From assembly GCA_963719225.1 (NCBI GenBank), contig CAVRAY010000001.1:3616001-3680000 (forward strand): a stretch of 64,000 bases of DNA. The letters run 5' to 3'. This document shows, piece after piece, positions 1 through 64,000 of this stretch. A program made the position numbers and the translations under genes. This stretch comes from Thermoanaerobaculia bacterium (GTDB taxonomy: Bacteria; Acidobacteriota; Thermoanaerobaculia; UBA5066). The notes beneath the pieces are model-generated. The model saw only the letters and a list, made by a program, of their open reading frames with translations, was not told the DNA's origin and did no database searches. The first letter of the stretch is position 1. Each line of letters begins with the position of its first letter.

Positions 1-303
1 GGGAATTTCTTCGAAGGAAGACAGCACGAGGCGCCGGGTGAGCGTCTCGCCGTCCGGGAGACGCCGGATCGACTCCGTCGAATCGCGCCCCTTGGGATCC
101 TGACTCGAAACGAACACGAATCGCCCCGCCGGCGCCTTCACGAGAAGTCGGGTCGTATCTCCCGTCTCTTCCCTTTCGAAGAAAATCGAAAGCTCCCATG
201 CCTTCCCGAAGACGAAGTGCCACCTCGCGGGCGCCGCCGCGGCGGAGAACGCCGACAGCAGGAGCCACGCGGCGAACGCCGCCGCGCTCGCCGCGGCCCT
301 CAC
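1..303 (-). CDS. Putative secreted protein, runs off the window edge
   Basis: GTG at 303 overlaps the TGA of the upstream gene (GTGA). The frame stays open to position 1. N-terminus MRAAASAAAFAAWLLLSAFSAAAA looks like a signal peptide. Not in the ORF track. Confidence 0.6.
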   Translation of the reverse strand, partial: MRAAASAAAFAAWLLLSAFSAAAAPARWHFVFGKAWELSIFFEREETGDTTRLLVKAPAGRFVFVSSQDPKGRDSTESIRRLPDGETLTRRLVLSSFEEIP

Positions 304-1859
304 GGCGCGAGCGACGTCCAAACCTTTCCCTCGATGAACGCGGCGACCATCCAGGAGTCGAGCCGCTCGCGCTTCGCCTCTCGCTCCAGGATGCCGAGGG
401 CCGCATCGCGCGGAACCGCTCTTTTGTAGGGACGGTCGGAGGCCGTGAGGGCGTCGTAGACGTCGCAGACCGTGAGAGCGCGGACGGCGGGCGGAATCAC
501 GTCGCGGACCAGCCCGCGGGGATAGCCGGTCCCGTCCAGCTTCTCGTGATGCGCGTACGCGATCTCGGGAACCCGGGCGAGGTCGGCGGTCCAGGGAATC
601 GTAGAGAGGAATCGCCACGTGTGCGAGACGTGGCTTTCCACGGCGCGCCGCTCGTCGTCGGAGAGGCTGCCTTGCGTGATGGACAGGAGCTCGAACTCCT
701 CGGGCAGAAGGAGAGTCGTCAGGCGCCCACGGCGATCGCGGTACGAGAGCGCCAGCAGCGTCTCGAGCCGGCCCCGCGCGTCCCTCGGCAGGACGGTCGG
801 CTCGTTCGCGGCGACGATCTCTTCGAAGAGATCTTCGAGGGCGCGTGCGCGCGCGGCGGCTGCCGCGTCGAGCCCCTCCAGATCGGCGGCGTCGACGGGA
901 CCACCCTCGCACAGGCGCCGCTCCAGGAGCTCACGCGCCTCTCGGGCCTCCTCCGAGGCGAGCGAGCAGTCGAAGCGGTCGCGGATCTTTCCGAGCCCTT
1001 CCTCCGAGAGCTTCTTCGCCTTGACGAGGACGCGCTCGGGGATCGAGATCTTCCCGAAGTCGTGGAGGAGCGCGGCCGTGCCGATCTCCCGGAGCTCTTC
1101 CCTGGAGAAGGTCACGGCAGCGTACGGGCCGTCCGCCGCGCGGTCCACGAGAGAAGCGAGCGCGACGGAAAGGGCCGAGACGCGATTGCTGTGGCCCGCC
1201 GTAGTCGGATCGCGCTGCTCGACCGCCACGATCGCGGCCCGCGCGAAGTCCTCGAAGAGCTTCCGGATCGACGCCGTCAGGTTGTTCGCTTTCAGGCAGA
1301 CCGCCGCCTGTGTCGCGAGCGACAGCAGGAGGGGCACGAGGTCCTCCGGGTACGTCTCGTACGTTCCCGGCGCGCGTCCCCGACGGTTCATGAGCTGGAG
1401 GACGCCCACGAGGTCGCCGCGGTGATCCTTCATCGGGACGACGAGCATGGCGCGCGTGCGAAACCCGGTCGCGAGGTCGAACGCATCGTTGTGCCGGTAC
1501 GGCGCGCCTTTCGGCAGCGCGTACGCGTCCTCGAGAACCAGGGGCTCGCCGTGCACGGCCACCCAGCCCGCGAGGCTCTCCTCGTTCACTTTCACCGTGC
1601 GCTCGGAGAAAGCGAACGAAACCGCGTCGTTCTGCGCGAGCTTGAAACGCAGCCGCCGCCCTTCCGGCGCGTCCTCCACCAGATAGAGGCTGCCCGCCTC
1701 GGAATCCGAGAATCGCCGCGATTCGGTCAGGATCGTCTCGAGGAGCTTCTCGAGATCACGCTCGGCGGACAAGGCGATCCCGATCCGGTTCAGGGCAGCG
1801 ATCCTCTCTTCGGCCTGCCGAAGGCGTTCCTGGAGAAACGACACCTCGTCCGAGCTCAT
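300..1859 (-). CDS. GAF + HD-GYP cyclic-di-GMP phosphodiesterase
   Basis: N-terminal GAF (FRTRAMLVVPM...VGVLQLMN), then RDPTTAGHS, LLHDFGK, HHEKLDGTGYPRG and DVYDALTASDRPYK motifs. Confidence 0.92.
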   Translation of the reverse strand: MSSDEVSFLQERLRQAEERIAALNRIGIALSAERDLEKLLETILTESRRFSDSEAGSLYLVEDAPEGRRLRFKLAQNDAVSFAFSERTVKVNEESLAGWVAVHGEPLVLEDAYALPKGAPYRHNDAFDLATGFRTRAMLVVPMKDHRGDLVGVLQLMNRRGRAPGTYETYPEDLVPLLLSLATQAAVCLKANNLTASIRKLFEDFARAAIVAVEQRDPTTAGHSNRVSALSVALASLVDRAADGPYAAVTFSREELREIGTAALLHDFGKISIPERVLVKAKKLSEEGLGKIRDRFDCSLASEEAREARELLERRLCEGGPVDAADLEGLDAAAAARARALEDLFEEIVAANEPTVLPRDARGRLETLLALSYRDRRGRLTTLLLPEEFELLSITQGSLSDDERRAVESHVSHTWRFLSTIPWTADLARVPEIAYAHHEKLDGTGYPRGLVRDVIPPAVRALTVCDVYDALTASDRPYKRAVPRDAALGILEREAKRERLDSWMVAAFIEGKVWTSLAP

Positions 1860-4699
1860 CGGGCCGCCTCGAGCTTCCCCCCGCGCCGGCGGGCGACGAC
1901 GCGCTCGGGCGGGAAGGTGACGACGAACCGGCTGCCGCGCTCACGTCCCTCGCTCTCGGCGACGATCGTTCCGCCGTGCGCCAGGACGATCGCGCGCGCG
2001 ATGGCGAGGCCGATGCCCAGCCCGCCGAAACGGCGGTTCGAGGACGTCTCCTCCTGCCGGAAGCGATCGAACACGAGCGGCAGGAACTGCGGGTCGATGC
2101 CGTGGCCCTCGTCCTCCACGGAGATCTCGAGTCCCCCGCCCGAGGCCAGACGTCCCGCCACGCGTACGGTTCCCCCGGACGGCGAGAACTTGATCCCGTT
2201 CGCGAGAAGATTCCAGAGGACCTGCTTGAGGCGCGCGGCGTCGCCTTCCACGGACGGCAGGTCCGGGTCGAGATTGTTGCGGATGACGACGCCCCGGCGC
2301 CGGGCGCCCGGGCTCACGGCGTCGAGAGCCGCCGCGAGGATCTCGGGGATCGCGACCGGGCCGCGGCGGAGCTCCAACCCGAAATTGTCGATCCGCGACA
2401 GGTCGATCAGGTCCGCCAGCATCCGCGTGAGCGTGTCGGCCTGCCCGAGAATGGCTTCGAGGGCGCGCCGCGCCTCCGCGTCGTCGCGGCGGGAATCGAG
2501 CAGGACCTCGGCCCATCCCACGATCCCCGTCAGCGGCGTGCGGATCTCGTGGGAGAGATTCGCGAGGAAGTCGTCCTTCAGCCGGTTGCTCCGCTGGAGC
2601 TCTTCGATCAGACGGGCGTTGCGGAGCGCGATCGCGGACTGCTCGGCCAGGAGCGCGAGCGTCTCGCCGTCCTCCGGCGAGAAAGCTTCTTGCTCGATCG
2701 CGAGCACCTCGAGGACGCCGAGCCGGTGATCGCCGACGCGGATCGGCACGGCCATCAGCGATCGCACGTCCGGATTCTCGACGGCGGAGCGGGCGCGGGC
2801 CCGCGTGCCCGAATCCCAGCCGGCGGAAATCTCGTCGAATCCGGCCACCTGGAGGAACACGGGACGGTTCTCGAGGAAGGCCCGGCCCGCACACTTGAGT
2901 CGCGCCAAGGCGTGCGGTGCGATCCCGGCCGCGCGCAGCGTCATGTCCCCCAGGCCGTCGGCGGCGGCGACCGAGAGGCTCGTGTTGCCCGCGTCGCTCA
3001 CCCACGCGACGCAGCCGTCGGCACGCGGGAACGCGCGCGTGGTCTCCTCGACGACCGACGTCAGGACATCCGGCGCGTGCAGGCGGAAGTTGAGGAGCTG
3101 CGTGGCGCGCGTCACCGCTTCGAGAACGCGCGTGCGCTTTTCCAGAGTCTCGACGAGCTCGGACAGGCGCAGCGCCAGGGCCGCGCGTTCGGCGAAGGAG
3201 CGGATCGTGCGGGCGTCCGCATCCGAGAAGGCGGCGGGGCGCCCCGATTGGAGGTCGAAAACGCCGACGACGCGGTCGTCGAGCACGAGCGGAACGACGA
3301 GCTCCGAGCGCGCGTCGCGCCAGCCCGCGACGTAGTCCGGCTCGCTCTTGACGTCGGGGACGTTCAGGACGCGCCCGGAACGCGCGGAGAGCGGAATGAG
3401 GCCCGCCTCGCCGAGCGGAATGGCGGAGACGGAGTCGACTCGGGACGACCACTGACCGCGCCGGCCGTGCGGAACGAGGACACGGCGTTCCTCGTCCACG
3501 AGGAGGAGGCTGCACGCCTCGTGTCCGAAATGCTTCGCGAGCGCGTCGAGGATCTGGTCGAGGAGAATCCGGCGGTCGGCCGTGCGCGTGAGGAGGGCGT
3601 GAGAGGCGTCGGCGAGGCTTTGGGCTCCGCGCATGGCCTCCGCGACGGCGTCTGCGGCGCGCCGCTGCTCGAGCGCGACGCCCACGAAATCGGCGAGCGA
3701 TTGCAGCGTCTCGACATCGTCGAACTCGATCCGGCGGGACGTGTCCCGGCTCGCGACGCTCATGACGCCGATCGTCTTGCCCGCCGACCGCATGGGAAAG
3801 ACGCCGAAGGAACGCGCGCCGAGCTGGCGGAATCTCTCCTTCGAGGGACCCTCGGGCTCCTCTTCGACGTCGTTCACGATGAGCGGCTGCCCGGATTCGA
3901 GGACACGGAACGAGACGGTCGGACGCTCCGGCGTCAGGGGGATGCGTCCCGAGAAATCTCCCGCGTCGGTCCCGCCGTACCCGCCGAGGCCGATGACGGC
4001 GTCCCCTTCCGGCGCGACGAGCGAGAAGACGCCGATCGGGAAGAGCAGGGTGTCTCGAAGGCCCGAAAGCGCCGTCTCGACGACGTCGTTCACGGTCGTG
4101 GATCGCTGGACCGCGGAGGCGAGGTCGAAGAGCACCGACAGGCGGTCCCGCTCCCGGCCGAGCTCCTCGACGAGCTCGGTCTGCTTGAGGGCCGCCGACA
4201 TGTGATGAACGGCCGACTCCAGGAAGGCGACGTCTTCCGGACTCCAGCTGCGCCGCTCCCGCACGGACGCCGCGGCCACGAATCCCCGGAGCGTGCTGTC
4301 GATGCCGATCGGGACGGCGAGAAGGGACTTCGTGCCGAGCTGACGCAGGATCTCGCGCCCCTCCTCCAGGTCGGGCGTGTCTTCGACGTCCCCCACCACC
4401 ACGGACTCGAACCTCTTCAGCCTCGCCGAGACCACCGACTCGGACAGCGGGATCGTCACCGGAATCGGGTCGACGCCGTCCGCGGCCCACGACGCGCGCA
4501 CGACGAGCTCGTCGTCACCGCCCGCGCCGAACAGGAAGAGCGCGAGACGATCGACGTCGAGAATCCGGCCGATCTGCGCGACGGACCAGTCGAGGAACTC
4601 CTGGAGCTGCACCCCCTCGACGAGCGCGAGGGCGAACTCCGAGAGGAACCGGTCGCGCACGACGCCCGGATCCGTGACACCACGATCGTCCCGAGCCAC
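1856..4699 (-). CDS. Cytoplasmic multi-GAF (about 4) sensor histidine kinase
   Basis: Repeated GAF segments. H-box LSHEIRTPL, N-box NLLANGIKF, G1 DEGHGI, G2 GGLGIGL. Overlaps the HD-GYP start. Start codon uncertain. Confidence 0.92.
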   Translation of the reverse strand: MARDDRGVTDPGVVRDRFLSEFALALVEGVQLQEFLDWSVAQIGRILDVDRLALFLFGAGGDDELVVRASWAADGVDPIPVTIPLSESVVSARLKRFESVVVGDVEDTPDLEEGREILRQLGTKSLLAVPIGIDSTLRGFVAAASVRERRSWSPEDVAFLESAVHHMSAALKQTELVEELGRERDRLSVLFDLASAVQRSTTVNDVVETALSGLRDTLLFPIGVFSLVAPEGDAVIGLGGYGGTDAGDFSGRIPLTPERPTVSFRVLESGQPLIVNDVEEEPEGPSKERFRQLGARSFGVFPMRSAGKTIGVMSVASRDTSRRIEFDDVETLQSLADFVGVALEQRRAADAVAEAMRGAQSLADASHALLTRTADRRILLDQILDALAKHFGHEACSLLLVDEERRVLVPHGRRGQWSSRVDSVSAIPLGEAGLIPLSARSGRVLNVPDVKSEPDYVAGWRDARSELVVPLVLDDRVVGVFDLQSGRPAAFSDADARTIRSFAERAALALRLSELVETLEKRTRVLEAVTRATQLLNFRLHAPDVLTSVVEETTRAFPRADGCVAWVSDAGNTSLSVAAADGLGDMTLRAAGIAPHALARLKCAGRAFLENRPVFLQVAGFDEISAGWDSGTRARARSAVENPDVRSLMAVPIRVGDHRLGVLEVLAIEQEAFSPEDGETLALLAEQSAIALRNARLIEELQRSNRLKDDFLANLSHEIRTPLTGIVGWAEVLLDSRRDDAEARRALEAILGQADTLTRMLADLIDLSRIDNFGLELRRGPVAIPEILAAALDAVSPGARRRGVVIRNNLDPDLPSVEGDAARLKQVLWNLLANGIKFSPSGGTVRVAGRLASGGGLEISVEDEGHGIDPQFLPLVFDRFRQEETSSNRRFGGLGIGLAIARAIVLAHGGTIVAESEGRERGSRFVVTFPPERVVARRRGGKLEAAR

Positions 4700-4724
4700 T
4701 GGGAACTCAGTTTATCCTCACGGG

Positions 4725-7700
4725 ATGCACTTGGGCTTCTCGGACCCGGATCTCTTTCTCCCGGAACGCCTCGCGGACCTCGACGCTCTCTTTCGGCTGC
4801 GTCTCAGCCGGGAGAATCCCGACCTCGCGAGGCGTTTCGAGCTTTACCGGACTCTGCAGCCGCTCGCGCCCACGGAGCTTTCGGCCCTTCTCGTCGAGGT
4901 CAGCCGCCACCTTGCGGCGTTCCTCGCGGAGCTCTTCGGCGTGGCCGCCGAGCGCGAAGCCGCGATCCTGCGGGTGAAGGCGGAGGCCGTGCTCTTCAGG
5001 TTCCGCTTCTCGGTCTTTCAGAAGCGGTCCGCAAAGAGGTTCCCCGATGCCGCCTCGATCGCCGACCTGGACCTCGAGGCCGCCGAGGCGTCGGGAAGAG
5101 CCGTCGTCGACGCCCTCGCAGGCGGCCTCGGCCCCGCCGACGAGGAACGCCGCGTCGCCCAAGCGGGCTGGGACCTCTTCGACCTCGCGGGCTCTCTGGC
5201 GACGCCCCGTTCCCGCGACGCGTCCTACACGGAGGAGGCGGCCCGCACGCGCGTCGCGAGCCTGCGCGCCCGGGCGCCCGGGACCCCCCTTCCGCTTTCC
5301 GGCGACGACGCCGCGCTCGTGAAGGAGTGGACGGACGCGTTCGACGCGTGGGTGGCCGTGCTGCGTTTCAGCCCGGAGCACCGGGCCCGCACGAGGGCAT
5401 GGGCGTCCTTCGCGATCCCGAAGCCGATGAAGTTCGATGCCCTCGTCGCGACGGAGCGCTCGCGGCCCGATCTTCCCGAGGCTCGCTTCGGCCTGCCTTC
5501 GCACGCGCGGGCGCGCGACGGCTTCACCCTGACGGATCCGCGCAAGACCGCGCGGCAGGTCACCGGCGAGACCCATTACTGCATCCTCTGCCACGAGCGC
5601 GACAAGGATTCGTGCGCGAAGGGCTTTCGGCAGAAGGACGCCAGCGTGCGTTCGAATCCGCTCGGCGTGCCGCTGGCGGGCTGTCCGCTGAACGAGAAGA
5701 TCTCGGAGATGCACATGTTGCGGCGGGAGGGGGACGCTCTCGGCGCTCTCGCGCTCGTCTGTATCGACAATCCGATGGTTCCCGGCACCGGGCATCGCAT
5801 CTGCAACGACTGCATGAAGGCCTGCATCTTCCAGTCGCAGGATCCCGTCGACATCCCGCAGGCGGAGACGGGCGTCCTCACGGACGTCCTCGGGATGCCG
5901 TGGGGGTTCGAGATCTGGTCGCTCCTGACGCGCTGGAACCCGCTGAACGCGGCGCGCCCGTACGCGCTCCCCTACAACGGCAAAAACGTTCTCGTCGTCG
6001 GGCTCGGGCCGGCCGGCTACACGCTCGCCCACCATCTCCTGAACGAGGGCTTCGGCGTGGTCGCAGTCGACGGCCTCAAGATCGAGCCCCTGCCGGAGGA
6101 GCTCACGGGCAACGAGACGCGCTCCCCGAAGCTGATTCGCGACGCGAAGGTGCTCTTCCGCCCGCTCGACGAGCGCACGCTCACGGGCTTCGGCGGTGTT
6201 TCCGAATACGGCATTACGGTGCGCTGGGACAAGAACTTCCTCGACCTCCTCTACCTGAACCTCGCGCGGCGGCGCACGCTGCGCTTCTACGGGGGCGTTC
6301 GGTTCGGCGGCACGCTCACGCACGAGCAGGCCTTCGACCTCGGGTTCGACCACGTCGCGATCGCCGCCGGCGCCGGCAAGCCGACGCTCGTGGGGATGAC
6401 GAGCAACCTCATCCGCGGCGTGCGCATGGCCTCCGACTTCCTCATGGCCCTGCAGCTCACCGGATCTTTCAAGAAGGACGCGCTCACGAACCTGCACGTC
6501 GACGTCCCGATCCTCGTCATCGGCGGCGGCCTGACGGCGATCGACACGGCCACCGAAGCACAGGCCTACTACGCGCTTCACGTCGAGAAAGCTCTCGAGC
6601 GCTACGAGGCGCTCGCGGCCGGGAAGGGAGAAGCGACCGTCCTGGCCGGACTCTCCGTCGAGGAGCGGGCGCTCCTCGCCCGCCAGCTCAAGCACGGGCA
6701 CGCAATCCGACTGGAGCGCGAGCGTGCGACACGTGCCGGCGAGACCCCGGACTTCGCGCGGCTCGTCAAGCAGTGGGGAGGCTCGCAGATCGTCTACCGG
6801 CGCTCGATGGAGGAGTCCCCGGCCTACCGCCTGAACCACGAGGAGATCATCAAGGCGCTCGAGGAAGGAATCGGGTTCCTCGAGAACCTCGAGCCCGTGG
6901 AGGCCGTGCCGGACGAGAACGGCACGCTCCGCGCCGTGATCTTCAAGCGGAAGGACGGCTCCCTTCTCGGGCTTCCCTGCCGCACGCTCCTCGTCGCGGC
7001 GGGCACCTCGCCGAACGTGACCTACGGCCGGGAGAGGCCCGGGAGCATCCCGCTCGATGCGAAGAACAAGTTCTTCCGCCCGCACGTGGCCGAGAAGGAT
7101 GGCGAAGGGTTCCGTCTCGTTCCGAAGGACGACGGGGTCGGCGCGTTCTTCATCGGCACGACGTACCGGGGGAAGCTCCTTTCGTACTTCGGTGACAATC
7201 ATCCCGTCTACGCCGGCTCGGTCGTCAAGGCGATGGCCTCGGCACGGGACGGCACGTCGAAGATCCTCGAGCTCTTCTCCGATGCGCTCGCGGCCCTCGA
7301 CCGCTCCCCCGCCGCTCAGGCGGCTCGCGACGCCTCGTGGAGGTCCTTCGGCGCGATGCTGGACGACCTTCTCGTCCCCCGCGTCGTGCGCGTCGACCGG
7401 CTCACGCCGACGATCGTCGACGTCGTCGTGAGGGCGCCGATGGCCGCGCGCAACTTCCAGCCCGGCCAGTTCTACCGCTTTCAGAACTACGAGGCCTACG
7501 CCGCGCGGCTGCCGGACTCGAGCGGCGGCCCGGGCGCGCCGGCCCTCATCGAGCCATGCGCTCTCACCGGCGCGTGGGTCGACAAGGAGAAAGGCCTCCT
7601 TTCGATGATCGCTCTCGAGCTCGGCGTCTCGAGCCGTCTCTGCGCCTCCCTGAAGGAGGGGGAGCCCGTCGTCGTCATGGGCCCCACGGGAACTCCCACG

Positions 7701-8363
7701 CACCTTCCGGAGAACGAAACGGTCGTGCTCTGCGGGGGCGGGCTCGGAAACGCCGTGCTCTTCTCGATCGGGCGAGCCGCACGCGAGCGTGGAAACAAGG
7801 TCCTCTACTTCGCGGGCTACAAGAAAGCCGAGGACTTCTACAAGCGCGAGGAGATCGAGGCCGCGGCCGACGTCGTCGTCTGGGCCGTGGACATCGCCCC
7901 GACGATCTCCGCCAGGCGTCCCCAGGACTTCAGCTTCCTCGGCAACATCGTGCAGGCGATGCTCGCGTATGCCGACGGGAACCTCGGTGAGACGACCATT
8001 CCTCTCGGCGAGGCGTCGCGCCTCATCGCGATCGGCTCGGACCGCATGATGGCCGCCGTCGCGGCCGCGCGCCACGGCGTCCTCGCCCCGTATCTCTCCG
8101 CCACGCACGTGGGCATCGGATCGATCAACTCACCGATGCAGTGCATGATGAAGGAAGTCTGCGCACAGTGCCTCCAGCGCCACGTGGACCCCGTCACGAA
8201 GAAGGAGTCGTTCGTCTTCTCGTGCTTCAACCAGGACCAGAAGCTCGACGAGATGGACTGGGAGAACCTGCGCGCCCGCCTGTCGCAGAATTCCCTCGAG
8301 GAGAGGCTCGCGAACCAGTGGCTCGAGCACGCCCTCGCCCTGGAGGACGTGCGGCGGGTGTGA
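4725..8363 (+). CDS. Fe-S/FAD oxidoreductase: GltD/NfnB-like module fused to an FNR/NfnA(PyrK)-like module
   Basis: CILCH..DSC, GCP and ICNDCMKAC Cys clusters; GLGPAG and GGGLTAID dinucleotide motifs; C-terminal MGPTG, GGGLG and NSPMQCMMKEVCAQC. ATG 4725 chosen because the ORF-track start overlaps the divergent kinase. Confidence 0.85.
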   Translation: MHLGFSDPDLFLPERLADLDALFRLRLSRENPDLARRFELYRTLQPLAPTELSALLVEVSRHLAAFLAELFGVAAEREAAILRVKAEAVLFRFRFSVFQKRSAKRFPDAASIADLDLEAAEASGRAVVDALAGGLGPADEERRVAQAGWDLFDLAGSLATPRSRDASYTEEAARTRVASLRARAPGTPLPLSGDDAALVKEWTDAFDAWVAVLRFSPEHRARTRAWASFAIPKPMKFDALVATERSRPDLPEARFGLPSHARARDGFTLTDPRKTARQVTGETHYCILCHERDKDSCAKGFRQKDASVRSNPLGVPLAGCPLNEKISEMHMLRREGDALGALALVCIDNPMVPGTGHRICNDCMKACIFQSQDPVDIPQAETGVLTDVLGMPWGFEIWSLLTRWNPLNAARPYALPYNGKNVLVVGLGPAGYTLAHHLLNEGFGVVAVDGLKIEPLPEELTGNETRSPKLIRDAKVLFRPLDERTLTGFGGVSEYGITVRWDKNFLDLLYLNLARRRTLRFYGGVRFGGTLTHEQAFDLGFDHVAIAAGAGKPTLVGMTSNLIRGVRMASDFLMALQLTGSFKKDALTNLHVDVPILVIGGGLTAIDTATEAQAYYALHVEKALERYEALAAGKGEATVLAGLSVEERALLARQLKHGHAIRLERERATRAGETPDFARLVKQWGGSQIVYRRSMEESPAYRLNHEEIIKALEEGIGFLENLEPVEAVPDENGTLRAVIFKRKDGSLLGLPCRTLLVAAGTSPNVTYGRERPGSIPLDAKNKFFRPHVAEKDGEGFRLVPKDDGVGAFFIGTTYRGKLLSYFGDNHPVYAGSVVKAMASARDGTSKILELFSDALAALDRSPAAQAARDASWRSFGAMLDDLLVPRVVRVDRLTPTIVDVVVRAPMAARNFQPGQFYRFQNYEAYAARLPDSSGGPGAPALIEPCALTGAWVDKEKGLLSMIALELGVSSRLCASLKEGEPVVVMGPTGTPTHLPENETVVLCGGGLGNAVLFSIGRAARERGNKVLYFAGYKKAEDFYKREEIEAAADVVVWAVDIAPTISARRPQDFSFLGNIVQAMLAYADGNLGETTIPLGEASRLIAIGSDRMMAAVAAARHGVLAPYLSATHVGIGSINSPMQCMMKEVCAQCLQRHVDPVTKKESFVFSCFNQDQKLDEMDWENLRARLSQNSLEERLANQWLEHALALEDVRRV

Positions 8364-8486
8364 GGAGCGCGGCCACGCTCCGGGATTATGCTCAAGCGGA
8401 GGCCGTAGCCGCGTCAGCGCGTCCGTGCGGTGTTCCGCGGGCGATTCGCGCCAAGGAGTAAAGTAGCTTCGAGGGAAGTGGACGCC

Positions 8487-8714
8487 ATGTCTTCGACGAA
8501 GCTCCTCACCGCGATCATCGAGAAGGAAGGCGACGGCTACGTAGCCCTTTGCCCCGAGGTCGACGTCGCGAGTCAGGGCGGTACCGTGGAGCAGGCGCGT
8601 TCGAACCTCAAGGAAGCCCTCGAGCTCTTCTTCGAGGCGGCAGATCCCTCGGAGATCAAGCGGCGGATGGGCAGCGAGGTCTTCGTCACTCAGGTCGAAA
8701 TCGCCGTTGGTTAG
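8487..8714 (+). CDS. hicB: HicB-family antitoxin
   Basis: AIIEKEGDGYVALCPEVDVASQGGTVEQARSNLKEALELF is the HicB partial RNase H fold signature. Confidence 0.9.
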   Translation: MSSTKLLTAIIEKEGDGYVALCPEVDVASQGGTVEQARSNLKEALELFFEAADPSEIKRRMGSEVFVTQVEIAVG

Positions 8715-8928
8715 ACTGCGGGTCCTGTCGGGGCGCGAGGTCTGCGAGATCCTCTCCCAACACGGATTCGCCCTCGTCCGGCAAAAAGGTAGTCACGCGG
8801 TCATGCAGGCGCGCGGCGCGTCTGGAACGATCACAGTGCCCGTGCCGCTCCATCCCGAGCTGAAGATCGGAACCTTGCAGGCAATCATCCGGCAGTCCGG
8901 TCTCCCGCGGTCTCTCTTCGAAGGTTGA
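8707..8928 (+). CDS. hicA: HicA-family mRNA interferase toxin
   Basis: LSGREV..GF..VRQKGSH..VPLH.ELKIGTL..IIRQSGL; overlaps the hicB stop. Confidence 0.9.
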   Translation: MVRLRVLSGREVCEILSQHGFALVRQKGSHAVMQARGASGTITVPVPLHPELKIGTLQAIIRQSGLPRSLFEG

Positions 8929-8945
8929 GCCGCAGCGGCACTGAA

Positions 8946-9941
8946 TCAGAAGAGATCGCTGGTGCCGTCATGGAGGAGGACCGCTTCCGCCTCCTTGTAT
9001 TGGCGGTTCATCTGCTCCGTCTCGAGAAAGGACATGAAGAGCTTCTCGACCGGAACCGGCTGCCGCAGAAGAACACACGCGCTCGCGAGGTCATCGTCAC
9101 AGAAGTGGTGCATCGCGATTTCGAGGTTGAACGTAGCGGATTTGAATCCCTCGTTAGAGCGAGCCCGCCTCTGGCCCGAGAAGGAAACGCCGCGGTACAC
9201 GACTACGGAAGAGTGCCCGAGCTGCTCGAAAAGCTCGCGCATGAAGGCGAGTCGATTCAGCACGTGCTCCGCACGCCGTCGCTTGCTCCAAGAGCCAGCG
9301 AAGAGGTCGGGATTCCGAACCTGCTTGCCCTCGAATGGGACGAGTCCCAGCTCGGCCAACACGATGCGGTGCCCCTTCACCAGTTCCCCGGAGTAGGGGT
9401 TGCTCACGTACTGGACGGCGAACGCGTTCTCGACCGTCCACAGGTCTTTCGCCGACATATAGCGCCTGAGGTCATCCCACAGCGTCGGATTGCCGGTGCG
9501 GCTCTTGAAGTCCAGCGCGTCGCCGGACGCCAGGAATGCCGACTCGGCGTGCAGCCAAGTCCCCACGTCCCCGCGCAGGGAGGCGATCCGTGCCTCCGAG
9601 TTCGCTCGACACGAGGACTCCGCCTCGATTGTCAGCGGCCGGTTCAGACGCGAGACCTGTTGCGTGTAGTCCGCGATCTCCGCGTCTGACGCCTCGCCGC
9701 TTCCATGTGCAAACTGGCAGGTCCCGACTTCCTCGAGGGGCAATTCCCAGCGTGCTCCCTTGTCCTCGAAGTCGGCGACTTCGACAACGAAGAAGCCGGA
9801 CGCGCGATTCACCTCCAGGACGCGCAGGGGAGTTCGTCTTCGATCGAGCAGCCGGCACTCGTTGCCCGGGACGACGTATTTGAGATCTCCCGGAACGTAG
9901 TGGGAGTCCGGCAGCATTGCGGGATTGGACTGATAAACCAC
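8946..9941 (-). CDS. Hypothetical protein with a C-terminal ADP-ribosyltransferase-like (R-S-E) domain
   Basis: 331 aa ORF with ordered motifs VVYRG, FKSAT and KEAEAVL near the C-terminus. Confidence 0.55.
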   Translation of the reverse strand: MVYQSNPAMLPDSHYVPGDLKYVVPGNECRLLDRRRTPLRVLEVNRASGFFVVEVADFEDKGARWELPLEEVGTCQFAHGSGEASDAEIADYTQQVSRLNRPLTIEAESSCRANSEARIASLRGDVGTWLHAESAFLASGDALDFKSRTGNPTLWDDLRRYMSAKDLWTVENAFAVQYVSNPYSGELVKGHRIVLAELGLVPFEGKQVRNPDLFAGSWSKRRRAEHVLNRLAFMRELFEQLGHSSVVVYRGVSFSGQRRARSNEGFKSATFNLEIAMHHFCDDDLASACVLLRQPVPVEKLFMSFLETEQMNRQYKEAEAVLLHDGTSDLF

Positions 9942-9971
9942 GCAGCCACCCCGGACAAACCGCGAACGTCT

Positions 9972-10862
9972 CTACGGCGCCGTCAGGATCGGGCTGAAGA
10001 CGAGGTAGGGGTTCACGACGAGCGCGCGCCCGGCGGCGGCCTCGTCGCGGAAAATGGCGAAGTGGAGGTGCGGCCCCCCGATGACGTGACCGGTCGCGCC
10101 GACTTCGCCGAGGCGCTGCCCCTTGACGACGCGGTCGCCGGCCTTGAGGCCCTTCTCGTGGCGCGCGAGGTGAGCGTAAAAGAAGGTGTATTTTCCGGTC
10201 GTGTCGCGGAGGTAGACCACTTTCCCGCCCCTCTTGTCGCGTCCGAGTCGCTCGACGACTCCGTTCGAGACGGACAGAACCGGGGTGCCCCGCGTCGCGG
10301 GGAGATCGATCGCGTGGTGTTTCTTGTGACGGCCCCGCCCGGACAGGAACGTGTCACGGAACTTCGCCCGGTCGAAGGCCTCGAGCGGGAGGGGGAAATC
10401 CGCCCTGAAGAGCGCCGCGAGCTCGTTCTCGGGGACCGAGACGGGACTGCCGTTCGTCTTGCGCACGACGAGGCCTGTGACCGTCTTCGCGAGGTTCTTC
10501 CAGAACGCGAGGCGCGCCGGGTTGATCGACGGTTTCCCGGAAGGTCCTTCCGCGGCGTTGTCGGAATCGTCGGGATCGTCCGGATCGTCCTCGAGGACTT
10601 CGGGATGAGCGATGCCTGCCTTCGGATTCGTGGAGCGCGCGAGCCATGCGACGTCCGCGGCATCGGCCGACGGGTAGCAGCGCCCGTCCTCGGGGTCGCG
10701 CGCCGGACAGGGCTTCGCGAGCGGCGCGCCGGAGGAGCCTCCGCCGGATGCCTCCGCGTCGGCGGCGGCGGCCCGCGCCTCGAGGAGCATCGCAACCGGG
10801 GAGGGTACGGACACGTCGCCCCCCGCGCCGAGCGCTCCGCTGAGGGCGGCCGCGAGAAGCAA
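9972..10862 (-). CDS. M23 family metallopeptidase
   Basis: HHAIDL (HxxxD), YAHL and PHLHF (HxH) motifs. Confidence 0.9.
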   Translation of the reverse strand: MLLAAALSGALGAGGDVSVPSPVAMLLEARAAAADAEASGGGSSGAPLAKPCPARDPEDGRCYPSADAADVAWLARSTNPKAGIAHPEVLEDDPDDPDDSDNAAEGPSGKPSINPARLAFWKNLAKTVTGLVVRKTNGSPVSVPENELAALFRADFPLPLEAFDRAKFRDTFLSGRGRHKKHHAIDLPATRGTPVLSVSNGVVERLGRDKRGGKVVYLRDTTGKYTFFYAHLARHEKGLKAGDRVVKGQRLGEVGATGHVIGGPHLHFAIFRDEAAAGRALVVNPYLVFSPILTAP

Positions 10863-10864
10863 GC

Positions 10865-11425
10865 TCAGGAAACACGCTCCAGGTAACCGTCGTCGCGCGT
10901 GTCGATCTTGATCACCGTTCCCGCCTCGACGAACTGCGGCACCTGTACGACGAGACCCGTCTCGAGCTTCGCCGGCTTGTAGGACGCCGACGCGGTCGCG
11001 CCCTTCATGCCCGGCTCGACCTCGACGATCTTGAGGTTCACGGTCGTCGGAAGCTCGACCGAAACCGGATTGCCGTCGTAGAAGTCGACCTGGATGACGG
11101 TTTCGGGCAGGAGGTACTTCATGGAGTCGCCCACGACCTCGTCGTCGAGACGGATCTGGTCGAACGTCTCCTGGTTCATGAAGTGATGGCCCTGGCCGTC
11201 CGAATAGAGGTACTGCATCTCGTGCGTGTCGAGGGAGGCCTTTTCGACCTTGTCCTCGGACCGGAACCGGTGCTCGTTCATCGCTCCGGATTTCAGGTTC
11301 CGAAGCTTCGCCTGGACGAATCCGCGGAGGTTGCCGGGGGTCTTGTGGAGGACGCTGTGCGCCCGGTGCAGCTCGCCGTTGTAGACGATGATCATTCCGG
11401 GGCGGATTTCAGTTGCGGAAATCAT
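10865..11425 (-). CDS. efp: Elongation factor P
   Basis: TPGNLRGFVQAKLRNL, MQYLY, KPAKLETG..VPQFV..G..IKIDTR..YLER. Confidence 0.96.
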   Translation of the reverse strand: MISATEIRPGMIIVYNGELHRAHSVLHKTPGNLRGFVQAKLRNLKSGAMNEHRFRSEDKVEKASLDTHEMQYLYSDGQGHHFMNQETFDQIRLDDEVVGDSMKYLLPETVIQVDFYDGNPVSVELPTTVNLKIVEVEPGMKGATASASYKPAKLETGLVVQVPQFVEAGTVIKIDTRDDGYLERVS

Positions 11426-11539
11426 TCATTCTCCAGAAGTTCCTTGGATTCCGCTCCGGCGCACGTAACAAGGGCCACGAGGGCGACCTGACCCCACCCG
11501 ACCTGCTGGCGGACGACTAGCCTAACCCAGGCTTCCCCG

Positions 11540-11576
11540 AAAAGACAAGCGGCCCGAACCTTCCAGCCCGGGCCGC
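11540..11576 (-). terminator. Probable intrinsic terminator after the OmpA gene
   Basis: GCGGCCCG/CGGGCCGC stem followed on the minus strand by TTGTCTTTT. Confidence 0.55.
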
Positions 11577-11601
11577 GGAAACGCCGGAAACAGACCCTTT
11601 T

Positions 11602-12438
11602 TCAGCGCTTCGTGATGATGAAGTGCGCCCTGCGGTTCGACGCGTAGGCCGCCTCGGTCGTGCCCGTCGCGAAAGGCTTCTCTTCTCCGACCGACGTGAC
11701 CGTCAGGCGGGCCGGATCCACACCGAGCTTCACCATCCAGTCGCGCGTGATCCGGGCGCGCTTCTCGCCGAGGATCTGGTTGTACTTGATCGAGCCACGC
11801 TGGTCGCAGTGACCCTCGATCGTGACCAGCGTGTCGGGATGATTCTGGATCCACTCGGCCCCGCGCTTGAGGCGCTCGTGATACTCCGGTTTGATGACGA
11901 ACTTGTCGTAGTCGAAGAAGATATCTTCGAGATAGCCGCCCTTCTGCGTGATCGTCACCATCTCCTGCTCGATCGGGGGCGGAGGTGGAGGCGGCGGAGG
12001 CATGGGAGTCGGAACCGGTGTCGGCTCGGGTGTCGGCTGAGGCGGCGGGGGCGCGCAGGTGAATTTCACGGAGGCGGTCTCACGGCGCTTCCCGTTCGCG
12101 CCGATCACCCAGGCGTTCGCCGTGTGCGGGCCCGTCGAAACGTTGTTGAAGGTCGCGGTGGGCGGAGTCGCCCCCGCCGGGATCGTTTGCGCGGCCCCGT
12201 TGTCGAGGGAAACCTCGTAGGCCTTCGGGGGGAAGTTGCAGTAGTCCCCGGCCACGGTCGTGACGGTCACGGCAACGGCCCGGCAGGCCTCCGCGGAGAG
12301 CGTTCCGCCCCCGGCAGGCGCCGTGACGCGGAAGGCGGGTCCGGTCGTGCAGGTGCACGCGACGACGAAGAGGGCTGCGAAGACGGCCACGGGGCCGTTC
12401 CAACGCCTAGGCGATTTCGGAAGAACAGCTGGGATCAC
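11602..12438 (-). CDS. OmpA/Pal-like peptidoglycan-binding lipoprotein with an N-terminal beta domain and Pro-rich linker
   Basis: GGAGG-GTG start and VVAC lipobox-like motif. C-terminal IFFDYD..IEGHCDQRGS..YNQILGEKRA..NRRA. Confidence 0.85.
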   Translation of the reverse strand: MIPAVLPKSPRRWNGPVAVFAALFVVACTCTTGPAFRVTAPAGGGTLSAEACRAVAVTVTTVAGDYCNFPPKAYEVSLDNGAAQTIPAGATPPTATFNNVSTGPHTANAWVIGANGKRRETASVKFTCAPPPPQPTPEPTPVPTPMPPPPPPPPPIEQEMVTITQKGGYLEDIFFDYDKFVIKPEYHERLKRGAEWIQNHPDTLVTIEGHCDQRGSIKYNQILGEKRARITRDWMVKLGVDPARLTVTSVGEEKPFATGTTEAAYASNRRAHFIITKR

Positions 12439-12463
12439 ATCGTCCTCCTGAACTTTCGGCCGG

Positions 12464-13948
12464 TCACGGCCGCTCGGGCTGGCGGGAATGCCGCTCGAGG
12501 CGTTGGACCGGTCCGCTGTCACCCTGGATGAGCGGGGGGTTGAACTGGGAGAACATCGAGGCGAGCTCTCGGGCGAACTCCGGAGTGAAGATCCCCTGGA
12601 CGGCCCGTTCGTAGTCCTGCCCGTTCAGCGGCGCGTAGGAGAAGGAGCCCGCGAGGCCGCCGTTCGTCCCGCCGTTGAAGAGATACGTCGTCAGGTTCAC
12701 ACGAGGCAGGTCTGCGTTGAAATTCGCATTGATGAAGGCGGTGAGGTCGTCCGCGAGGAGCGCGTATCCGATCGGGGTCAGGTGGAACCCGTCGTACGAG
12801 AACGCGCCGCCCGTCAGGAAGGAGGCGTTGATCGTGATGCCGCCGATGTCGAAGCCCGCTTTCAGGCGCAGGAGGAAATCGTTCGTGTCATAGAACTTGT
12901 AGCCGGAGGCCGCCGCGGCAGCCTTGACGGCCGCGTTGTAGTCGGCGAAGCGCTGCTTGAGGAGCGCGACGTCGGCCGCATAGATGAGAGCGCCTGGGTT
13001 TCCGGTGGCCGGGTCACCCGCAGCGGGGAGCGGTTTGTTGCAGTTTGGGAGGCTCGGCGCGACGGCGCATGGAATGCCGAAACCGGACGGCAGATACGCC
13101 GCCGCGTTCAGCGTGACGAGCGTCGTGGCGGGGATCGGGCAGGCCGGGGCGGCGCCACAGTTCTTCGGCCCGAGGAGCGGGATCGGCGCGCCGGTCTGAG
13201 GATTCAGGACGAGCTTGCCGCCGCTCGTGAGGAAGGGCGGGAGCGTCGTCGTGAACGGGATGCTCGTGACGTCGGCGACTCCGAACACGATGCCTTTCGG
13301 CTGCCTGGCCGCGAGCTTCGAGACCGCCGCGCTCGTGTCCGCCGCGAACGACGCGACCGGCGTGATCGTCACGCCGTCGATGAAGGTGCCGCTCAGCACG
13401 GCGCCGAGGTAATCGTTCCCCACGTTCTCCAGGAAGACGAACGTCGGATTGAGAGCGATCGCCTGGTCCACCATGGAGCCGAGGTGGAGGGCCGAGTTCC
13501 TGAGGACGAGATCGATCGTGTTGCGGCACGTGCCCGGTCCGACGGTCTGGGCGCCGGTCGTGGCGGTGAGCATGTCGTGGATCGCGCAGCCGCCGACCGA
13601 GAGGTTGTTGTAGGGGCGCGGCAACGCGAGGTTCGCGGGCGTGCCGGTTCCGGCCTCGGCCCCGAACGAGGGCGCGAGCGACGTGAGGATCATGCACTTG
13701 CCGATGCCGGGATCGTTGATGATCGGCTGCTGGTAGTCCACGCCGTTCGTGCGCGCGATGACGGCGCCCGGCGAGTCCACCTGGACGCGTTTCGTGAGGC
13801 AGCCGGCGGAGTAGCCGGCGCCTTCCGAGTCGCCGACCCAGGCCATGCGGGTGAGGTCGACCTGCGCCTGGGCGGTCGATGCGGTCGTGAGAGCCGTCAC
13901 GGCCGCCAGAGCGAGGGAGAAGCGGAGGAGGGAATTCAGGGTCTTCAT
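12464..13948 (-). CDS. Secreted SGNH/GDSL-family lipase/esterase
   Basis: Signal peptide; GDS(E), NNLSVGG, GNDYL and DGFH blocks. Confidence 0.8.
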   Translation of the reverse strand: MKTLNSLLRFSLALAAVTALTTASTAQAQVDLTRMAWVGDSEGAGYSAGCLTKRVQVDSPGAVIARTNGVDYQQPIINDPGIGKCMILTSLAPSFGAEAGTGTPANLALPRPYNNLSVGGCAIHDMLTATTGAQTVGPGTCRNTIDLVLRNSALHLGSMVDQAIALNPTFVFLENVGNDYLGAVLSGTFIDGVTITPVASFAADTSAAVSKLAARQPKGIVFGVADVTSIPFTTTLPPFLTSGGKLVLNPQTGAPIPLLGPKNCGAAPACPIPATTLVTLNAAAYLPSGFGIPCAVAPSLPNCNKPLPAAGDPATGNPGALIYAADVALLKQRFADYNAAVKAAAAASGYKFYDTNDFLLRLKAGFDIGGITINASFLTGGAFSYDGFHLTPIGYALLADDLTAFINANFNADLPRVNLTTYLFNGGTNGGLAGSFSYAPLNGQDYERAVQGIFTPEFARELASMFSQFNPPLIQGDSGPVQRLERHSRQPERP

Positions 13949-13965
13949 GGTCTTCTTGTGCTCCC

Positions 13966-15267
13966 TCAGAACGTCGACTTGATGGTGACGCTCGGCAGGA
14001 TCGCGAACGTGTTATAGGTGGCGCTGAAGTTGTCCTTGCTCGTCGTGATCGTCCTCTCGTGGAACCAGAGGAAGAGGCTCGAGAACTGGAATTCGAAGTG
14101 CTTCGAGACGGCGATCCCCGCTCCGATCGTGCCGCCCGTGCGGTTCGCGTCCGGCAGGAACGGCCCGGCGTCGGCATCGGGCTGCGGCGTCTGGTCGTAG
14201 ACGAAGCCGCCCGCGACCCAGCTCGAGCCCATCCTGTAGGTCAGGCCCGCTCGAATGGCCCACGTGTTCTCCCACCCGTGCGTCAGGACCGAGTCGGGAA
14301 GCCCTTCGATCCGGAGAACGGTCTGGTCGAAGACCTTCCACGTCGTGTAGTTCCCGTCAGCCTCGAGCGTCAGATTCGGCGTGACGTCGTACGCGATGCC
14401 GAACATCGTGACGGAGGGGAACTGGATCGTCGTCCGGGCCGGCACGTGCCTGTGGAAGGGCAGCGACTGCCTCACCGCGGCGTCGAACTGGGCGTTCCCC
14501 GTGGAAATCTGTCCGAAATCCGCCGGCCCCTCGAGGTCGACGTCCATGTGCGAGTGATAGGAGACGCCGAACCGTAAGCGCTCGCAGGGCTTGACGAGTA
14601 GACCCGCGGCGAGCCCAGCCTTGATCGGCGTCCCCTCGGACACGATGCTCACGTGTGCGATGTCCACGACGCGCTGCGTGAACGGATTCACGGCGGAGAC
14701 GTTTCGGCTGAGCTGCACGTCCGTGAAGCGGACCTCGGGGCCGCCTCCGATCGCGAGCCAGTCCGTCAGCTTGAAGGCGAGCTGGACGGACACCGCGAGC
14801 TGGCGCAGGTCGACACGCTGATTGAGGTAACGGCCCGCAAACGTTTCGGGGTCCTGCCAGGGCACGCCGAGGCCGTTCGGCGACCAGAATCCGCCCGAGA
14901 GCTTCACGCTGTCGCTCAGCGGAAGCACGAGGTACCCGTGTCCGATCGCGTAGAGCGTCTTCCTCATGTTCGTCGAGTAGCCGTCGCCCGGGTACGGGCT
15001 GAGGCCGTCGAGGTGGGCGGTGGGCCGGAGGATGACGAACCCGCCGCCCTCCAGGGTGAAGTGATCGACGAAGGCGTTTCCGGCGGGGTTGAAGAACATC
15101 GCCGAAGGGTCGTCTGCCGTGGCGGTGAAGGCCCCGCCCACCGCGTTACCTTTGGAGCCCTGCTCGAAGAGAGCGAAGCCCGCCGCCTCGAGGCGGCCCG
15201 CCGACCCGGCGGCCACGAGGCCGACGAGCACACAAGCCGTCAGCCGGTTGCGAATCGATTTGAACAC
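13966..15267 (-). CDS. fadL: FadL/OmpP1/TodX outer-membrane long-chain fatty acid transporter
   Basis: AAGFALFEQG..A.GGA..A.ADDPSAMFFNPAG hatch motif, LPDANR, terminal Phe; AAGGAGG-GTG start. Confidence 0.88.
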   Translation of the reverse strand: MFKSIRNRLTACVLVGLVAAGSAGRLEAAGFALFEQGSKGNAVGGAFTATADDPSAMFFNPAGNAFVDHFTLEGGGFVILRPTAHLDGLSPYPGDGYSTNMRKTLYAIGHGYLVLPLSDSVKLSGGFWSPNGLGVPWQDPETFAGRYLNQRVDLRQLAVSVQLAFKLTDWLAIGGGPEVRFTDVQLSRNVSAVNPFTQRVVDIAHVSIVSEGTPIKAGLAAGLLVKPCERLRFGVSYHSHMDVDLEGPADFGQISTGNAQFDAAVRQSLPFHRHVPARTTIQFPSVTMFGIAYDVTPNLTLEADGNYTTWKVFDQTVLRIEGLPDSVLTHGWENTWAIRAGLTYRMGSSWVAGGFVYDQTPQPDADAGPFLPDANRTGGTIGAGIAVSKHFEFQFSSLFLWFHERTITTSKDNFSATYNTFAILPSVTIKSTF

Positions 15268-15385
15268 CGGTTCCTCCTTCACGTCACACTGAGAAGCGAA
15301 GCTGATTGTTGACATTCTGACAGATAACGCGGATTTTTTTGCCGGGACGCGGGAGAGTCAAGCTCTATCTGGAAGCGAATCATTC

Positions 15386-17200
15386 TCATTGCGAATCGCG
15401 CGTGCGTGAAGCCAGGAAACCCACCGCGACGGCGCCCGGGCCCGCATGAGCGGCGAGAGCCGGTGCGACTTCAACGAGAAACGCATCCGAGCCCGGGCGG
15501 CGCGAGAGGAGCTCTTCCGCGATGCGGCCTGCGAGCCGCGACGCCTCGAAGTGGGCGACGCCCCACGTCGGCGACGCGAGACCGCGGGTCCTCGCGAGAG
15601 CCTTCTCGACGAGCTTCGCGCATGCCCTTGGAAAGCCGCGGGAAGCACCGCCGGCCCGGGGGCGCCCCGTGCGGTCGAGCGTCAGGAGCGGGACGACGCC
15701 CAACGCCCTGGCGAGAGCGCGTTGGCCCGCCGTGACGCGCCCCCCCGCGACGAGCGTGTCGAGCGACGGCACCGCCGCGTAGAGGCGCGCCCGCGAGACC
15801 GCGCCCGAGGCCACGACAATCGTCTCGGCGTGCGTCGCGCCGTTTCGCGCGGCGCGCGCGGCCTCCCGCACGACGAGACCCTGCCCGACGGAGACGTTCC
15901 TCGAGTCGAGGACGGCGACCGGCGCGAAACCCCCCTCGGCGCGGAGCGAGGCCGCGGCCGTGCGGGCCGCGGAGAAGGTGCCCGAGAGCGCGCCCGCGAC
16001 GTGGATCCCGAGCACGGGAGCGCCGTGGGCCGCGAGCGCGCCGTAGACCTCGCGAAAATCCGCGGGCGGAGGCTGGGACGTCTTCGCCACGAACCGGCCT
16101 TCGGCGAGCCGCCGGTGGAACTCGGCCGGGGTGATCGTGACCTTGTCGAGGAAGGTCTCGTCGCCCAGGATGAGCCGGAGCGGCACCACCGTGATCCCCT
16201 CCGACTCGAGATCCGCGTCCGGCAGGTCGCACGCGGAATCCGTCACGACCGCGACGCGGCCTCGTGCGGCGAAGCGGCCCAGGTGCTGCGCGCGCATGTC
16301 CTCGATCTTCGTTTCGCCGACGTCGCCGAAGCGGCGGACGACGTCGAGCGCATCCTCGGGCCGGTTCACGTGGACGTGAACGCGCAGGCGCGACGAGCCG
16401 CCCACGACCGCGATCGAATCGCCGAGCGGCGCGAGGGCGCGGCGCAGGGCGTCGCGGTCGAGCCGCGGTCCCGTCACGAGGGCCTCCGTGCAGTAGCGAA
16501 ACAGGATCGACTCGCGTGCCTCGCGGATCCGCGCCTCGACGCGATCCTCGGGGGGCGGGGCGGGAGCAGGCTTCCCGCGGCCGAATGCCGCCAGAGCCCC
16601 TTCGATAAGGAAGACGAATCCCTGCGCGCCCGCGTCCACGACGCCCGCGCGGCGCAGGACCTCGAGCTGGTCCTTCGTCCGAAGAAGGGCGCGTTTCGCT
16701 TCCGCCGCCGCGAGGGGAAGCAGGACTGCAAAGTCGGCCGTTTCGGGTGCGCGCCGGGCGGCTTCTTCCGCGAAAGCGGCGACGACGCTCAGAATCGTGC
16801 CCTCGCGCGGCTGCGCCATGGCCTCCCGCGCGGCGGTGGCGCCCGCAGCGGCCGCGGCTCCGAATTCCCGCGTCGAGAGCCGCGGCGCGCCGGAGACGGC
16901 CGCGGCGAATCCCTCGAGGAGCTGCGCGAGGATCGCGCCGGAATTCCCCCGCGATCCCATGAGCGCCTCGTCCGCCACAAGGCGCGAAACGCGTCTAATG
17001 TCCCTTACGCGCGACCCGGCGACCGCCGCAGAAACGCGCGCAAGGGTCGCGGCGAGGTTCGAGCCCGTGTCGTTGTCGGCGACGGGAAACACGTTGATGC
17101 GGTCCAGCTCCGCGCGCTCGGCGGCGACGGCGCGGGCACCCGCCACGAGGGCGCGCGCAAGGCGCCGCCCGTCCAGGTACGCGACGCGGACGCGGGGCAT
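15386..17200 (-). CDS. DAK2-DegV fusion (FakA/FakB-like fatty acid kinase)
   Basis: INVFPVADNDTGSN, SRGNSG and GVVDAGA (DAK2); VVTDSACDL, KTSQP, ALSGT and HAGPG (DegV). Confidence 0.9.
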   Translation of the reverse strand: MPRVRVAYLDGRRLARALVAGARAVAAERAELDRINVFPVADNDTGSNLAATLARVSAAVAGSRVRDIRRVSRLVADEALMGSRGNSGAILAQLLEGFAAAVSGAPRLSTREFGAAAAAGATAAREAMAQPREGTILSVVAAFAEEAARRAPETADFAVLLPLAAAEAKRALLRTKDQLEVLRRAGVVDAGAQGFVFLIEGALAAFGRGKPAPAPPPEDRVEARIREARESILFRYCTEALVTGPRLDRDALRRALAPLGDSIAVVGGSSRLRVHVHVNRPEDALDVVRRFGDVGETKIEDMRAQHLGRFAARGRVAVVTDSACDLPDADLESEGITVVPLRLILGDETFLDKVTITPAEFHRRLAEGRFVAKTSQPPPADFREVYGALAAHGAPVLGIHVAGALSGTFSAARTAAASLRAEGGFAPVAVLDSRNVSVGQGLVVREAARAARNGATHAETIVVASGAVSRARLYAAVPSLDTLVAGGRVTAGQRALARALGVVPLLTLDRTGRPRAGGASRGFPRACAKLVEKALARTRGLASPTWGVAHFEASRLAGRIAEELLSRRPGSDAFLVEVAPALAAHAGPGAVAVGFLASRTRDSQ

Positions 17201-17318
17201 TCAGAGAATTCTAGTGAGAAGAGAAGATTTTCTCAGAAGGTAAAGATACAGATGGCCCAGCAAACTGCGGCGCCAAATATTCACTTTCTAAGAAATCTTT
17301 TTCCCTCTTTCTCTCTCT

Positions 17319-18854
17319 TTACTTGACCGGCGCCCTGAGGACCGGAGCGAAGTTTCCGTGTTTCGAGGCTTCGCGCGCCGTCGCCGCGTCGTCGAGCCGG
17401 CCGACCGGGGTCGTGTGCGGAGCGGACGTGACGATGCCCGGTGACTCTTCGCACTCCTTCGCGATCGCGATCATCGCGTCCGCGAACGCGTCGAGCTCGT
17501 CCTTCCCCTCGGACTCGGTCGGCTCGATCATGAGCGCGCCAGGCACGATGAGCGGAAACGACATCGTGGGCGGATGGAAGCCGAAATCCATGAGGCGCTT
17601 GGCGATGTCGATGTTGTGCACGCCCATCGCCGCCTGGCGGTGGTCCGAGAAGACGATCTCGTGGAAGCTCGGCGCGTCGTACTTCAGGTGATAGAAGGGC
17701 TCGAGCCGCTTGCGCAGGTAGTTCGCGTTCAGGACGGCGTTCTCGGCCACCTCGTGGATCGAGTTCCCGTAGGAGAGGATGTACGTGAGGGCCCTTACGA
17801 GGACGCCAAAGTTTCCGTAGAACGCGCGCATCTTCCCGATCGAGTCGGGCCGGTCGTAGTCCAGCCGGAACCCCTCCCCCGCCCGCTCGACCGTGGGCAC
17901 GGGAAGGAAGGGCACGAGGGACGCGCCCACGCCGACGGGACCCGCTCCCGGACCGCCGCCGCCGTGCGGGGTCGAGAACGTCTTGTGCAGGTTCATGTGC
18001 ATGACGTCGACGCCCATGTCGGCCGGCCGCACCTTGCCCACGAACGCGTTGAAGTTCGCGCCGTCGAGGTAGAGGTACGCGCCCTTCCCGTGCACGATCT
18101 TCGCGACGTCGAGGATCCGTTCCTCGAAGACCCCGAGCGTGTTCGGCACGGTGATCATGAGGGCGGCGACGTCGTCGGTGACCTTTGCTTCGAGCTCGGA
18201 AAGGTCGACCGTCCCCCGCCGGGACGATCCGAGCTCGACGACCGAGTAACCCGCGAAATGGGCGGTCGCGGGATTCGTGCCGTGCGCGGAGTCGGGCACG
18301 AGAACGTGCTTGCGCGCGTTGCCCGCCTTCACGTGCGCGGCGCGAATCATGAGGGCGCCCGCGAGCTCGCCGTTAGCGCCCGCAGAAGGCTGGAGCGTGA
18401 CGCGCGCGAATCCCGTGAGCGTCTTCAGCGCCTCCTCGAGCCGGAAGAGCAGCTCGAGATTGCCCTGCGAGAGGTGCTCGGGGGCGTAGGGATGCGTGTC
18501 GTTGAAGCCGGGGAGCCGCGCGATCTCCTCGTTGATCCTCGGGTTGTGCTTCATCGTGCACGACCCGAGCGAGTAGAGCGCCGTGTCGATCGCGAAGTTC
18601 AGCTGCGAGAGGCGCGTGAAGTGCCTCACGACGTCGACTTCGGAGGCTTCCACCTCGCCCTCGACGACCGGGCGGTGCTCTTTCCCATAGAGGGCGGCCG
18701 GATCGGCCTCGGGCACGTCGAGCGGCGGGAAGAGCACGCCGACACGCCCAGCACGGGGGGCGTCGAAGAGTGAGCCGAAACGCCGCCGCCGGTCGAGGCG
18801 GGCGTCGGCGCGCACGAGGGGCTCCGGAGAGGTGAGTGTGCCGTGATCGCTCAT
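17319..18854 (-). CDS. gcvPB: Glycine dehydrogenase subunit 2
   Basis: LGSCTMKHNP, DSAHGTNPA, NLHKTFSTPHGGGGPG; TGATG coupling to gcvPA. Confidence 0.95.
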   Translation of the reverse strand: MSDHGTLTSPEPLVRADARLDRRRRFGSLFDAPRAGRVGVLFPPLDVPEADPAALYGKEHRPVVEGEVEASEVDVVRHFTRLSQLNFAIDTALYSLGSCTMKHNPRINEEIARLPGFNDTHPYAPEHLSQGNLELLFRLEEALKTLTGFARVTLQPSAGANGELAGALMIRAAHVKAGNARKHVLVPDSAHGTNPATAHFAGYSVVELGSSRRGTVDLSELEAKVTDDVAALMITVPNTLGVFEERILDVAKIVHGKGAYLYLDGANFNAFVGKVRPADMGVDVMHMNLHKTFSTPHGGGGPGAGPVGVGASLVPFLPVPTVERAGEGFRLDYDRPDSIGKMRAFYGNFGVLVRALTYILSYGNSIHEVAENAVLNANYLRKRLEPFYHLKYDAPSFHEIVFSDHRQAAMGVHNIDIAKRLMDFGFHPPTMSFPLIVPGALMIEPTESEGKDELDAFADAMIAIAKECEESPGIVTSAPHTTPVGRLDDAATAREASKHGNFAPVLRAPVK

Positions 18855-20212
18855 CAGAAGGACCTCAATGTGTCGAGGAGGGCGTCGAGGCCGCTGCGCG
18901 GCGTCCGCTCCGTCACCGCCACGAGAAGGAGATCCCGGTACGCCGTCGCCCCGGGGTCGAGCCGCGTGTACGGGACGCCCGCGAGAACCTTCCGCGCCTC
19001 GGCTCGGCGCAGGACCTCGGCCACCGGGACCCCGCAATGCAGCGCGAACTCGTTGAACGTCTTTCCGGAGAAGGCGACGGAGAACGGCCCAGGAATCGCC
19101 TTGATGGAAGCTTTCAGGTACTCGGCCTTCGAGAGGCACTGGACGGCCGTCTCCCTCAGGCCCTTCTTGCCGAGAACGGAGAGCGTCATCGTGGCCGCGA
19201 GCGCGAACAGCCCCTGGTTCGTGCAGATGTTCGACGTGGCCCTCTCGCGGCGGATGTGCTGCTCGCGCGTGGACAGCGTCAGGCAGAAGCCCGTTCTGCC
19301 GTCGGCATCCGTCGCGCGCCCGACGAGGCGGCCGGGAATCTGCCTCTTCGCGGCGTCGCGGCACGCGAGGAATCCCACGAGCGGTCCGCCGAACGAGGGC
19401 GCGAGGCCGAAGGAAGCGGCCTCTCCGCACGCGATGTCGATGCCCGCGGCTCCGGGCGGCTCGAGGATCGCGAGCGAGAACATCTCGTTCACGACCCCGA
19501 TCGCGAGCGCTTCGTGAGCGTGGGCCGCGTCGGCGGCGGCCCGCCAGCCCTCGACGACGCCGAACACGTTGGGAGACTGGACGCAGACCGCGAACGTCGT
19601 GTCGTCGGCCGCAGCCGCGAGCGCGCCGGCGTCGGTCGCGCCGTCCTTTCCGAGCGGGACCTCGACGATCGAGAACGGGAAGTTCGCGAGGTACGTGCGG
19701 AGGCACTGCCGGTAGACGGGATGCACGCCCGCGGAGACGAGGACCTTCGACTTCTTTTTCGTGAGGCGCTCGGCCATGAGAACCGCCTCGACGAAGGCCG
19801 ACGCGCCCTCGTACATCGACGCGTTCGCGACGTCCATTCCCGTCAGGAGCGCCATGTGCGTCTGGAACTCGTAGATTGCCGTCAGCGTGCCTTGCGCGAC
19901 CTCGGCCTGGTACGGCGTGTAGGACGTCAGGAACTCGCCGCGCAGAAGGAGCTGCGAGACGAAAGCGGGGGAATGGTGGCTGTACAGGCCCGCGCCCAGG
20001 AAGGACGTCCAGTCTCCGAGGTTCGCGTTTTTCGCAGAGAGCCGGCCCAGGTCCCGCCGCACCTCGATCTCGGAGGCGGGACGCGGAAGGTCGGGCGGCT
20101 CTCTGCGGTAGACGGCCCGCGGCACGGTTGCGAAAAGATCGTCGATCGACGCCGCGCCGACCGTCGCGAGAAGGGATTCCCGCTCGGCGGGGCTGTTCGG
20201 GATGTAGCGCAT
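18854..20212 (-). CDS. gcvPA: Glycine dehydrogenase subunit 1
   Basis: EFLTSYTPYQAEVAQGTL, NASMYEG, TREQHIRRERATSNICTNQ. Confidence 0.95.
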   Translation of the reverse strand: MRYIPNSPAERESLLATVGAASIDDLFATVPRAVYRREPPDLPRPASEIEVRRDLGRLSAKNANLGDWTSFLGAGLYSHHSPAFVSQLLLRGEFLTSYTPYQAEVAQGTLTAIYEFQTHMALLTGMDVANASMYEGASAFVEAVLMAERLTKKKSKVLVSAGVHPVYRQCLRTYLANFPFSIVEVPLGKDGATDAGALAAAADDTTFAVCVQSPNVFGVVEGWRAAADAAHAHEALAIGVVNEMFSLAILEPPGAAGIDIACGEAASFGLAPSFGGPLVGFLACRDAAKRQIPGRLVGRATDADGRTGFCLTLSTREQHIRRERATSNICTNQGLFALAATMTLSVLGKKGLRETAVQCLSKAEYLKASIKAIPGPFSVAFSGKTFNEFALHCGVPVAEVLRRAEARKVLAGVPYTRLDPGATAYRDLLLVAVTERTPRSGLDALLDTLRSF

Positions 20213-20276
20213 CTCGTCGTGTCCTCCCCGGCACCCGTTACGCCGAAGGCCGGGGCGCCGGATGTCGTTCTCCCGC

Positions 20277-20672
20277 TCAGGCCTTGGCTTCCTCTTCCAC
20301 GAACTTCTCGTAATCGGCCGCGTTGAGGAGCGTGTCCATCTCGGCGTCCGAGGAGAGCTTGATCTTCACGATCCACCCGTCGCCGTGCGGATCCTCGTTC
20401 ACCGCTCCGGGCTCGTCCGCGAGGACCGTGTTCAGCTCGATGATCTCGCCCGCGACCGGCAGGAACAGCTCGGAGACCGCTTTCACGGATTCGATCGTTC
20501 CGAATTCCTGGCCCGCGTCGAAGATCTCGCCCACATCGGGCAAGTCGACGAAGACGACCTCCCCGAGCTCCTTCTGCGCGTGATCGCTGATCCCGATCGT
20601 CCCCACGTCGCCGTCGACGCGGATCCACTCGTGGCTCCGGGAATAGCGGCGATCGTCCGGGTAAACGCTCAT
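20277..20672 (-). CDS. gcvH: Glycine cleavage H protein
   Basis: HEW, GISDHAQ..LG and IESVKAVSEL lipoyl-lysine motif. Confidence 0.96.
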   Translation of the reverse strand: MSVYPDDRRYSRSHEWIRVDGDVGTIGISDHAQKELGEVVFVDLPDVGEIFDAGQEFGTIESVKAVSELFLPVAGEIIELNTVLADEPGAVNEDPHGDGWIVKIKLSSDAEMDTLLNAADYEKFVEEEAKA

Positions 20673-20690
20673 GTTGCTCTCCTGAAGGCT

Positions 20691-21803
<1,113 letters not shown>

Positions 21804-21879
21804 TGCGCGCGGGACTCTACGGTACCCTCCGGGCCCCGTCAACAGAACGGGTGCATCAGGACGCGGCGATAATCCCTCG

Positions 21880-22800
21880 ATGGCCGCGCCTCTCGAAAGC
21901 GATGCCGCCACCCTCGCCGGTGCGCGGCCGCGAAGGCGCTTCGCGGCGGGAGACGAGTTCCGGGACACCGAGGCGGGCTCGCTTCATCTCTTCCTCGAGG
22001 GCCGTGCGACGCTGCTCGCCGAGACTCCGTTCGGGCCGCATCCGGTCGCGGATCTCGCGGCGCCCGCGCTCCTCGACCTGCGCGCGTCGTTCGGCGGCAC
22101 CCCGGGCGTCGCGCGCGTCGTGCCCGCGCCCGGAAGCATCGCCGCGTGGTTTCCCGCGGACGAAGCGCGCGTTCTCCTCTTCGATACGGGCTCTTCGGGC
22201 AGCGCTTTCCGCAGGCTCGCGCTCGCGAGCCTCACGGCCGCGCTCCGCGAAACGAACGCCTCTCTCGGCCGGTTCTTCGACGAAGTCTCGTCGCCCTCCT
22301 CTCGCGAGCTGGCGCCGAAGATCGCCACGACCGAGGACGGTGCGATCGACCCGGCGCGCGCGCGCGACCTGTTCGAGACGGCGGGCCTGGACCCGAAGCT
22401 CCTGCCGGCGCTCGGACTCGTCGCGCGTACCGTCCTTCCGGGGGCCGCTCTCCTGGTCGCGGGCGAGCGCGGGGAAGAGGTGTTTCTCGTCGCCGAGGGC
22501 AGGCTTCGCGTTTCGCTCGAGATCGCGGGGGGAGAAGAGGCCCTCGCCATCCTCGGGCGCGGCGAAATCGCCGGCGAGATGGCGCTCGTGGACGACGCGC
22601 CGCGCTCGGCGACCGTGTTCGCTCACGGAGGACCCGCCGTCGTCTACGTCCTGACGCGCGCGGTGTTCCGCGACCTCCTGGCTTCGGGCGCTCCGGAGGG
22701 CGCCGCGCTTCTCGCGGGCATCGCGCTGGTCCTGACGCGGCGGCTCGAAGAGGCGATCAAGAAGGCCGCGAGCTTTCGCATCCTCGCGGGCCCGATCTGA
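21880..22800 (+). CDS. Cyclic nucleotide-binding domain protein (two cNMP-like domains)
   Basis: C-terminal [19 protein letters not shown] phosphate-binding cassette; degenerate N-terminal copy. Confidence 0.75.
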
Positions 22801-22806
22801 CCTGGG

Positions 22807-24885
22807 TCACATCTTCTTGAGCTTTTCCTTGATGTTCGCGCGAACCTCGCCGGCCGCGGGGCCCACGAGGATCCGCAGCGACTTCGACTCGTACCCGGGT
22901 GCGGTCAGGAGGACCTCGTAAACCGCCATGTCGGCGAACTGCAGGTCCTCCTTCGCGAACTTCGACGCGGGCCCCACGTTGCGGCCGTTCACCGAGACCA
23001 TCGCGTCGGACGGCGTGACGTTGAACACGGCATCGCGCACCGTGCGGTAGCTCGGGCGCTTGAGCTTGCCTTCGGGACCCGTCGGCCCCTCGGGCGTTCC
23101 CTTTTCGAGCCTTTGGTCGATCGTGACGTTGTCGTCGGTGGCCGTCGATCGCACGATGAGCTCTACGTTGAGGTCGCGATGCTCCGGCGCGCAGAGCCGG
23201 AGCCGATGGGTGCCCTCGAGGTTGAACGCGAGAAGTGAGCCTCCGCCGGAATCGTCCCAGTCGTCGGAGATGCCGATGTACCGCCCGTCGAGATAGACGC
23301 GCGCCTGACTCGGCGAGACGTCGACCTTGAGGAACCGGCGGATCGTGACCGTGAGGTCGGCGGGCTTCTGCCGGGGCGCTCTCGTGGGTGTGGGGACGGC
23401 GGCTGCGGCGGTGGCCGTCGTCGCCGCTTCCAGGGGCGTGACCTTCAGCCGCGCCTTCTTCGCAGGTTGGGCGGTCGGCGAGGCGTCGGGGACCGGCGTC
23501 TCGACGATCGCCACCGCCGGACCGGCGGTCGAAGGGACGGCCAGGCTGGGTGACTTCGTGGCCGGCGGAGGGGGGGGCGGGATCGGAGCGAGAGCCGGGA
23601 TGGGCGTTATCGGCGCCGACGTCGGAACGGGCGGGATCTCGACGCCTTCCTTGTCGCTCTTTTTCGAGAGCACGAGCATGCCGAGGACGAGCGCCGCCGC
23701 GGCGAGGACGCCGCCCCCGAGGACGGCAGGCGAGAGTCTTTTCTTTTTCAGGGTGGGGGCTGGCGGCGCGGCGCCTGAGCTTTTCGCGATGACTTCGCCC
23801 ATGCGGCGGCCGGTCGTGATCGTGGGCGATTCCGAGTCCGGGTCGTGCGGGATCACGGCCGGGATCGGAGGCCGGGCGGGAACCACCGGCGAACCCGGTT
23901 CCTCGAACGGCATCGAGGGGGGCGGCGTGACGCGCGTCGGCGCCGTCGAGGTAGGCGGGGCTCCCGCCAGAGGCGCCACGGGCGGCGGCGCTCCCGGCGA
24001 GGAGCGCACGCGCCGGACCTTGCTTTCCGAGAGGCCCGCGGTCGAACCGACGGGCGAGTAACCGAGAATCTCGCGCAGGTCGCCGGCCAGCTCCCCCGCA
24101 TCGGAATAGCGGTTCGCGCGGTCCTTCGCGAGACACTTCTTGAGGATCTCCTTCATACCCTCGGGCACTTCGTTCGTCACCAACCCCGGATCCATCGGCT
24201 CCTCGTGGAGGATCTGGTAGACGAGCGTCGTCAAGGTGTCGGCCGGGAAAGGTTTGCGCAGGGTGAGCGCCTGATAAAGGACGATGCCGAGGGAGAAGAT
24301 GTCCGTCCTCGCGTCCAGCTTTTCGCCCTTGATCTGCTCGGGAGACATGTAGGCGGGAGAGCCCACCATCTGGCCGGTGGACGTGAGCTCGGTGTCTCCC
24401 GTGAGGAGCTTGCCGATTCCGAAGTCCGTGACTTTCGCCGAGAGCGTCGGCGAGAGGAGGATGTTCGCGGGCTTCACGTCTCGGTGGAGGACGCCGCGCT
24501 CGTGCGCGTGCGCCAGCGCCTCGGCGACCTCGGCGACGACGCGGATGCGATCGCGCAGGAGGAAGCCGGCGGGGTCCGTGAGGCGTTGCGAGAAGCTCCC
24601 TCCCTGCACGAGCTCCATCGCGAGGAAGAGCGTGCCCTGGTCCTCGCCGACGTCGAAGACGGTCACGATGTGCGGGTGCTGGAGACGCCCCGAGATGCGC
24701 GCCTCCTTCAGGAACCGCGCTTTCGCCTCGTCGACGCTGAAGCTCTTCTCGCCCGTGTCGAACCGGATGGTCTTCAGGGCGAGCTCACGCTCGATCTGGG
24801 GATCGCGCGCCAGGTAGACGACACCCATGGCGCCGCGGCCCAGCGTGCGCAGGATGACGTATCGGCCGATCTGTTCAGGGCTCAA
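22807..24885 (-). CDS. Membrane Ser/Thr protein kinase with C-terminal PEGA-like domains
   Basis: LGRGAMG, ALK, HRDVKPANI, DFGIG, YMSPEQ; a TM helix; VSPSQARVYLDG and VTPSDAMVSVNG repeats. Confidence 0.92.
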   Translation of the reverse strand: MSPEQIGRYVILRTLGRGAMGVVYLARDPQIERELALKTIRFDTGEKSFSVDEAKARFLKEARISGRLQHPHIVTVFDVGEDQGTLFLAMELVQGGSFSQRLTDPAGFLLRDRIRVVAEVAEALAHAHERGVLHRDVKPANILLSPTLSAKVTDFGIGKLLTGDTELTSTGQMVGSPAYMSPEQIKGEKLDARTDIFSLGIVLYQALTLRKPFPADTLTTLVYQILHEEPMDPGLVTNEVPEGMKEILKKCLAKDRANRYSDAGELAGDLREILGYSPVGSTAGLSESKVRRVRSSPGAPPPVAPLAGAPPTSTAPTRVTPPPSMPFEEPGSPVVPARPPIPAVIPHDPDSESPTITTGRRMGEVIAKSSGAAPPAPTLKKKRLSPAVLGGGVLAAAALVLGMLVLSKKSDKEGVEIPPVPTSAPITPIPALAPIPPPPPPATKSPSLAVPSTAGPAVAIVETPVPDASPTAQPAKKARLKVTPLEAATTATAAAAVPTPTRAPRQKPADLTVTIRRFLKVDVSPSQARVYLDGRYIGISDDWDDSGGGSLLAFNLEGTHRLRLCAPEHRDLNVELIVRSTATDDNVTIDQRLEKGTPEGPTGPEGKLKRPSYRTVRDAVFNVTPSDAMVSVNGRNVGPASKFAKEDLQFADMAVYEVLLTAPGYESKSLRILVGPAAGEVRANIKEKLKKM

Positions 24886-24909
24886 ACGTTGATGGACTCC
24901 GCGAGGATT

Positions 24910-25245
24910 CTACCCAACGTCTCCCGGCCCTCCCTCGCCGTCGGGCGGAACGTCGCGCGGCCCCTCGTCCGTCTGCAGATCGGAAGAGGTGCCCGGATCC
25001 TTCGCGAAGGCCCGCTCGCGGCTCGCGAGCTCTCTTCGGGCTTCATCCGCGCGCGCCGCGGGCACCGCGACCTCGATCGGGGAAAGATCTTCGCTCTCCG
25101 TCGGCGTCTGATGGAAGCTCCGGTCCACGACGCGCGCCGGGATTCCACGGCTCTCCAGGAAGCCCGCGATCAGGGCCGCCTCCGATTCGTTTGCGGCTGG
25201 TGCGATGCCCTCCCAGCGCTCCTCGCTCTTCGTCTCCTCGGCCAT
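24910..25245 (-). CDS. DUF2007-like small protein
   Basis: EAALIAGFLESRGIPA..IEVAVP..DEARREL pattern. Confidence 0.65.
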   Translation of the reverse strand: MAEETKSEERWEGIAPAANESEAALIAGFLESRGIPARVVDRSFHQTPTESEDLSPIEVAVPAARADEARRELASRERAFAKDPGTSSDLQTDEGPRDVPPDGEGGPGDVG

Positions 25246-25274
25246 GGCATCTCCTCTTCGGTCTTTCTTCGTGC

Positions 25275-26402
25275 TCAGGGTACGACGCGGAGGTTTCCGG
25301 CGCGAACGGCGGAGGCGGGAAGGAAATGCCCCACGACCGCCGCCACCGTGTCTCCGCCCGCGTGGAGGGACTCGACGAGGGCGGCCGCGAACGGGGCCGG
25401 CACCGCGAAGAGCAGTCCGCCCGACGTCTGCGCGTCGGCGAGAAGGAGAAGGTCGGTCTCGGTGACGCCGGGCGCGATCTCCAGGACCGGCCGGGCCGCC
25501 GCGAGATTGCGGCGGCTGCCGTCGGGCGCGACCCCGGCCGCCGCGAGCCGGCGCGCGCCCGGCAGAACGGGAACGGCGGAAGCCGTGACCTCGGCCGAGA
25601 CGCCACCCGAGCCGAGCATCTCCTTCAGATGGCCGAGGAGCCCGTAGCCCGTCACGTCCGTGGACGCCGAGATCGTGAAAGCGTCCGCCGCGCGCGCGGC
25701 CGAGCGGTTCAGCCGCGTCATCGAGGCGACCGCGGCGCGCTCCTCTTCCTCCGACGGGCCGGAGTCCTTCTTGAGGGCGGAGAAGAACGAGCTTTCCCTG
25801 AGGACCTGCGCTCTCATGGCCGACGTGAGGATTCCGGTTCCCACCGCTTTCGTGAGCACGATCGCGTCCCCCGCCCGCGCGCCCACGTTGCGGCGCAGGC
25901 GGGAGAGGCGCACGCGGCCCGTGACCGACATGCCGTAGACCGGTACGTCGAAATCGGTGGAATGCCCTCCGAGGATCGGGACCGCGGCGTCGCGCGCCAC
26001 CTCGGCGCCGCCCCGGAGGATTTCACCGAGCACCTCGAGCGGGAGCGCCTTCACCGGAAAGCCCACGAGGTTGAGAGCGAAAAGCGCCTCGCCCCCCATC
26101 GCGTAGATGTCCGAGAGCGCGTTCGCCGCCGCGACGCGCCCGAAGTCGAACGGAGAATCCACGACCGGCGTGAAGAAGTCGGTCGTCGCGAGCAGCGTCT
26201 CGGGATCCGGGTCGTCGGAAGAACCGAAGCGGAACACGGCCGCGTCGTCGGACGTGTCGTATCCGACGAGAGCACGCGGGTCGTGAGCCCGCGGCAACGC
26301 ACCCAGCAGCTTCACCAGGTCAGACTGACCCAGCTTGCAGGCTCAACCCGCCGACGACGCGAACATCAGGATCGACGGATGAGGCTTGATCGCCTTCTCC
26401 AT
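25275..26402 (-). CDS. selD: Selenide, water dikinase with selenocysteine (in-frame UGA at codon 20)
   Basis: Frame reads MEKAIKPHPSILMFASSAG-TGA-ACKLGQSDL.. into DDAAV, TTDFFTP, AAANALSDIYAMGG, DVTGYGL and DAQTSGGLL. TGA at 26343-26345 sits at the catalytic Cys/Sec position. Confidence 0.93.
26315..26333 (-). promoter_or_regulatory. Candidate bacterial SECIS hairpin in selD
   Basis: CUGGGUCA-GUC-UGACCUGG stem-loop; the loop begins with G 17 nt after the UGA. Confidence 0.6.
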
Positions 26403-26439
26403 GCTGGGAGTCTACTCAGATGGAGAGAGCGTCCCGTAT

Positions 26440-26724
26440 CTACAGGTCGCCGGCTGCGAAGGATTCGCCGAGCTGGCGGAGGAGCATGTTCGTCGCGACT
26501 CCGGCGACAGCCCCCACGAGGACGCGACCCTTGTAGCGGCCCACGATGAACCCGACGAACGCCGCGCCTGCGAGGCACGCCATCGGGTGGCGCTGGACGG
26601 TCTCGAGAGCCGCTCTCTTCCAGTCGATGTCCTTCGGGAAGAAGTCGAAAGGCTCTCCGGGCCGGCCGACCGGGCCTTCGGGCGAGGCGCCATGGGGCGC
26701 CGGCTGGCGAACCGCGTCGTCCAT
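26440..26724 (-). CDS. Small membrane-anchored protein (YqjD/ElaB-like neighbourhood)
   Basis: VQRHPMACLAGAAFVGFIVG tail-anchor pattern; TGATG-coupled to the upstream gene. Confidence 0.6.
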   Translation of the reverse strand: MDDAVRQPAPHGASPEGPVGRPGEPFDFFPKDIDWKRAALETVQRHPMACLAGAAFVGFIVGRYKGRVLVGAVAGVATNMLLRQLGESFAAGDL

Positions 26725-27014
26725 CAGTCGTCTCTCCGGCGAAGGAGCAGGCCGAGCGCAAAGCCCACGCCGAGCGCGATCGCGACGGACTTGGCCGGGT
26801 TGTCCCGCACGTAGTTCGTCACCCCCGTCTGGACGTCTTCCCAGTCGGTATCGGCGAGCTTTTCCCGGAGCGCTCCGGCCCGTGCCTTCACGTTCCCGGC
26901 GACCTCACCCACCCTCTCGCGCAGGCGACCGGCCTTCTCGCCCACCGATTCGCGCGTCGCGTCGATCTTCTCCTCGACGACTCTTGCGGCGTCTTCGACC
27001 GTGCTGTTTGACAT
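26724..27014 (-). CDS. DUF883/ElaB/YqjD family protein
   Basis: YVRDNPAKSVAIALGVGFALGLLLRRR C-terminus; GAGGAGG RBS. Confidence 0.88.
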   Translation of the reverse strand: MSNSTVEDAARVVEEKIDATRESVGEKAGRLRERVGEVAGNVKARAGALREKLADTDWEDVQTGVTNYVRDNPAKSVAIALGVGFALGLLLRRRDD

Positions 27015-27084
27015 GGTCCGACCTCCTCGGGCCGGCGATCTTGTCACAGCCCGCGCGCCAGGGGAAGGTTACGATTGATGCGCG

Positions 27085-28359
27085 ATGCGCCCCTCGACGG
27101 CGCCGGCGCGCCTCGCCGGCCGGGAGCTCCACGAGGTTCCCCACCTCGCGCGGGCGGTTCTCGTCGGGACCGTCCGGCGGTTTCTCGACGCGCGCGGCTT
27201 CGACCTCGCGGCGAGCCTCGCGTACTCGGTGCTGCTCACGCTCGTTCCCCTCGTCGCGTGCGTCACCGTCCTCACGTCGACGTTCTTCGGAGAGTCGGGC
27301 ACCGGTCTCTACCGCCTGCTCCGCGTCCTCCCGGGGGCGGGGCGAGAGTTCCTCACGGACCTCCAGGCCTTCAGCATCAAGGCCACGTCCGTGTCGGGCA
27401 CGGCCACGCTCTTCTTTCTCGCGACGTCCCTGCGGACGTTCTTTCTCATCGAGGGCACGGTCCAGGCGCTCTGGGGCTCCACGGGCAACCCGCGCCGTCG
27501 CGTCCGACGCCTCGGAATGGCCATCTCCGTCATGATCCTCGGGCCGGTCGCCACGGGCGTCCTGACGTCCTTTCTCCTCGAGAGCGACGCGCCGTTCGGC
27601 AATTTCCGGTTCCTCGGATCCCTGCTGTCGTTCTGCCTGCTCGTCTATCTCTACCGCAAGCTGCCCGGCTCGTACGTGAGGTGGGCGCCCGCGGCGACCG
27701 CGGCCCTTCTCGTGAGCGCCGCGCTCACGCTCCTGCGCATCGGCTTCGCGCGCGGCGTCCTGCTCCTCACGTCCGTCAACCAGACGTACGGCTCGATCTC
27801 GGCGATCGTCATCTTCGTGATCGCGATCGGGATCATGACGACGATCTTTCTCGGCGGAGTCTCCCTGGCCCACGCGATCCAGTACCGCGACGAGTTCCTC
27901 GACCACGACACGCCTCCCGAGCGCACCGAAGAGGGCGGACGTCTTTACGTCGCGGTGCGCCTCCTGCTCGTGATGGCGACCGCGTGGAAAAACGATCGGG
28001 CGACGCGCACGCGCGTGGCTCTCGCCTCGGAGATCGGCCGGCCCGAGGAAGAGGTCGCCCCCCTCCTCGCGGAGCTCCTCGGCGAGGGGCTGCTCACGTC
28101 CGACCAGGACGGCAATCTCGCTCTCGCTCGCGCGCCCGAGACGATCTCGCTCTATGCCGTCGCCCGCGCGATCGGAGAGTCCGCGCTCCGGGCGGTCCCC
28201 TCGGGCCATGACGCAGCCGCCCAGACTCTGCACCGGGTCTTCGCGAGGGCGAACCGCGAGGAAAGGGCCGTTCTGCAGGGCACGAGCCTCAGGGATCTTC
28301 TCCGCAGCCCCGGAGAGGAGGAAGATCTCCTCCGGGAAGGGCTCGTCACGGTCCGATGA
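27085..28359 (+). CDS. YihY/BrkB family membrane protein with C-terminal Rrf2-like wHTH
   Basis: AASLAYSVLLTLVP, TYGSISAIVIF, LARAPETISL. Confidence 0.8.
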   Translation: MRPSTAPARLAGRELHEVPHLARAVLVGTVRRFLDARGFDLAASLAYSVLLTLVPLVACVTVLTSTFFGESGTGLYRLLRVLPGAGREFLTDLQAFSIKATSVSGTATLFFLATSLRTFFLIEGTVQALWGSTGNPRRRVRRLGMAISVMILGPVATGVLTSFLLESDAPFGNFRFLGSLLSFCLLVYLYRKLPGSYVRWAPAATAALLVSAALTLLRIGFARGVLLLTSVNQTYGSISAIVIFVIAIGIMTTIFLGGVSLAHAIQYRDEFLDHDTPPERTEEGGRLYVAVRLLLVMATAWKNDRATRTRVALASEIGRPEEEVAPLLAELLGEGLLTSDQDGNLALARAPETISLYAVARAIGESALRAVPSGHDAAAQTLHRVFARANREERAVLQGTSLRDLLRSPGEEEDLLREGLVTVR

Positions 28360-28874
28360 AAAGGCTTCTCACCGTTCTCGCCGTTCTCCTGGGACTCGCG
28401 ATCCTCGTCACGCTCGTGGGCTCGGGGATGAGAGCCGAGCACGTCGCGAAGTCCTCACGCCTGTACTCCGCGCAGCCCGAGCGCGTCTGGACCGCCCTCC
28501 TTTCCATCCGCCAGCTCCCGTTCGACCGGTCGGAACTCGCCAACATCGAAAACCCGGCGGAGAAGAATCGGGTGCCCGCGTCGCTGGAGGTCGTCGGCTC
28601 GCCGGTCAGGATCGAAGCTCCGATCCAGAGGCCGCCGGTCGAGCTCGTCGTGAAGACAGTCGAGCCAGGTCTGAGATATTCCGGCACGTGGACGATCGTC
28701 CTCACGCGCGAGAGCGACGGAACACGCGTCACGATCGTCGAAGACGCCATCATCAGTTCGCGCGTACTCCGTTTTTTCGTCAGGACGGTTCTCGGCGACG
28801 ACATCCTCATCGAAGGGATCTTCCGCGCCGTCAAACGCAAGCTCTCCGAGGGGCCACGCACGCTGGGCGGCTGA
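28356..28874 (+). CDS. SRPBCC/polyketide-cyclase-like protein
   Basis: AQPERVW..YSGTWTIVL..DGTRVTIVE; ATGA overlap with the upstream gene. Confidence 0.6.
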   Translation: MKRLLTVLAVLLGLAILVTLVGSGMRAEHVAKSSRLYSAQPERVWTALLSIRQLPFDRSELANIENPAEKNRVPASLEVVGSPVRIEAPIQRPPVELVVKTVEPGLRYSGTWTIVLTRESDGTRVTIVEDAIISSRVLRFFVRTVLGDDILIEGIFRAVKRKLSEGPRTLGG

Positions 28875-28901
28875 GCCGGCGCGGCCAGGTCCCATTCGGG
28901 T

Positions 28902-28931
28902 TTGACGCGCCTGCCGGCTTCCCGCTAATCT
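28902..28931 (+). promoter_or_regulatory. Candidate sigma70 promoter of tRNA-Ala
   Basis: TTGACG-18 nt-TAATCT, about 20 nt upstream of the tRNA. Confidence 0.5.
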
Positions 28932-28951
28932 CCGCGACTCGCCGAACAGGT

Positions 28952-29028
28952 GGGGCTGTAGCTCAGTTTGGGAGAGCGCCTGAATCGCACTCAGGAGGTC
29001 GTCAGTTCGATCCTGATCAGCTCCACCA
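28952..29028 (+). tRNA. tRNA-Ala(CGC), integration target (attL)
   Basis: GGGGCTG/CAGCTCC acceptor stem with G3:U70; anticodon arm CCTGA-ATCGCAC-TCAGG; TTCGA T-loop; encoded CCA. Confidence 0.97.
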
Positions 29029-29051
29029 CTTTACGTAGCTTCCGAGAGCTC

Positions 29052-29074
29052 CGGTACAGCAAACGGTAACGGGT
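29052..29074 (+). promoter_or_regulatory. Putative integrase arm-type site (left arm; also at 47109-47131)
   Basis: CGGTACAGCAAACGGTAACGGGT matches the motifs at 31138 and 46946. Confidence 0.65.
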
Positions 29075-29117
29075 CGCGTGCTTGCGGTTTGGACCGGTTT
29101 CCGCTGAACTGAGAGCC

Positions 29118-29345
29118 ATGAAAAGCACGAAAACGAAGGCCGAGCCGCGTACGACGCGTGGCTCGCGTGACCTGAAGACCGCGCTCAAGAGAGCGGCCGC
29201 CGCGCTCGAGAAGGCGGCCATGGCCGCGCCCCGGACCCGCGGCTCTCGCGACCTGAAGGTAGAGATCGAGCGCGCGAAGAAGGCCGTCAAGAAGGCCACG
29301 GCGATCGCGCGGACGACACGCGGCTCTCGCGACCTGAAGAGCTGA
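29118..29345 (+). CDS. 75 aa basic protein with three RT(T)RGSRDLK repeats (copy 1)
   Basis: RGSRDLK codons differ only synonymously between repeats (CGT GGC TCG CGT vs CGC GGC TCT CGC). The one SNP seen between copies is silent (ATC/ATT). Confidence 0.75.
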   Translation: MKSTKTKAEPRTTRGSRDLKTALKRAAAALEKAAMAAPRTRGSRDLKVEIERAKKAVKKATAIARTTRGSRDLKS

Positions 29346-29376
29346 GCCGACTCCCCCTCTCTCATGGCCCGCTGGT

Positions 29377-30604
29377 CACGGCGCGTGCGAGGTGCAAGCG
29401 TGCGTGAGCGCACCCTCGCGCACGCGCCGTGCCCGCTAGCGACTCGACAGGAGGCTTCGCCGACGCCGAGGACACGCCCGAAGAGCACGGCCGGAGACAA
29501 CGCCCCCGGCGGCTCCGGCGAGAGGGGCTGGTGGCGCCGGCCGCGGCGGCAGCGCGCGTGCCGGGCCCCTCTTCCCCGGCCCTTCTCCCGGCACGCGCGC
29601 TGCAAACGCCGCTTGCCGATAAACGCGTTTATCGGCTCCGGTGCTTTTCATTTCCCGGCCGCGCGTGCGCGGCCGGGGGCACCCCTCTCGCCTCCGGGCG
29701 TCGCTTCGCTCGGCCGTTTACATAACGTGGCGCTATGTAAACCCGCCGGGGGCATTAAGGCGCGCGCGAATAGCGCGAGCTGCTTGAAGGCCTGTCATTG
29801 CGCGTGCTTTCTTCGCGCGCGTGCGTTTGCGGTCCTCGACGGGGCTGCGGTCCTCAACCCACGCGCGCGGCACGCTCGTGCCAGGCCGGGAGAGCGCGCG
29901 GGGCACGAAGGCACCGCGCGCGGCCTCCGGCCGCGCGCCGGAGGCGCGCAGCGCGCGAAATCTCTGGTGCTCCGGGGCGCGGCGCGAACCGTGCCGCGCG
30001 CAGGATCGAGGACGCGCAGGGACGAGAACCGCAGATGCCGCGCGCGAAGCGACGCACGGAGCGTGACGCGCCTACAGCGCCCGCGCCGAAGGCGCGCGCG
30101 AAAATTCTTCGCGCCGCTTCTCGAAGCCACGGATCTCGAGGAGGCCCCGGCGCCAAGCCCCCGCGCGCGCGAGTTGCTGCGCGCTACGGCGCGCAGCCTC
30201 AGCACATAGCGCTCGCGTTATGTGAAGGGCGCGAAGCGCCCCGGAGGCGTGCGGGGTGCCCCCGCGAAACGAAGTGAAGCGGGAAATGAAAGTGCCGGGG
30301 ACGGTAATAGGCCATTACCGGCCAGCGGCCGCGCGCGCAGCGCGTGGATGCAGCGCGCGTGACGGGCAGGGGAACGTGGGGCCCCGCCCGGCGCGCGCGC
30401 CGCAGAGCGCCCGGCGCCAACGCCCCGCACGCCGGAGCTCGCGCGCGCGGGGCGGATGGTGCGCCGGGTACGCCGAGAGGAAAGCCGATCAGCGCGGAGC
30501 AGTCGAGAGCCGGGAGCGCGGCGCGCCGCTTGCGCGAGAGCGCGACGACCGAGCACGTGTACTCGCGCGCGTAGGTGGTCGCGCGCGAGCCGCAGCAAGC
30601 GGCG
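29377..30604. repeat. Non-coding nested inverted-repeat/structured region of element A (copy 2 at 47434-48661)
   Basis: Diverged inverted pair 29512-29742 / 30203-30438; inner stem 29811-29874 / 29990-30049; flanking hairpins 29377-29431 and 30524-30604. Confidence 0.85.
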
Positions 30605-30658
30605 TGACGTCGCGGGCCGTCAGCGAGGGAAGTGCACTCCAAGCCGAGGCATCACGAA

Positions 30659-31048
30659 TCAGGCGCCGCGACTCTTCGCCCGGCGCTCGGCCAGCGCATC
30701 GATGATCTTGAAGACGGCCTTCTGGTCGTGCGGAGGCAGCTCGTCGAGTCGCTTGAGATGTTTCTGCCGCTGCACGCTCGTCGCGGGCGCCGCTCCCCCG
30801 CTGCGCTCCGGCGCCTTCTTGCGGCCGAGAAGAATGTCGGTCGAAACGTCGAGCGCGTCGGCGATCGCGACGAGGAGCTCGGGTGGCGGGGAAACTCCGC
30901 GCACCTCGTAATAGGTGATCGTCTGCTGCGGCACGCCAATCTTCTTGGCGAGCTCGGCCTGCGTCAGACCCTTCGCGATCCGGAAGCGCCGAATCCGGTC
31001 CCCGAGCGTCTCAGTATTGCCTGATTTCTTCTTCCGTTTCCGCGCCAT
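30659..31048 (-). CDS. XRE-family HTH repressor (copy 1)
   Basis: LGDRIRRFRIAKGLTQAELAKKIGVPQQTITYYE..P..LVAIADALDVSTDILLG. Confidence 0.92.
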   Translation of the reverse strand: MARKRKKKSGNTETLGDRIRRFRIAKGLTQAELAKKIGVPQQTITYYEVRGVSPPPELLVAIADALDVSTDILLGRKKAPERSGGAAPATSVQRQKHLKRLDELPPHDQKAVFKIIDALAERRAKSRGA

Positions 31049-31095
31049 TACCGCCGAGTTTAGGAGTGCTTCGGCAACACAAAGGCTAGCCGGGT

Positions 31096-31123
31096 TTGCC
31101 AGATTACATAAGACTTGTGTAAT
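31096..31123 (+). promoter_or_regulatory. Rightward promoter/operator of element A (copy 2 at 49153-49180)
   Basis: TTGCCA-16 nt-TGTAAT containing the palindrome ATTACA-N9-TGTAAT, divergent from the XRE gene. Confidence 0.65.
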
Positions 31124-31137
31124 CACGGAGGCATCAT

Positions 31138-31239
31138 CGGTACAGCAGGCGGTCAGGGGTATTTGCCCTAGGAAACGTGCTCACCCACTCGTAAGGCCTC
31201 GCTTTTTGGGGGAAAATGCTCGTGTCAGCCTTTATCGCA
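31138..31239 (+). promoter_or_regulatory. Right att arm of element A ending in the crossover core
   Basis: CGGTACAGCAGGCGGTCAGGGGT starts 96 bp before the ATCGCA core of CCTTT-ATCGCA. Sequence after the core (GACAGT) only partly resembles the tRNA (CTCAGG). Confidence 0.7.
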
Positions 31240-31311
31240 GACAGTCGCGCGCTGTCGCCCGGACCGCCACCGCGGGCTGCGACGCTTCCCTCCGCCTTAG
31301 AATCCTAGTGA

Positions 31312-32430
31312 ATGTCCGAACAAGACAACGCATTGATGCGAATCGCCGTTAGCGAGGCGTCGAAGTGTGTGCCTGAGAATGGTGGCGCCCGTCCGCGCGT
31401 CGGCGTAGTCGTGGCAAAAGATGGCGAACTCCTCTGTTCAGCACATCGCGGCGAATTGAAACCTGGCGAACACGCAGAATTCACCGCCCTCGAAGGGAAG
31501 CTCGCAACGACCCCGGTAGCGGGGGCCACCCTCTATACGACCCTCGAGCCGTGCACATCTCGCAACCATCCGAAGGTGCCGTGTGCAGAGCGCCTTATCC
31601 AGAGAAAGATCGCGCGCGTGCTCATCGGGATGCTTGATCCAAATCCAAACATATCGGGCCGCGGTCTTCGTCGTCTGCGCGAAGCTAATATCGTTACTGA
31701 ACTCTTCCCATCAAACCTAATGGCGGAACTCGAGGAGCTCAATCGAGAGTTCATCGCAACCTTCCCCTCCGCTGGGGCGGCTCCTCGCGCGGCCGAGCTA
31801 GCCCCTCCGACTCCGTCCGGCCCGTCTCCGGTCGACTACTCGCCTATCGTCCTTACCGGCAGGGGCCAACAAGCGTCGGCCCTTTTTTCCCTAAAAGCAG
31901 GCCTCCACGTCTTCAAGCTATCGCATGACGGGATGGGCCATTTTGGTGTCTGGCTACTCGACACCCGGGGTAACAAGATCGACCTACTAGCGAATCAGAA
32001 CGGTAGCTTCGCAGGATCTAAGGCTGTAGCGATCTCATCACCAGACCAGTTCCTCGTGAACGTGGCGGCCGATGGCGCCTGGCTGGTGTCAGCCGTCGCG
32101 TCCGGGCCGTCCGCGCCCATCCCGGCATCTGAACTGCCACGCTTTGTTCCCGGCGCGGTGCAGTCGTCGCGGGGGGTGTTCGTGTACCACCTCACGAATC
32201 GGGGCGCCGAGATCTACGACCTGGCCCTCCAGCCGGCGCCATCCTTGTCCCTCTCTCTCTCTCACGATTCAATTCTCGCGAGCGGCCAGACTTTTCAGAT
32301 CACAGTCTCGGGACAGCAGCCATTGGCCCCAGTAACCGTCTCGCTTCGATACGTGACCTCTTCTGGGCGAGAGGCACTCCAACTCATCCACCTCCCGCAG
32401 GACCATAAGCGCGCCAACATGGTGCCCTAG
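31312..32430 (+). CDS. RibD-like Zn deaminase domain fused to beta-sandwich domains
   Basis: HAEFTALE, LYTTLEPC..PC and GMLDPNP motifs. No reductase domain; a Pro linker is followed by two beta-rich domains. Confidence 0.8.
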   Translation: MSEQDNALMRIAVSEASKCVPENGGARPRVGVVVAKDGELLCSAHRGELKPGEHAEFTALEGKLATTPVAGATLYTTLEPCTSRNHPKVPCAERLIQRKIARVLIGMLDPNPNISGRGLRRLREANIVTELFPSNLMAELEELNREFIATFPSAGAAPRAAELAPPTPSGPSPVDYSPIVLTGRGQQASALFSLKAGLHVFKLSHDGMGHFGVWLLDTRGNKIDLLANQNGSFAGSKAVAISSPDQFLVNVAADGAWLVSAVASGPSAPIPASELPRFVPGAVQSSRGVFVYHLTNRGAEIYDLALQPAPSLSLSLSHDSILASGQTFQITVSGQQPLAPVTVSLRYVTSSGREALQLIHLPQDHKRANMVP

Positions 32431-32589
32431 CACCTTGCGATTGCGTGGGCCAGCGGGAACGCGACAAGCGCTGGCTGTTCCGGGCGGCAAGTACCTTCGA
32501 ATGGCCTCGGTCCATCCAGACCCCGGTTCCGCGTACCGCCGCTGATTCGCACGCCTAGAGTGAGGTTCTGACACGAGAGGTGCATCCGG

Positions 32590-32612
32590 GGGCGGTGCTC
32601 GCTACACCGCCC
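32590..32612. terminator. GC-rich hairpin between convergent genes
   Basis: GGGCGGTG-N7-CACCGCCC; no clear U tract. Confidence 0.4.
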
Positions 32613-32636
32613 TTCGGGAATGAAAGCTGACCAACG

Positions 32637-33950
32637 TCAGCGTTCCGCCCGGGGCAAAGTGAGCGTAGCCCGGCACCCGCACATCCCCTCGCGGTTTCTG
32701 AGTGAGAGCGCACCACCATGAGCCTCCGCGATCTGGCGGGAGAGAACCAGGCCAATGCCAGACCCTTCCGCTTTTGTCGTGAAGAACGGGACGAACAGGT
32801 TCGCGCTTTCAAGCAAACCCGGGCCATCGTCATCCACCTTGATATCAACCTCGTCAGGCCTCAGCGACCAGCCGACGCGGACGCCACCACCAGTCTCGAG
32901 GGCGGCGTCTGCGGCGTTCCGCAGAAGGTTGATCAGGGCCTGCTCAATCTGGTCTACGTCGGCGAACACGTCCACGGGCGTGCTTTCCTCGACGTCGACC
33001 ATTAGCCGGGTTTCAAAGCCAGCAGCGCGTCGAACCACGGCGTCCACCGCCATGGGTGCTAAGCGTGGCTTCGGCAGCCGCGCGAGGCGCCCGTAGGCGT
33101 CCATGAAGCGGCCAAGCGATTCCACACGCGACGCAATGACGGCGAGCCCCCGGCCTACGTCTTCGTCCCAGTCCGCGGGCCGCGGGTGGCGCTTCATCGA
33201 GCGTTCCAGACTTCCCGCGATGGAGCGGATCGGCGTAAGCGAGTTGTTCAGCTCATGTCCCATGACGCGAATCAGACGCTGCCAGGCTTCGTGTTCCTCT
33301 TGATGGAGCGCCCGGGAGAGATCCGCGAGGACGACGAGAAGATGAACGCGTCCCTCCTGTCGGAATCGGCCTCTCTTCACACCCCAGCGCCCGCTTCCCC
33401 CTGGAAGTGCGAGGTCAAGCGTCGGCCGGTCGTCGCTCAGTGCATCGGAGAGCCCGATGTCGGAAGCGGTGCGACCGAGGAGCTGTTCCGCTGGCCGCCC
33501 GAGCAGTCGTTCGCCTGCTCTATTCACCAGACGAAGGGCGGGGCCTTCGTCGAACGCGAAGATTGCCACGTCCATTTCCGTCATCACCGTGCGCAGGAGG
33601 GCGTTCGCTTCCAGAGTTCCAAGTCTCTGTTCGCGGTAGGACTCCGCGAGTGCATTCACTTCGCCCGTGACTTCGGCGAGCGCGTCCCGACCGTCGACCC
33701 GCCCGCGAATCGAAGAATCACCCTCGCGGAGCGCTGAAAGGAGGTTCGCGAGAGTTCGGAGTGAATGCCGTACACGACCACGAACGGCCGCCGCAAACCC
33801 CAACCAGGAAGCCACCAGGGCGAGCGTGACTGCCACCTTGACGCCGACCCCTTGAGCCGTTGCGAAGAGAAGCGCCAGCGAGACGACGGTGGCGGGAGCC
33901 CCCGCGAGGAGCGCGAATGTAAGGACGTCCCTCTCATGCCCTCCTCTCAT
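32637..33950 (-). CDS. Membrane sensor histidine kinase (PAS, NtrY-like)
   Basis: Two TM helices; GHELNNSLTPI, NLLRNA, DDGPG, FFTTK..GSGIGL. Confidence 0.92.
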   Translation of the reverse strand: MRGGHERDVLTFALLAGAPATVVSLALLFATAQGVGVKVAVTLALVASWLGFAAAVRGRVRHSLRTLANLLSALREGDSSIRGRVDGRDALAEVTGEVNALAESYREQRLGTLEANALLRTVMTEMDVAIFAFDEGPALRLVNRAGERLLGRPAEQLLGRTASDIGLSDALSDDRPTLDLALPGGSGRWGVKRGRFRQEGRVHLLVVLADLSRALHQEEHEAWQRLIRVMGHELNNSLTPIRSIAGSLERSMKRHPRPADWDEDVGRGLAVIASRVESLGRFMDAYGRLARLPKPRLAPMAVDAVVRRAAGFETRLMVDVEESTPVDVFADVDQIEQALINLLRNAADAALETGGGVRVGWSLRPDEVDIKVDDDGPGLLESANLFVPFFTTKAEGSGIGLVLSRQIAEAHGGALSLRNREGMCGCRATLTLPRAER

Positions 33951-35350
33951 CGTGGGGGCAGCGGCAGGGGGGGTCGCGCGCCTCCCACCGCGGAAATGCC
34001 GTACCTCTCCAGCCTCCGGTAAAGCGCCCCGCGAGAGAGCCCCAGTGCATTCGCCGCTAGGCTGACGTTGTTCCCGAAGCGTGCGAGGGCCTTGCGGATG
34101 AGGTGGGCCTCGACGTCCTCAAGGCTCATGTCGTCGAGGGTCGGGCCCGGCCCGTACGCCGTCCTGAGCCCGAGATCGGCGACCCTGATCTTCTCCCCCG
34201 CCGCCATGAGAACCCCGCGCTCCACGGAATGATCCAGCTCGCGGACGTTCCCCGGCCACCGATAAGCCAACATGGCCTGAACCGCTTCAGGCTCGAAACC
34301 GGTCACCGCCTTTCGAGTCTTGCTGGCGTGACGTGAGAGAAAGAGGTGTGCGAGGAGGGGGATGTCCTCGTACCTGTCGCGAAGGGGCGGGATGGGAATC
34401 TCGACTGTATTGAGGCGGAAAAAAAGATCCTGCCGAAGTCGACCGGACGCGAGGTCCGCTCGGACGTCGGAATTGGTAGCCGAGAAGATCCGTACCGAGA
34501 CGCGCCGGGTTCGCGACGACCCGACCCGTTCAAATTCGCCGGTCTCGACGACCCGGAGGAGCTTCGGCTGGAGTGAGAGCGGGAGCTCGGCGATTTCATC
34601 GAGGAAGAGCGTGCCGCCGTCCGCAAGCTCAAACCGACCAACCCGATCCGACTTCGCGTCGGTAAACGCACCTCGGACGTGCCCGAAGAGCTCGCTCTCG
34701 AAGACGCCCTCGGGGAGGCCGCCCACGTTCACCGTCACGAGCGGCTGGTTGTTGGCGCGCGATGCGGCGTGAAGTGCGCGCGCGACGGCTCCCTTTCCGC
34801 TCCCGTTTTCGCCGGTGATGAGAACGTTCGCGTCGGAGGGGCCCACGCGAGCGATCAATTCAAGGGCCGGTCGCATCGCCTTGGACTCCGCGAGCAGGTC
34901 GGGGCGCCCTCCCTCGCGCAGCAGGCGGTTTTCTAACGCGAGCCTTTCGCCACGCCGAATCGTCCGCGAGAGTTCGGCCTGCGTCTTCAGAATCTGAAGC
35001 AGTCGCTCGTTTTCCCAAGGCTTCTGGACGAAGTCACGCGCCCCAAGCCGCATCGCTTCCACGGCCAGCCCCACGCTGCCCCAAGCGGTCATCACGACCA
35101 CCGGGAGCGTCGGGTCGACGGCGTGAATACTGGCGAGAAGACCCAGTCCTTCGCGCCCAGACGTCGTGTCTCGCGTGTAGTTCAAATCCGCGAGGAGAAC
35201 GTCGAAGTCGCGCGCTTCGAGCGCCGCGACGACACCGCCCGGCGAGCTGACGGTTTCGATTTCGAAGTCTTCTCCCTTGAGGAGCAGTCGTAGAGCTTCG
35301 ACGACGTCGTGCTGGTCGTCAGCGATCAAAAGGCGAGCGGGAACGTTCAT
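33947..35350 (-). CDS. Sigma54-dependent response regulator (NtrC family)
   Basis: REC domain, GENGSGK, ESELFGH..GAFTDA, WPGNVREL, C-terminal Fis-type HTH. Confidence 0.95.
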   Translation of the reverse strand: MNVPARLLIADDQHDVVEALRLLLKGEDFEIETVSSPGGVVAALEARDFDVLLADLNYTRDTTSGREGLGLLASIHAVDPTLPVVVMTAWGSVGLAVEAMRLGARDFVQKPWENERLLQILKTQAELSRTIRRGERLALENRLLREGGRPDLLAESKAMRPALELIARVGPSDANVLITGENGSGKGAVARALHAASRANNQPLVTVNVGGLPEGVFESELFGHVRGAFTDAKSDRVGRFELADGGTLFLDEIAELPLSLQPKLLRVVETGEFERVGSSRTRRVSVRIFSATNSDVRADLASGRLRQDLFFRLNTVEIPIPPLRDRYEDIPLLAHLFLSRHASKTRKAVTGFEPEAVQAMLAYRWPGNVRELDHSVERGVLMAAGEKIRVADLGLRTAYGPGPTLDDMSLEDVEAHLIRKALARFGNNVSLAANALGLSRGALYRRLERYGISAVGGARPPLPLPPR

Positions 35351-35378
35351 CGCTTTACAAAGGTTACTCGCGTCGCGT

Positions 35379-37787
35379 TCATTCGCCCCGGAGCGCGATT
35401 GCAGGGTCCACGCGCGTGGCCGGAAGGGCCGGAAGGACGCATGCAGCCCCGGCCATCACAACCAGTAGCGCGACCGTCGCAACGAATACCGAGCCATCTA
35501 GCGCGTTCACGCCGAAGAGAAAACTCGACAGGAAGCGGGTAAGGGCTGCGGCGCCCAAGACACCCACGACGGCACCAAGGAGAACGGGAATCATCCCCTG
35601 CCAGGCGATCAGGCGCACCACATCTCGTGGGAGTGCACCTAGTGCGAGCCGGATGCCGATCTCGTGTCGTCGTTCACCTACGCCGTGCGCGACGACGCCA
35701 TAGATTCCGATGCAGGCGAGAAGGATCGCCAGTGCCGCAAACCCAGTCAGGAGGCCTGTCCGGAGTTTCGGCTGGCTCAGGGAAAGGTCCCTCAGCTGTT
35801 GCAGGGTCATCACCCCGTGTATGGGCTGAGTTGGATCGACTTCAGCTGCCGCGCGTCTCACCGCAGATGTGAGCGACGAGGGATCGACGCTGCTCTTCAG
35901 GACGATCGTCATGAGCGACGCGGTCCGAGCGAAGAGCTTGGAGGCGTTCTGGCCATACGGGACATAGACGGTGGGGCGCGCTTCCTGATCGAGCCCTTGG
36001 GACCTCACATCGCCCACGACCCCCACGATCTCGCGCCAATCACCCGGGTCGTTCAGGCTAATTCGCTGACCCACCGGACTTCGGTCCGGGAAGTACCGAC
36101 GCGCGAGCGCCTGGTTCACGACGGCGACGTCCGGCGCCCCCGGACCATCGAGCGCAGTGAAAGCGCGCCCCTCCTGGACCGGGATCCCCAACACTCCGAA
36201 GTAGTCGGCGCTCACGACGCCATACTGGGCGACCCCTTCGGACCCCGTGTCGCGCGAACGCCCCGCCACGAGAAGGCCGGTGGAACCCATTCCGAGACTG
36301 AGAGGTATTGAGCTGCCCGCGGCCGCGAGCTTCACGCCGGGTACCACGGCGGTGCGCTCCAGAAGCCGGCGGAAGAAATCTGCTTGCCGCGCCCGGTCGG
36401 GATAGCGCGACTGTGGCAGCGCGACCCGATACGTCAGGACGTTAGATGGCTCGAATCCGAGAGCCACGCCCGAAAGGCGTGCGAGGCTCTTGAGAAAGAG
36501 GCCTGCCCCCACGACGAGGAGAATGGCGAGCGCCGTCTCGAAGCCAACCAGAAGGGCGCGCGCCGTCCGCCTTTCCCTGCTTGCTGTCGCTCGCCCGCCC
36601 TCTTTGAGCCCCTCTGCGGGCAAGTCCCGTGCGGCGTGGAAAGCGGGAAAGAGCCCGAACAGTACGGTGACGGCAATGGCAACGACGAGTGTGAAGAGAA
36701 ACACTGGGAGCTGAATGCCGACTTCGGGCATCCGCGGGAGATTTGGGTCGGCCGCCCTAAAGGCGGCCAGAGACCAAGTAGCCAGAAGAAGACCGAGTGC
36801 ACTGCCGGCGGCCGCGAGCAACGCGCTTTCCGTGAGGAGCTGGCGCACCAGTCGAAGCGGGCCCGCACCTAGCGCCGCGCGGATGGCGAATTCCCTCTGT
36901 CTCGCGGCCCCGCGCGCTAGAAGGAGGTGCGCGACGTTTGCACATGCGATCAGGAGAACGATGGCGACCGCTGCTCCCAAGGCGAGAAAGGCCGGACGAA
37001 ACTCACCGACGGAAGCCTCGCGCCAAGGCACGAGGACAGCGGCGAGTGGTGGGTCCTGATGGAAGTCCCGGGACGTCCCCACCATGAGAAGGTCCATCTC
37101 GGCCTGAGCGGCCTTGATGGAGATTCCTGGAGCGAGGCGGCCGTATGCACGGAGGTACGTCGTGTTTCGCGCCGAGCGATCGCTGGGCCCGAGGGCGAGC
37201 GGCAGGAGAAGGTCCGCACCAACAAAGTGAAATGAAGCGGGCATGACCGCCGCTACGACGTGCGGTTCGCCGTTAAGCAAGATCGTCTTCCCCAACAACG
37301 TCGTCTGCCCGCCGAATCGCCGCTGCCAGAGGCCGTCAGTGAGTACCACCGTCTTCGGCGCGCCGGGTCGGTCTTCATCGGGCCCGAAGAACTGACCAGA
37401 AGAAGGCGGAATCCCTAGAAGTGGGAAGAGTGAAGCCGACACCTTCGCGCCGACCACTCGCTCCGGCTCGCCCTCGCCGTTCAGCGTGACGCTGATGGTG
37501 CTGACGCCGGTGACGTTCGTCAGCGAGGTAAGACGATCCTTCCAGTCGAGAACGTCTGCGGGAGCCACGCCTGACCGTCCTGCCTTTGCATCAGAGCGGA
37601 AGATCTGGACGATTCTCTCGGAGTCGGCATAAGGGAGAGGCTTCAGGAGGACGCCGTTGACGACGCTGAACAGGGCCGCATTGGCGCCAATGCCGAGCGC
37701 AAGCGTCACGACTGATGCGACGGTAAACCCCGGAGCTCTGCTCAGGGAACGGAGAGCGTAGCGAAGGTCCTGAAGAAGCGCATTCAT
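35379..37787 (-). CDS. MacB/FtsX-type duplicated ABC permease (ADOP-like)
   Basis: LQDLRYALR..PGFT..TLALGIGAN, LLIACANVA, REFAIRAALGA, EIGIRLALGA, ALRGE end. Confidence 0.92.
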   Translation of the reverse strand: MNALLQDLRYALRSLSRAPGFTVASVVTLALGIGANAALFSVVNGVLLKPLPYADSERIVQIFRSDAKAGRSGVAPADVLDWKDRLTSLTNVTGVSTISVTLNGEGEPERVVGAKVSASLFPLLGIPPSSGQFFGPDEDRPGAPKTVVLTDGLWQRRFGGQTTLLGKTILLNGEPHVVAAVMPASFHFVGADLLLPLALGPSDRSARNTTYLRAYGRLAPGISIKAAQAEMDLLMVGTSRDFHQDPPLAAVLVPWREASVGEFRPAFLALGAAVAIVLLIACANVAHLLLARGAARQREFAIRAALGAGPLRLVRQLLTESALLAAAGSALGLLLATWSLAAFRAADPNLPRMPEVGIQLPVFLFTLVVAIAVTVLFGLFPAFHAARDLPAEGLKEGGRATASRERRTARALLVGFETALAILLVVGAGLFLKSLARLSGVALGFEPSNVLTYRVALPQSRYPDRARQADFFRRLLERTAVVPGVKLAAAGSSIPLSLGMGSTGLLVAGRSRDTGSEGVAQYGVVSADYFGVLGIPVQEGRAFTALDGPGAPDVAVVNQALARRYFPDRSPVGQRISLNDPGDWREIVGVVGDVRSQGLDQEARPTVYVPYGQNASKLFARTASLMTIVLKSSVDPSSLTSAVRRAAAEVDPTQPIHGVMTLQQLRDLSLSQPKLRTGLLTGFAALAILLACIGIYGVVAHGVGERRHEIGIRLALGALPRDVVRLIAWQGMIPVLLGAVVGVLGAAALTRFLSSFLFGVNALDGSVFVATVALLVVMAGAACVLPALPATRVDPAIALRGE

Positions 37788-37854
37788 CGTTCGCACCGGA
37801 TCGGGGCCGCGCCATCGGCGAAACTCGCGGTACGAATACGCTGAAATCGGAGGT

Positions 37855-38577
37855 TCACGCCCTGGTTCCCCCGGCCGTCTCCTCGACAATTCGTCCGTCG
37901 AAAAGGTGAACCGAACGATCTGCGTAACGAGCGTAGCGGGCGTCGTGCGTGACCATGCAAATCGTCGCGCCGCCCCGGTGGAGTTCCCGGAGGAGGTCCA
38001 TTACCGCCTCCCCACTCTTTGAGTCGAGATTTCCCGTTGGCTCGTCAGCAAGCAGGACAGCGGGATCGGTGGCGACCGCGCGCGCCACGGCGACGCGCTG
38101 CTGTTGACCGCCGGAGAGCTGAGGCGGGTAGTGGTTCGTGCGGTGCGCCATTCCCACACGCTCGAGCGCCTCCATCGCCTTCAACCGGCGCTCCGAAGGC
38201 GCCCTGCCCTGATACGTAAGCGGGAGCTCGACATTTTCGAGTACGGTGAGGTCCCCGATCAAATTGAAGCTCTGGAAGACGAAGCCGATCTGCCGGTTTC
38301 GAACTCTCGCGCGTTCAGTGAGCGAGAGCGAAGCGACCGGCGTGCCACTCAACCAGTATTGACCCGCCGATGGCGTATCGAGCAGGCCGAGCAATGAGAG
38401 TAGCGTCGACTTGCCGCAACCAGACGGCCCGGCGATCGCGAGGTACTCACCCTTCTGGACGTTCAGATGAACGCCCGAGAGGGCATGAGTTTCGAGCTCG
38501 TCCGTAAAGAAGACCTTCTTCACGCCCTCGAGCCGAATGAGAGGGGGCTCCGCCGCTCCTTGGGGATCCTGTGTCAC
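37855..38577 (-). CDS. ABC transporter ATP-binding protein (LolD/MacB type)
   Basis: GPSGCGKST, LSGGQQQR, LADEPTGNLD. Confidence 0.95.
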   Translation of the reverse strand: MTQDPQGAAEPPLIRLEGVKKVFFTDELETHALSGVHLNVQKGEYLAIAGPSGCGKSTLLSLLGLLDTPSAGQYWLSGTPVASLSLTERARVRNRQIGFVFQSFNLIGDLTVLENVELPLTYQGRAPSERRLKAMEALERVGMAHRTNHYPPQLSGGQQQRVAVARAVATDPAVLLADEPTGNLDSKSGEAVMDLLRELHRGGATICMVTHDARYARYADRSVHLFDGRIVEETAGGTRA

Positions 38578-38590
38578 GCGTCCCTCCTCA

Positions 38591-39844
38591 TCACTTGAGC
38601 GCGATCCTCGGAAAAGCGTCCCAGGCCGAGGTGTCTGAAAGGATCACCCGGTCGCCCTCTTTCAAGCCTTCGACGATCTCCACGTTCGAAACCGAGCTCC
38701 TGCCTAGCTTCACTTTGACTCTCTGAGCCTGGCGGCCGTCCGCAATCAAGCGGAAGAGCCCGACGACGCCCTGATCCTGTCCGAGCGAAGGGCGCCCCAC
38801 GTACAGGATGTCCCCCAGACGTTCAAGCTCGACGGTGCCTTCCACAGAGAGGTCGGGACGAGCACCCTTCGGCAACGGCTCCGTTGGCACGACGTCCACG
38901 GTTACGGTGCCGTTCTGCACGGCCGGGTCGATTCGCGAGACGCGCCCAGCAACGATGCCATTGCGCGTGTCAACAGTGGCGGGCAGGCCGATGGTGAGGT
39001 CCTTCGCCTGCGTCTCGGCGACCTTCAGCTCGGCCTTCAATCGGTCCTGGTTCGCGACACGCGCGAGATTCATGCCGGGCGTCACGCGCTGGCCGACCGC
39101 AACCGACACCTGTTGCAGGGTGCCCGCGATCCCCGCGCGGACATGCAAGGCATCGACCTGGCTACGCTTTAGGAGTGCGAGCGCGTGGAGCTGGGCAACG
39201 CGGGCTTCCTGAGCCGCGAGCTGCGCAGAAACCGATTCGGACACTATCGCCAGTCGCCGAGCCTCGAGTTCATTGCGGCGCGCCGCTTCCTCGGCGGTCA
39301 CGCGCGCCAATTTCACACTCAGATCGGCGAGGAGCCCTTGCCTGAACATCTCCTCGTCGACGTCGGCCTTCAGCTTCGCCTGCCGATTCTCAGATTCAAC
39401 GCGTGCAGCCGTGGTCCTCTCGTCGATGTTCTGGCGCTCAAGCGACACCTTCAGGTTTCGAAGCTCCGCTTCGGCGGCCTTCATCTGAAGTTCCGCGTCA
39501 CTCGCCGCGAGCCCCACTTCAGGGTTACTCATTTCGATGATGACCGTACCCGGCGTTACAACGGCACCGGGGAGGATGACGATTCGGTCGACTCGCGCGT
39601 CAGTGGTGGCGGGAATCCAAGAGACGTCTTCGGGGACCAGGGTTCCGGGGCCGCGTACCTGGCGGAGCATTGAGCCTCGTTTCACCGTGTCAATCCATAG
39701 TGCCGACCTCTCCACCCCGGGGAGTGCCGGCGTGAGCCGCGAGAGCCCCAGTGTGATCAGGCCGATGGCCGCAACGAGCAACGCACCCATTGCCAGGCGT
39801 CGCACCCGCACCCCCCGCGGATCTACCTCTCTCGCGATGTCCAC
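38591..39844 (-). CDS. Efflux periplasmic adaptor (HlyD/MacA-like)
   Basis: TM anchor, VRGPGTLVP, coiled coil, GRVSRIDPAV..GTVTVDV; probable GTG start giving MDIARE. Confidence 0.88.
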   Translation of the reverse strand: MDIAREVDPRGVRVRRLAMGALLVAAIGLITLGLSRLTPALPGVERSALWIDTVKRGSMLRQVRGPGTLVPEDVSWIPATTDARVDRIVILPGAVVTPGTVIIEMSNPEVGLAASDAELQMKAAEAELRNLKVSLERQNIDERTTAARVESENRQAKLKADVDEEMFRQGLLADLSVKLARVTAEEAARRNELEARRLAIVSESVSAQLAAQEARVAQLHALALLKRSQVDALHVRAGIAGTLQQVSVAVGQRVTPGMNLARVANQDRLKAELKVAETQAKDLTIGLPATVDTRNGIVAGRVSRIDPAVQNGTVTVDVVPTEPLPKGARPDLSVEGTVELERLGDILYVGRPSLGQDQGVVGLFRLIADGRQAQRVKVKLGRSSVSNVEIVEGLKEGDRVILSDTSAWDAFPRIALK

Positions 39845-39858
39845 CAGTTCCAGCAATA

Positions 39859-39873
39859 ACAACTCGCATGCCA
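39859..39873 (-). promoter_or_regulatory. Candidate sigma54 (-24/-12) promoter
   Basis: TGGCAT-GCGAG-TTGT versus consensus TGGCAC-N5-TTGC; upstream of an operon that encodes its own sigma54 activator. Confidence 0.55.
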
Positions 39874-39936
39874 CGACGAAGCAGCGGCTAAGAACCTGTG
39901 GCTGGACGCGTTGACGCGTTCTTCATTCCTTCCCAC

Positions 39937-39972
39937 TGTCCGAAAGTGGCCACCGGCGTCCGGAAGTGGACA
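39937..39972. promoter_or_regulatory. Tandem enhancer (UAS) candidate, TGTCC-N6-GGACA
   Basis: TGTCCGAAAGTGGCCA and CGTCCGGAAGTGGACA with 20 bp periodicity. Confidence 0.6.
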
Positions 39973-40268
39973 CAACTACTACGGCTCTCTGCGAGGCATG
40001 CAGCACTGTCTTTCGAAGGTCCTCCGGCACGGCGGGTAGCTCCAGCCATCGGAGGGCCTCGAGGCCAGGCGCGACGGCTTCGCCCGTTCGGCCACGAGGT
40101 CTCGGTCCGGGCGCCAGCCCCATTCGACGTTGCACGCTTAGGTAGACGTACCAGCCTTCCCTTTCAGTCACAACCTAGGACACATCGACCACCTCTGCTC
40201 TTAGCTGCTTCGCGTCGGAGACCCCGCGAGGAGTCCCGTCGGGCCGTAACCTGAATTGGATCGCCTTC

Positions 40269-41075
40269 TTACGGCTCGAATGCAGAGAAAGGTCGGTAGT
40301 TCGTCCCCGAGATCACTATGGAGGTTGCGCGCGCGGCGTCGGATGGAACAACCTCGAGGCCGTAGGAGCCCGCGCACCCCGAAAACCTAAGGGGCGTCCC
40401 TCTGGAAAGGCGTTCCCAGTCGTAGACCCGAAGCCTGAACAAGCATATGGGTACGGGCTTTCCTGAACCGCGGTCGACGGCGTCATCCCAGACGCATTCG
40501 TAAAGGCACTTCGCGTTTCTCGTCAAGACGGAATCAACCCTCCCGACGGCCGCGTTGTTCTTCAGCGTAGCCACAGCTCGCTTGAACATCTCCGGGTCGT
40601 CGACCGCGAACGGCGTACCGTCCCTGATGATGCCGGCCATGATCGGGCCCATCACCACGCGTGGCGATGCTTCTGGCAGAAAGGAGCGGTAAAGCGCCGA
40701 ATGGAAGCCGCGCACCCAGCGCCAGATGAAGCCCTTGAGATCGTCGCTCACTGCCCCGAGGCCTGGCGGTAGCTCCGACGGCGCGGAGAGCTTCGCTCTT
40801 CTCTTTGCTGCGGGCCGGGAGTGGCCCTGGAGAAGCTCGACCAGTTCCCCCATGACCTGGTCCGCTCCTGACTGGTTTTCGTTGCAAGACTTATGCGCTG
40901 GCAGGATGAGCGGCGGCGTGCGATCCGACGGCAGGAAAAGCGAATTCGGGGGAACGTGCTCGCGCGTCCAAGTCTTGTCGCCTCCCTTGGAGCCAATCGG
41001 AAGGCCGCAAAGGTAGCAGAAGGAAATCGTCTGCAAGGGCCGAAAATCTGCCTGCGCTCCCAGCCGAATCGACAT
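40269..41075 (-). CDS. HNH-endonuclease-like protein
   Basis: CYLCG..TREHVPP..PAHKSCN zinc/HNH pattern at the N-terminus. Confidence 0.7.
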   Translation of the reverse strand: MSIRLGAQADFRPLQTISFCYLCGLPIGSKGGDKTWTREHVPPNSLFLPSDRTPPLILPAHKSCNENQSGADQVMGELVELLQGHSRPAAKRRAKLSAPSELPPGLGAVSDDLKGFIWRWVRGFHSALYRSFLPEASPRVVMGPIMAGIIRDGTPFAVDDPEMFKRAVATLKNNAAVGRVDSVLTRNAKCLYECVWDDAVDRGSGKPVPICLFRLRVYDWERLSRGTPLRFSGCAGSYGLEVVPSDAARATSIVISGTNYRPFSAFEP

Positions 41076-41106
41076 CTTCAGGCGGTTCGAAGCGAGAACT
41101 TTCGCC

Positions 41107-42183
41107 TCAATGTGGCGAGAATCCGAGTTTGCGGCGGCGCCGCTTCATCAGCTCGGCATAGTCGTCGATGGAGAATGACTCAAGAAGTTCGGAGAACGTC
41201 GCGAAGCGGGCCTGCTGCACACGGTCGCCGAATACCTCCCGGAACCGCGGGAGAAGGTCCTGGGCACTCGGGTCGATTATCAGAACTTCTCTCGCAGTCA
41301 ATCGCGCGGCGCTCGCTCGCAGGAGGTTGCGAAGCGTGCTGTCGGAGGGGTGCAGGGAAAACCCGGCGAAGATGATTCGGTCAGCGGTCGTGAGCGCCTC
41401 GCCGGCGCGGCGCCAGATCGAGCTGATCGCTGGGTTCGCATAAATCTTTTCATACGTCGGCGGCACGATCACCGGTTCGCAGTTCGATCTCCCGCACGCC
41501 GAACACTTCTTCCAGCCGTCCATCGCAGCTTCAGCGCCGAACTTGAAGAGAGAGTCGAGGCTATAGGTCTCGCAATCTACGCACCTGGCCCAGCCGATTG
41601 ATCCGTGTAGCTTCAGCAGGGGGAGCGACTGGCGTTCATTGCCCAGCCGTTTGAGCTGCCACCGTTCGGAGTCGGGCGCCAGCTTCATGCCCTCCACGCC
41701 GTAGTCGATCCATCCCCGACATGAGATGTCGACTGGGTCCCCCGGCCCATATGTGATGAGGCTATCCATGTTGGCCAACACACACTCGATCAGGGCGTCG
41801 TAGTTGGTGGTCACCAGCGTTGAACCGGACTCCTGCGCTTCATAGAGGAGCGTTTCGAGCCCCTGGGGGTGATGGTCGACGAACGCCTGCAGCGTGCCGA
41901 GCCGCCTAAATAGTGCGATCTGCAGGTTGTGCGCCTCGTTCCCGTGCCCCGGCTGACCGTACACAGCGGACAGCGCATCTTCCAGCCGGAGCGCCCCAAA
42001 CCCTGCCGGCAGCCGCCCCGTCGAAATGTCCTCGGAAAGCTGCTTGATCGCCGCCGGCGGGGGATCCCCATCCGGGTAGTTCGAGTGATCCAGGAGGTGG
42101 TCGACCGTAAGCTCGGAAGCGAGCGGCATCGAGGGCAGGATTGACTTGGACGCACCCGCGCCGAGGAAGTAGACGGTGCTCAT
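41107..42183 (-). CDS. SIR2-like (SIR2_2) protein with Zn ribbon
   Basis: YFLGAGAS, VTTNYD, LLKLHGS, CxxC..CxxC, IVPPTYEK, FAGFS..SD. Confidence 0.88.
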   Translation of the reverse strand: MSTVYFLGAGASKSILPSMPLASELTVDHLLDHSNYPDGDPPPAAIKQLSEDISTGRLPAGFGALRLEDALSAVYGQPGHGNEAHNLQIALFRRLGTLQAFVDHHPQGLETLLYEAQESGSTLVTTNYDALIECVLANMDSLITYGPGDPVDISCRGWIDYGVEGMKLAPDSERWQLKRLGNERQSLPLLKLHGSIGWARCVDCETYSLDSLFKFGAEAAMDGWKKCSACGRSNCEPVIVPPTYEKIYANPAISSIWRRAGEALTTADRIIFAGFSLHPSDSTLRNLLRASAARLTAREVLIIDPSAQDLLPRFREVFGDRVQQARFATFSELLESFSIDDYAELMKRRRRKLGFSPH

Positions 42184-42234
42184 CGATTACTCTTCAAGAA
42201 ACCTCGTTAGTGGGGCGCCTACCGATGCGAGGCA

Positions 42235-42873
42235 GTGAGGGGCGAAGTGGATTCTAAGGAACGCGCGTTGATCACGGGTCTGCTCGGCCGGGTCCAGGCC
42301 CTGGAGTTCGATGAGCACCACGCTCTGAGCCTACTGATTCTGCTCCGGCGCCACGCGGCGTCGAAGGCACCGCTGGCCGCGGAGCTCGGCGACTTCGTCG
42401 CACACCGCGAGCGAGACCGTGGCCTTCTGCTTCGTTTCTTGAAGCAGGTCCAGGGAGCGTTACTACCCGGCGGACAGGCACCGACTCACTACGACACGCC
42501 GGTGAGTGTTCCCGTTCTTCACGATCAACTGAACGCGCTCTTCGCGGAGCTCTCGATGTCTCCGATCCGCTTCGAGCATGCAGAGTGCCTGGCCCTGGTC
42601 GTCGCGGCGCTCCTCGACCGCGTGGAATTCCCGGTTCACGGGGCGCGGAGATCGAGGTTGCTCTTCGGATTTAATGCTCAGTTTGCTGGCCTGTTCGGCG
42701 AGGTCCCCCTTCTTTCAGCCATCGTCGCATTCCCCGTCATGGCGGTCCGCAACCGTTTCTTCGAATCCCCGTTCGATGACCCCGAAACCTACTGGTTCCC
42801 TGACCGCCGCTTCACCGTTTCAGCGGCATGCCACGACGGAACCGTCGGCTTCGCACAGAGCCCAGCGCTATGA
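42235..42873 (+). CDS. Hypothetical protein (possible divergent HEPN-like)
   Basis: 212 aa, helical, ELGDFVAHRERDRG; ATGA-coupled to the next gene. Confidence 0.55.
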   Translation: MRGEVDSKERALITGLLGRVQALEFDEHHALSLLILLRRHAASKAPLAAELGDFVAHRERDRGLLLRFLKQVQGALLPGGQAPTHYDTPVSVPVLHDQLNALFAELSMSPIRFEHAECLALVVAALLDRVEFPVHGARRSRLLFGFNAQFAGLFGEVPLLSAIVAFPVMAVRNRFFESPFDDPETYWFPDRRFTVSAACHDGTVGFAQSPAL

Positions 42874-44525
42874 GCTGGATCAGCGAGGGGGATCGTGACT
42901 GCCTCTATCTCTGGGAACTACCCGGACTCGCTTGGAGCGGGGCCTTCTTACGCCTCGCGGAGGAGTTTGGAGTAAAGCCGCCGGAGAGTCCGGCATTTCA
43001 CGACATCGTTCGGATGGGATGGCTCATTCCACGGCGTCGCGTGAGGCTCCCGGAATCAGTCGTTCGGGCGATCCACGGTGAGCTCAGCCTGGATAACGTG
43101 CCCGAAGCCGACCACTGGGCTCTTCACCTTTGGAACCGCTGCCGTAGCTTCTTCCCGGAGCATGTCAATGATGTCGCGGTCGCCTTCACGGGTAGCTGGT
43201 ACCGCCCCCCACTAGAGCTTGACGGTGACGACCTTGCCCGATCCGTTCAGGAAAACACCATCCCGGCCGACACGGAAGAAACGAGCCGGCCTTTGGTTCG
43301 GCTGAAACGGGGAGATGAGGTTCCTGCGTGGCTCGACTTCTTCGCATTCTGGCAGGTTTATGAGCTCGTGGAGATCCTCGGCTCTAGCCGCCTCTTTGCG
43401 CCCGTCCGTAACACCCCCAACGCGCGTGCCGATCTGGAACAGGTGGTGGCGCGTTTCGACTGGTTTAAGGGGGTCTCCGATGGTCGTATCAAGGCTGTCA
43501 CCGAAACGTGGCAGCGACGAGCGCCGGTGTTCGAGTGGGTCGGCAGGTATCGCACCCTTCTCGGCATTTGGCTCGGGAGAAAAGGGTCGCGCGACGACAT
43601 GACCGCCGCCGCAAACGCGCTCGCATCAGACCTTGGGCTGAGCGCCGATGCAATGAGGGTAGGGATCAGAGACACGCTGCTCATTCTTTGGAACGACATC
43701 GACTGGAGAAACGGCTGGGAGGACTTGCCGGATGCGGCCTTGGAACGGCTGAGGCAAGACATCTACTGGGCAGTCCAGTTTCTCGGGCAAGTGACGGGTG
43801 ATGCCATTGACCTCGACGACGCGTTCTGGAGCCCACCAGACCGAATGGCCAGGGAGTGGGCGGCGCTCCCCGACGTCCTGTCATTCGAATGGCACGAAGC
43901 GAAGGAGAGCTTTACCCGAAACGCTCTCCACTACCTCGAGGCATTCAACAAGGCCTCCTCGCCCGGGGGCTCATTCGATGAAGCGGCCCTCGCCAAGCAA
44001 GCGGAACGAATGAACGCCTCGGTGCCCTTCCGTCGCTTCATGCTCGCGTTTTTTCGTTTGCATCAACATGTTGGCGGGGCGATCAACAGGTCGACACGGA
44101 TTCAGCTCCAGGAAGAGACGCCGATCGATTTTCTCCTGCTCTGCGCCCTGTTCGCGGAGAAGGTCGTTGGCGAGGCGTATCTCGCGAAGAATCGGGGGGC
44201 GGCCCTCCCGAGGTTCAACAAGCTCGTCCACTGGCTCTCGGGTGAGGTGGAGACTGCGAAGGGTCTGAATGGGCTCCGAACGAAGGTTGCGAGTCGGCTG
44301 AAATCCGGCGAGACGGAGCTCTACGACCTTCCTCAAACGCGTCGAATCCCCTTCAATGTCCCGACGGCGAGCTCTGAAGAAGCGATCGTTGAAGAGGCCT
44401 TCGTGAACTTCGCCAAGATCCGAAACTACGCGGCGCACCATGATGTCCTCGATTTCGAGCTTATTCACACCCCGGCCGCGGTGCACGTCTTGGAATCGCT
44501 GCTGCTCGTGGTTCTGTTGACCTGA
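42870..44525 (+). CDS. Hypothetical protein with C-terminal HEPN-like RxxxxH motif
   Basis: About 551 aa; FAKIRNYAAHH in a helical C-terminal region. Confidence 0.6.
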   Translation: MSWISEGDRDCLYLWELPGLAWSGAFLRLAEEFGVKPPESPAFHDIVRMGWLIPRRRVRLPESVVRAIHGELSLDNVPEADHWALHLWNRCRSFFPEHVNDVAVAFTGSWYRPPLELDGDDLARSVQENTIPADTEETSRPLVRLKRGDEVPAWLDFFAFWQVYELVEILGSSRLFAPVRNTPNARADLEQVVARFDWFKGVSDGRIKAVTETWQRRAPVFEWVGRYRTLLGIWLGRKGSRDDMTAAANALASDLGLSADAMRVGIRDTLLILWNDIDWRNGWEDLPDAALERLRQDIYWAVQFLGQVTGDAIDLDDAFWSPPDRMAREWAALPDVLSFEWHEAKESFTRNALHYLEAFNKASSPGGSFDEAALAKQAERMNASVPFRRFMLAFFRLHQHVGGAINRSTRIQLQEETPIDFLLLCALFAEKVVGEAYLAKNRGAALPRFNKLVHWLSGEVETAKGLNGLRTKVASRLKSGETELYDLPQTRRIPFNVPTASSEEAIVEEAFVNFAKIRNYAAHHDVLDFELIHTPAAVHVLESLLLVVLLT

Positions 44526-44549
44526 TGGTTAGGGGAAGCAGCGCCGCCC

Positions 44550-45011
44550 TCACACGAGCGGCTTTACTTCTCCGCTGGGTCTGATGATCTTCACGAACGG
44601 CGGCGTCTGCTTGCGCACCGCTCGCACGATCCGAGCGAGACCCTTCGCGAACGCCTCGATCTGCGTTGCCGACGACATGGTGGCGCTCGAAAAGTAGAAG
44701 GCGCGCACCTTCGCGCGCTTAAGGGCATCTAGCTCATCTGGCTTCCGGCTCTGCCGGCGATCCGACGAGATGAGAACCCATCCGCTGCGCCCCACGTCAG
44801 GCAGCCACTCGAGGTCGGGCGCGCCGCGAGCGAATTCCGTGCGGCTTCTCTTAACGTCGAGCCCGAGCCCTTGGAGTGCAGACGCAAGATCGTCCCCGTC
44901 GACGTTCGCGTCGAGGAAGAAGGGCGGCAGCCCCGAGGTATCAGGCCGCTTTCCGCTTCGCCCGCTGCTCGAACGCGACCGCTTGCTCGACTTGATCTTT
45001 CGTGAGGTCAA
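44550..45011 (-). CDS. PIN-domain toxin (VapC45/PIN_10-like); start uncertain
   Basis: FFLDANV..APDLEWL..VG..GWVLISSDRR..E..AL..AKVRAF. Confidence 0.8.
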   Translation of the reverse strand: MTSRKIKSSKRSRSSSGRSGKRPDTSGLPPFFLDANVDGDDLASALQGLGLDVKRSRTEFARGAPDLEWLPDVGRSGWVLISSDRRQSRKPDELDALKRAKVRAFYFSSATMSSATQIEAFAKGLARIVRAVRKQTPPFVKIIRPSGEVKPLV

Positions 45012-45666
45012 GGTCTTTTGAAACAGCTTCGACGCTGTCGCCCGCCGCAACTCTCCCGCTGATGATTTCCGTACGCACCCGCGTCCCGGTCACAACGGGG
45101 TGACCGAAGGCGATTCGCGGGTCCACGGCAATCGGCCTTTCCGTGTCCGAGATCACCACGGGGAAAAAGCGAACGGGCCCGGTCGCGTCACGCTCGATTC
45201 GTTTGAGGTGTGACTCGATGAGCTTCTCAATCAGGATCTGCTCGGGTCGGTTCAGGTCGATCAGCTTGCCGAACTTCCGGACGAAGAGATCAACGCCGTC
45301 CGTCAGAAAGTCGACGAATGCGAGGGGATGAGGCTGGGAGTGGTAGCCCGGCAGCACCTCAAGGGCCTTGCGGATCTGCTGCATCGTGAGATCGTGCTCC
45401 CGCCGAAGAGCCCGCAGGAACTGTGCTTCCATCAGGTTGATGAAGGACAGCATGGCGTTAGCAGGCTCGGGAAGCTCGAGGAGCGCGTCGGCGCGCTTCT
45501 GACCAGCCTGGACAGGGTACTTTCGCCCGAGAGCCCAGGTTCGTAGCGTCGCGGGGTTGAGGTCGAGGCAGAGCGCAGCCTCACGAATCCCATAGAAGGG
45601 AATGTCGCGCGGATCTCGACCTCCGTAGATGTCGTCTCTGGCGGGCGTAACTAGCGGCAGCCCCAT
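44941..45666 (-). CDS. DUF433/VapB45-like antitoxin
   Basis: FYGIREAA..TLRTW HTH, LSFINLMEA, VDPRIAFGHPVVTGTRVRTE. Confidence 0.88.
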   Translation of the reverse strand: MGLPLVTPARDDIYGGRDPRDIPFYGIREAALCLDLNPATLRTWALGRKYPVQAGQKRADALLELPEPANAMLSFINLMEAQFLRALRREHDLTMQQIRKALEVLPGYHSQPHPLAFVDFLTDGVDLFVRKFGKLIDLNRPEQILIEKLIESHLKRIERDATGPVRFFPVVISDTERPIAVDPRIAFGHPVVTGTRVRTEIISGRVAAGDSVEAVSKDLDLTKDQVEQAVAFEQRAKRKAA

Positions 45667-45770
45667 GGGCGGATTATGACCCACTGACTTGAGGCCGTCT
45701 GCCACGACCGGGATGAGCCCAGGGCTGGCCCCAGCGTCGCTTCTCCCGCTTCCGGGGGCTACCGCCGGGC

Positions 45771-45798
45771 TTGACATATTACAGAAAATATCTGTAAT
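45771..45798 (+). promoter_or_regulatory. Integrase promoter with overlapping operator
   Basis: TTGACA-16 nt-TGTAAT containing the palindrome ATTACAGA-AAATA-TCTGTAAT. Confidence 0.7.
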
Positions 45799-45897
45799 TT
45801 TGTTCCGCACGATGTGGAGTTCTACTGTTCCCCGCCGGGCTCAATTGCCGCTTGACACGATTCATGCAGAAGCGCCCCAGCGGGCAGGAAACGCACC

Positions 45898-46956
45898 GTG
45901 GCCTGGTTGATGAGGCGAAACGACCGCGGGGGCGGGTGGTACGTCTGCTTCCATACGGCGGGCGGGAAGGAAGTCCGACGGGCGGCCGGAAAGTCACGCC
46001 GAACAGCCGAGCGGATCAAGGCGAAGATCGAGACCCAGCTACGCGAAAGCAAGTTCTTCAACCGCGACCAGACATCGACGTGGACGCTTGAGCAGCTATC
46101 GGCTCTCTACCTCGAGCGTCTGGCCCGGCTTCGGCCGCGGTCGGCGCGGTGGCGGCGAGAGATGTACAGGCAGGTGCTCCGAGCCCTCGGCAGTGAGCTC
46201 CTCATCGAGGAAATCGAACTATCCACGCTTGACGCTTACGTGGAGAGACGGCGCGGGGAAGGAAAAGCGCCTTCGACGATCAATAGGGAACTGTCGGTCC
46301 TGCGCCATTCTCTGCATCTCGCGGCGCGCTGGAAGACGGAAACGAATCTCTCCCGCTACAGGCTCGCGGACTGGGAGCCGCTGCGTGAATCTCAGGACGC
46401 GCGCCAGGCCGTGTTCCTGACGGCCGAGCAGGTTGCGCGCGTGCTTGGCGCGGCCCACGGACGCGCGGCGGGAGGTGGACTGAACGAACGCCAGGGCGAG
46501 GCCGTGATCCGGCTCGCACTCGAGACCGGTGCGCGGCTCGGGGAAGTCCTAGGTCTCTCCTGGGCTGATCTGGATTCCAAAGGCGTGACCCGGATTCGAA
46601 CCGAGAAGAATGGTCCGGACCGGTGGGTCCAGCTCAATGAGTCGACCGTGCAGCTCCTCGAGTCGTTCCGCGATCAGCGAAACGGGAGCGGCCTCATCTT
46701 CCCGAGCGCGCTGACGGGCGCACAGCGTGTAGATATCCGCCGCTTCTGGCACGCGGTTCGGAAGATCGCGAACGTCGAGCACATCCGCTTTCACGATCTC
46801 CGGCACACCGCGGCCTCCGAGATGCTTCGTCGCGGCTTCCTGCTGCGTGAGGTGCAGTACGTCCTGGGCCATTCTTCGGCCCGGATGACGGAGCGATATG
46901 CTCACTTCGCTCCGACGTTCAAGGCGCCGAAAGCTCTGTCCTGGGCGGTACCGTAA
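45898..46956 (+). CDS. int: Tyrosine integrase with N-terminal arm-binding-like domain
   Basis: TGARLGE, TEKNG, FHDLRHT, LGHSS..MTERYAH catalytic set; ends 84 bp before the att repeat. Confidence 0.95.
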   Translation: MAWLMRRNDRGGGWYVCFHTAGGKEVRRAAGKSRRTAERIKAKIETQLRESKFFNRDQTSTWTLEQLSALYLERLARLRPRSARWRREMYRQVLRALGSELLIEEIELSTLDAYVERRRGEGKAPSTINRELSVLRHSLHLAARWKTETNLSRYRLADWEPLRESQDARQAVFLTAEQVARVLGAAHGRAAGGGLNERQGEAVIRLALETGARLGEVLGLSWADLDSKGVTRIRTEKNGPDRWVQLNESTVQLLESFRDQRNGSGLIFPSALTGAQRVDIRRFWHAVRKIANVEHIRFHDLRHTAASEMLRRGFLLREVQYVLGHSSARMTERYAHFAPTFKAPKALSWAVP

Positions 46957-47090
46957 ACGGTCAGGGGTTCCTGTCTCGGCTGCGCGCTGAGACGCTCGAA
47001 AGACCCCGCGTTTTCGGGCCAAACACCCCCGTTGTCCTTTATCGCACTCAGGAGGTCGTCAGTTCGATCCTGATCAGCTCCACCACTTTA
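46946..47090 (+). repeat. Right arm of B plus tRNA-Ala 3' fragment (internal att junction)
   Basis: CGGTACCGTAAACGGTCAGGGGT starts 95 bp before the ATCGCAC core, which begins the 50 bp tRNA repeat. Confidence 0.85.
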
Positions 47091-47174
47091 CGTAGCTTCC
47101 GAGAGCTCCGGTACAGCAAACGGTAACGGGTCGCGTGCTTGCGGTTTGGACCGGTTTCCGCTGAACTGAGAGCC

Positions 47175-47402
47175 ATGAAAAGCACGAAAACGAAGGCCGA
47201 GCCGCGTACGACGCGTGGCTCGCGTGACCTGAAGACCGCGCTCAAGAGAGCGGCCGCCGCGCTCGAGAAGGCGGCCATGGCCGCGCCCCGGACCCGCGGC
47301 TCTCGCGACCTGAAGGTAGAGATCGAGCGCGCGAAGAAGGCCGTCAAGAAGGCCACGGCGATTGCGCGGACGACACGCGGCTCTCGCGACCTGAAGAGCT
47401 GA
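47175..47402 (+). CDS. 75 aa RGSRDLK-repeat basic protein (copy 2)
   Basis: Same protein sequence as 29118-29345. Confidence 0.75.
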   Translation: MKSTKTKAEPRTTRGSRDLKTALKRAAAALEKAAMAAPRTRGSRDLKVEIERAKKAVKKATAIARTTRGSRDLKS

Positions 47403-48715
47403 GCCGACTCCCCCTCTCTCATGGCCCGCTGGTCACGGCGCGTGCGAGGTGCAAGCGTGCGTGAGCGCACCCTCGCGCACGCGCCGTGCCCGCTAGCGAC
47501 TCGACAGGAGGCTTCGCCGACGCCGAGGACAGGCCCGAAGAGCACGGCCGGAGACAACGCCCCCGGCGGCTCCGGCGAGAGGGGCTGGTGGCGCCGGCCG
47601 CGGCGGCAGCGCGCGTGCCGGGCCCCTCTTCCCCGGCCCTTCTCCCGACACGCGCGCTGCAAACGCCGCTTGCCGATAAACGCGTTTATCGGCTCCGGTG
47701 CTTTTCATTTCCCGGCCGCGCGTGCGCGGCCGGGGGCACCCCTCTCGCCTCCGGGCGTCGCTTCGCTCGGCCGTTTACATAACGTGGCGCTATGTAAACC
47801 CGCCGGGGGCATTAAGGCGCGCGCGAATAGCGCGAGCTGCTTGAAGGCCTGTCATTGCGCGTGCTTTCTTCGCGCGCGTGCGTTTGCGGTCCTCGACGGG
47901 GCTGCGGTCCTCAACCCACGCGCGCGGCACGCTCGTGCCAGGCCGGGAGAGCGCGCGGGGCACGAAGGCACCGCGCGCGGCCTCCGGCCGCGCGCCGGAG
48001 GCGCGCAGCGCGCGAAATCTCTGGTGCTCCGGGGCGCGGCGCGAACCGTGCCGCGCGCAGGATCGAGGACGCGCAGGGACGAGAACCGCAGATGCCGCGC
48101 GCGAAGCGACGCACGGAGCGTGACGCGCCTACAGCGCCCGCGCCGAAGGCGCGCGCGAAAATTCTTCGCGCCGCTTCTCGAAGCCACGGATCTCGAGGAG
48201 GCCCCGGCGCCAAGCCCCCGCGCGCGCGAGTTGCTGCGCGCTACGGCGCGCAGCCTCAGCACATAGCGCTCGCGTTATGTGAAGGGCGCGAAGCGCCCCG
48301 GAGGCGTGCGGGGTGCCCCCGCGAAACGAAGTGAAGCGGGAAATGAAAGTGCCGGGGACGGTAATAGGCCATTACCGGCCAGCGGCCGCGCGCGCAGCGC
48401 GTGGATGCAGCGCGCGTGACGGGCAGGGGAACGTGGGGCCCCGCCCGGCGCGCGCGCCGCAGAGCGCCCGGCGCCAACGCCCCGCACGCCGGAGCTCGCG
48501 CGCGCGGGGCGGATGGTGCGCCGGGTACGCCGAGAGGAAAGCCGATCAGCGCGGAGCAGTCGAGAGCCGGGAGCGCGGCGCGCCGCTTGCGCGAGAGCGC
48601 GACGACCGAGCACGTGTACTCGCGCGCGTAGGTGGTCGCGCGCGAGCCGCAGCAAGCGGCGTGACGTCGCGGGCCGTCAGCGAGGGAAGTGCACTCCAAG
48701 CCGAGGCATCACGAA

Positions 48716-49105
48716 TCAGGCGCCGCGACTCTTCGCCCGGCGCTCGGCCAGCGCATCGATGATCTTGAAGACGGCCTTCTGGTCGTGCGGAGGCAGCTCG
48801 TTGAGTCGCTTGAGATGTTTCTGCCGCTGCACGCTCGTCGCGGGCGCCGCTCCCCCGCTGCGCTCCGGCGCCTTCTTGCGGCCGAGAAGAATGTCGGTCG
48901 AAACGTCGAGCGCGTCGGCGATCGCGACGAGGAGCTCGGGTGGCGGGGAAACTCCGCGCACCTCGTAATAGGTGATCGTCTGCTGCGGCACGCCAATCTT
49001 CTTGGCGAGCTCGGCCTGCGTCAGACCCTTCGCGATCCGGAAGCGCCGAATCCGGTCCCCGAGCGTCTCAGTATTGCCTGATTTCTTCTTCCGTTTCCGC
49101 GCCAT
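48716..49105 (-). CDS. XRE-family HTH repressor (copy 2)
   Basis: Same as copy 1 except D-to-N in RLNELP. Confidence 0.92.
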   Translation of the reverse strand: MARKRKKKSGNTETLGDRIRRFRIAKGLTQAELAKKIGVPQQTITYYEVRGVSPPPELLVAIADALDVSTDILLGRKKAPERSGGAAPATSVQRQKHLKRLNELPPHDQKAVFKIIDALAERRAKSRGA

Positions 49106-49290
49106 TACCGCCGAGTTTAGGAGTGCTTCGGCAACACAAAGGCTAGCCGGGTTTGCCAGATTACATAAGACTTGTGTAATCACGGAGGCATCATCGGTAC
49201 AGCAGGCGGTCAGGGGTATTTGCCCTAGGAAACGTGCTCACCCACTCGTAAGGCCTCGCTTTTTGGGGGAAAATGCTCGTGTCAGCCTTT

Positions 49291-49340
49291 ATCGCACTCA
49301 GGAGGTCGTCAGTTCGATCCTGATCAGCTCCACCACTTTA
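49291..49340 (+). repeat. attR: displaced tRNA-Ala 3' end
   Basis: 50 bp identical to 28984-29033, followed by unrelated host-like sequence. Confidence 0.92.
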
Positions 49341-49374
49341 GATGCCTCCCTCGCGCGACAGGACCGTCGCAACC

Positions 49375-50064
49375 TCAGGCCGGTTGGCTCGTCGCGGGCG
49401 GGGCGACGCCCTTGATGAGCAGCCACAGCGCGAGCACGACCTGGAATACGAGCGCCGGCAGCCATTGGATGTATCCGGTCAGCGGCCCTGTGGAGAAACC
49501 GGCGAGCTGCAGGGGCAGTACCACAGCGAGAAGGCCCGAGGCGACCACGCCCAGCCATGCGATCGAGGCGGGCACCATCCGTCCCCGCAGGAGGAGACAG
49601 GAAAAGATCAAACTCCCGACGGCAAAGAAGATCGCACCGATGGGGACGCTCGGGCCCGGCATCAGCAGAACGGCGCGCAGCGCATTCGTTGTCGGGACGT
49701 CCGGGGCACCCGTCCCGACCCCTGCCCTCGCCAGCCACAACATTCCCAGATAGCTCGGGATGTTGAGCGTACCGAGAATGCCTTCGGCGACGCGACAGGC
49801 CAGGGCCAGCATGGCGAGCTCGTGGTTCTCGTCGCGCGTGATCCCGTACAGCGTCACGGCGAGCACGAGAGCCGAGAGGCATTCGAGCAGCACGATCAAA
49901 ATGGTCAGGCGCACGTTTGTCGCGTACTGGCCGATGCGCGCGAGTTTCGCGGCATCGTCGCCGACGCCCCTCGCCTGGTGCATCAGGAGCTCACTGCAGA
50001 TACCGATCGCTGCGTAGAAGAGGTACGTGAATCCGGCGATTCTTGCGTTTGCGGTGCGCGTCAT
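49375..50064 (-). CDS. DUF4386-like membrane protein
   Basis: ARIAGFTYL.., multiple TM helices, LALWLLIKGV end. Confidence 0.7.
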   Translation of the reverse strand: MTRTANARIAGFTYLFYAAIGICSELLMHQARGVGDDAAKLARIGQYATNVRLTILIVLLECLSALVLAVTLYGITRDENHELAMLALACRVAEGILGTLNIPSYLGMLWLARAGVGTGAPDVPTTNALRAVLLMPGPSVPIGAIFFAVGSLIFSCLLLRGRMVPASIAWLGVVASGLLAVVLPLQLAGFSTGPLTGYIQWLPALVFQVVLALWLLIKGVAPPATSQPA

Positions 50065-50065
50065 G

Positions 50066-50797
50066 TCAGTTCGCCCGGGCCGTATCGGTCGCAGCTCCGA
50101 CGGGTCGTAATCCCCTCAGCAGGAGCCATACGCCCATCGTCAGCTCGAAGAAGAAGATCGGAGCTCCATAAATCCCGACGCCGACGACCTTCGCGAGCTC
50201 GGGAAAAATGATGAACGAGAATGCGCACGCTCCCATCAGAAAGGACGCGACGATTCCCCATGCCGCCAAGGGTCTTGGGATGAAGCGCGACTCGAACCAC
50301 AGGTAGCAGAAGGCGGTGCTTCGCAGCCCGGCGAGCACCAGGCCCACGTTATACGCAGAGCCATGCGCACCGACCGACAGCCGCGCCAGGGCCTGCAACC
50401 GGTCCGCTTCGAATGCATGCAGGTAGTCCGCGCCGCTCAGGATCCGCAAGACGTCGAAGTCGCTGAGCGTGACGAAGACCAGCGTTGCGGTCTCGATCAG
50501 CCCCCAGCCCGTGGCCACCAAAGCGACACTTCGATTGACCGGCATGAGGACGACGTAAAGACCCATGATCAAGACGACATCGAGCGCGAAGACAGCGAGA
50601 TTGCTGGCGGTGCCCAGACGAAAGAGCCGTTCGTGCGCCACGATGTTCTGCGCCGTTTGGGCGACGTTACCGAAAGCGATGAGTTGGCTGCGTACGTAGA
50701 ACTCGGCGAAGATCGCCGGTGGCAGGGCAAGCAGATAGGACAGTCCCACGACCGTCGCTGCTTTACGCCGTGTTTCGTCGATCGTGGCGATCGTCAT
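50066..50797 (-). CDS. DUF4386-like membrane protein
   Basis: TAQNIVAHERLFRLG, SRFIPRPLA, FELTMGVWLLLRG. Confidence 0.75.
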   Translation of the reverse strand: MTIATIDETRRKAATVVGLSYLLALPPAIFAEFYVRSQLIAFGNVAQTAQNIVAHERLFRLGTASNLAVFALDVVLIMGLYVVLMPVNRSVALVATGWGLIETATLVFVTLSDFDVLRILSGADYLHAFEADRLQALARLSVGAHGSAYNVGLVLAGLRSTAFCYLWFESRFIPRPLAAWGIVASFLMGACAFSFIIFPELAKVVGVGIYGAPIFFFELTMGVWLLLRGLRPVGAATDTARAN

Positions 50798-50829
50798 TCC
50801 GCTTCCCCCGCTGTCCCGGCGTCGCAAGA

Positions 50830-51444
50830 CTATTTGTTCGGCTCTGACGCGCTCTTCGGCTCGGGCGTTTTCTTCGGCTCGGGCATGAGCCCAGGCTCGC
50901 TGCTCGGAGGAACGATGTTCTTCATCCGCAGGTAGACGATGAGGTTGCCGTAGTGCTCCACACCGTGGAGGGCGTTGGCCGTCAGGACGTCGCGCTTCGG
51001 CATGTCGCCGTGGAAGAGCTTCACCGTTTCCGCGCCCGACGCCTCGTTCAGACTGTCGTAGGCCTTGTCGCAATAGGCGAAGGCGCCCTTGAGCGCCGCG
51101 ACGAGATCGGCCTTCGAGGACTTGGTCTTTTCGATCTTGAGCCCGGGATTCTTCTCTCCGAGAACGACAGAACAGAAGTAGTACTGCGAATCGGCGACGT
51201 GGCCGACGATCTCTCCGAAGCTGCGGACGGATTCCACGGGCTTGAAGCCGTAGCTCTCCTCGGGCATCTTCTCGGCCGAGCCGAGGAGGGTCTTCTTCAC
51301 GAATCCGTACGCCTCCTTGAGGAATGCGTTGGGCGACGAGACCTCGGTCGGTTTGGCGGTCGCGGTGGCCGGACGATCGTCCGCGAACGCGGCTGCGGCC
51401 GGCGCGAGAAGACAGATCAACAGTGTCGGTAGAAGTGGTCGCAT
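50830..51444 (-). CDS. Exported DinB-family protein
   Basis: Signal peptide; AEKMPEE.Y.FKP..VRSFGE.VGHVA, H..EHYGNL..YLR. Confidence 0.85.
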   Translation of the reverse strand: MRPLLPTLLICLLAPAAAAFADDRPATATAKPTEVSSPNAFLKEAYGFVKKTLLGSAEKMPEESYGFKPVESVRSFGEIVGHVADSQYYFCSVVLGEKNPGLKIEKTKSSKADLVAALKGAFAYCDKAYDSLNEASGAETVKLFHGDMPKRDVLTANALHGVEHYGNLIVYLRMKNIVPPSSEPGLMPEPKKTPEPKSASEPNK

Positions 51445-51500
51445 GAGTTTCTCCTCCTGTTTGGAGACTTAGGTAACGGCGCCCGAGACGCGCATGTGCA

Positions 51501-52161
51501 TCAGATGGGTTCTCGAGAGCGGCGCAGCCGCACCGCCGCCGCGAGGCATGCCGCCGTGAGCGCCAGCCCGAGCCACAGATCGGGCGTGCTCAGAAATCTC
51601 GCCGGATCGAGCTGCGAGAGCTGATCGAGGGTCATGTCGAAACCGCGCTGCGGCTTGAAGACGAACGCCTCCTCCATGGCGCCCATCACGCGGTACTTCA
51701 GCAGGGACACGAAATACGACGTGTGAAACGCGGCCCTCTCTGCGGCTGATACCGCGAGCACCGGGAGAACGGCCCAGAGAAAGGGTGCCCGTCGCGCCCA
51801 GGCCGAAACCAGCAACAGCCAGCCGTAAATCGGCGCGAACCAGAGCACGTGCACGGTCAATCCGTAGAGGGTGACCAGAGGGTCCTGGAAGAAGCGGACC
51901 TCGGCCCACAACCTGGCGGGGCTCATGCCGTTTACCAGCAGCCAGCATGATCGGCGCCGGAGCCAGGGAGAAGGGCCTGACCACCGCGGCGTGCTGCTTC
52001 GCCACGTCGAGCGTCTCGATGTTCCTCATCCTGCGCGGGAGACCGATCACGCTGATCAAAGTGCCGAACAGGACGAAGGCGGTGACGACGAGCGGTGCGA
52101 TGTAGAGGAATCGGCTCTCCCACAGTTCGCGGCGCACGGACCAGGACATCGGCCGGGTCAT
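51501..52161 (-). pseudogene. ABC-2 type permease, frameshifted and apparently internally deleted
   Basis: The N-part (MTRPMSWSVRRELWE..APIML) and C-part (LLVNGMSPARLW..FAPIYGWLLLVSAWARRAPFLW) are in different frames and join near 51940. Confidence 0.75.
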
Positions 52162-53033
52162 CCGACCGCTCCTCGGGCCCGTCGGCTTTCGTCGCCCATG
52201 ACGGCCACGAACAGATCGGCGATGCTCGGCGTTCGCACGTCGCCGAGAGCAGCGAGTCGCGTGCGGTCGGCGCCATCGAAGAGGAGGATGGTGCGCCCGA
52301 ACACATGGCGCTCGTGAATCGGCTCGAGCGCACGTGCCGCGGCGACAAGCTCCGGATGCACCATCACTTCCAGATAGCGCGACCCGAACTCCTCCATGCT
52401 GCACGCGAGCACGATGCGGCCGCGATCGATGAACATGAGGTCGGTGAGGACGTCCTGGATCTCTTCGACCTGATGTGTGGTGACCACGATGGTGCGGCTG
52501 CTATCGAAATAGTCGTTCAGCAGCGAGTCGTAGAACTGTTTGCGAAAGAGAATGTCCAGGCCGAGAGTCGGCTCGTCCAGCACCATCAACCTCGCGTCGA
52601 TGGCCATGACCAGCGCGAGGTGCAGCTGGGCCACCATCCCCTTCGACAATTCCCTGACCCTTCGTGCGCGCCCGACGGCCGTCTTCGCGAGGAACCCCTC
52701 CGCCTTCGCGCGGTCGAAACGAGGATGCACGCCCGCGACGTAATCGAGCGCGTGCGAAACGCGGAGCCAGCGCGGCAACACGGCGACATCGGCGATGAAA
52801 GAAACGTCACGCACGAGCTGATCGCGCTCGGCCCAGGGATCGCGCCCGAGCACCCGCAGCTCTCCCTGGTAGGGCGTGAGGCCGAGAATCGCGTTGAGCG
52901 CGGTGGTCTTGCCTGCGCCGTTGGGGCCGATGAGCCCGAGGATGCGACCTTCTTGGACGCATAAGTCGAGTCCGTCCAGAGCGACGGTCGTGCCGAAGGA
53001 TTTGCGAAGGCCGCGCGCCTCGATGCATGCCAT
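52158..53033 (-). CDS. ABC transporter ATP-binding protein (YtrB-like)
   Basis: GPNGAGKTT, LSKGM, LDEPTLGLD. Confidence 0.93.
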   Translation of the reverse strand: MACIEARGLRKSFGTTVALDGLDLCVQEGRILGLIGPNGAGKTTALNAILGLTPYQGELRVLGRDPWAERDQLVRDVSFIADVAVLPRWLRVSHALDYVAGVHPRFDRAKAEGFLAKTAVGRARRVRELSKGMVAQLHLALVMAIDARLMVLDEPTLGLDILFRKQFYDSLLNDYFDSSRTIVVTTHQVEEIQDVLTDLMFIDRGRIVLACSMEEFGSRYLEVMVHPELVAAARALEPIHERHVFGRTILLFDGADRTRLAALGDVRTPSIADLFVAVMGDESRRARGAVG

Positions 53034-53037
53034 CGCT

Positions 53038-53427
53038 TCAGCGCCCCTTCTCCGGGGCGTCCGACGTCCCGGTCCTCGAGGCGGCTTTCAGCAGCTCTTC
53101 GGGTGTCAGGCCGAGCCGCTGGATCGTTGCGTAGACCCGGGGCCATTGTTCCGAAAGAAACTTCTCGCGTTCGCCCTTGAGCAGCAGGTCGCGCGCGCCC
53201 GGCTTGACGAACATGCCGCGGCCTCGCTTCGTCTCGACGAGCTCCTCGTCGACCAGCTGTTGATAGCCCTTCAGAACCGTGATCGGATTGATCCGATAGT
53301 CGGCCGCGACATTGCGAACGGACGGCAGCGGATCGCCGTCCTTCAGCACGCCGTCAAGAATCATGGCGACCACGCGATCGCGAAGCTGGCGGTAAATCGG
53401 CTGACTGTCGTTCCACTCTCGATCCAC
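53038..53427 (-). CDS. GntR (YtrA subfamily) regulator
   Basis: PIYRQL..LPSVR..INPITV.KGYQ.L..RGRGMFV; short C-terminus; heads an ABC operon. Confidence 0.92.
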   Translation of the reverse strand: MDREWNDSQPIYRQLRDRVVAMILDGVLKDGDPLPSVRNVAADYRINPITVLKGYQQLVDEELVETKRGRGMFVKPGARDLLLKGEREKFLSEQWPRVYATIQRLGLTPEELLKAASRTGTSDAPEKGR

Positions 53428-53428
53428 T

Positions 53429-53456
53429 CTGGTGAGGTAGTTAACTATAACACCAG
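53429..53456. promoter_or_regulatory. YtrA-type operator palindrome
   Basis: CTGGTG..TAGTTAACTA..CACCAG immediately upstream of the GntR start. Confidence 0.65.
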
Positions 53457-53534
53457 TGCAGATGCAAGCTCTTTCTCAGAGCTTTAAACGAGCGGCCAAC
53501 CCTGGTAGCAGCAGTGGTTACGGGTTCTGCACCG

Positions 53535-54053
53535 TCACTTGAAAACGCCGCAGCCAACCCGACTTCCGGAGTTTCCGGCAGGCTGCGACTTCAGATCATC
53601 TTGCTTCTCGTGGACGACGATGCTCCGGCCGACGACGGAGTTCGGGCCAGCCGCCACCGTGAGCATTTTCGTCATGATGACGAGGTGTCCGTTGCCGCTC
53701 TCGGCGACGGTCATGTTCCCGAAATCGCCGGCGTGATGCACGGGAGCGTCGGGAGCCCCATGCGCGGCATGCGTCGGGTTGAAATGGCCGCCGGCCGACG
53801 CAGCATCGGGCGCAGAGCAGTCGCCCTTTTCGTGGATGTGCACGGCGTGCACTCCGGGTGTCGCGCGCGAGACTTCGATCGCGATCTCGACGCCGCCATC
53901 CTTCTCCGTCGCGATGGCGGACCCTGTCATGGCGCTGCCGGACTTAGGCTCGATCGTCGCACGGCTGGATGGCGTTTCGGCCACGGCGATGCCGGCGATG
54001 AGCAATCCTGAGAACGCGAGAAAAAGGAATCGACCGTTCTTGAGAATCAACAT
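53535..54053 (-). CDS. sodC: Periplasmic Cu/Zn superoxide dismutase
   Basis: HAVHIHEKGDC, SAGGHFNP, HAGDFGN, VVHEKQDD, GNSGSRVGCG; signal peptide. Confidence 0.95.
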   Translation of the reverse strand: MLILKNGRFLFLAFSGLLIAGIAVAETPSSRATIEPKSGSAMTGSAIATEKDGGVEIAIEVSRATPGVHAVHIHEKGDCSAPDAASAGGHFNPTHAAHGAPDAPVHHAGDFGNMTVAESGNGHLVIMTKMLTVAAGPNSVVGRSIVVHEKQDDLKSQPAGNSGSRVGCGVFK

Positions 54054-54266
54054 CCGGCCCTCCGTCTTGGAGCTCGCGAGACGCAAAGGTCTTTCGACTT
54101 ATTTACCGCCCACGGCCCTTTCGCCGAATCCCGAGCAATGAGCGGGCCACCGACTTTTCCACGAGAAACGACACGCAGCTTGTAAGGATTGCCGCGGCGG
54201 AGGGAACTGCGGCACGCTGGTTGCGAGCCCAGCGAGTTGACGCGCAAGCGCCGTTCGAGAGGCGGA

Positions 54267-55229
54267 ATGACCGTCCAACACACCCTGCTGCGGAAGAAAA
54301 TTCTCCACGTCCTTGTCGACACGGTCGACCGCTTCGTCCTCCATCAGGACGCGACGCAGGCGGGCGCCTTGGCGTTTTTCACTCTCTTTTCTCTCGCGCC
54401 GGTCCTCCTGGTGGTCGTGGCCGTGGCCGGTTCCGTCTTCGGACAGGACGCGGTGCGCGGTCAGATCGTGAATCAGTTCCAGGGGCTGATGGGGGGTGAG
54501 GCCGCGCGCGCGATCCAGGCGATTCTCAAGGTAGCGGCCAACCCGACGTCGGAGCGCGACTGGGCCAAGATCGCCGGCTTCGTCCTCCTCGCGATCGGGA
54601 CGACCGCCGTCTTCGTTCAGCTGCAGGAGGCGCTCAACCGGGTGTGGGACGTGGCGCCGCATCCCGGCCCCATCGTCCGCACGCTGCTGAAGAAGCGCTT
54701 CGTCTCGTTCGCTCTCGTCCTCGCGATCGGTTTTCTGCTCCTCGTGTCGCTCGCCGTCGCGGCGATGATGGGCGCCGCGGAAGGCTGGCTCCAGAAGCGC
54801 TACTCCTTTCCGCTCGCGACGATCGCGGCGGCGAACGAGGTGCTCTCGTTCTTGGTTCTCGTCATCCTGATCGCGCTCATCTACAGGATCCTCCCCGACG
54901 CGGAGATCTCGTGGCGGGAGGTGGTGGTCGGAGCGGTCATTACGGCGACTCTCTTCTCGGTCGGGAAGTACCTGATCGGGCTCTACCTGGGACGCACGAC
55001 GGTGGCCTCGCCCTACGGCGCGGCCGGCTCCGTGGTCGTGATCCTGCTCTGGGTCTATTACGCTGCCCTGATCCTCCTCCTCGGCGCGGAGATGACGCGC
55101 GCCTTCACGGCGGTCGTCGAGCACAAGGGCGTGGAGCCAGAGCCTGGCGCCCGGAAGGTCGAGGCGACGATGCCGGCGACTCCCACGACAGCCAAGGCGA
55201 AGACGAACGCGAAGGTGCACGAGGAATGA
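54267..55229 (+). CDS. YihY/BrkB family membrane protein
   Basis: ALAFFTLFSLAP, YGAAGS..ILLWVYY..LLGAE. Confidence 0.92.
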   Translation: MTVQHTLLRKKILHVLVDTVDRFVLHQDATQAGALAFFTLFSLAPVLLVVVAVAGSVFGQDAVRGQIVNQFQGLMGGEAARAIQAILKVAANPTSERDWAKIAGFVLLAIGTTAVFVQLQEALNRVWDVAPHPGPIVRTLLKKRFVSFALVLAIGFLLLVSLAVAAMMGAAEGWLQKRYSFPLATIAAANEVLSFLVLVILIALIYRILPDAEISWREVVVGAVITATLFSVGKYLIGLYLGRTTVASPYGAAGSVVVILLWVYYAALILLLGAEMTRAFTAVVEHKGVEPEPGARKVEATMPATPTTAKAKTNAKVHEE

Positions 55230-57004
55230 GGGCCGGCGCGTCCCTGGTGGCAGCCGCCGGGATCCTGCTGCTGTCGCGGATCGGTTCTGCTGCCGAGAGG
55301 GCGAAGCTGCGCGTCGAGGTCGAGGGGCTCGGCGGGTTCGTCAGGAGCTACCTCGCGAGCGGCGATCTGAAGAAGAACGTCCTCTCGGTCCTCTCGATCT
55401 GGGACGAAAAGGGCGACAAGAACCTTACGGAGCGCCGCATCCGGAAGCTGCACGAGCAGGCGCCCGACGAGATCCGGCGGGCGCTCCAGCCGTTCGGGTA
55501 CTACGAACCGTCCATCGACTCTTCGCTCCGACGCGACGGCGACACGTGGGTCGCGCGCTACGTCATCGACCCGGGCCTCGAGCTCACGTACACGAGCGTC
55601 GACTTCGCGATCGCGGGGGAAGGGGCCGAGCACCCGGTCTTGCGCGGCCTGGCCGAGTCGCTGCCGATCCGCCAAGGCGCGGTCGTGAATCACCCGCAGT
55701 GGGAGGCGATCAAGAAGAGCTTCGAGAACGCCGCCGGCGAGAACGGGTTCGCGAACAGCGGCTGGAACGTCCACAAGATCGAGGTGGACGTCGACAAACA
55801 TACCGCCGTCGCGACGCTCCATTTCGACACGGGACCGCGCTTTTTCTTCGGGCCCGCGCGCTTCCATCAGGACATCCTCGACGAGGACATCCTGCGAGGC
55901 TACGTGACCTGGCAAGAGGGGGACCCGCTGAACCTGACGGAGCTCCTGAAGCTGCAGGGCGCGCTGTCCGACTCCCCCTATTTCCGCCGGGTCGAGGTGG
56001 AGGCCCGCCGCGAGGACGCCGTCGACCGGCGCGTGCCGATCGATGTGAACCTCGCGCCCGCGCCGCCGCACCGGTACACGTTCGGGCTCGGCCTCGGAAC
56101 CGACACCGGCCCGCGCGCGAGCGCCGGGTTCGAGCTGCGCCGGATCAATCGCAGAGGGCATCACGCGCAGGCGGAGGGGAAGCTGTCGGGAATCGAGAAG
56201 AGCCTGGCGACGAAGTATCTGATCCCCGGCCCGTACCCGCGGACCGACGTCCTCGCCTTCACGCTCGCCTATGCCGATCTCACCCCGAAGACGAGCAAGA
56301 GCAGGACCCTGCTTCTGGGGCCGAGCCTCGCCCGCTCCCGCGGCCGCTGGCGCGAGACGTTCTCGCTGACGTTCCAGCGTCAGACCTTCACGGTCGGGGT
56401 CGACGGCGGCACGTCGTACCTGACGATCCCGGAAGCGAACTGGGCGCGGGTCGTGGCCGACGACCGGATCCTGACGCGGAACGGGCATCGGCTCGAGGTC
56501 GACGCGCGAGGGGCGGTGCACAACGTCCTTTCGAACGCCACGTTCTTCCAGCTCACGACGCGCGGGAAGATCATTCGCAGCCTCGGCCCGAAGACGCGCG
56601 TTCTGGCGCGCGGGGAGCTCGGCATCCTCGCGACCTCCGACTTCCGCATCCTGCCTCCGTCCGTCCGCTTTTTCGCCGGAGGCGACGAGAGCGTGCGCGG
56701 CTACTCGTTCAACGCGCTCGGCAGCCCGGACGAGAAAGGGAACGTCATCGGCGGGCGCTTCCTCCGTGTCGTCAGCGTCGAGATGGACCACCGGATCATC
56801 GAGAAGTGGGGCGGCATCGCGGCGGCCGTCTTCTTCGACACCGGAAACGCGACGATTCCATTCTCGGGCCCGTGGAAGCAGGGCGCCGGCTTCGGTCTGC
56901 GCTGGCGCTCCCCGGTCGGCGTCGTCCGGGCCGACATGGCATTCGCGGTCAGCGAGCCGGGCCGGCCGATCAAGTTCCACCTCAACATCGGGCCGGACCT
57001 GTGA
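55226..57004 (+). CDS. tamA: TamA (Omp85 family)
   Basis: Signal peptide, ALQPFGYY POTRA segment, FFAGGDESVRGY, RWRSPVG..R.D.A, GPDL end. Confidence 0.92.
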   Translation: MRAGASLVAAAGILLLSRIGSAAERAKLRVEVEGLGGFVRSYLASGDLKKNVLSVLSIWDEKGDKNLTERRIRKLHEQAPDEIRRALQPFGYYEPSIDSSLRRDGDTWVARYVIDPGLELTYTSVDFAIAGEGAEHPVLRGLAESLPIRQGAVVNHPQWEAIKKSFENAAGENGFANSGWNVHKIEVDVDKHTAVATLHFDTGPRFFFGPARFHQDILDEDILRGYVTWQEGDPLNLTELLKLQGALSDSPYFRRVEVEARREDAVDRRVPIDVNLAPAPPHRYTFGLGLGTDTGPRASAGFELRRINRRGHHAQAEGKLSGIEKSLATKYLIPGPYPRTDVLAFTLAYADLTPKTSKSRTLLLGPSLARSRGRWRETFSLTFQRQTFTVGVDGGTSYLTIPEANWARVVADDRILTRNGHRLEVDARGAVHNVLSNATFFQLTTRGKIIRSLGPKTRVLARGELGILATSDFRILPPSVRFFAGGDESVRGYSFNALGSPDEKGNVIGGRFLRVVSVEMDHRIIEKWGGIAAAVFFDTGNATIPFSGPWKQGAGFGLRWRSPVGVVRADMAFAVSEPGRPIKFHLNIGPDL

Positions 57005-60000
57005 AGCCGCGCGCGAGAAGGCTCCTTCGCGCGATCGTCGTCGGGCTCGTGCTCCCGATCGTGATCGGAGCGCTCGTCGTCTGGTGGGTGATCGGAACGA
57101 GCTCCGGGACGCGCTGGGCGGTGGAGCGGCTCAGCGTCCTCATGAAAGGGAGCGTGAAGGTCGGCTCGGTCGAAGGACGGATCGTCTCGCCGCTGACGCT
57201 TCACGACCTGAGATGGGAGTCCGAGTCGCTGGCGGTCGTCGTCAGGAAGCTGACCCTCGAGTGGAGCCTCGGGAAGCTGCTGCGGAGGCAGCTCGACATC
57301 GAGAGCCTGGCGGCGGAGGGCGTCACCGTCGTCTCCAAGCCGTCCGGGGAGGAGAAGAGCAAGGGGCTGTCGGACCTTCATCTTCCGATCAACGTCCTCG
57401 TCCGCGACGCGACCGTGCGCGACATCCGGCTGGGCGCCGACCCGAAAACCGCGCTCGTCGTCGACTCGATCGGGCTAAAGACGACGGCGATCCGGGACAC
57501 GCTCCGCGTCGAGTCGCTGTCGATCCGCTCGGCGCTTTTCGACGGCGACTTCAACGGGACGCTGAAGCCGATCGGAGACTACCCGGTCGGGCTCCAGATG
57601 CGCTGGGCCTATCGGCCGCCGGGCTCTTCGGCGTACGAAGGGAACGGCTCCTTCAACGGGAACCTCAAGCGCCTGGAGGTGAGGGAGCAGCTGACCGCTC
57701 CCTTCGCCGCGCGTATCGACGCGGTCCTCACGGAGCCGCTACGCGACCTGAAGTTCGACGCGACCGCCAGCGTCACGGACCTCAGGACCCGCGCCATCAA
57801 CAAGGCGTGGCCGGACGCGCGGATCTCCGGAAGCGGGAGGGCGCGCGGGACGTTCGAGCGCCTCTCGGCCGACGCGCGGCTCGAGACGACCTCCGCGATG
57901 CTCGGGCGGGCGGACGTCGCCCTGGCCTTCGAGCGCGCCGGAGCCGACTACACGCTGCGGAACGTGCGCCTCACGTTCCCGGGCCGCGCGACGTCGATCG
58001 AGGCGAACGGAAAGGTGACTCTGCCACCGAGCACCAGGGCCGAGGCGATGGCCCTCGACCTGACGGCCTCGTGGAAAGAGCTCACGTGGCCGCTGACGGG
58101 CAAGCCGATCGCCCGGAGCCGTGCGGGCGAGGCAAAGGTGAAAGGGACGCTGGACGCTTACGCCCTCGACCTGAACGCGGACCTCGAAGCTCCGAACGCG
58201 CCGCCCGGAAAATGGACTCTTCACGGCAAGGGGGACCGGAACCGTCTCGAGCTTCCGTCGCTCGAGGCAGAGGTGCTCTCGGGTCGTGTCGAAGGCTCGG
58301 GCGTCGTCGCGTGGTCGCCCGAAATCGGCTGGTCCCTCACGCTCACGGGCCGGGACATCGACCCGCAGCAGCTCGCCAGGGGTTACCCAGGCCGGCTCTC
58401 GTTCGAGGCGTTCACGCGAGGCAAGCTGCCGAAGCGGGGAGGGCCGATCGCCCGCCTCGAGCTGCGCCGCCTGGGCGGAACGCTGCGGGGACAGCCGCTC
58501 TCCGCGTCCGCGACCGTCGACATGGAAGGAGAGACGATCCGCGTCGGGAAGCTGGAGGTGAGCTCCGGACAGAGCCGACTGGCGGCACACGGCGTCGTCG
58601 GGCCCGCTTCCGACCTGGCGTGGTCTCTCGAAGCGCCGAACCTCGCGTCTCTCGTGTCCGAGGCGGCGGGTTCGCTCGCGGGCCACGGTCGCATCGCGGG
58701 CCCCCGTTCCACGCCGCGGCTCGTCGCCTCGCTGCGCGGCAAGGCGCTCTCGTTCGGGGACAAGCGCGCGGCGACGCTCGAGGTCGAAGCCGACGTCTCA
58801 CTCGCGCGGGGCGCGCCGCTCTCGATCGACGTGAAAGGTACGGGTATCGCGGTGGGGGCGCGCACGATCGACTCGGCAGCGATCACGGGACGGGGGACAC
58901 GCGAGCGCCACACGATCTCGGTCACCGCGGACGGCAAGGACCCGCGCCGCAAGGAATCGCTCAGGCTCGAGGTCGCGGGCGGCATCGACACGAAGCTCAC
59001 CTGGCGCGGCGAGATCCGGCGTCTCGACGTCGAGTCGAAAGAGACCGGCGCGTGGAAGCTCGAATCCCCCGCCGCCCTCGAGCTCGGTTCCGATCACGCT
59101 TCCCTCGAACGCTTCTGCTGGACCTCGCAGCGGGGACGTCTGTGTTTGTCGGGAAGCTATGGAGGGGGGACGTGGCGCGCCGCGTCTACCGTCCACGACG
59201 TGCCGCTCTCCCTCTTCGGCCCGTGGCTCCCCGCGGACGTCGAGATCTCGGGAGCGCTGAACGGGTCCGTGGACGCGCGGGGGTTCGCCGACGGGCGGCT
59301 CGAGGCGAAAGCGGAGCTCGCGCCCGGTCCCGGGGAGATCCGGTATCCCGAGGAGCGCGGCGGAAAGGGTTCGGTGCGCTTCCACGACGCGGTGTTACGT
59401 CTGTCGGCCGACGCGTCGGGCCTGACGGCGCACGCGGGCGTCGTCTTCGAGGGCACCGGCACCGCGTCGATCGACCTCTCGCTCCCGGACTACAACGCGC
59501 GCGGAGTACCTCAGAAAGACCAGCCGGTGAAGGGGCACGTCCGGATCGAGGTCACGCGCCTCGACGTCGCGCAGGGATTCGTCGAGGGCGTGCGCGAGGT
59601 CCGAGGCGCGCTGCATGCGGACCTCAGACTGGGCGGGACGCTCGGAGCCCCGTCGGTCCTCGGCGAGGCGCGGCTGGATGGCGGTCAGGCAGACCTGCCC
59701 GACTACGGGATCCAGCTCCGGGAGATCTCGGTCGTCGCGCGCGGGGACGGGACGGGTCCCCTCCGCTTCGACGGGAAAGTACGGTCGGGGCCGGGCCGCC
59801 TGACCATTTCGGGCGACACGCCCGTGACCCCGGCCGCGCTCACCGCGACCCACGTCAGGATCGACGGAGATCAGTTCCTCGTTCTGGACCAGCCTCCGGA
59901 CAACCGCGTGCTGGTCTCCCCGCGCGTCGCGGTGACGCTGAAGGGAAAACGAGTGGACGTGAACGGCGACCTCGAGATCCCCGAGGCGAAATACGTCTAC

Positions 60001-60792
60001 GTCACGAGGTACGCCGCCGTGCCGGTCTCGCGCGACGTGGTGATCGTCGGCGCCCCCGTCCCGCAGCCGAAGGAAACCGGGTGGGAGGTCGGCGCACGCC
60101 TTCGGCTGATCCTCGGCGAAAAGGTCCGGATCAAGGGCTCCGGCCTCGATGCGCGGGTCACCGGGAGCGTCCTCGCCATCGAGCAGCCGGGGCGCGACGT
60201 CGTCGCCACGGGAGAGCTCGAGCTCCACGAGGGAACGTATAAGGCATACGGGCAGGACCTGACGATCGAGCGCGGGCGCCTCTTCTTCGCGGGCGGCCCC
60301 ATCGACGATCCCGGCGTCGATGCCCGCGTCTATCGCAAGGCGAAGGACGGCGTCGTCGCGGGACTGGAGATCAAGGGGACGCTGAAGACGCCGCAAGTGA
60401 CGATCTGGTCTCAGCCGCCGATGGCGCAAAGCGAGGCTCTGGCTTACGTCCTCCTCGGCCACCCTCTCGGGAAATCGACTCAGCAGGAGGGGAGCCTCGT
60501 CGCGAACGCCGCGGCGTCGCTGGGTCTCAAAGGAGGAAACCTCCTCGCCAAGAAGCTCGCGGCCAGGTTCGGGCTGGAGGAGGCGCGCATCGAGACGGAA
60601 GGCAGCTTTTCCGAGGCGGCTCTCGTCGTCGGGAAGTTCCTCACACCGCGGCTCTACGTCCAGTACGGGATCGGCCTCTTCACGCGCGTCTCGACTCTCC
60701 GGGTCAGCTACATCCTGAACAAACGTTGGACGCTCAGGGCCGAGACGGGCGTCGAGAACGCCGCCGACATCGTCTACACGATCGAGAAGTGA
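57001..60792 (+). CDS. tamB: TamB
   Basis: N-terminal TM; C-terminal DUF490-type YKAYGQDL.IERG and VGKFLTPRLYVQYG; GTGA overlap with tamA. Confidence 0.9.
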   Translation: MKPRARRLLRAIVVGLVLPIVIGALVVWWVIGTSSGTRWAVERLSVLMKGSVKVGSVEGRIVSPLTLHDLRWESESLAVVVRKLTLEWSLGKLLRRQLDIESLAAEGVTVVSKPSGEEKSKGLSDLHLPINVLVRDATVRDIRLGADPKTALVVDSIGLKTTAIRDTLRVESLSIRSALFDGDFNGTLKPIGDYPVGLQMRWAYRPPGSSAYEGNGSFNGNLKRLEVREQLTAPFAARIDAVLTEPLRDLKFDATASVTDLRTRAINKAWPDARISGSGRARGTFERLSADARLETTSAMLGRADVALAFERAGADYTLRNVRLTFPGRATSIEANGKVTLPPSTRAEAMALDLTASWKELTWPLTGKPIARSRAGEAKVKGTLDAYALDLNADLEAPNAPPGKWTLHGKGDRNRLELPSLEAEVLSGRVEGSGVVAWSPEIGWSLTLTGRDIDPQQLARGYPGRLSFEAFTRGKLPKRGGPIARLELRRLGGTLRGQPLSASATVDMEGETIRVGKLEVSSGQSRLAAHGVVGPASDLAWSLEAPNLASLVSEAAGSLAGHGRIAGPRSTPRLVASLRGKALSFGDKRAATLEVEADVSLARGAPLSIDVKGTGIAVGARTIDSAAITGRGTRERHTISVTADGKDPRRKESLRLEVAGGIDTKLTWRGEIRRLDVESKETGAWKLESPAALELGSDHASLERFCWTSQRGRLCLSGSYGGGTWRAASTVHDVPLSLFGPWLPADVEISGALNGSVDARGFADGRLEAKAELAPGPGEIRYPEERGGKGSVRFHDAVLRLSADASGLTAHAGVVFEGTGTASIDLSLPDYNARGVPQKDQPVKGHVRIEVTRLDVAQGFVEGVREVRGALHADLRLGGTLGAPSVLGEARLDGGQADLPDYGIQLREISVVARGDGTGPLRFDGKVRSGPGRLTISGDTPVTPAALTATHVRIDGDQFLVLDQPPDNRVLVSPRVAVTLKGKRVDVNGDLEIPEAKYVYVTRYAAVPVSRDVVIVGAPVPQPKETGWEVGARLRLILGEKVRIKGSGLDARVTGSVLAIEQPGRDVVATGELELHEGTYKAYGQDLTIERGRLFFAGGPIDDPGVDARVYRKAKDGVVAGLEIKGTLKTPQVTIWSQPPMAQSEALAYVLLGHPLGKSTQQEGSLVANAAASLGLKGGNLLAKKLAARFGLEEARIETEGSFSEAALVVGKFLTPRLYVQYGIGLFTRVSTLRVSYILNKRWTLRAETGVENAADIVYTIEK

Positions 60793-60804
60793 AGTCTAGG
60801 AAGC

Positions 60805-61101
60805 TCAGCCCCCCGCCATCGCGCCCAGGATCAGGAACGGCTCGGCCCCGGTCGCGACCGCCTCGGGCAGGGGGGCGTCCGGCGGCTCGTGCGAGACGTC
60901 CTCCGCGCAGGCGAAGAACCTCACGAAGGGCCGGCGCTGCCGCGTGACGTGGTCGCGGATCGCGCCGCGGAGAATCGGGTAGCGTTCCTCGAGCGCGTCG
61001 AGGACGGAGCGCTGCGTGACCGGACCCTCGAGATCGAGCGTCACCTCGCCGCTGACGCGCGCGAGCGTCCTGAGATGCACCGGGAGGACGACCCGAATCA
61101 C
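60805..61101 (-). CDS. MoaD/ThiS ubiquitin-like protein
   Basis: [33 protein letters not shown]-terminus; GTGA coupling. Confidence 0.88.
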
Positions 61102-62213
61102 GGCAGCGTCTGGACCTCGACGGAAAGCACGGCGGGGAGATCGCGGAGGATGGGCGCCCAGGTGTCTCCGGCATTCGCCGACGCATAGACCTGCCCGCCC
61201 GTCGTGCCGAAGTAGACGCCGCACGAATCGAGAGAGTCGACGGCCATCGCGTCGCGCAAGACGTTGACGTAGCAGTCGCGCTGCGGCAGGCCGCTCGTGA
61301 GCGCCTCCCACTCGTTTCCGCCGGAGCGGCTCCGGTAGACGCGCAGCTTTCCGTCCAGCGGAAAGTGCTCGCTGTCGCTCTTGATCGGGACCACGTAGAT
61401 CGTTTCCGGCTCGTGCGCGTGGACGTCGATCGCGAACCCGAAGTCGGTCGGCAGGTTTCCGCTGACCTCGCGCCAAGACTCGCCCGCGTCGTCGCTGCGC
61501 ATCACGTCCCAGTGCTTCTGCATGAAGAGCACCTCGGGGCGCGACCGGTGCATCGCGATGCGATGAACGCAGTGGCCGACCTCGGCGGTCGGGTCGGGGA
61601 TCTGCTCGGATTTCAGGCCGCGGTTGATCGGCTTCCACGTCTTGCCGGCGTCGTCGGTCCGGAAGGCGCCCGCGGCCGAGATCGCGACGAAGATCCGGCC
61701 GGGGTCCTTCGGATCCAGCAGGATCGTGTGGAGGCACATCCCGCCGGCGCCGGGCTGCCAGCGGGGGCCGGAGCCGTGCTCGCGCAACCCCGCGAGCTCC
61801 TGCCAGGTCTGCCCGCCATCCGCCGAGCGGAAGAGCGACGCGTCCTCCACCCCGGCGTAGACGGTGTCGGGATCGGTCAGCGACGGCTCGAGATGCCAGA
61901 CGCGCTTGAACTCCCAGGGGCGCGGTGTGCCGTCGTACCACTGGTGTGTCCCGGGCACGCCGTCATAGACGAACTTGTTCCCCACCGGCGCCCACGTCTT
62001 CCCGCCGTCGTCCGAGCGCTGGATCTGCTGCCCGAACCAGCCGCTGCTTTGCGACGCGTAGAGTCGGTTCGGGTCGGCGGGCGAGCCCTTGAGGTGGTAG
62101 AGCTCCCACCCGGCGAAATGGGGGCCTCCGACGTCCCATCGCTCGCGCTTTCCATCCGAGGTCAGGACGAACGCGCCTTTCTTCGTGCCCACGAGTACGC
62201 GTACCCCGCTCAT
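61098..62213 (-). CDS. BNR/Asp-box beta-propeller protein
   Basis: Repeated S/T-x-D-x-G-x-T/S-W Asp boxes; VLVGTKKG start. Confidence 0.88.
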
Positions 62214-62314
62214 GCCTCGCTCCTCCCGAACCGACTATATCGTCGGTCGGGCGGCCCCAAATCACGTTCTGGTCAGCGGGAACCCGCCGCCTCGCGGCGC
62301 CGTATCATTTCGAC

Positions 62315-62515
62315 ATGAGCCAGGGCTCGACCGGAAACGTGATCGCCGCGCTCGTGAGCTTCTTCATTCCCGGGCTCGGGCAGCTCATCCAGGGACGCAT
62401 CCTGGCGGCGCTCGGTTTTTTCCTCCTGTCCGGTTTTCTCTGGTTCTTTTTCCTCGGCTGGGTCGGTCACATCCTCGCCACGATCGACGCCGCGATCTGG
62501 AAGCCGAAAGGCTAA
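62315..62515 (+). CDS. Small membrane protein
   Basis: AALVSFFIPGLGQL.QGR, two hydrophobic segments. Confidence 0.75.
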   Translation: MSQGSTGNVIAALVSFFIPGLGQLIQGRILAALGFFLLSGFLWFFFLGWVGHILATIDAAIWKPKG

Positions 62516-63819
62516 CGGCCGAGCCAGCCGCCGCGGAAGCCCGCGCGCTTCAGGCCGCGCACCAGGTACGGGCAGCGGCGCATCAGGTCCCAGACGAGCC
62601 CGGTCCGATAGTTCTCGACCATGAGCACGATCGGGCCGTCGTTGAGGCCGAAGTTGTACGGAGACACCCAGCCGCACGGGTCCTTCGACTCGGTTGGAAA
62701 CGTGGGATTGAACGTCGCTTCGAAACCGTACGGGCCCTGCCCGACGCCGAGAGCGTGCATGTGGGCGATGGCCGGCATCGCGATTTCCGGGGCGAACGGG
62801 ATCGATGCGACGACGGCCCACGGCGCGAGGGTGCCGTCGTCCGGGCCGCTCGGAACGCCTCGCGCGACGTAGTCGTAAAAGCGGCGCTTCACGCCTCCGA
62901 TCTCGAGCGTCGCGGGGCCCGGTCCCTCGCTCGCCGTGATTCCCCAGCAGTTCTCCGAATAGCCGGCGAAGCGTTTCGGATTCCTGATCGCGTAAAGCCG
63001 CTGGACCCGGGTCGCGCGAGCCGTGTTCTCGAAATAGTCGAGGCCGCGCTCGCGCATCGGCTCGTCGCGTATGCCGCGGAAATCCACCCAGACGTGCGAG
63101 AGCTGATGGATGAAGAGCGGCGCCGCGTGGAGATATTCGATTCCGTATAACTTTCGAAAGCGGTAGCTCGACGTGAACGCCGCGTAGCTTTTCGGGGAAA
63201 TCGGATGCGTCGGCGATCCCAGCGCGAGGAGGTAGAGGACGAGAGCCTCGCTGTAACCGGTCCAGCAGCGCTTCAGAAAGCCTCCCTCGGGCTTCCATCC
63301 ATGCGAGAAGAGGCGCCCGCCGTTCAGCGCCCACCGCCAGTCGCAGCGGCGGTACAGCGCGTCCGCCGTCTCGCGGATGGCGCGCTCCTCCCTCTTCTCG
63401 CCGTCGAAGTAGGCCGCGGCGACGAGCGCGCCGGCCATCACGTACGCCGTGTCGATCGTGGAGAGCTCGCAGTCCCACGCGCGGCGGCCCGAGCCCATGT
63501 CGAGGAAGTGGTAGAAGAATCCCCGGTGACCCGCGGCGTCTTCCTCCTCGCTTTGGCGCACGTTCATGAGGAACCGAAGAGTCGTGAGGGTCCGGGCCGC
63601 AGCTTCGTCGCGGTCCATGAGTCCCCGTTCGACACCGACGGGGTAGGCGGTCAATGCGAGACCGATCGCGGCGATCGAGGAGGGAGACCCGTCGTGTGTG
63701 CTGTCGCGGATGAGGCCGCTCGCCTCGTGGGTCTCGTGAAGAAAGTAGGCGAACGCGCTCCGCTGCAGCCTGTCCAGGTCTGCCTCGGCGAGAATGGCTC
63801 CTTCCTTTTTCGCCTTCAT
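62512..63819 (-). CDS. Glucoamylase-like/DUF2329 (GH144-like beta-1,2-glucanase) protein
   Basis: SIAAIGLAL, GFFYHFLDM, ELSTIDT, YSEA, PLFIHQ.SH, WGITA, ENYRTGL.W. Confidence 0.8.
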   Translation of the reverse strand: MKAKKEGAILAEADLDRLQRSAFAYFLHETHEASGLIRDSTHDGSPSSIAAIGLALTAYPVGVERGLMDRDEAAARTLTTLRFLMNVRQSEEEDAAGHRGFFYHFLDMGSGRRAWDCELSTIDTAYVMAGALVAAAYFDGEKREERAIRETADALYRRCDWRWALNGGRLFSHGWKPEGGFLKRCWTGYSEALVLYLLALGSPTHPISPKSYAAFTSSYRFRKLYGIEYLHAAPLFIHQLSHVWVDFRGIRDEPMRERGLDYFENTARATRVQRLYAIRNPKRFAGYSENCWGITASEGPGPATLEIGGVKRRFYDYVARGVPSGPDDGTLAPWAVVASIPFAPEIAMPAIAHMHALGVGQGPYGFEATFNPTFPTESKDPCGWVSPYNFGLNDGPIVLMVENYRTGLVWDLMRRCPYLVRGLKRAGFRGGWLGR

Positions 63820-64000
63820 GCCAGCGTCCCGACGGCGCTCTGCAGGGCTTCGGAGAGCGTCGGGTGAATCTGGATCGCATCGCGAAGGACCTTCACGGAC
63901 ACGTCCGCGTTCATCAACGCGACGTAGACGTGCACGAGCTCGGAGCCATCCGAAGCGAGCACGGAGGCGCCGAGGAGCTTTTCCGTCTTCGCGTCCACGA
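63816..64000 (-). CDS. C-terminus of a pyridine nucleotide-disulfide oxidoreductase (partial)
   Basis: LLGA..GSELVH..IHPTLSE dimerisation-domain motif. Confidence 0.75.
   Translation of the reverse strand, partial: VDAKTEKLLGASVLASDGSELVHVYVALMNADVSVKVLRDAIQIHPTLSEALQSAVGTLA

Follow-up and report, generated by a model that had tools for sequence, protein, structure and literature searches.

A small integrase-less island and an integrase-bearing block in tandem at tRNA-Ala, likely forming one composite island

Results

Array at the tRNA-Ala gene

At tRNA-Ala(CGC) in the stretch of DNA analysed here (the window, 64,000 bp), the tRNA gene is followed by an integrase-less element A, an integrase-bearing block B and a second copy of A (A'). 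A belongs to a family of small islands at tRNA-Ala that lack an integrase, and A and B probably make up one composite island with complementary parts. The features are listed below; those without a strand carry no sign.

28952-29028, + strand: tRNA-Ala(CGC), the target gene (ARAGORN, Rfam)
28984-28990, + strand: attL 7-bp overlap ATCGCAC in the anticodon loop, between inverted CCTGA/TCAGG
28984-31233, + strand: mini-element A, 2,250 bp, without integrase
29054-29069, + strand: left (P') arm-type motif of A
29118-29345, + strand: orf1, a 75-aa basic protein with three TRGSRDL repeats
29350-30650: hairpin module, about 1.3 kb
30659-31048, - strand: XRE/RstR-like repressor, 129 aa, helix PQQTITYYE
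31103-31123: putative operator ATTACA-N9-TGTAAT, upstream of the XRE gene of A
31140-31155, + strand: right (P) arm-type motif of A
31234-31245, + strand: A/B joint, pseudo-core ATCGCAG/ACAGT, without tRNA fragment or arm
31234-47040: block B, 15,807 bp
45778-45798: another site of this putative operator, immediately preceded by a TTGACA hexamer and lying between the genes for DUF433 and the integrase
45898-46956, + strand: tyrosine integrase, 352 aa, intact frame
46948-46963, + strand: right (P) arm-type motif of B, which overlaps the stop codon of the integrase gene
47041-49290, + strand: second copy A', 2,250 bp
49291-49360, + strand: third tRNA 3' fragment, then a truncated left end

The order tRNA-A-B-A' and the four junctions at the core ATCGCA (28984, 31234, 47041, and 49291), both described in the initial annotation, were confirmed by the core positions and by the comparison of A with A'. 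The two copies differ at 4 positions over 2,250 bp, all of them substitutions and none an indel; one is silent, and another is a D-to-N change that is also present in a relative. Their identity on the right stops 6 bases inside the core, and the overlap ATCGCAC appears to be the crossover region. A carries the 3' half of tRNA-Ala from 28984 on. The tRNA 3' fragment occurs in three copies, none of them following the junction at 31234 (0 expected, 100 shuffles), and the arm motif occurs in five, at 29054, 31140, 46948, 47111, and 49197 (0.04 expected), with none following 31234 or 49291. The tRNA 3' end is restored by A and by A+B, and not by B alone. At the left junction of A', the arm of B, the core, the tRNA fragment, and the arm of A follow one another, which is the build of a complete attP. 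Core and arm motifs flank A' and the solo minis of relatives on both sides.

The fourth junction had been read as an attR. Its core is in place, but host DNA probably does not follow directly as at a clean attR: the sequence runs on for about 24 bases into the left end of another element and ends before an arm motif. This truncated end probably belongs to a third, decayed island reaching about 55 kb, an extent that is based on GC content only (0.62-0.65 at 49-55 kb versus 0.66-0.71 beyond). The T-arm variant was rejected as a marker of host versus element tRNA ends, as each of the two is also present where no element begins.

Mini-element A and its solo relatives

The motif counts and the ORF scan agree with the earlier description of A as having the tRNA 3' fragment, both arms, and an XRE gene: none of its ORFs codes for a recombinase, an integrase, or transfer functions. 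In tblastn searches, the XRE protein matched A and A' only. The orf1 product is retained in several minis and was assigned to no family; a role as excisionase was unsupported (no usable Atlas match), and no excisionase was identified.

The claim that A has no recombinase of its own and is found alone in relatives was upheld in the same genus. Of 28 same-genus genomes, 7 had complete integrase-less minis at tRNA-Ala with the core at both ends, 1,315-2,298 bp long and either solo or in tandem (tandem at L025 and L031), and no integrase or XerC match was found at any of 16 mini loci scanned. A search for the P-arm plus core pattern that covered the family's genomes found it in 9 of the 28 same-genus genomes, with 0 for the reversed control.

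Hairpin module

The hairpin module consists of two imperfect inverted halves of about 450 bp and a middle part of about 400 bp. Each half holds two palindromes (29616-29635 and 29720-29738 in the first), whose look may be dif/Xer-like. The module is more conserved than the genes of A. Its halves are 94-98% identical between genomes in which the adjacent host gene has 64-68% identity, which fits horizontal spread, this one host gene being a thin yardstick of host divergence. Searches with the module returned no RNA family (in Rfam the tRNA alone was matched) and no plasmid, and three viral matches to the first palindrome shared just those 20 bases. The module is likely a cis site, either an origin or a resolution site.

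The same hairpin module is found in modules with a DnaG-type primase, an XerC (NCBIfam NF002331/PRK01287), and Rhs, which also share the divergent layout of A and an XRE related to its own (about 36% identity). A differs from them in having no primase, XerC, or Rhs. One such primase-XerC-Rhs module is located in this genome at C1:1.4255-1.4323 Mb, its primase and XerC lying at C1:1.428-1.432 Mb. No description of these modules was found in the literature searched, including the available parts of PMC4428218 and PMC10991766. A primase match was obtained in 5 of the 28 genus genomes; an obligate primase helper for the minis was rejected, since only 2 of the 7 genomes that have complete minis gave such a match. 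Neither the hairpin module nor its connection with the primase-XerC-Rhs modules is mentioned in the initial annotation.

Block B and the A/B joint

The cargo of B includes a deaminase, a histidine kinase with a sigma-54 regulator, ADOP permease/ABC/HlyD proteins, and a SIR2-like protein, in addition to three ORFs without a family, a PIN and HTH-DUF433 pair, and the integrase, whose catalytic residues are complete (R213/H299/R302/H325/Y334). Phage integrases align to residues 4-339 at about 30%, and no solved structure matches the N-terminus, where an arm-binding domain would lie. The integrases P0001-P0005 are 84-96% identical to that of B. No XRE gene was found among the scanned ORFs of B, and no relaxase or T4SS family among its ORFs, three of which have no family. 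B was thus correctly described as having an integrase and a right arm, with no XRE gene and with a left junction that carries neither tRNA fragment nor arm. A helper phage was rejected, as the viral contigs contained no close integrase (best segments at most 38% identical); the junction pattern occurred in 0 viral contigs. A defence system in B was also rejected, with weak SIR2 matches only, in 1 of 7 proteins. The deaminase was found in 0 of 62 family genomes, none of 30 metagenomic deaminase loci had features of A, and no second genome with the whole of A+B was found.

The pseudo-core at the A/B joint matches 6 of the 7 overlap bases. The joint is spanned by contigs of two other studies (X1 record 8 and X5 record 24), which have 37 and 45 differing letters in about 360 (~88-90% identity); the X1 contig is 4,185 bases long, the X5 contig has a depth of 2.7, and the letters at the joint itself were not seen. 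A related element, L072, lies in a non-tRNA site and ends in ATGGAAA/ACAGG, a joint of like kind. Loss of the left end of B at a secondary core had been offered as an alternative history. It is most likely the origin of the joint and not a rival history.

Palindrome shared by repressor and integrase

The palindrome ATTACA-N9-TGTAAT has 3 sites in the 4.75-Mb genome, located before both A repressors and before the integrase of B. This count holds with 1 mismatch, and there are none at other spacings of 0-40. The 62 family genomes contain four further sites, each upstream of an A-type XRE, while at another A-type XRE locus (L023) the palindrome has diverged. The half-sites are conserved and the 9-bp spacer differs. 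In the XRE recognition helix, A-type proteins have PQQTITYYE and unsplit forms SQRM/VI.YYE, and the upstream site differs likewise. This distribution fits the earlier suggestion that A may lend the repressor. No promoter was called at either palindrome in a sigma-70 scan. The palindrome before the integrase could also be an inherited relic, or it could be bound by the neighbouring HTH-DUF433 protein.

Unsplit relatives

Four of the six closest integrase loci have their own XRE gene divergent from the integrase, so a split common to the whole family finds no support, and the A/B arrangement appears to be a derived state. In addition, both of the closest loci with an assembled left end have their own tRNA fragment and arm. 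Homologues equipped in this way had been named in the initial annotation as part of what would speak against its model. As relatives of the B integrase have their own XRE and left ends, the helper of A need not be B. The unsplit XRE/integrase forms have the same layout as A, the minimal form being 3,130 bp, and A seems to have been derived by loss from an autonomous relative. Integrase relatives were found in only 2 of the 28 same-genus genomes, one of them frameshifted and the other a fragment. A programmed frameshift was rejected, because two 1-base deletions in relatives sit at different places.

Discussion

In the composite island that we consider probable, the left arm and the tRNA 3' end would come from A, as probably would the repressor, and the integrase and the right arm from B. 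Excision by the B integrase would then release A+B (18,057 bp), A' alone (2,250 bp), or the whole of A+B+A' (20,307 bp). A would have arisen by integrase loss from an ancestor with the order tRNA fragment, arm, orf1, hairpin module, XRE/integrase, and arm. Recombination between an A-type attP and a secondary site within a larger island that carried an integrase may have removed the left end of that island, whose XRE would earlier have been replaced by the DUF433/PIN pair. Recent integrase-mediated excision and tandem re-entry could have generated A' from A, or the reverse, and the hairpin module may have been inherited from primase-XerC modules as a cis site.

The array is a variant of CIME-type tandem accretion, in which stripped-down islands are known to hitch-hike. 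CIMEs and accretion of the ICESt1/ICESt3 type are defined in the accessible part of PMC5704250, and the accessible part of PMC5812530 reports an internal attL' in ICESt1. As far as these parts extend, A resembles a CIME in keeping attL and attR without integration or transfer genes, in forming a tandem array with an integrase-bearing element next to a tRNA end, and in the composite units predicted to excise. However, relaxase and conjugation genes are missing from the annotated ORFs of B, and its own left end is lost; with no relaxase or T4SS family in its ORFs, the partner is not an ICE or IME. The mini also appears to represent a conserved family, more numerous than its helpers, and has a foreign hairpin module; it keeps a repressor, with a putative operator before the integrase of its partner. 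Similarly, tRNA/tmRNA islands with a tyrosine integrase such as I55 (PMC12595487, accessible part) have the integrase beside att, no transfer machinery, and defence-like cargo (here the SIR2-like protein, the deaminase, and the toxin-antitoxin pair), whereas the functions here are split over two fused pieces. The iOriT islands, in the available portion of bioRxiv 10.64898/2026.01.13.699239, are also minimal integrated hitch-hikers that retain a cis site and are often more numerous than their helpers; the cis module of A is instead common to primase-XerC modules and not to a relaxase system, and no oriT was identified. Unlike PICI-type phage satellites, A and B have no primase, replication, or capsid-redirecting genes of their own.

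Tripartite ICEs are defined by several integrases and separate target sites, whereas the array has one integrase, one tRNA site, adjacent pieces, and no conjugation. The likeness to these ICEs, which are mentioned in the accessible part of PMC5812530, is that a mobile unit is joined from separate chromosomal pieces by site-specific recombination.

Integrase-less tRNA islands are usually taken as decaying leftovers. A provides a 2.25-kb test case, with defined arms, a pseudo-core, and a candidate pair of repressor and operator that connects the mini with a helper integrase. If the hairpin is an origin on which primase-XerC-Rhs modules act, it would represent an amplification route for islands without replication or transfer genes, and also a handle on this common module.

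A may instead be no decay product but a satellite that is maintained as an adapter and lives as a parasite on two unrelated elements, a tentative reading that we consider somewhat unlikely as a whole. A would enter tRNA-Ala with a borrowed integrase, and it would be copied or resolved by way of its hairpin module, on which a primase-XerC-Rhs element would act in trans. It would also land in secondary sites and capture integrase-bearing cargo, to which it would give a left end and a repressor, so that A+B would be a stable two-part island continually spawning solo copies of A. The opposite view, that A and B are decayed leftovers of one past secondary-site event with no exchange now and with the palindrome as a relic of common descent, agrees with the mostly broken integrase relatives in the genus, the fragments in other arrays (L030, L073, and L123), the truncated third left end, and the sigma-70 result. 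Even so, it is improbable, since the B integrase is intact with all catalytic residues, both palindrome half-sites are kept despite the differing spacer, the duplication of A is recent and exact at the core junctions, and diverged contigs span the A/B joint.

An identical order with all four junctions would also result if A and A' had already been in tandem and had received B between them, at their attP-like junction, as a separate circle with a right arm and core but no left arm. A would then not co-travel. Tandem minis do occur in relatives. This route is distinctly improbable: the circle without a left arm would itself have to come from an A/B-type joint, the joint with the arm of A is present in two other studies, and the shared palindrome suggests an older link between A and B. 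Finally, a chromosome with one A and a free A+B circle, or two strains, might have been merged into one contig. The B/A' junction is exactly the predicted circle junction, and the genome is listed at 6.21% contamination. Such an artefact is nevertheless very improbable, as the copies of A differ by 4 substitutions without indels, and assembly into 2 contigs implies that the reads exceed 2.25 kb, the length of the repeat. Even an artefact of this kind would still imply an active A+B unit.

Structure of the tRNA-Ala array

The genome under study (G000) is 4.75 Mb in two contigs, and the window lies on contig C1 (3,616,001-3,680,000). The initial annotation described a tRNA-A-B-A' array with four core junctions, and this anatomy was borne out. 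ATCGCA is present at all four junctions, and the tRNA 3' fragment and the arm motif occur in the window in three and five copies, respectively, with no copy of either after the junction at 31234.

28952-29028, tRNA-Ala(CGC)
28984-31233, integrase-less mini-element A, 2,250 bp
31234-47040, block B
47041-49290, second copy A', 2,250 bp, 4 substitutions relative to A

The genes of block B encode a deaminase, an ADOP permease and an ABC/HlyD exporter, a two-component pair, a SIR2-like protein and a PIN/DUF433 pair. Its tyrosine integrase is intact, and the right arm motif overlaps the integrase stop codon. A and B fairly probably form a composite island, in which A gives the tRNA 3' end, the left arm and probably the repressor, and B gives the integrase and the right arm. 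The deaminase (31312-32430) is fused to a C-terminal region without a known match; this fusion, and the SIR2-like gene with three neighbouring family-less ORFs (together 41107-44525), are possible defence cargo.

A 42-bp stretch with 76% identity is common to the regions upstream of the XRE gene of A and the integrase gene of B, and contains the palindrome ATTACA-N9-TGTAAT. Three sites in the window carry the palindrome, against 0 in 100 shuffles; the whole genome has the same three sites only, even allowing one mismatch, and none with other half-site spacings from 0 to 40. The 62 family genomes hold four further sites, all upstream of A-type XREs, which have the helix PQQTITYYE in common; variants are found at L027 (one mismatch) and L023 (diverged further). 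The palindrome of B comes directly after TTGACA, a hexamer that drifted in the A-like solo elements (minis), and a promoter scan made no call at either palindrome location (XRE side or integrase side). Judged from sequence, the XRE of A is a putative binder of the palindrome before the integrase gene of B.

The last junction, given as attR, probably opens a third, decayed island rather than host DNA. Beyond a third, truncated left end, the region 49336-55000 has lower GC over about 5.5 kb and codes for a DUF4386 pair, DinB, an ABC ATPase, GntR, and a Cu/Zn superoxide dismutase. A tRNA fragment that would close the island was not found in 49336-55000.

Relationship to unsplit elements and known systems

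Among the closest six integrase loci on genome contigs, four have an XRE gene divergent from the integrase gene and two are C-terminal fragments, with duplicates counted once (L069 repeats L025; L072 repeats L037). L071, treated as unpublished data, is one of the four XRE-integrase loci and one upstream-site row; genomes G037, G042, and G451 otherwise enter the tallies only. The unsplit element of L072 is inserted at a non-tRNA secondary site, and its integrase gene has a 1-base deletion, either real or a sequencing error.

L072:8015-11145, unsplit element, 3,130 bp: tRNA fragment, arm, palindrome pair, XRE, integrase, arm

Because of this layout and the four XRE-integrase loci, A looks like the unsplit form without its integrase, and B resembles the right part of that form, with the DUF433/PIN pair in the place of XRE. 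The three unsplit XREs that were aligned have the helix SQRM/VI.YYE and an upstream site different from the A-type one.

CIMEs are defined as elements that have lost integration and transfer genes and kept attL and attR, in a source that also describes tandem accretion and secondary sites (PMC5704250); ICESt1 has an internal attL', and tripartite ICEs are noted too (PMC5812530). The iOriT islands (bioRxiv 10.64898/2026.01.13.699239) and the tRNA/tmRNA-anchored island I55 (PMC12595487) were further comparisons. At the sequence level A qualifies as a CIME, but no conjugative partner accompanies it. The literature covered on integrase-less islands and Acidobacteriota tRNA-Ala islands, mostly papers open without subscription, does not describe the mini family. 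New here are the mutual fit, with a mini supplying the left end and probable repressor and a truncated island supplying the integrase, the fact that the mini has spread as a family, and the hairpin module that it has borrowed.

Origin of the A-B joint

Compared with the true sites, ATCGCAC|TCAGG, the A-B joint ATCGCAG|ACAGT agrees at 6 of the 7 overlap bases and in part of the core arm. The L072 element ends at its non-tRNA site as ATGGAAA|ACAGG; therefore, members of this integrase family have inserted at secondary sites shaped like the joint. In the simplest history, an A-type attP would have recombined with a secondary site within a larger island, and normal excision from that new left junction to the right junction of B would then release the 18,057-bp A+B unit. 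A' is likely an integrase-made duplicate, since A and A' differ far less than A and the minis of other species, and since the right end of A' would need a crossover at a 6-base match. A small palindrome, GACAG-N7-CTGTC, lies immediately right of the A-B core (31240-31256).

Logan contigs from two studies cross the joint, one from run X1 (record 8, depth 13.6; 31138-31500 with 37 differing letters) and one from X5 (record 24, depth 2.7; 31146-31500 with 45 differing letters and 6 gaps), so the joint is either old or a hot spot used repeatedly. X5 also contains the ordinary arm-core-tRNA form, and no piece over the joint was among those listed for X3. Counting against the composite A+B unit, the B deaminase was found in none of the 62 family genomes, and none of 30 deaminase loci from metagenomes (63% identity at most) had A features.

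Mini-elements in relatives

Sixty relatives were searched with A, and 20 follow-up stretches were then picked from the best matches. Separate searches had been proposed for solo occurrence of A, and this was found: 7 of 28 same-genus genomes contain complete integrase-less minis with the core on either side, at tRNA-Ala(CGC) or tRNA-Ala(GGC). Three of the seven retain XRE.

L019, complete mini, 2,298 bp
L023, complete mini, 2,146 bp
L022, complete mini, 1,908 bp
L025, complete mini, 1,905 bp
L027, complete mini, 1,851 bp
L029, complete mini, 1,682 bp
L034, complete mini, 1,315 bp

The right arm plus core pattern was present in 9/28 same-genus and 0/34 other family genomes (reversed control, 0), and the integrase in 2/28 same-genus genomes and 5/174 genomes of the order, many of them incomplete. 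The hairpin halves of G008 (L022) and G013 (L021) are 94-98% identical to those of A, whereas the adjoining host gene is 68% and 64% identical, respectively. This contrast is consistent with horizontal spread or with strong selective pressure on the module.

The 75-aa basic protein of orf1 (29118-29345) has three TRGSRDL repeats, whose count differs between minis; it had no family match and is a candidate factor for DNA bending or directionality. The same arrays also contain shorter pieces of the tRNA-Ala 3' end, beginning in the T-arm (L027:5218-5260, L032:18918-18943, L070:6928-6955, L120:5554-5579), which suggests a second integrase family on the same tRNA.

The hairpin module

29350-30650, hairpin module: a middle part between two imperfect inverted halves
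L001:9400-16285 (G000 C1:1.4254-1.4323 Mb), hairpin module-XRE-primase-XerC; others at L078/L079, L139, L143, L145

The three parts of the hairpin module gave single-strand folding z-scores of -6.8, -4.6, and -3.2, and Rfam had no match to it. In an alignment of 17 halves, the first palindrome changes on both sides (A-T in 9, G-C in 7). The second has 7/8 pairs in 12 halves, all with a fixed A-C mismatch, 8/8 in one, and a poor register fit in 4. The aligned rows are related, and this covariation is as compatible with folded DNA as with palindromes bound by protein. The module was present in 30/62 family genomes vs 0/112 of the other two families (E 1e-15), although diverged palindromes are present there at L070 and L072.

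Away from tRNA-Ala, 10 of 22 fetched module loci adjoin XRE or primase-XerC modules, 3 XerC fragments, 6 Rhs pieces, and 3 none of these (the array shared by L078 and L079 counts once; L089 is excluded as a probable mini fragment). The module probably works as an origin or a resolution site, acted on in trans, but only 2/7 genomes with complete minis gave a primase match. The genome under study has one full primase-XerC-type module, at L001. The primase of these modules is CHC2/toprim (about 1,050 aa) and the XerC is PRK01287. Tandem runs of these modules are often found behind Rhs genes, together with orphan Rhs tips and cargo that resembles defence genes, and single hairpin halves follow Rhs tip/immunity pairs at L002, L085, and L086. 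No description of primase-XerC-Rhs modules was found in the literature covered, again mostly open papers. The hairpin-XRE-primase-XerC unit looks like a common mobile module, which may swap toxin tips.

Contig C2 carries two tmRNA genes with near-identical tags (ARAGORN; G000 C2:222382-222743 and C2:609793-610153), which may come from the 6% contamination or an island.

What the first reader, a model, noticed from the sequence alone, without database searches (positions are those of the whole stretch)
29512..30438. Two inverted, diverged ~235 nt modules with compensatory base changes inside mini-element A
Seen: 29512-29742 aligns with the reverse complement of 30203-30438, with blocks in the same order: GCTCCGGCG, TGGCGCCGG, a long GC hairpin, GCCGCT, an AT-rich hairpin, TTTCATTTCCCG, CGGGGGCACCCC, CGCCTCCGGG, GCTTCGC and ACATAACG..CGCTATGT. 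The closing stem covaries: GGCGAGAGGGG/CCCCTCTCGCC versus GGCGTGCGGGG/CCCCGCACGCC. Internal hairpins keep pairing while changing sequence (GCCGATAAAC/GTTTATCGGC versus CGGTAAT/ATTACCG). Inference: selection is on a multi-branch single-stranded fold, either an undescribed ncRNA or a folded ssDNA origin, transfer or recombination substrate. I do not recognise it as a known family.
Basis: partly seen in the sequence, partly recalled or inferred. Interest (0 to 1): 0.85.

Follow-up and report, generated by a model that had tools for sequence, protein, structure and literature searches.

The report
Split-arm Xer site in folded DNA
A small mobile element carries two mirror-image stretches predicted to fold as single-stranded DNA, each showing the two halves of the chromosome-unlinking (Xer/dif) site on separate hairpins, likely so that a recombinase can join copies of the element; related folds recur in mobile elements of several bacterial phyla.

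Summary
In detail: 29512-29742 matches the reverse complement of 30204-30438 (73%), and 35 homologous modules covary. The modules are larger than described (29502-29753, 30162-30449). No Rfam match.

Each module holds two Xer-type cores. P2 is the host's dif left (XerC) arm twice around a self-complementary centre. X is the right (XerD) arm twice around a 6-11 nt loop. A gene-blind metagenome scan gave 64 matches; 13 of 20 distinct P2 centres are perfect palindromes (chance 1/64), which hairpin stability cannot explain but a 3-nt strand swap between copies would.

The modules belong to XRE / primase-helicase / PRK01287 'XerC' / Rhs elements. 26 of 81 such loci carry paired cores (controls 0-2); 14 of them fold like CTXphi attP instead. 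Here they sit in a 2.25-kb gene-poor satellite at tRNA-Ala, present twice.

Best reading: a split-arm, folded-ssDNA Xer recombination site for self-recombination (0.55). No crossover at these modules was seen; a priming site is the main rival.

The parts
28952..29028 (+). tRNA-Ala(CGC), integration target; its 3' part is repeated at 47041-47090 and 49291-49340
28984..31239 (.). Mini-element A, 2256 bp, no integrase or primase of its own; ends in the att core only (31232-31239), without the tRNA 3' repeat
   Evidence: att-flanked relatives
29118..29345 (+). 75-aa basic ORF with three TRGSRDL repeats; optional in relatives; no family
29366..30618 (.). Whole imperfect inverted duplication; triloop polarity flips near 29935
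29502..29753 (-). Left module (predicted folding strand -): outer helix P0 29502-29512/29743-29753, stem P1 29517-29527/29682-29692, long hairpin 29549-29603, hairpin P3 29654-29677
29615..29636 (.). P2 core, left: dif left-arm (XerC-type) motif CCGATAA twice around the 6-bp palindrome ACGCGT
29717..29741 (-). X core, left: dif right-arm (XerD-type) motif twice around a 7-nt centre; A.C on the + strand, G.T on the - strand
30162..30449 (+). Right module (predicted folding strand +): P0 30162-30173/30438-30449, P1 30246-30256/30423-30433
30204..30223 (+). X core, right (8-nt centre)
30302..30320 (.). P2 core, right (arm variant CCGGTAA; 7-nt centre, 3+1+3 self-complementary with one wobble)
30659..31048 (-). 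XRE/Cro-CI helix-turn-helix gene; replaced by other DNA in some relatives
45898..46956 (+). Tyrosine integrase of the 18-kb tRNA-Ala island; likely mobilises the mini-element in trans; not the PRK01287 enzyme (40 bits)
47041..49296 (.). Mini-element B, 99.8% identical to A, flanked by tRNA 3' repeats; modules at 47559-47810 and 48219-48506

Best explanation
Each module is likely a recombination site read as folded single-stranded DNA, which presents an XerC-type arm (P2) and an XerD-type arm (X) on two separate hairpins and would let a Xer-family recombinase exchange one strand between identical copies of the element. Shown: the covarying fold, its strand bias, the arm identities with the host's dif-like site, the self-complementary P2 centre, and the link to primase-helicase/XerC/Rhs elements. 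Inferred: replication running outward from between the modules (the element's DnaG/MCM-like protein, in trans for this satellite) displaces the - strand on the left and the + strand on the right, so each strand gets its own site. Cleavage after the P2 arm frees a centre whose first three bases must pair with the last three of a second copy, hence the palindrome. X, with a 6-11 nt centre and only two end pairs, would be the structural partner, as XerD is for CTXphi. The result would be release, multimer resolution or tandem insertion of element copies, not integration at dif. Whether host XerCD or the element's PRK01287 enzyme acts is open.
For: GNA mini-hairpins are far more stable as DNA than as RNA (PMC13037366, passages). 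Arms: the host has one CCGATAA-N6-TTATGT site near the GC-skew turn; the motif occurs in 25 of 61 phylum genomes, once in 24 of them. P2 centre: 51 of 64 matches, 13 of 20 distinct centres palindromic though not asked for; X centres 2 of 29, end pairs 24, 23 and 6 of 29. Degenerate modules keep AA-N6(palindrome)-TT. Family: 26 of 81 primase-helicase/XerC loci carry paired cores against 1 in reversed and 0-2 in shuffled sequence; in all 12 distinct inter-pairing sites the three overlap bases beside the XerD-type arm pair, the CTXphi attP layout (PMC3442271, passages). The neighbouring recombinase passes NF002331 (410.8 > 371 bits) and keeps the catalytic motifs checked. One Enterobacter plasmid lineage has a site that reads as a deletion between the two predicted cut points.
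Against: No crossover at P2 or X was seen: module truncations are scattered, with one ending just past P2, and the joints listed for 8 runs include none there. P0 and P1 stay compensated across both cores, so exchange between unlike copies is rare. P2 centres share nothing with the host dif centre or with X centres. Recombinases 95-100% identical sit beside canonical or GC-rich degenerate arms. Only 7 of 64 gene-blind matches have the primase-helicase in their (mostly short) locus and 4 the recombinase. No primase-helicase was found with this query in several genomes that carry the mini-element (G004, G006, G008, G017, G027). The Enterobacter case is one event at about 85% identity. A C-C' or D-D' site is not a canonical XerCD substrate.
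Confidence: 0.55

Rival explanations
1. The pair is the element's origin: two single-strand initiation (priming) sites on opposite strands, read by the DnaG/MCM-like protein, as ssiA/ssiB are in IncQ plasmids; the Xer-like arms are accessory.
For: Inverted pair, each folding on the strand a fork from the centre would displace; lies just before XRE/primase-helicase; it is the constant content of the satellite; GNA mini-hairpins occur at G4 and ssiA priming sites (PMC13037366, passages); a GTCA(C/T) motif lies near P2 in 29 of 41 distinct gene-blind modules against 1 on the other strand.
Against: Does not explain dif-type arms with 6-8 bp spacing, the palindromic P2 centre or the CTX-like form in 14 loci; modules also occur singly and beside phage or other integrase genes.
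Confidence: 0.2
2. The modules are structured RNAs transcribed outward from the centre that dimerise through the palindromic P2 loop.
For: Strong covariation; full palindromy needs a second copy to pair, as kissing loops do (recalled); the RNA fold is also stable; CUUCG-type loops could be RNA tetraloops.
Confidence: 0.1
3. P2 is a telomere-resolvase-type site: a recombinase dimer cuts both strands with a 6-bp stagger and seals hairpin ends, giving a linear hairpin-capped replicon.
For: Symmetric arms and a fully palindromic 6-bp centre; a primase-helicase and a tyrosine recombinase are encoded together.
Against: P2 is buried inside two enclosing helices; 7-nt centres occur; elements are chromosomal tandem arrays or circles; the CTX-like relatives have no C-C' site; the enzyme is XerC-sized.
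Confidence: 0.08
4. The arms only bind Xer-type proteins or resist SSB and nucleases, protecting or segregating displaced ssDNA, with no strand exchange.
For: No junction found at the cores; arms degenerate in some modules while the fold stays.
Against: Binding alone does not need a sequence-variable yet always palindromic centre, nor the 3-bp overlap pairing in 12 of 12 CTX-like sites.
Confidence: 0.07

Closest known systems
CTXphi attP(+) and CTX-type IMEX (PMC3442271, PMC5357621; passages read)
   Same: Xer arms reconstituted by folding of one strand; one arm predicted catalytic, the other structural; two cores about 100 nt apart; 14 related primase-helicase/XerC loci show the same inter-site fold.
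   Different: In the window the arms pair within each core (C-C', D-D') inside a multibranch fold; the centres do not match host dif; the elements are at tRNA-Ala or rhs loci; two inverted modules, one per strand.
Integron attC sites (PMC4792948, introduction read)
   Same: Structure conserved over sequence, strand bias, an AAC at the inner end of the X arm in most modules, position behind toxin-immunity cassettes.
   Different: No R-box/L-box stem with extrahelical bases; the recombinase is far below the IntI cut-off (103 vs 265 bits) and colinear with XerC.
dif, cer and psi Xer sites (PMC2731167, PMC3025954, PMC5357621; passages read)
   Same: Same arm motifs and 6-8 bp spacing; cer has a core plus about 180 bp of accessory DNA.
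   Different: Those are duplex C-centre-D sites; here like arms are paired and the flanking DNA is a covarying fold.
SymE-associated 'Prim-Hel' islands (PMC1891008, section 13 and passages read)
   Same: Same gene set: DnaG-type primase fused to an MCM-like helicase, cHTH, Rhs/haemagglutinin, restriction-modification cargo.
   Different: The passages read name the genes only; no cis-acting fold or Xer site is mentioned, and 'recombinase' and 'integrase' do not occur in the main text.
IncQ ssiA/ssiB and G4 priming hairpins (PMC13037366, passages; the IncQ layout is recalled)
   Same: GNA mini-hairpins; signals on single strands next to a primase gene.
   Different: Those are about 40 nt and carry no Xer arms.

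Membership tests
CTX-type IMEX attP | Two inverted XerC/XerD cores that pair with each other in ssDNA | tested here: not met
   Window cores pair internally; met only by 14 related loci
CTX-type IMEX attP | Overlap homologous to host dif on the XerC side | tested here: not met
   P2 centres ACGCGT and TGGCCTA against TATTTA
CTX-type IMEX attP | Integration at dif | tested here: not met
   Host dif candidate at C1:2,037,568; modules at C1:1.43, 3.46, 3.65 and 3.66 Mb, at tRNA-Ala or Rhs loci
CTX-type IMEX attP | Arms of XerC and XerD type on a strand-biased fold | tested here: met
   (sequence level only)
CTX-type IMEX attP | Single strand exchange catalysed by XerC | not testable with these tools
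   needs biochemistry
Integron attC | R and L boxes on one stem with extrahelical bases | tested here: not met
   Separate short hairpins
Integron attC | Cognate IntI integrase | tested here: not met
   TIGR02249 103-119 bits, cut-off 265
Integron attC | AAC crossover triplet | tested here: inconclusive
   Present at the X arm in most modules and in degenerate modules; X centres starting with T or A are common in other lineages
dif/cer/psi duplex sites | XerC arm - 6 to 8 bp - XerD arm | tested here: not met
   The only C..D match in the genome is the dif candidate; module cores are C-C' and D-D'
Telomere-resolvase site | Symmetric site with self-complementary centre | tested here: met
   P2
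Telomere-resolvase site | Linear hairpin-ended replicon and resolvase gene | tested here: inconclusive
   Only integrated arrays and one circular record seen; no dedicated search for a resolvase
Single-strand initiation (ssi) sites | Primer synthesis at the fold | not testable with these tools
   needs a priming assay
Rfam RNA families | Match to a covariance model | tested here: not met
   Window: tRNA only; 10 loci at E up to 5: 8 matches, none on a module
Prim-Hel / PRK01287 elements (as source of the module) | Homologous module next to primase-helicase and NF002331 genes | tested here: met
   Own genome C1:1,425,660-1,432,280 and relatives

The most novel reading that the evidence does not exclude
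A widespread, undescribed class of folded-ssDNA recombination sites: primase-helicase/XerC elements across at least five phyla amplify, excise and re-insert polymorphic toxin-immunity cassettes by Xer-type exchange at hairpins. In one architecture the XerC and XerD arms are split onto separate hairpins and copies swap strands through a palindromic loop, an intermediate between dif, CTXphi attP and integron attC. Gene-poor tRNA satellites such as this one parasitise the system.
Probability: 0.3. Interest if true: 0.9.

Novelty: new variant of a known kind. Interest (0 to 1): 0.74.

Why it matters
Folded-ssDNA substrates of tyrosine recombinases are known mainly from CTXphi and integrons. A split-arm version, plus a CTX-like version in the same element family, would give a natural series for how duplex Xer sites became structure-read sites. 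It would also supply a cis-acting mechanism for the tandem primase/XerC/Rhs arrays seen from Acidobacteriota to E. coli (57 of 5426 genomes, up to 6 places each), which can be tested in laboratory E. coli.

Tried and rejected
Known RNA family: none. blastn of the region against plasmids and phages: no match. Element ends at X or inversion between the two X cores: rejected, since P0 pairs across X and homology runs on for variable lengths. P2 x X or P2 x dif exchange: centres do not match. Modules as terminal inverted repeats: in own and related loci both lie inside the unit, between toxin cassettes and XRE. Expression: four RNA runs held only as contigs, covering 9-23 of 30 bins at low depth, cannot show strand or level. 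Viral scan with a looser pattern: 47 matches, mostly AT-rich chance; 9 palindromic, all one phage-like family. The exact P2+X pattern hit only 2 of 401 phylum genomes. The helicase domain had no sequence match among solved structures, so 'MCM-like' rests on PMC1891008 and the Walker A motif. The basic ORF had no Pfam, NCBIfam or Atlas hit. No covariance model was built; profile HMMs and patterns were used, so diverged modules are undercounted. Repeats in the Enterobacter loci that I first noted as iterons precede traM in a related plasmid and are more likely oriT-related. Earlier findings of the scan: none returned. Ten paper searches listed no description of these sites; the library lacks most subscription papers and no supplements were read, so tables of RNA/ssDNA motif surveys could hold the motif.

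Full report
Observation. An outer helix extends them to 29502-29753 and 30162-30449, inside an inverted duplication of about 29366-30618. Rfam has no match.

Setting in the window. The pair lies in a 2256-bp unit that starts in the 3' half of tRNA-Ala(CGC) and is repeated at 47041-49296 with 4 differences. An 18-kb island with cargo and a tyrosine integrase lies between the copies. Similar units of about 1.3-2.3 kb, with tRNA 3' repeats and without an integrase inside, sit at tRNA-Ala(CGC) or (GGC) in several genomes of the genus. The basic ORF and the HTH gene are optional; the folded region, in two cases only half of it, is what they share. Relatives carry the labels Thermoanaerobaculia or Holophagales. 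The query matched 80 of 101 related genomes at E <= 0.001, many only weakly. These tallies and those include G061 (and G066 in the relatives), flagged unpublished; no claim needs them.

Source of the modules. The own genome has another pair at C1:1,425,660-1,426,680, between an Rhs gene with cargo and an XRE / 1051-aa primase / recombinase / Rhs-fragment block, and a single module behind Rhs pieces at C1:3,457,520. The primase has CHC2 and Toprim domains and a C-terminal P-loop region, matching the 'Prim-Hel' of PMC1891008 (section 13 and passages read). The recombinase passes NF002331/PRK01287 and not the integron model. Relatives show tandem units with the module pair between toxin cassettes and XRE. 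The same gene block forms tandem arrays in Enterobacter plasmids and at an E. coli rhs locus, and one 8758-bp circular record matches a single unit, though it could be a collapsed repeat.

Structure and strand. In 35 modules, 23 of 60 pairs change on both sides and very few on one side. In the window the polarity flips near 29935: the - strand folds on the left, the + strand on the right. GNA mini-hairpins are a DNA feature (PMC13037366, passages). The folding strands are antisense to the flanking genes and no promoter-like site was found. The window's own left module is one of the energy exceptions.

The two cores. The genome has one CCGATAA-N6-TTATGT site, at C1:2,037,572 near the GC-skew maximum (2,098,827), taken as dif. 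The motif occurs in 25 of 61 phylum genomes, once in 24, and agrees with published dif tables (PMC2731167, PMC3025954, passages). P2 is its left arm twice; X is its right arm twice. A scan of metagenome contigs for P2 plus X, blind to genes and to the centres, gave 62 loci and 64 matches, two loci being the same contig. 51 of 64 P2 centres, 13 of 20 distinct ones, are perfect palindromes; 58 of 64 fold better on the same strand. The innermost pair cannot form in a hairpin, so a second copy must be the partner. Seven-base centres read 3+1+3. X centres vary from 6 to 11 nt and pair only at two end positions. This is what a 3-nt strand swap at P2 with a structural X would give (inference from tyrosine-recombinase chemistry as summarised in PMC5357621 and PMC4792948, passages and introduction read).

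Across phyla. Among 77 primase-helicase loci and 4 plasmid loci, 26 of 81 carry paired cores against 0-2 in controls (several loci are close kin and many contigs are too short). Records labelled Deltaproteobacteria, Polyangiaceae, Riflebacteria, Comamonadaceae and Acidobacteriota have the P2+X form, some with the same junction layout in unrelated sequence. Fourteen loci, mostly Gammaproteobacteria, instead have D..C' and C..D' cores that pair with each other; in 12 of 12 distinct cases the three overlap bases on the D side pair, while the C side falls off 11, 7, 4. That is the CTXphi attP layout (PMC3442271, passages), but the overlaps are GC-rich and differ among elements, which points to self-recombination rather than to dif. 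Three Enterobacter plasmid records share one D-centre-D' site that reads as loss of the inner loop at the predicted cut points; this is one event.

Results against. No junction maps to P2 or X in this family. Enclosing helices stay paired across both cores. Near-identical recombinases neighbour canonical and degenerate arms. Only 7 of 64 gene-blind matches have the primase-helicase in view; others sit by restriction-modification genes, terminase or portal genes, another primase, small integrases or Rhs/Tox-REase cassettes, which suggests a host factor or a general use. The primase-helicase was found in 20 of 101 relatives and not in several mini-element carriers. RNA data were uninformative.

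Verdict. The feature works like a folded-ssDNA Xer attachment site but fails the membership tests for CTX-type attP, attC and dif/cer. I found no description of it in ten searches of an incomplete library. Fold, strand and arms are shown at sequence level; binding, cleavage, the enzyme and the purpose are inferred. Confidence 0.55; priming origin 0.2; RNA 0.1.

Noticed in passing
window 29118-29345: Small Lys/Arg/Ala-rich ORF with three TRGSRDL repeats; frame kept in relatives, 22 homologues, none in a known family.
   Followed up: partly
window 31232-31239: Copy A ends in the att core without the tRNA 3' repeat and runs into cargo; related sequences in two runs continue into the tRNA repeat here, so a deletion or secondary-site event is likely.
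   Followed up: partly
window 29054-29059 and 31140-31145: A short GTACAG-containing direct repeat near both ends of the mini-element and its relatives, likely arm sites of the tRNA integrase.
   Followed up: partly
window 29513-29516 and 29693-29695: Nearly invariant CTCC/TCC beside stem P1 gives a GGA/GGA internal loop on the folding strand, reminiscent of a DNA (GGA)2 motif (recalled).
   Followed up: no
window 31312-45810: Island cargo: deaminase, two-component system, ABC exporter, SIR2-like protein, PIN/DUF433 toxin-antitoxin pair.
   Followed up: no
G000:C1:2037568-2037595: Candidate chromosomal dif site near the GC-skew maximum.
   Followed up: yes
L045:9646-9900, L066:4440-4770, L071, L078, L105: Degenerate modules with GC-rich arms whose X hairpin reads like a minimal attC core (AAC..GTT) while P2 keeps a palindromic centre.
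   Followed up: partly
L262:7356-7600, L269:4000-4480: In Enterobacter plasmids the Xer-type site is followed by about 200 nt that precede traM in a related plasmid, probably an oriT (nic resemblance recalled), hinting at mobilisation by F-like plasmids.
   Followed up: partly
L271:5290-5380: An E. coli CDI plasmid has the CTX-like fold right behind cdiA with no primase or XerC gene annotated in the 10 kb shown.
   Followed up: no
L272 (E. coli NZ_CP196708.1): Four tandem XRE-SymE / primase / XerC / Rhs-fragment units in view at the rhs locus beside narZ, each with a core after xerC.
   Followed up: partly
L198, L199, L204, L205 (viral contigs, about position 10001): A phage-like family, one member with a lambda-type portal gene, carries the P2+X module with centre GAGCTC.
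   Followed up: no
L263:4990-5070: Six 11-bp direct repeats between the toxin cassette and XRE in a Paraburkholderia element, possibly origin iterons.
   Followed up: no
L098:9825 and 11710: Two inverted X cores with identical 6-bp centres, the one case where inversion between modules looks possible.
   Followed up: no
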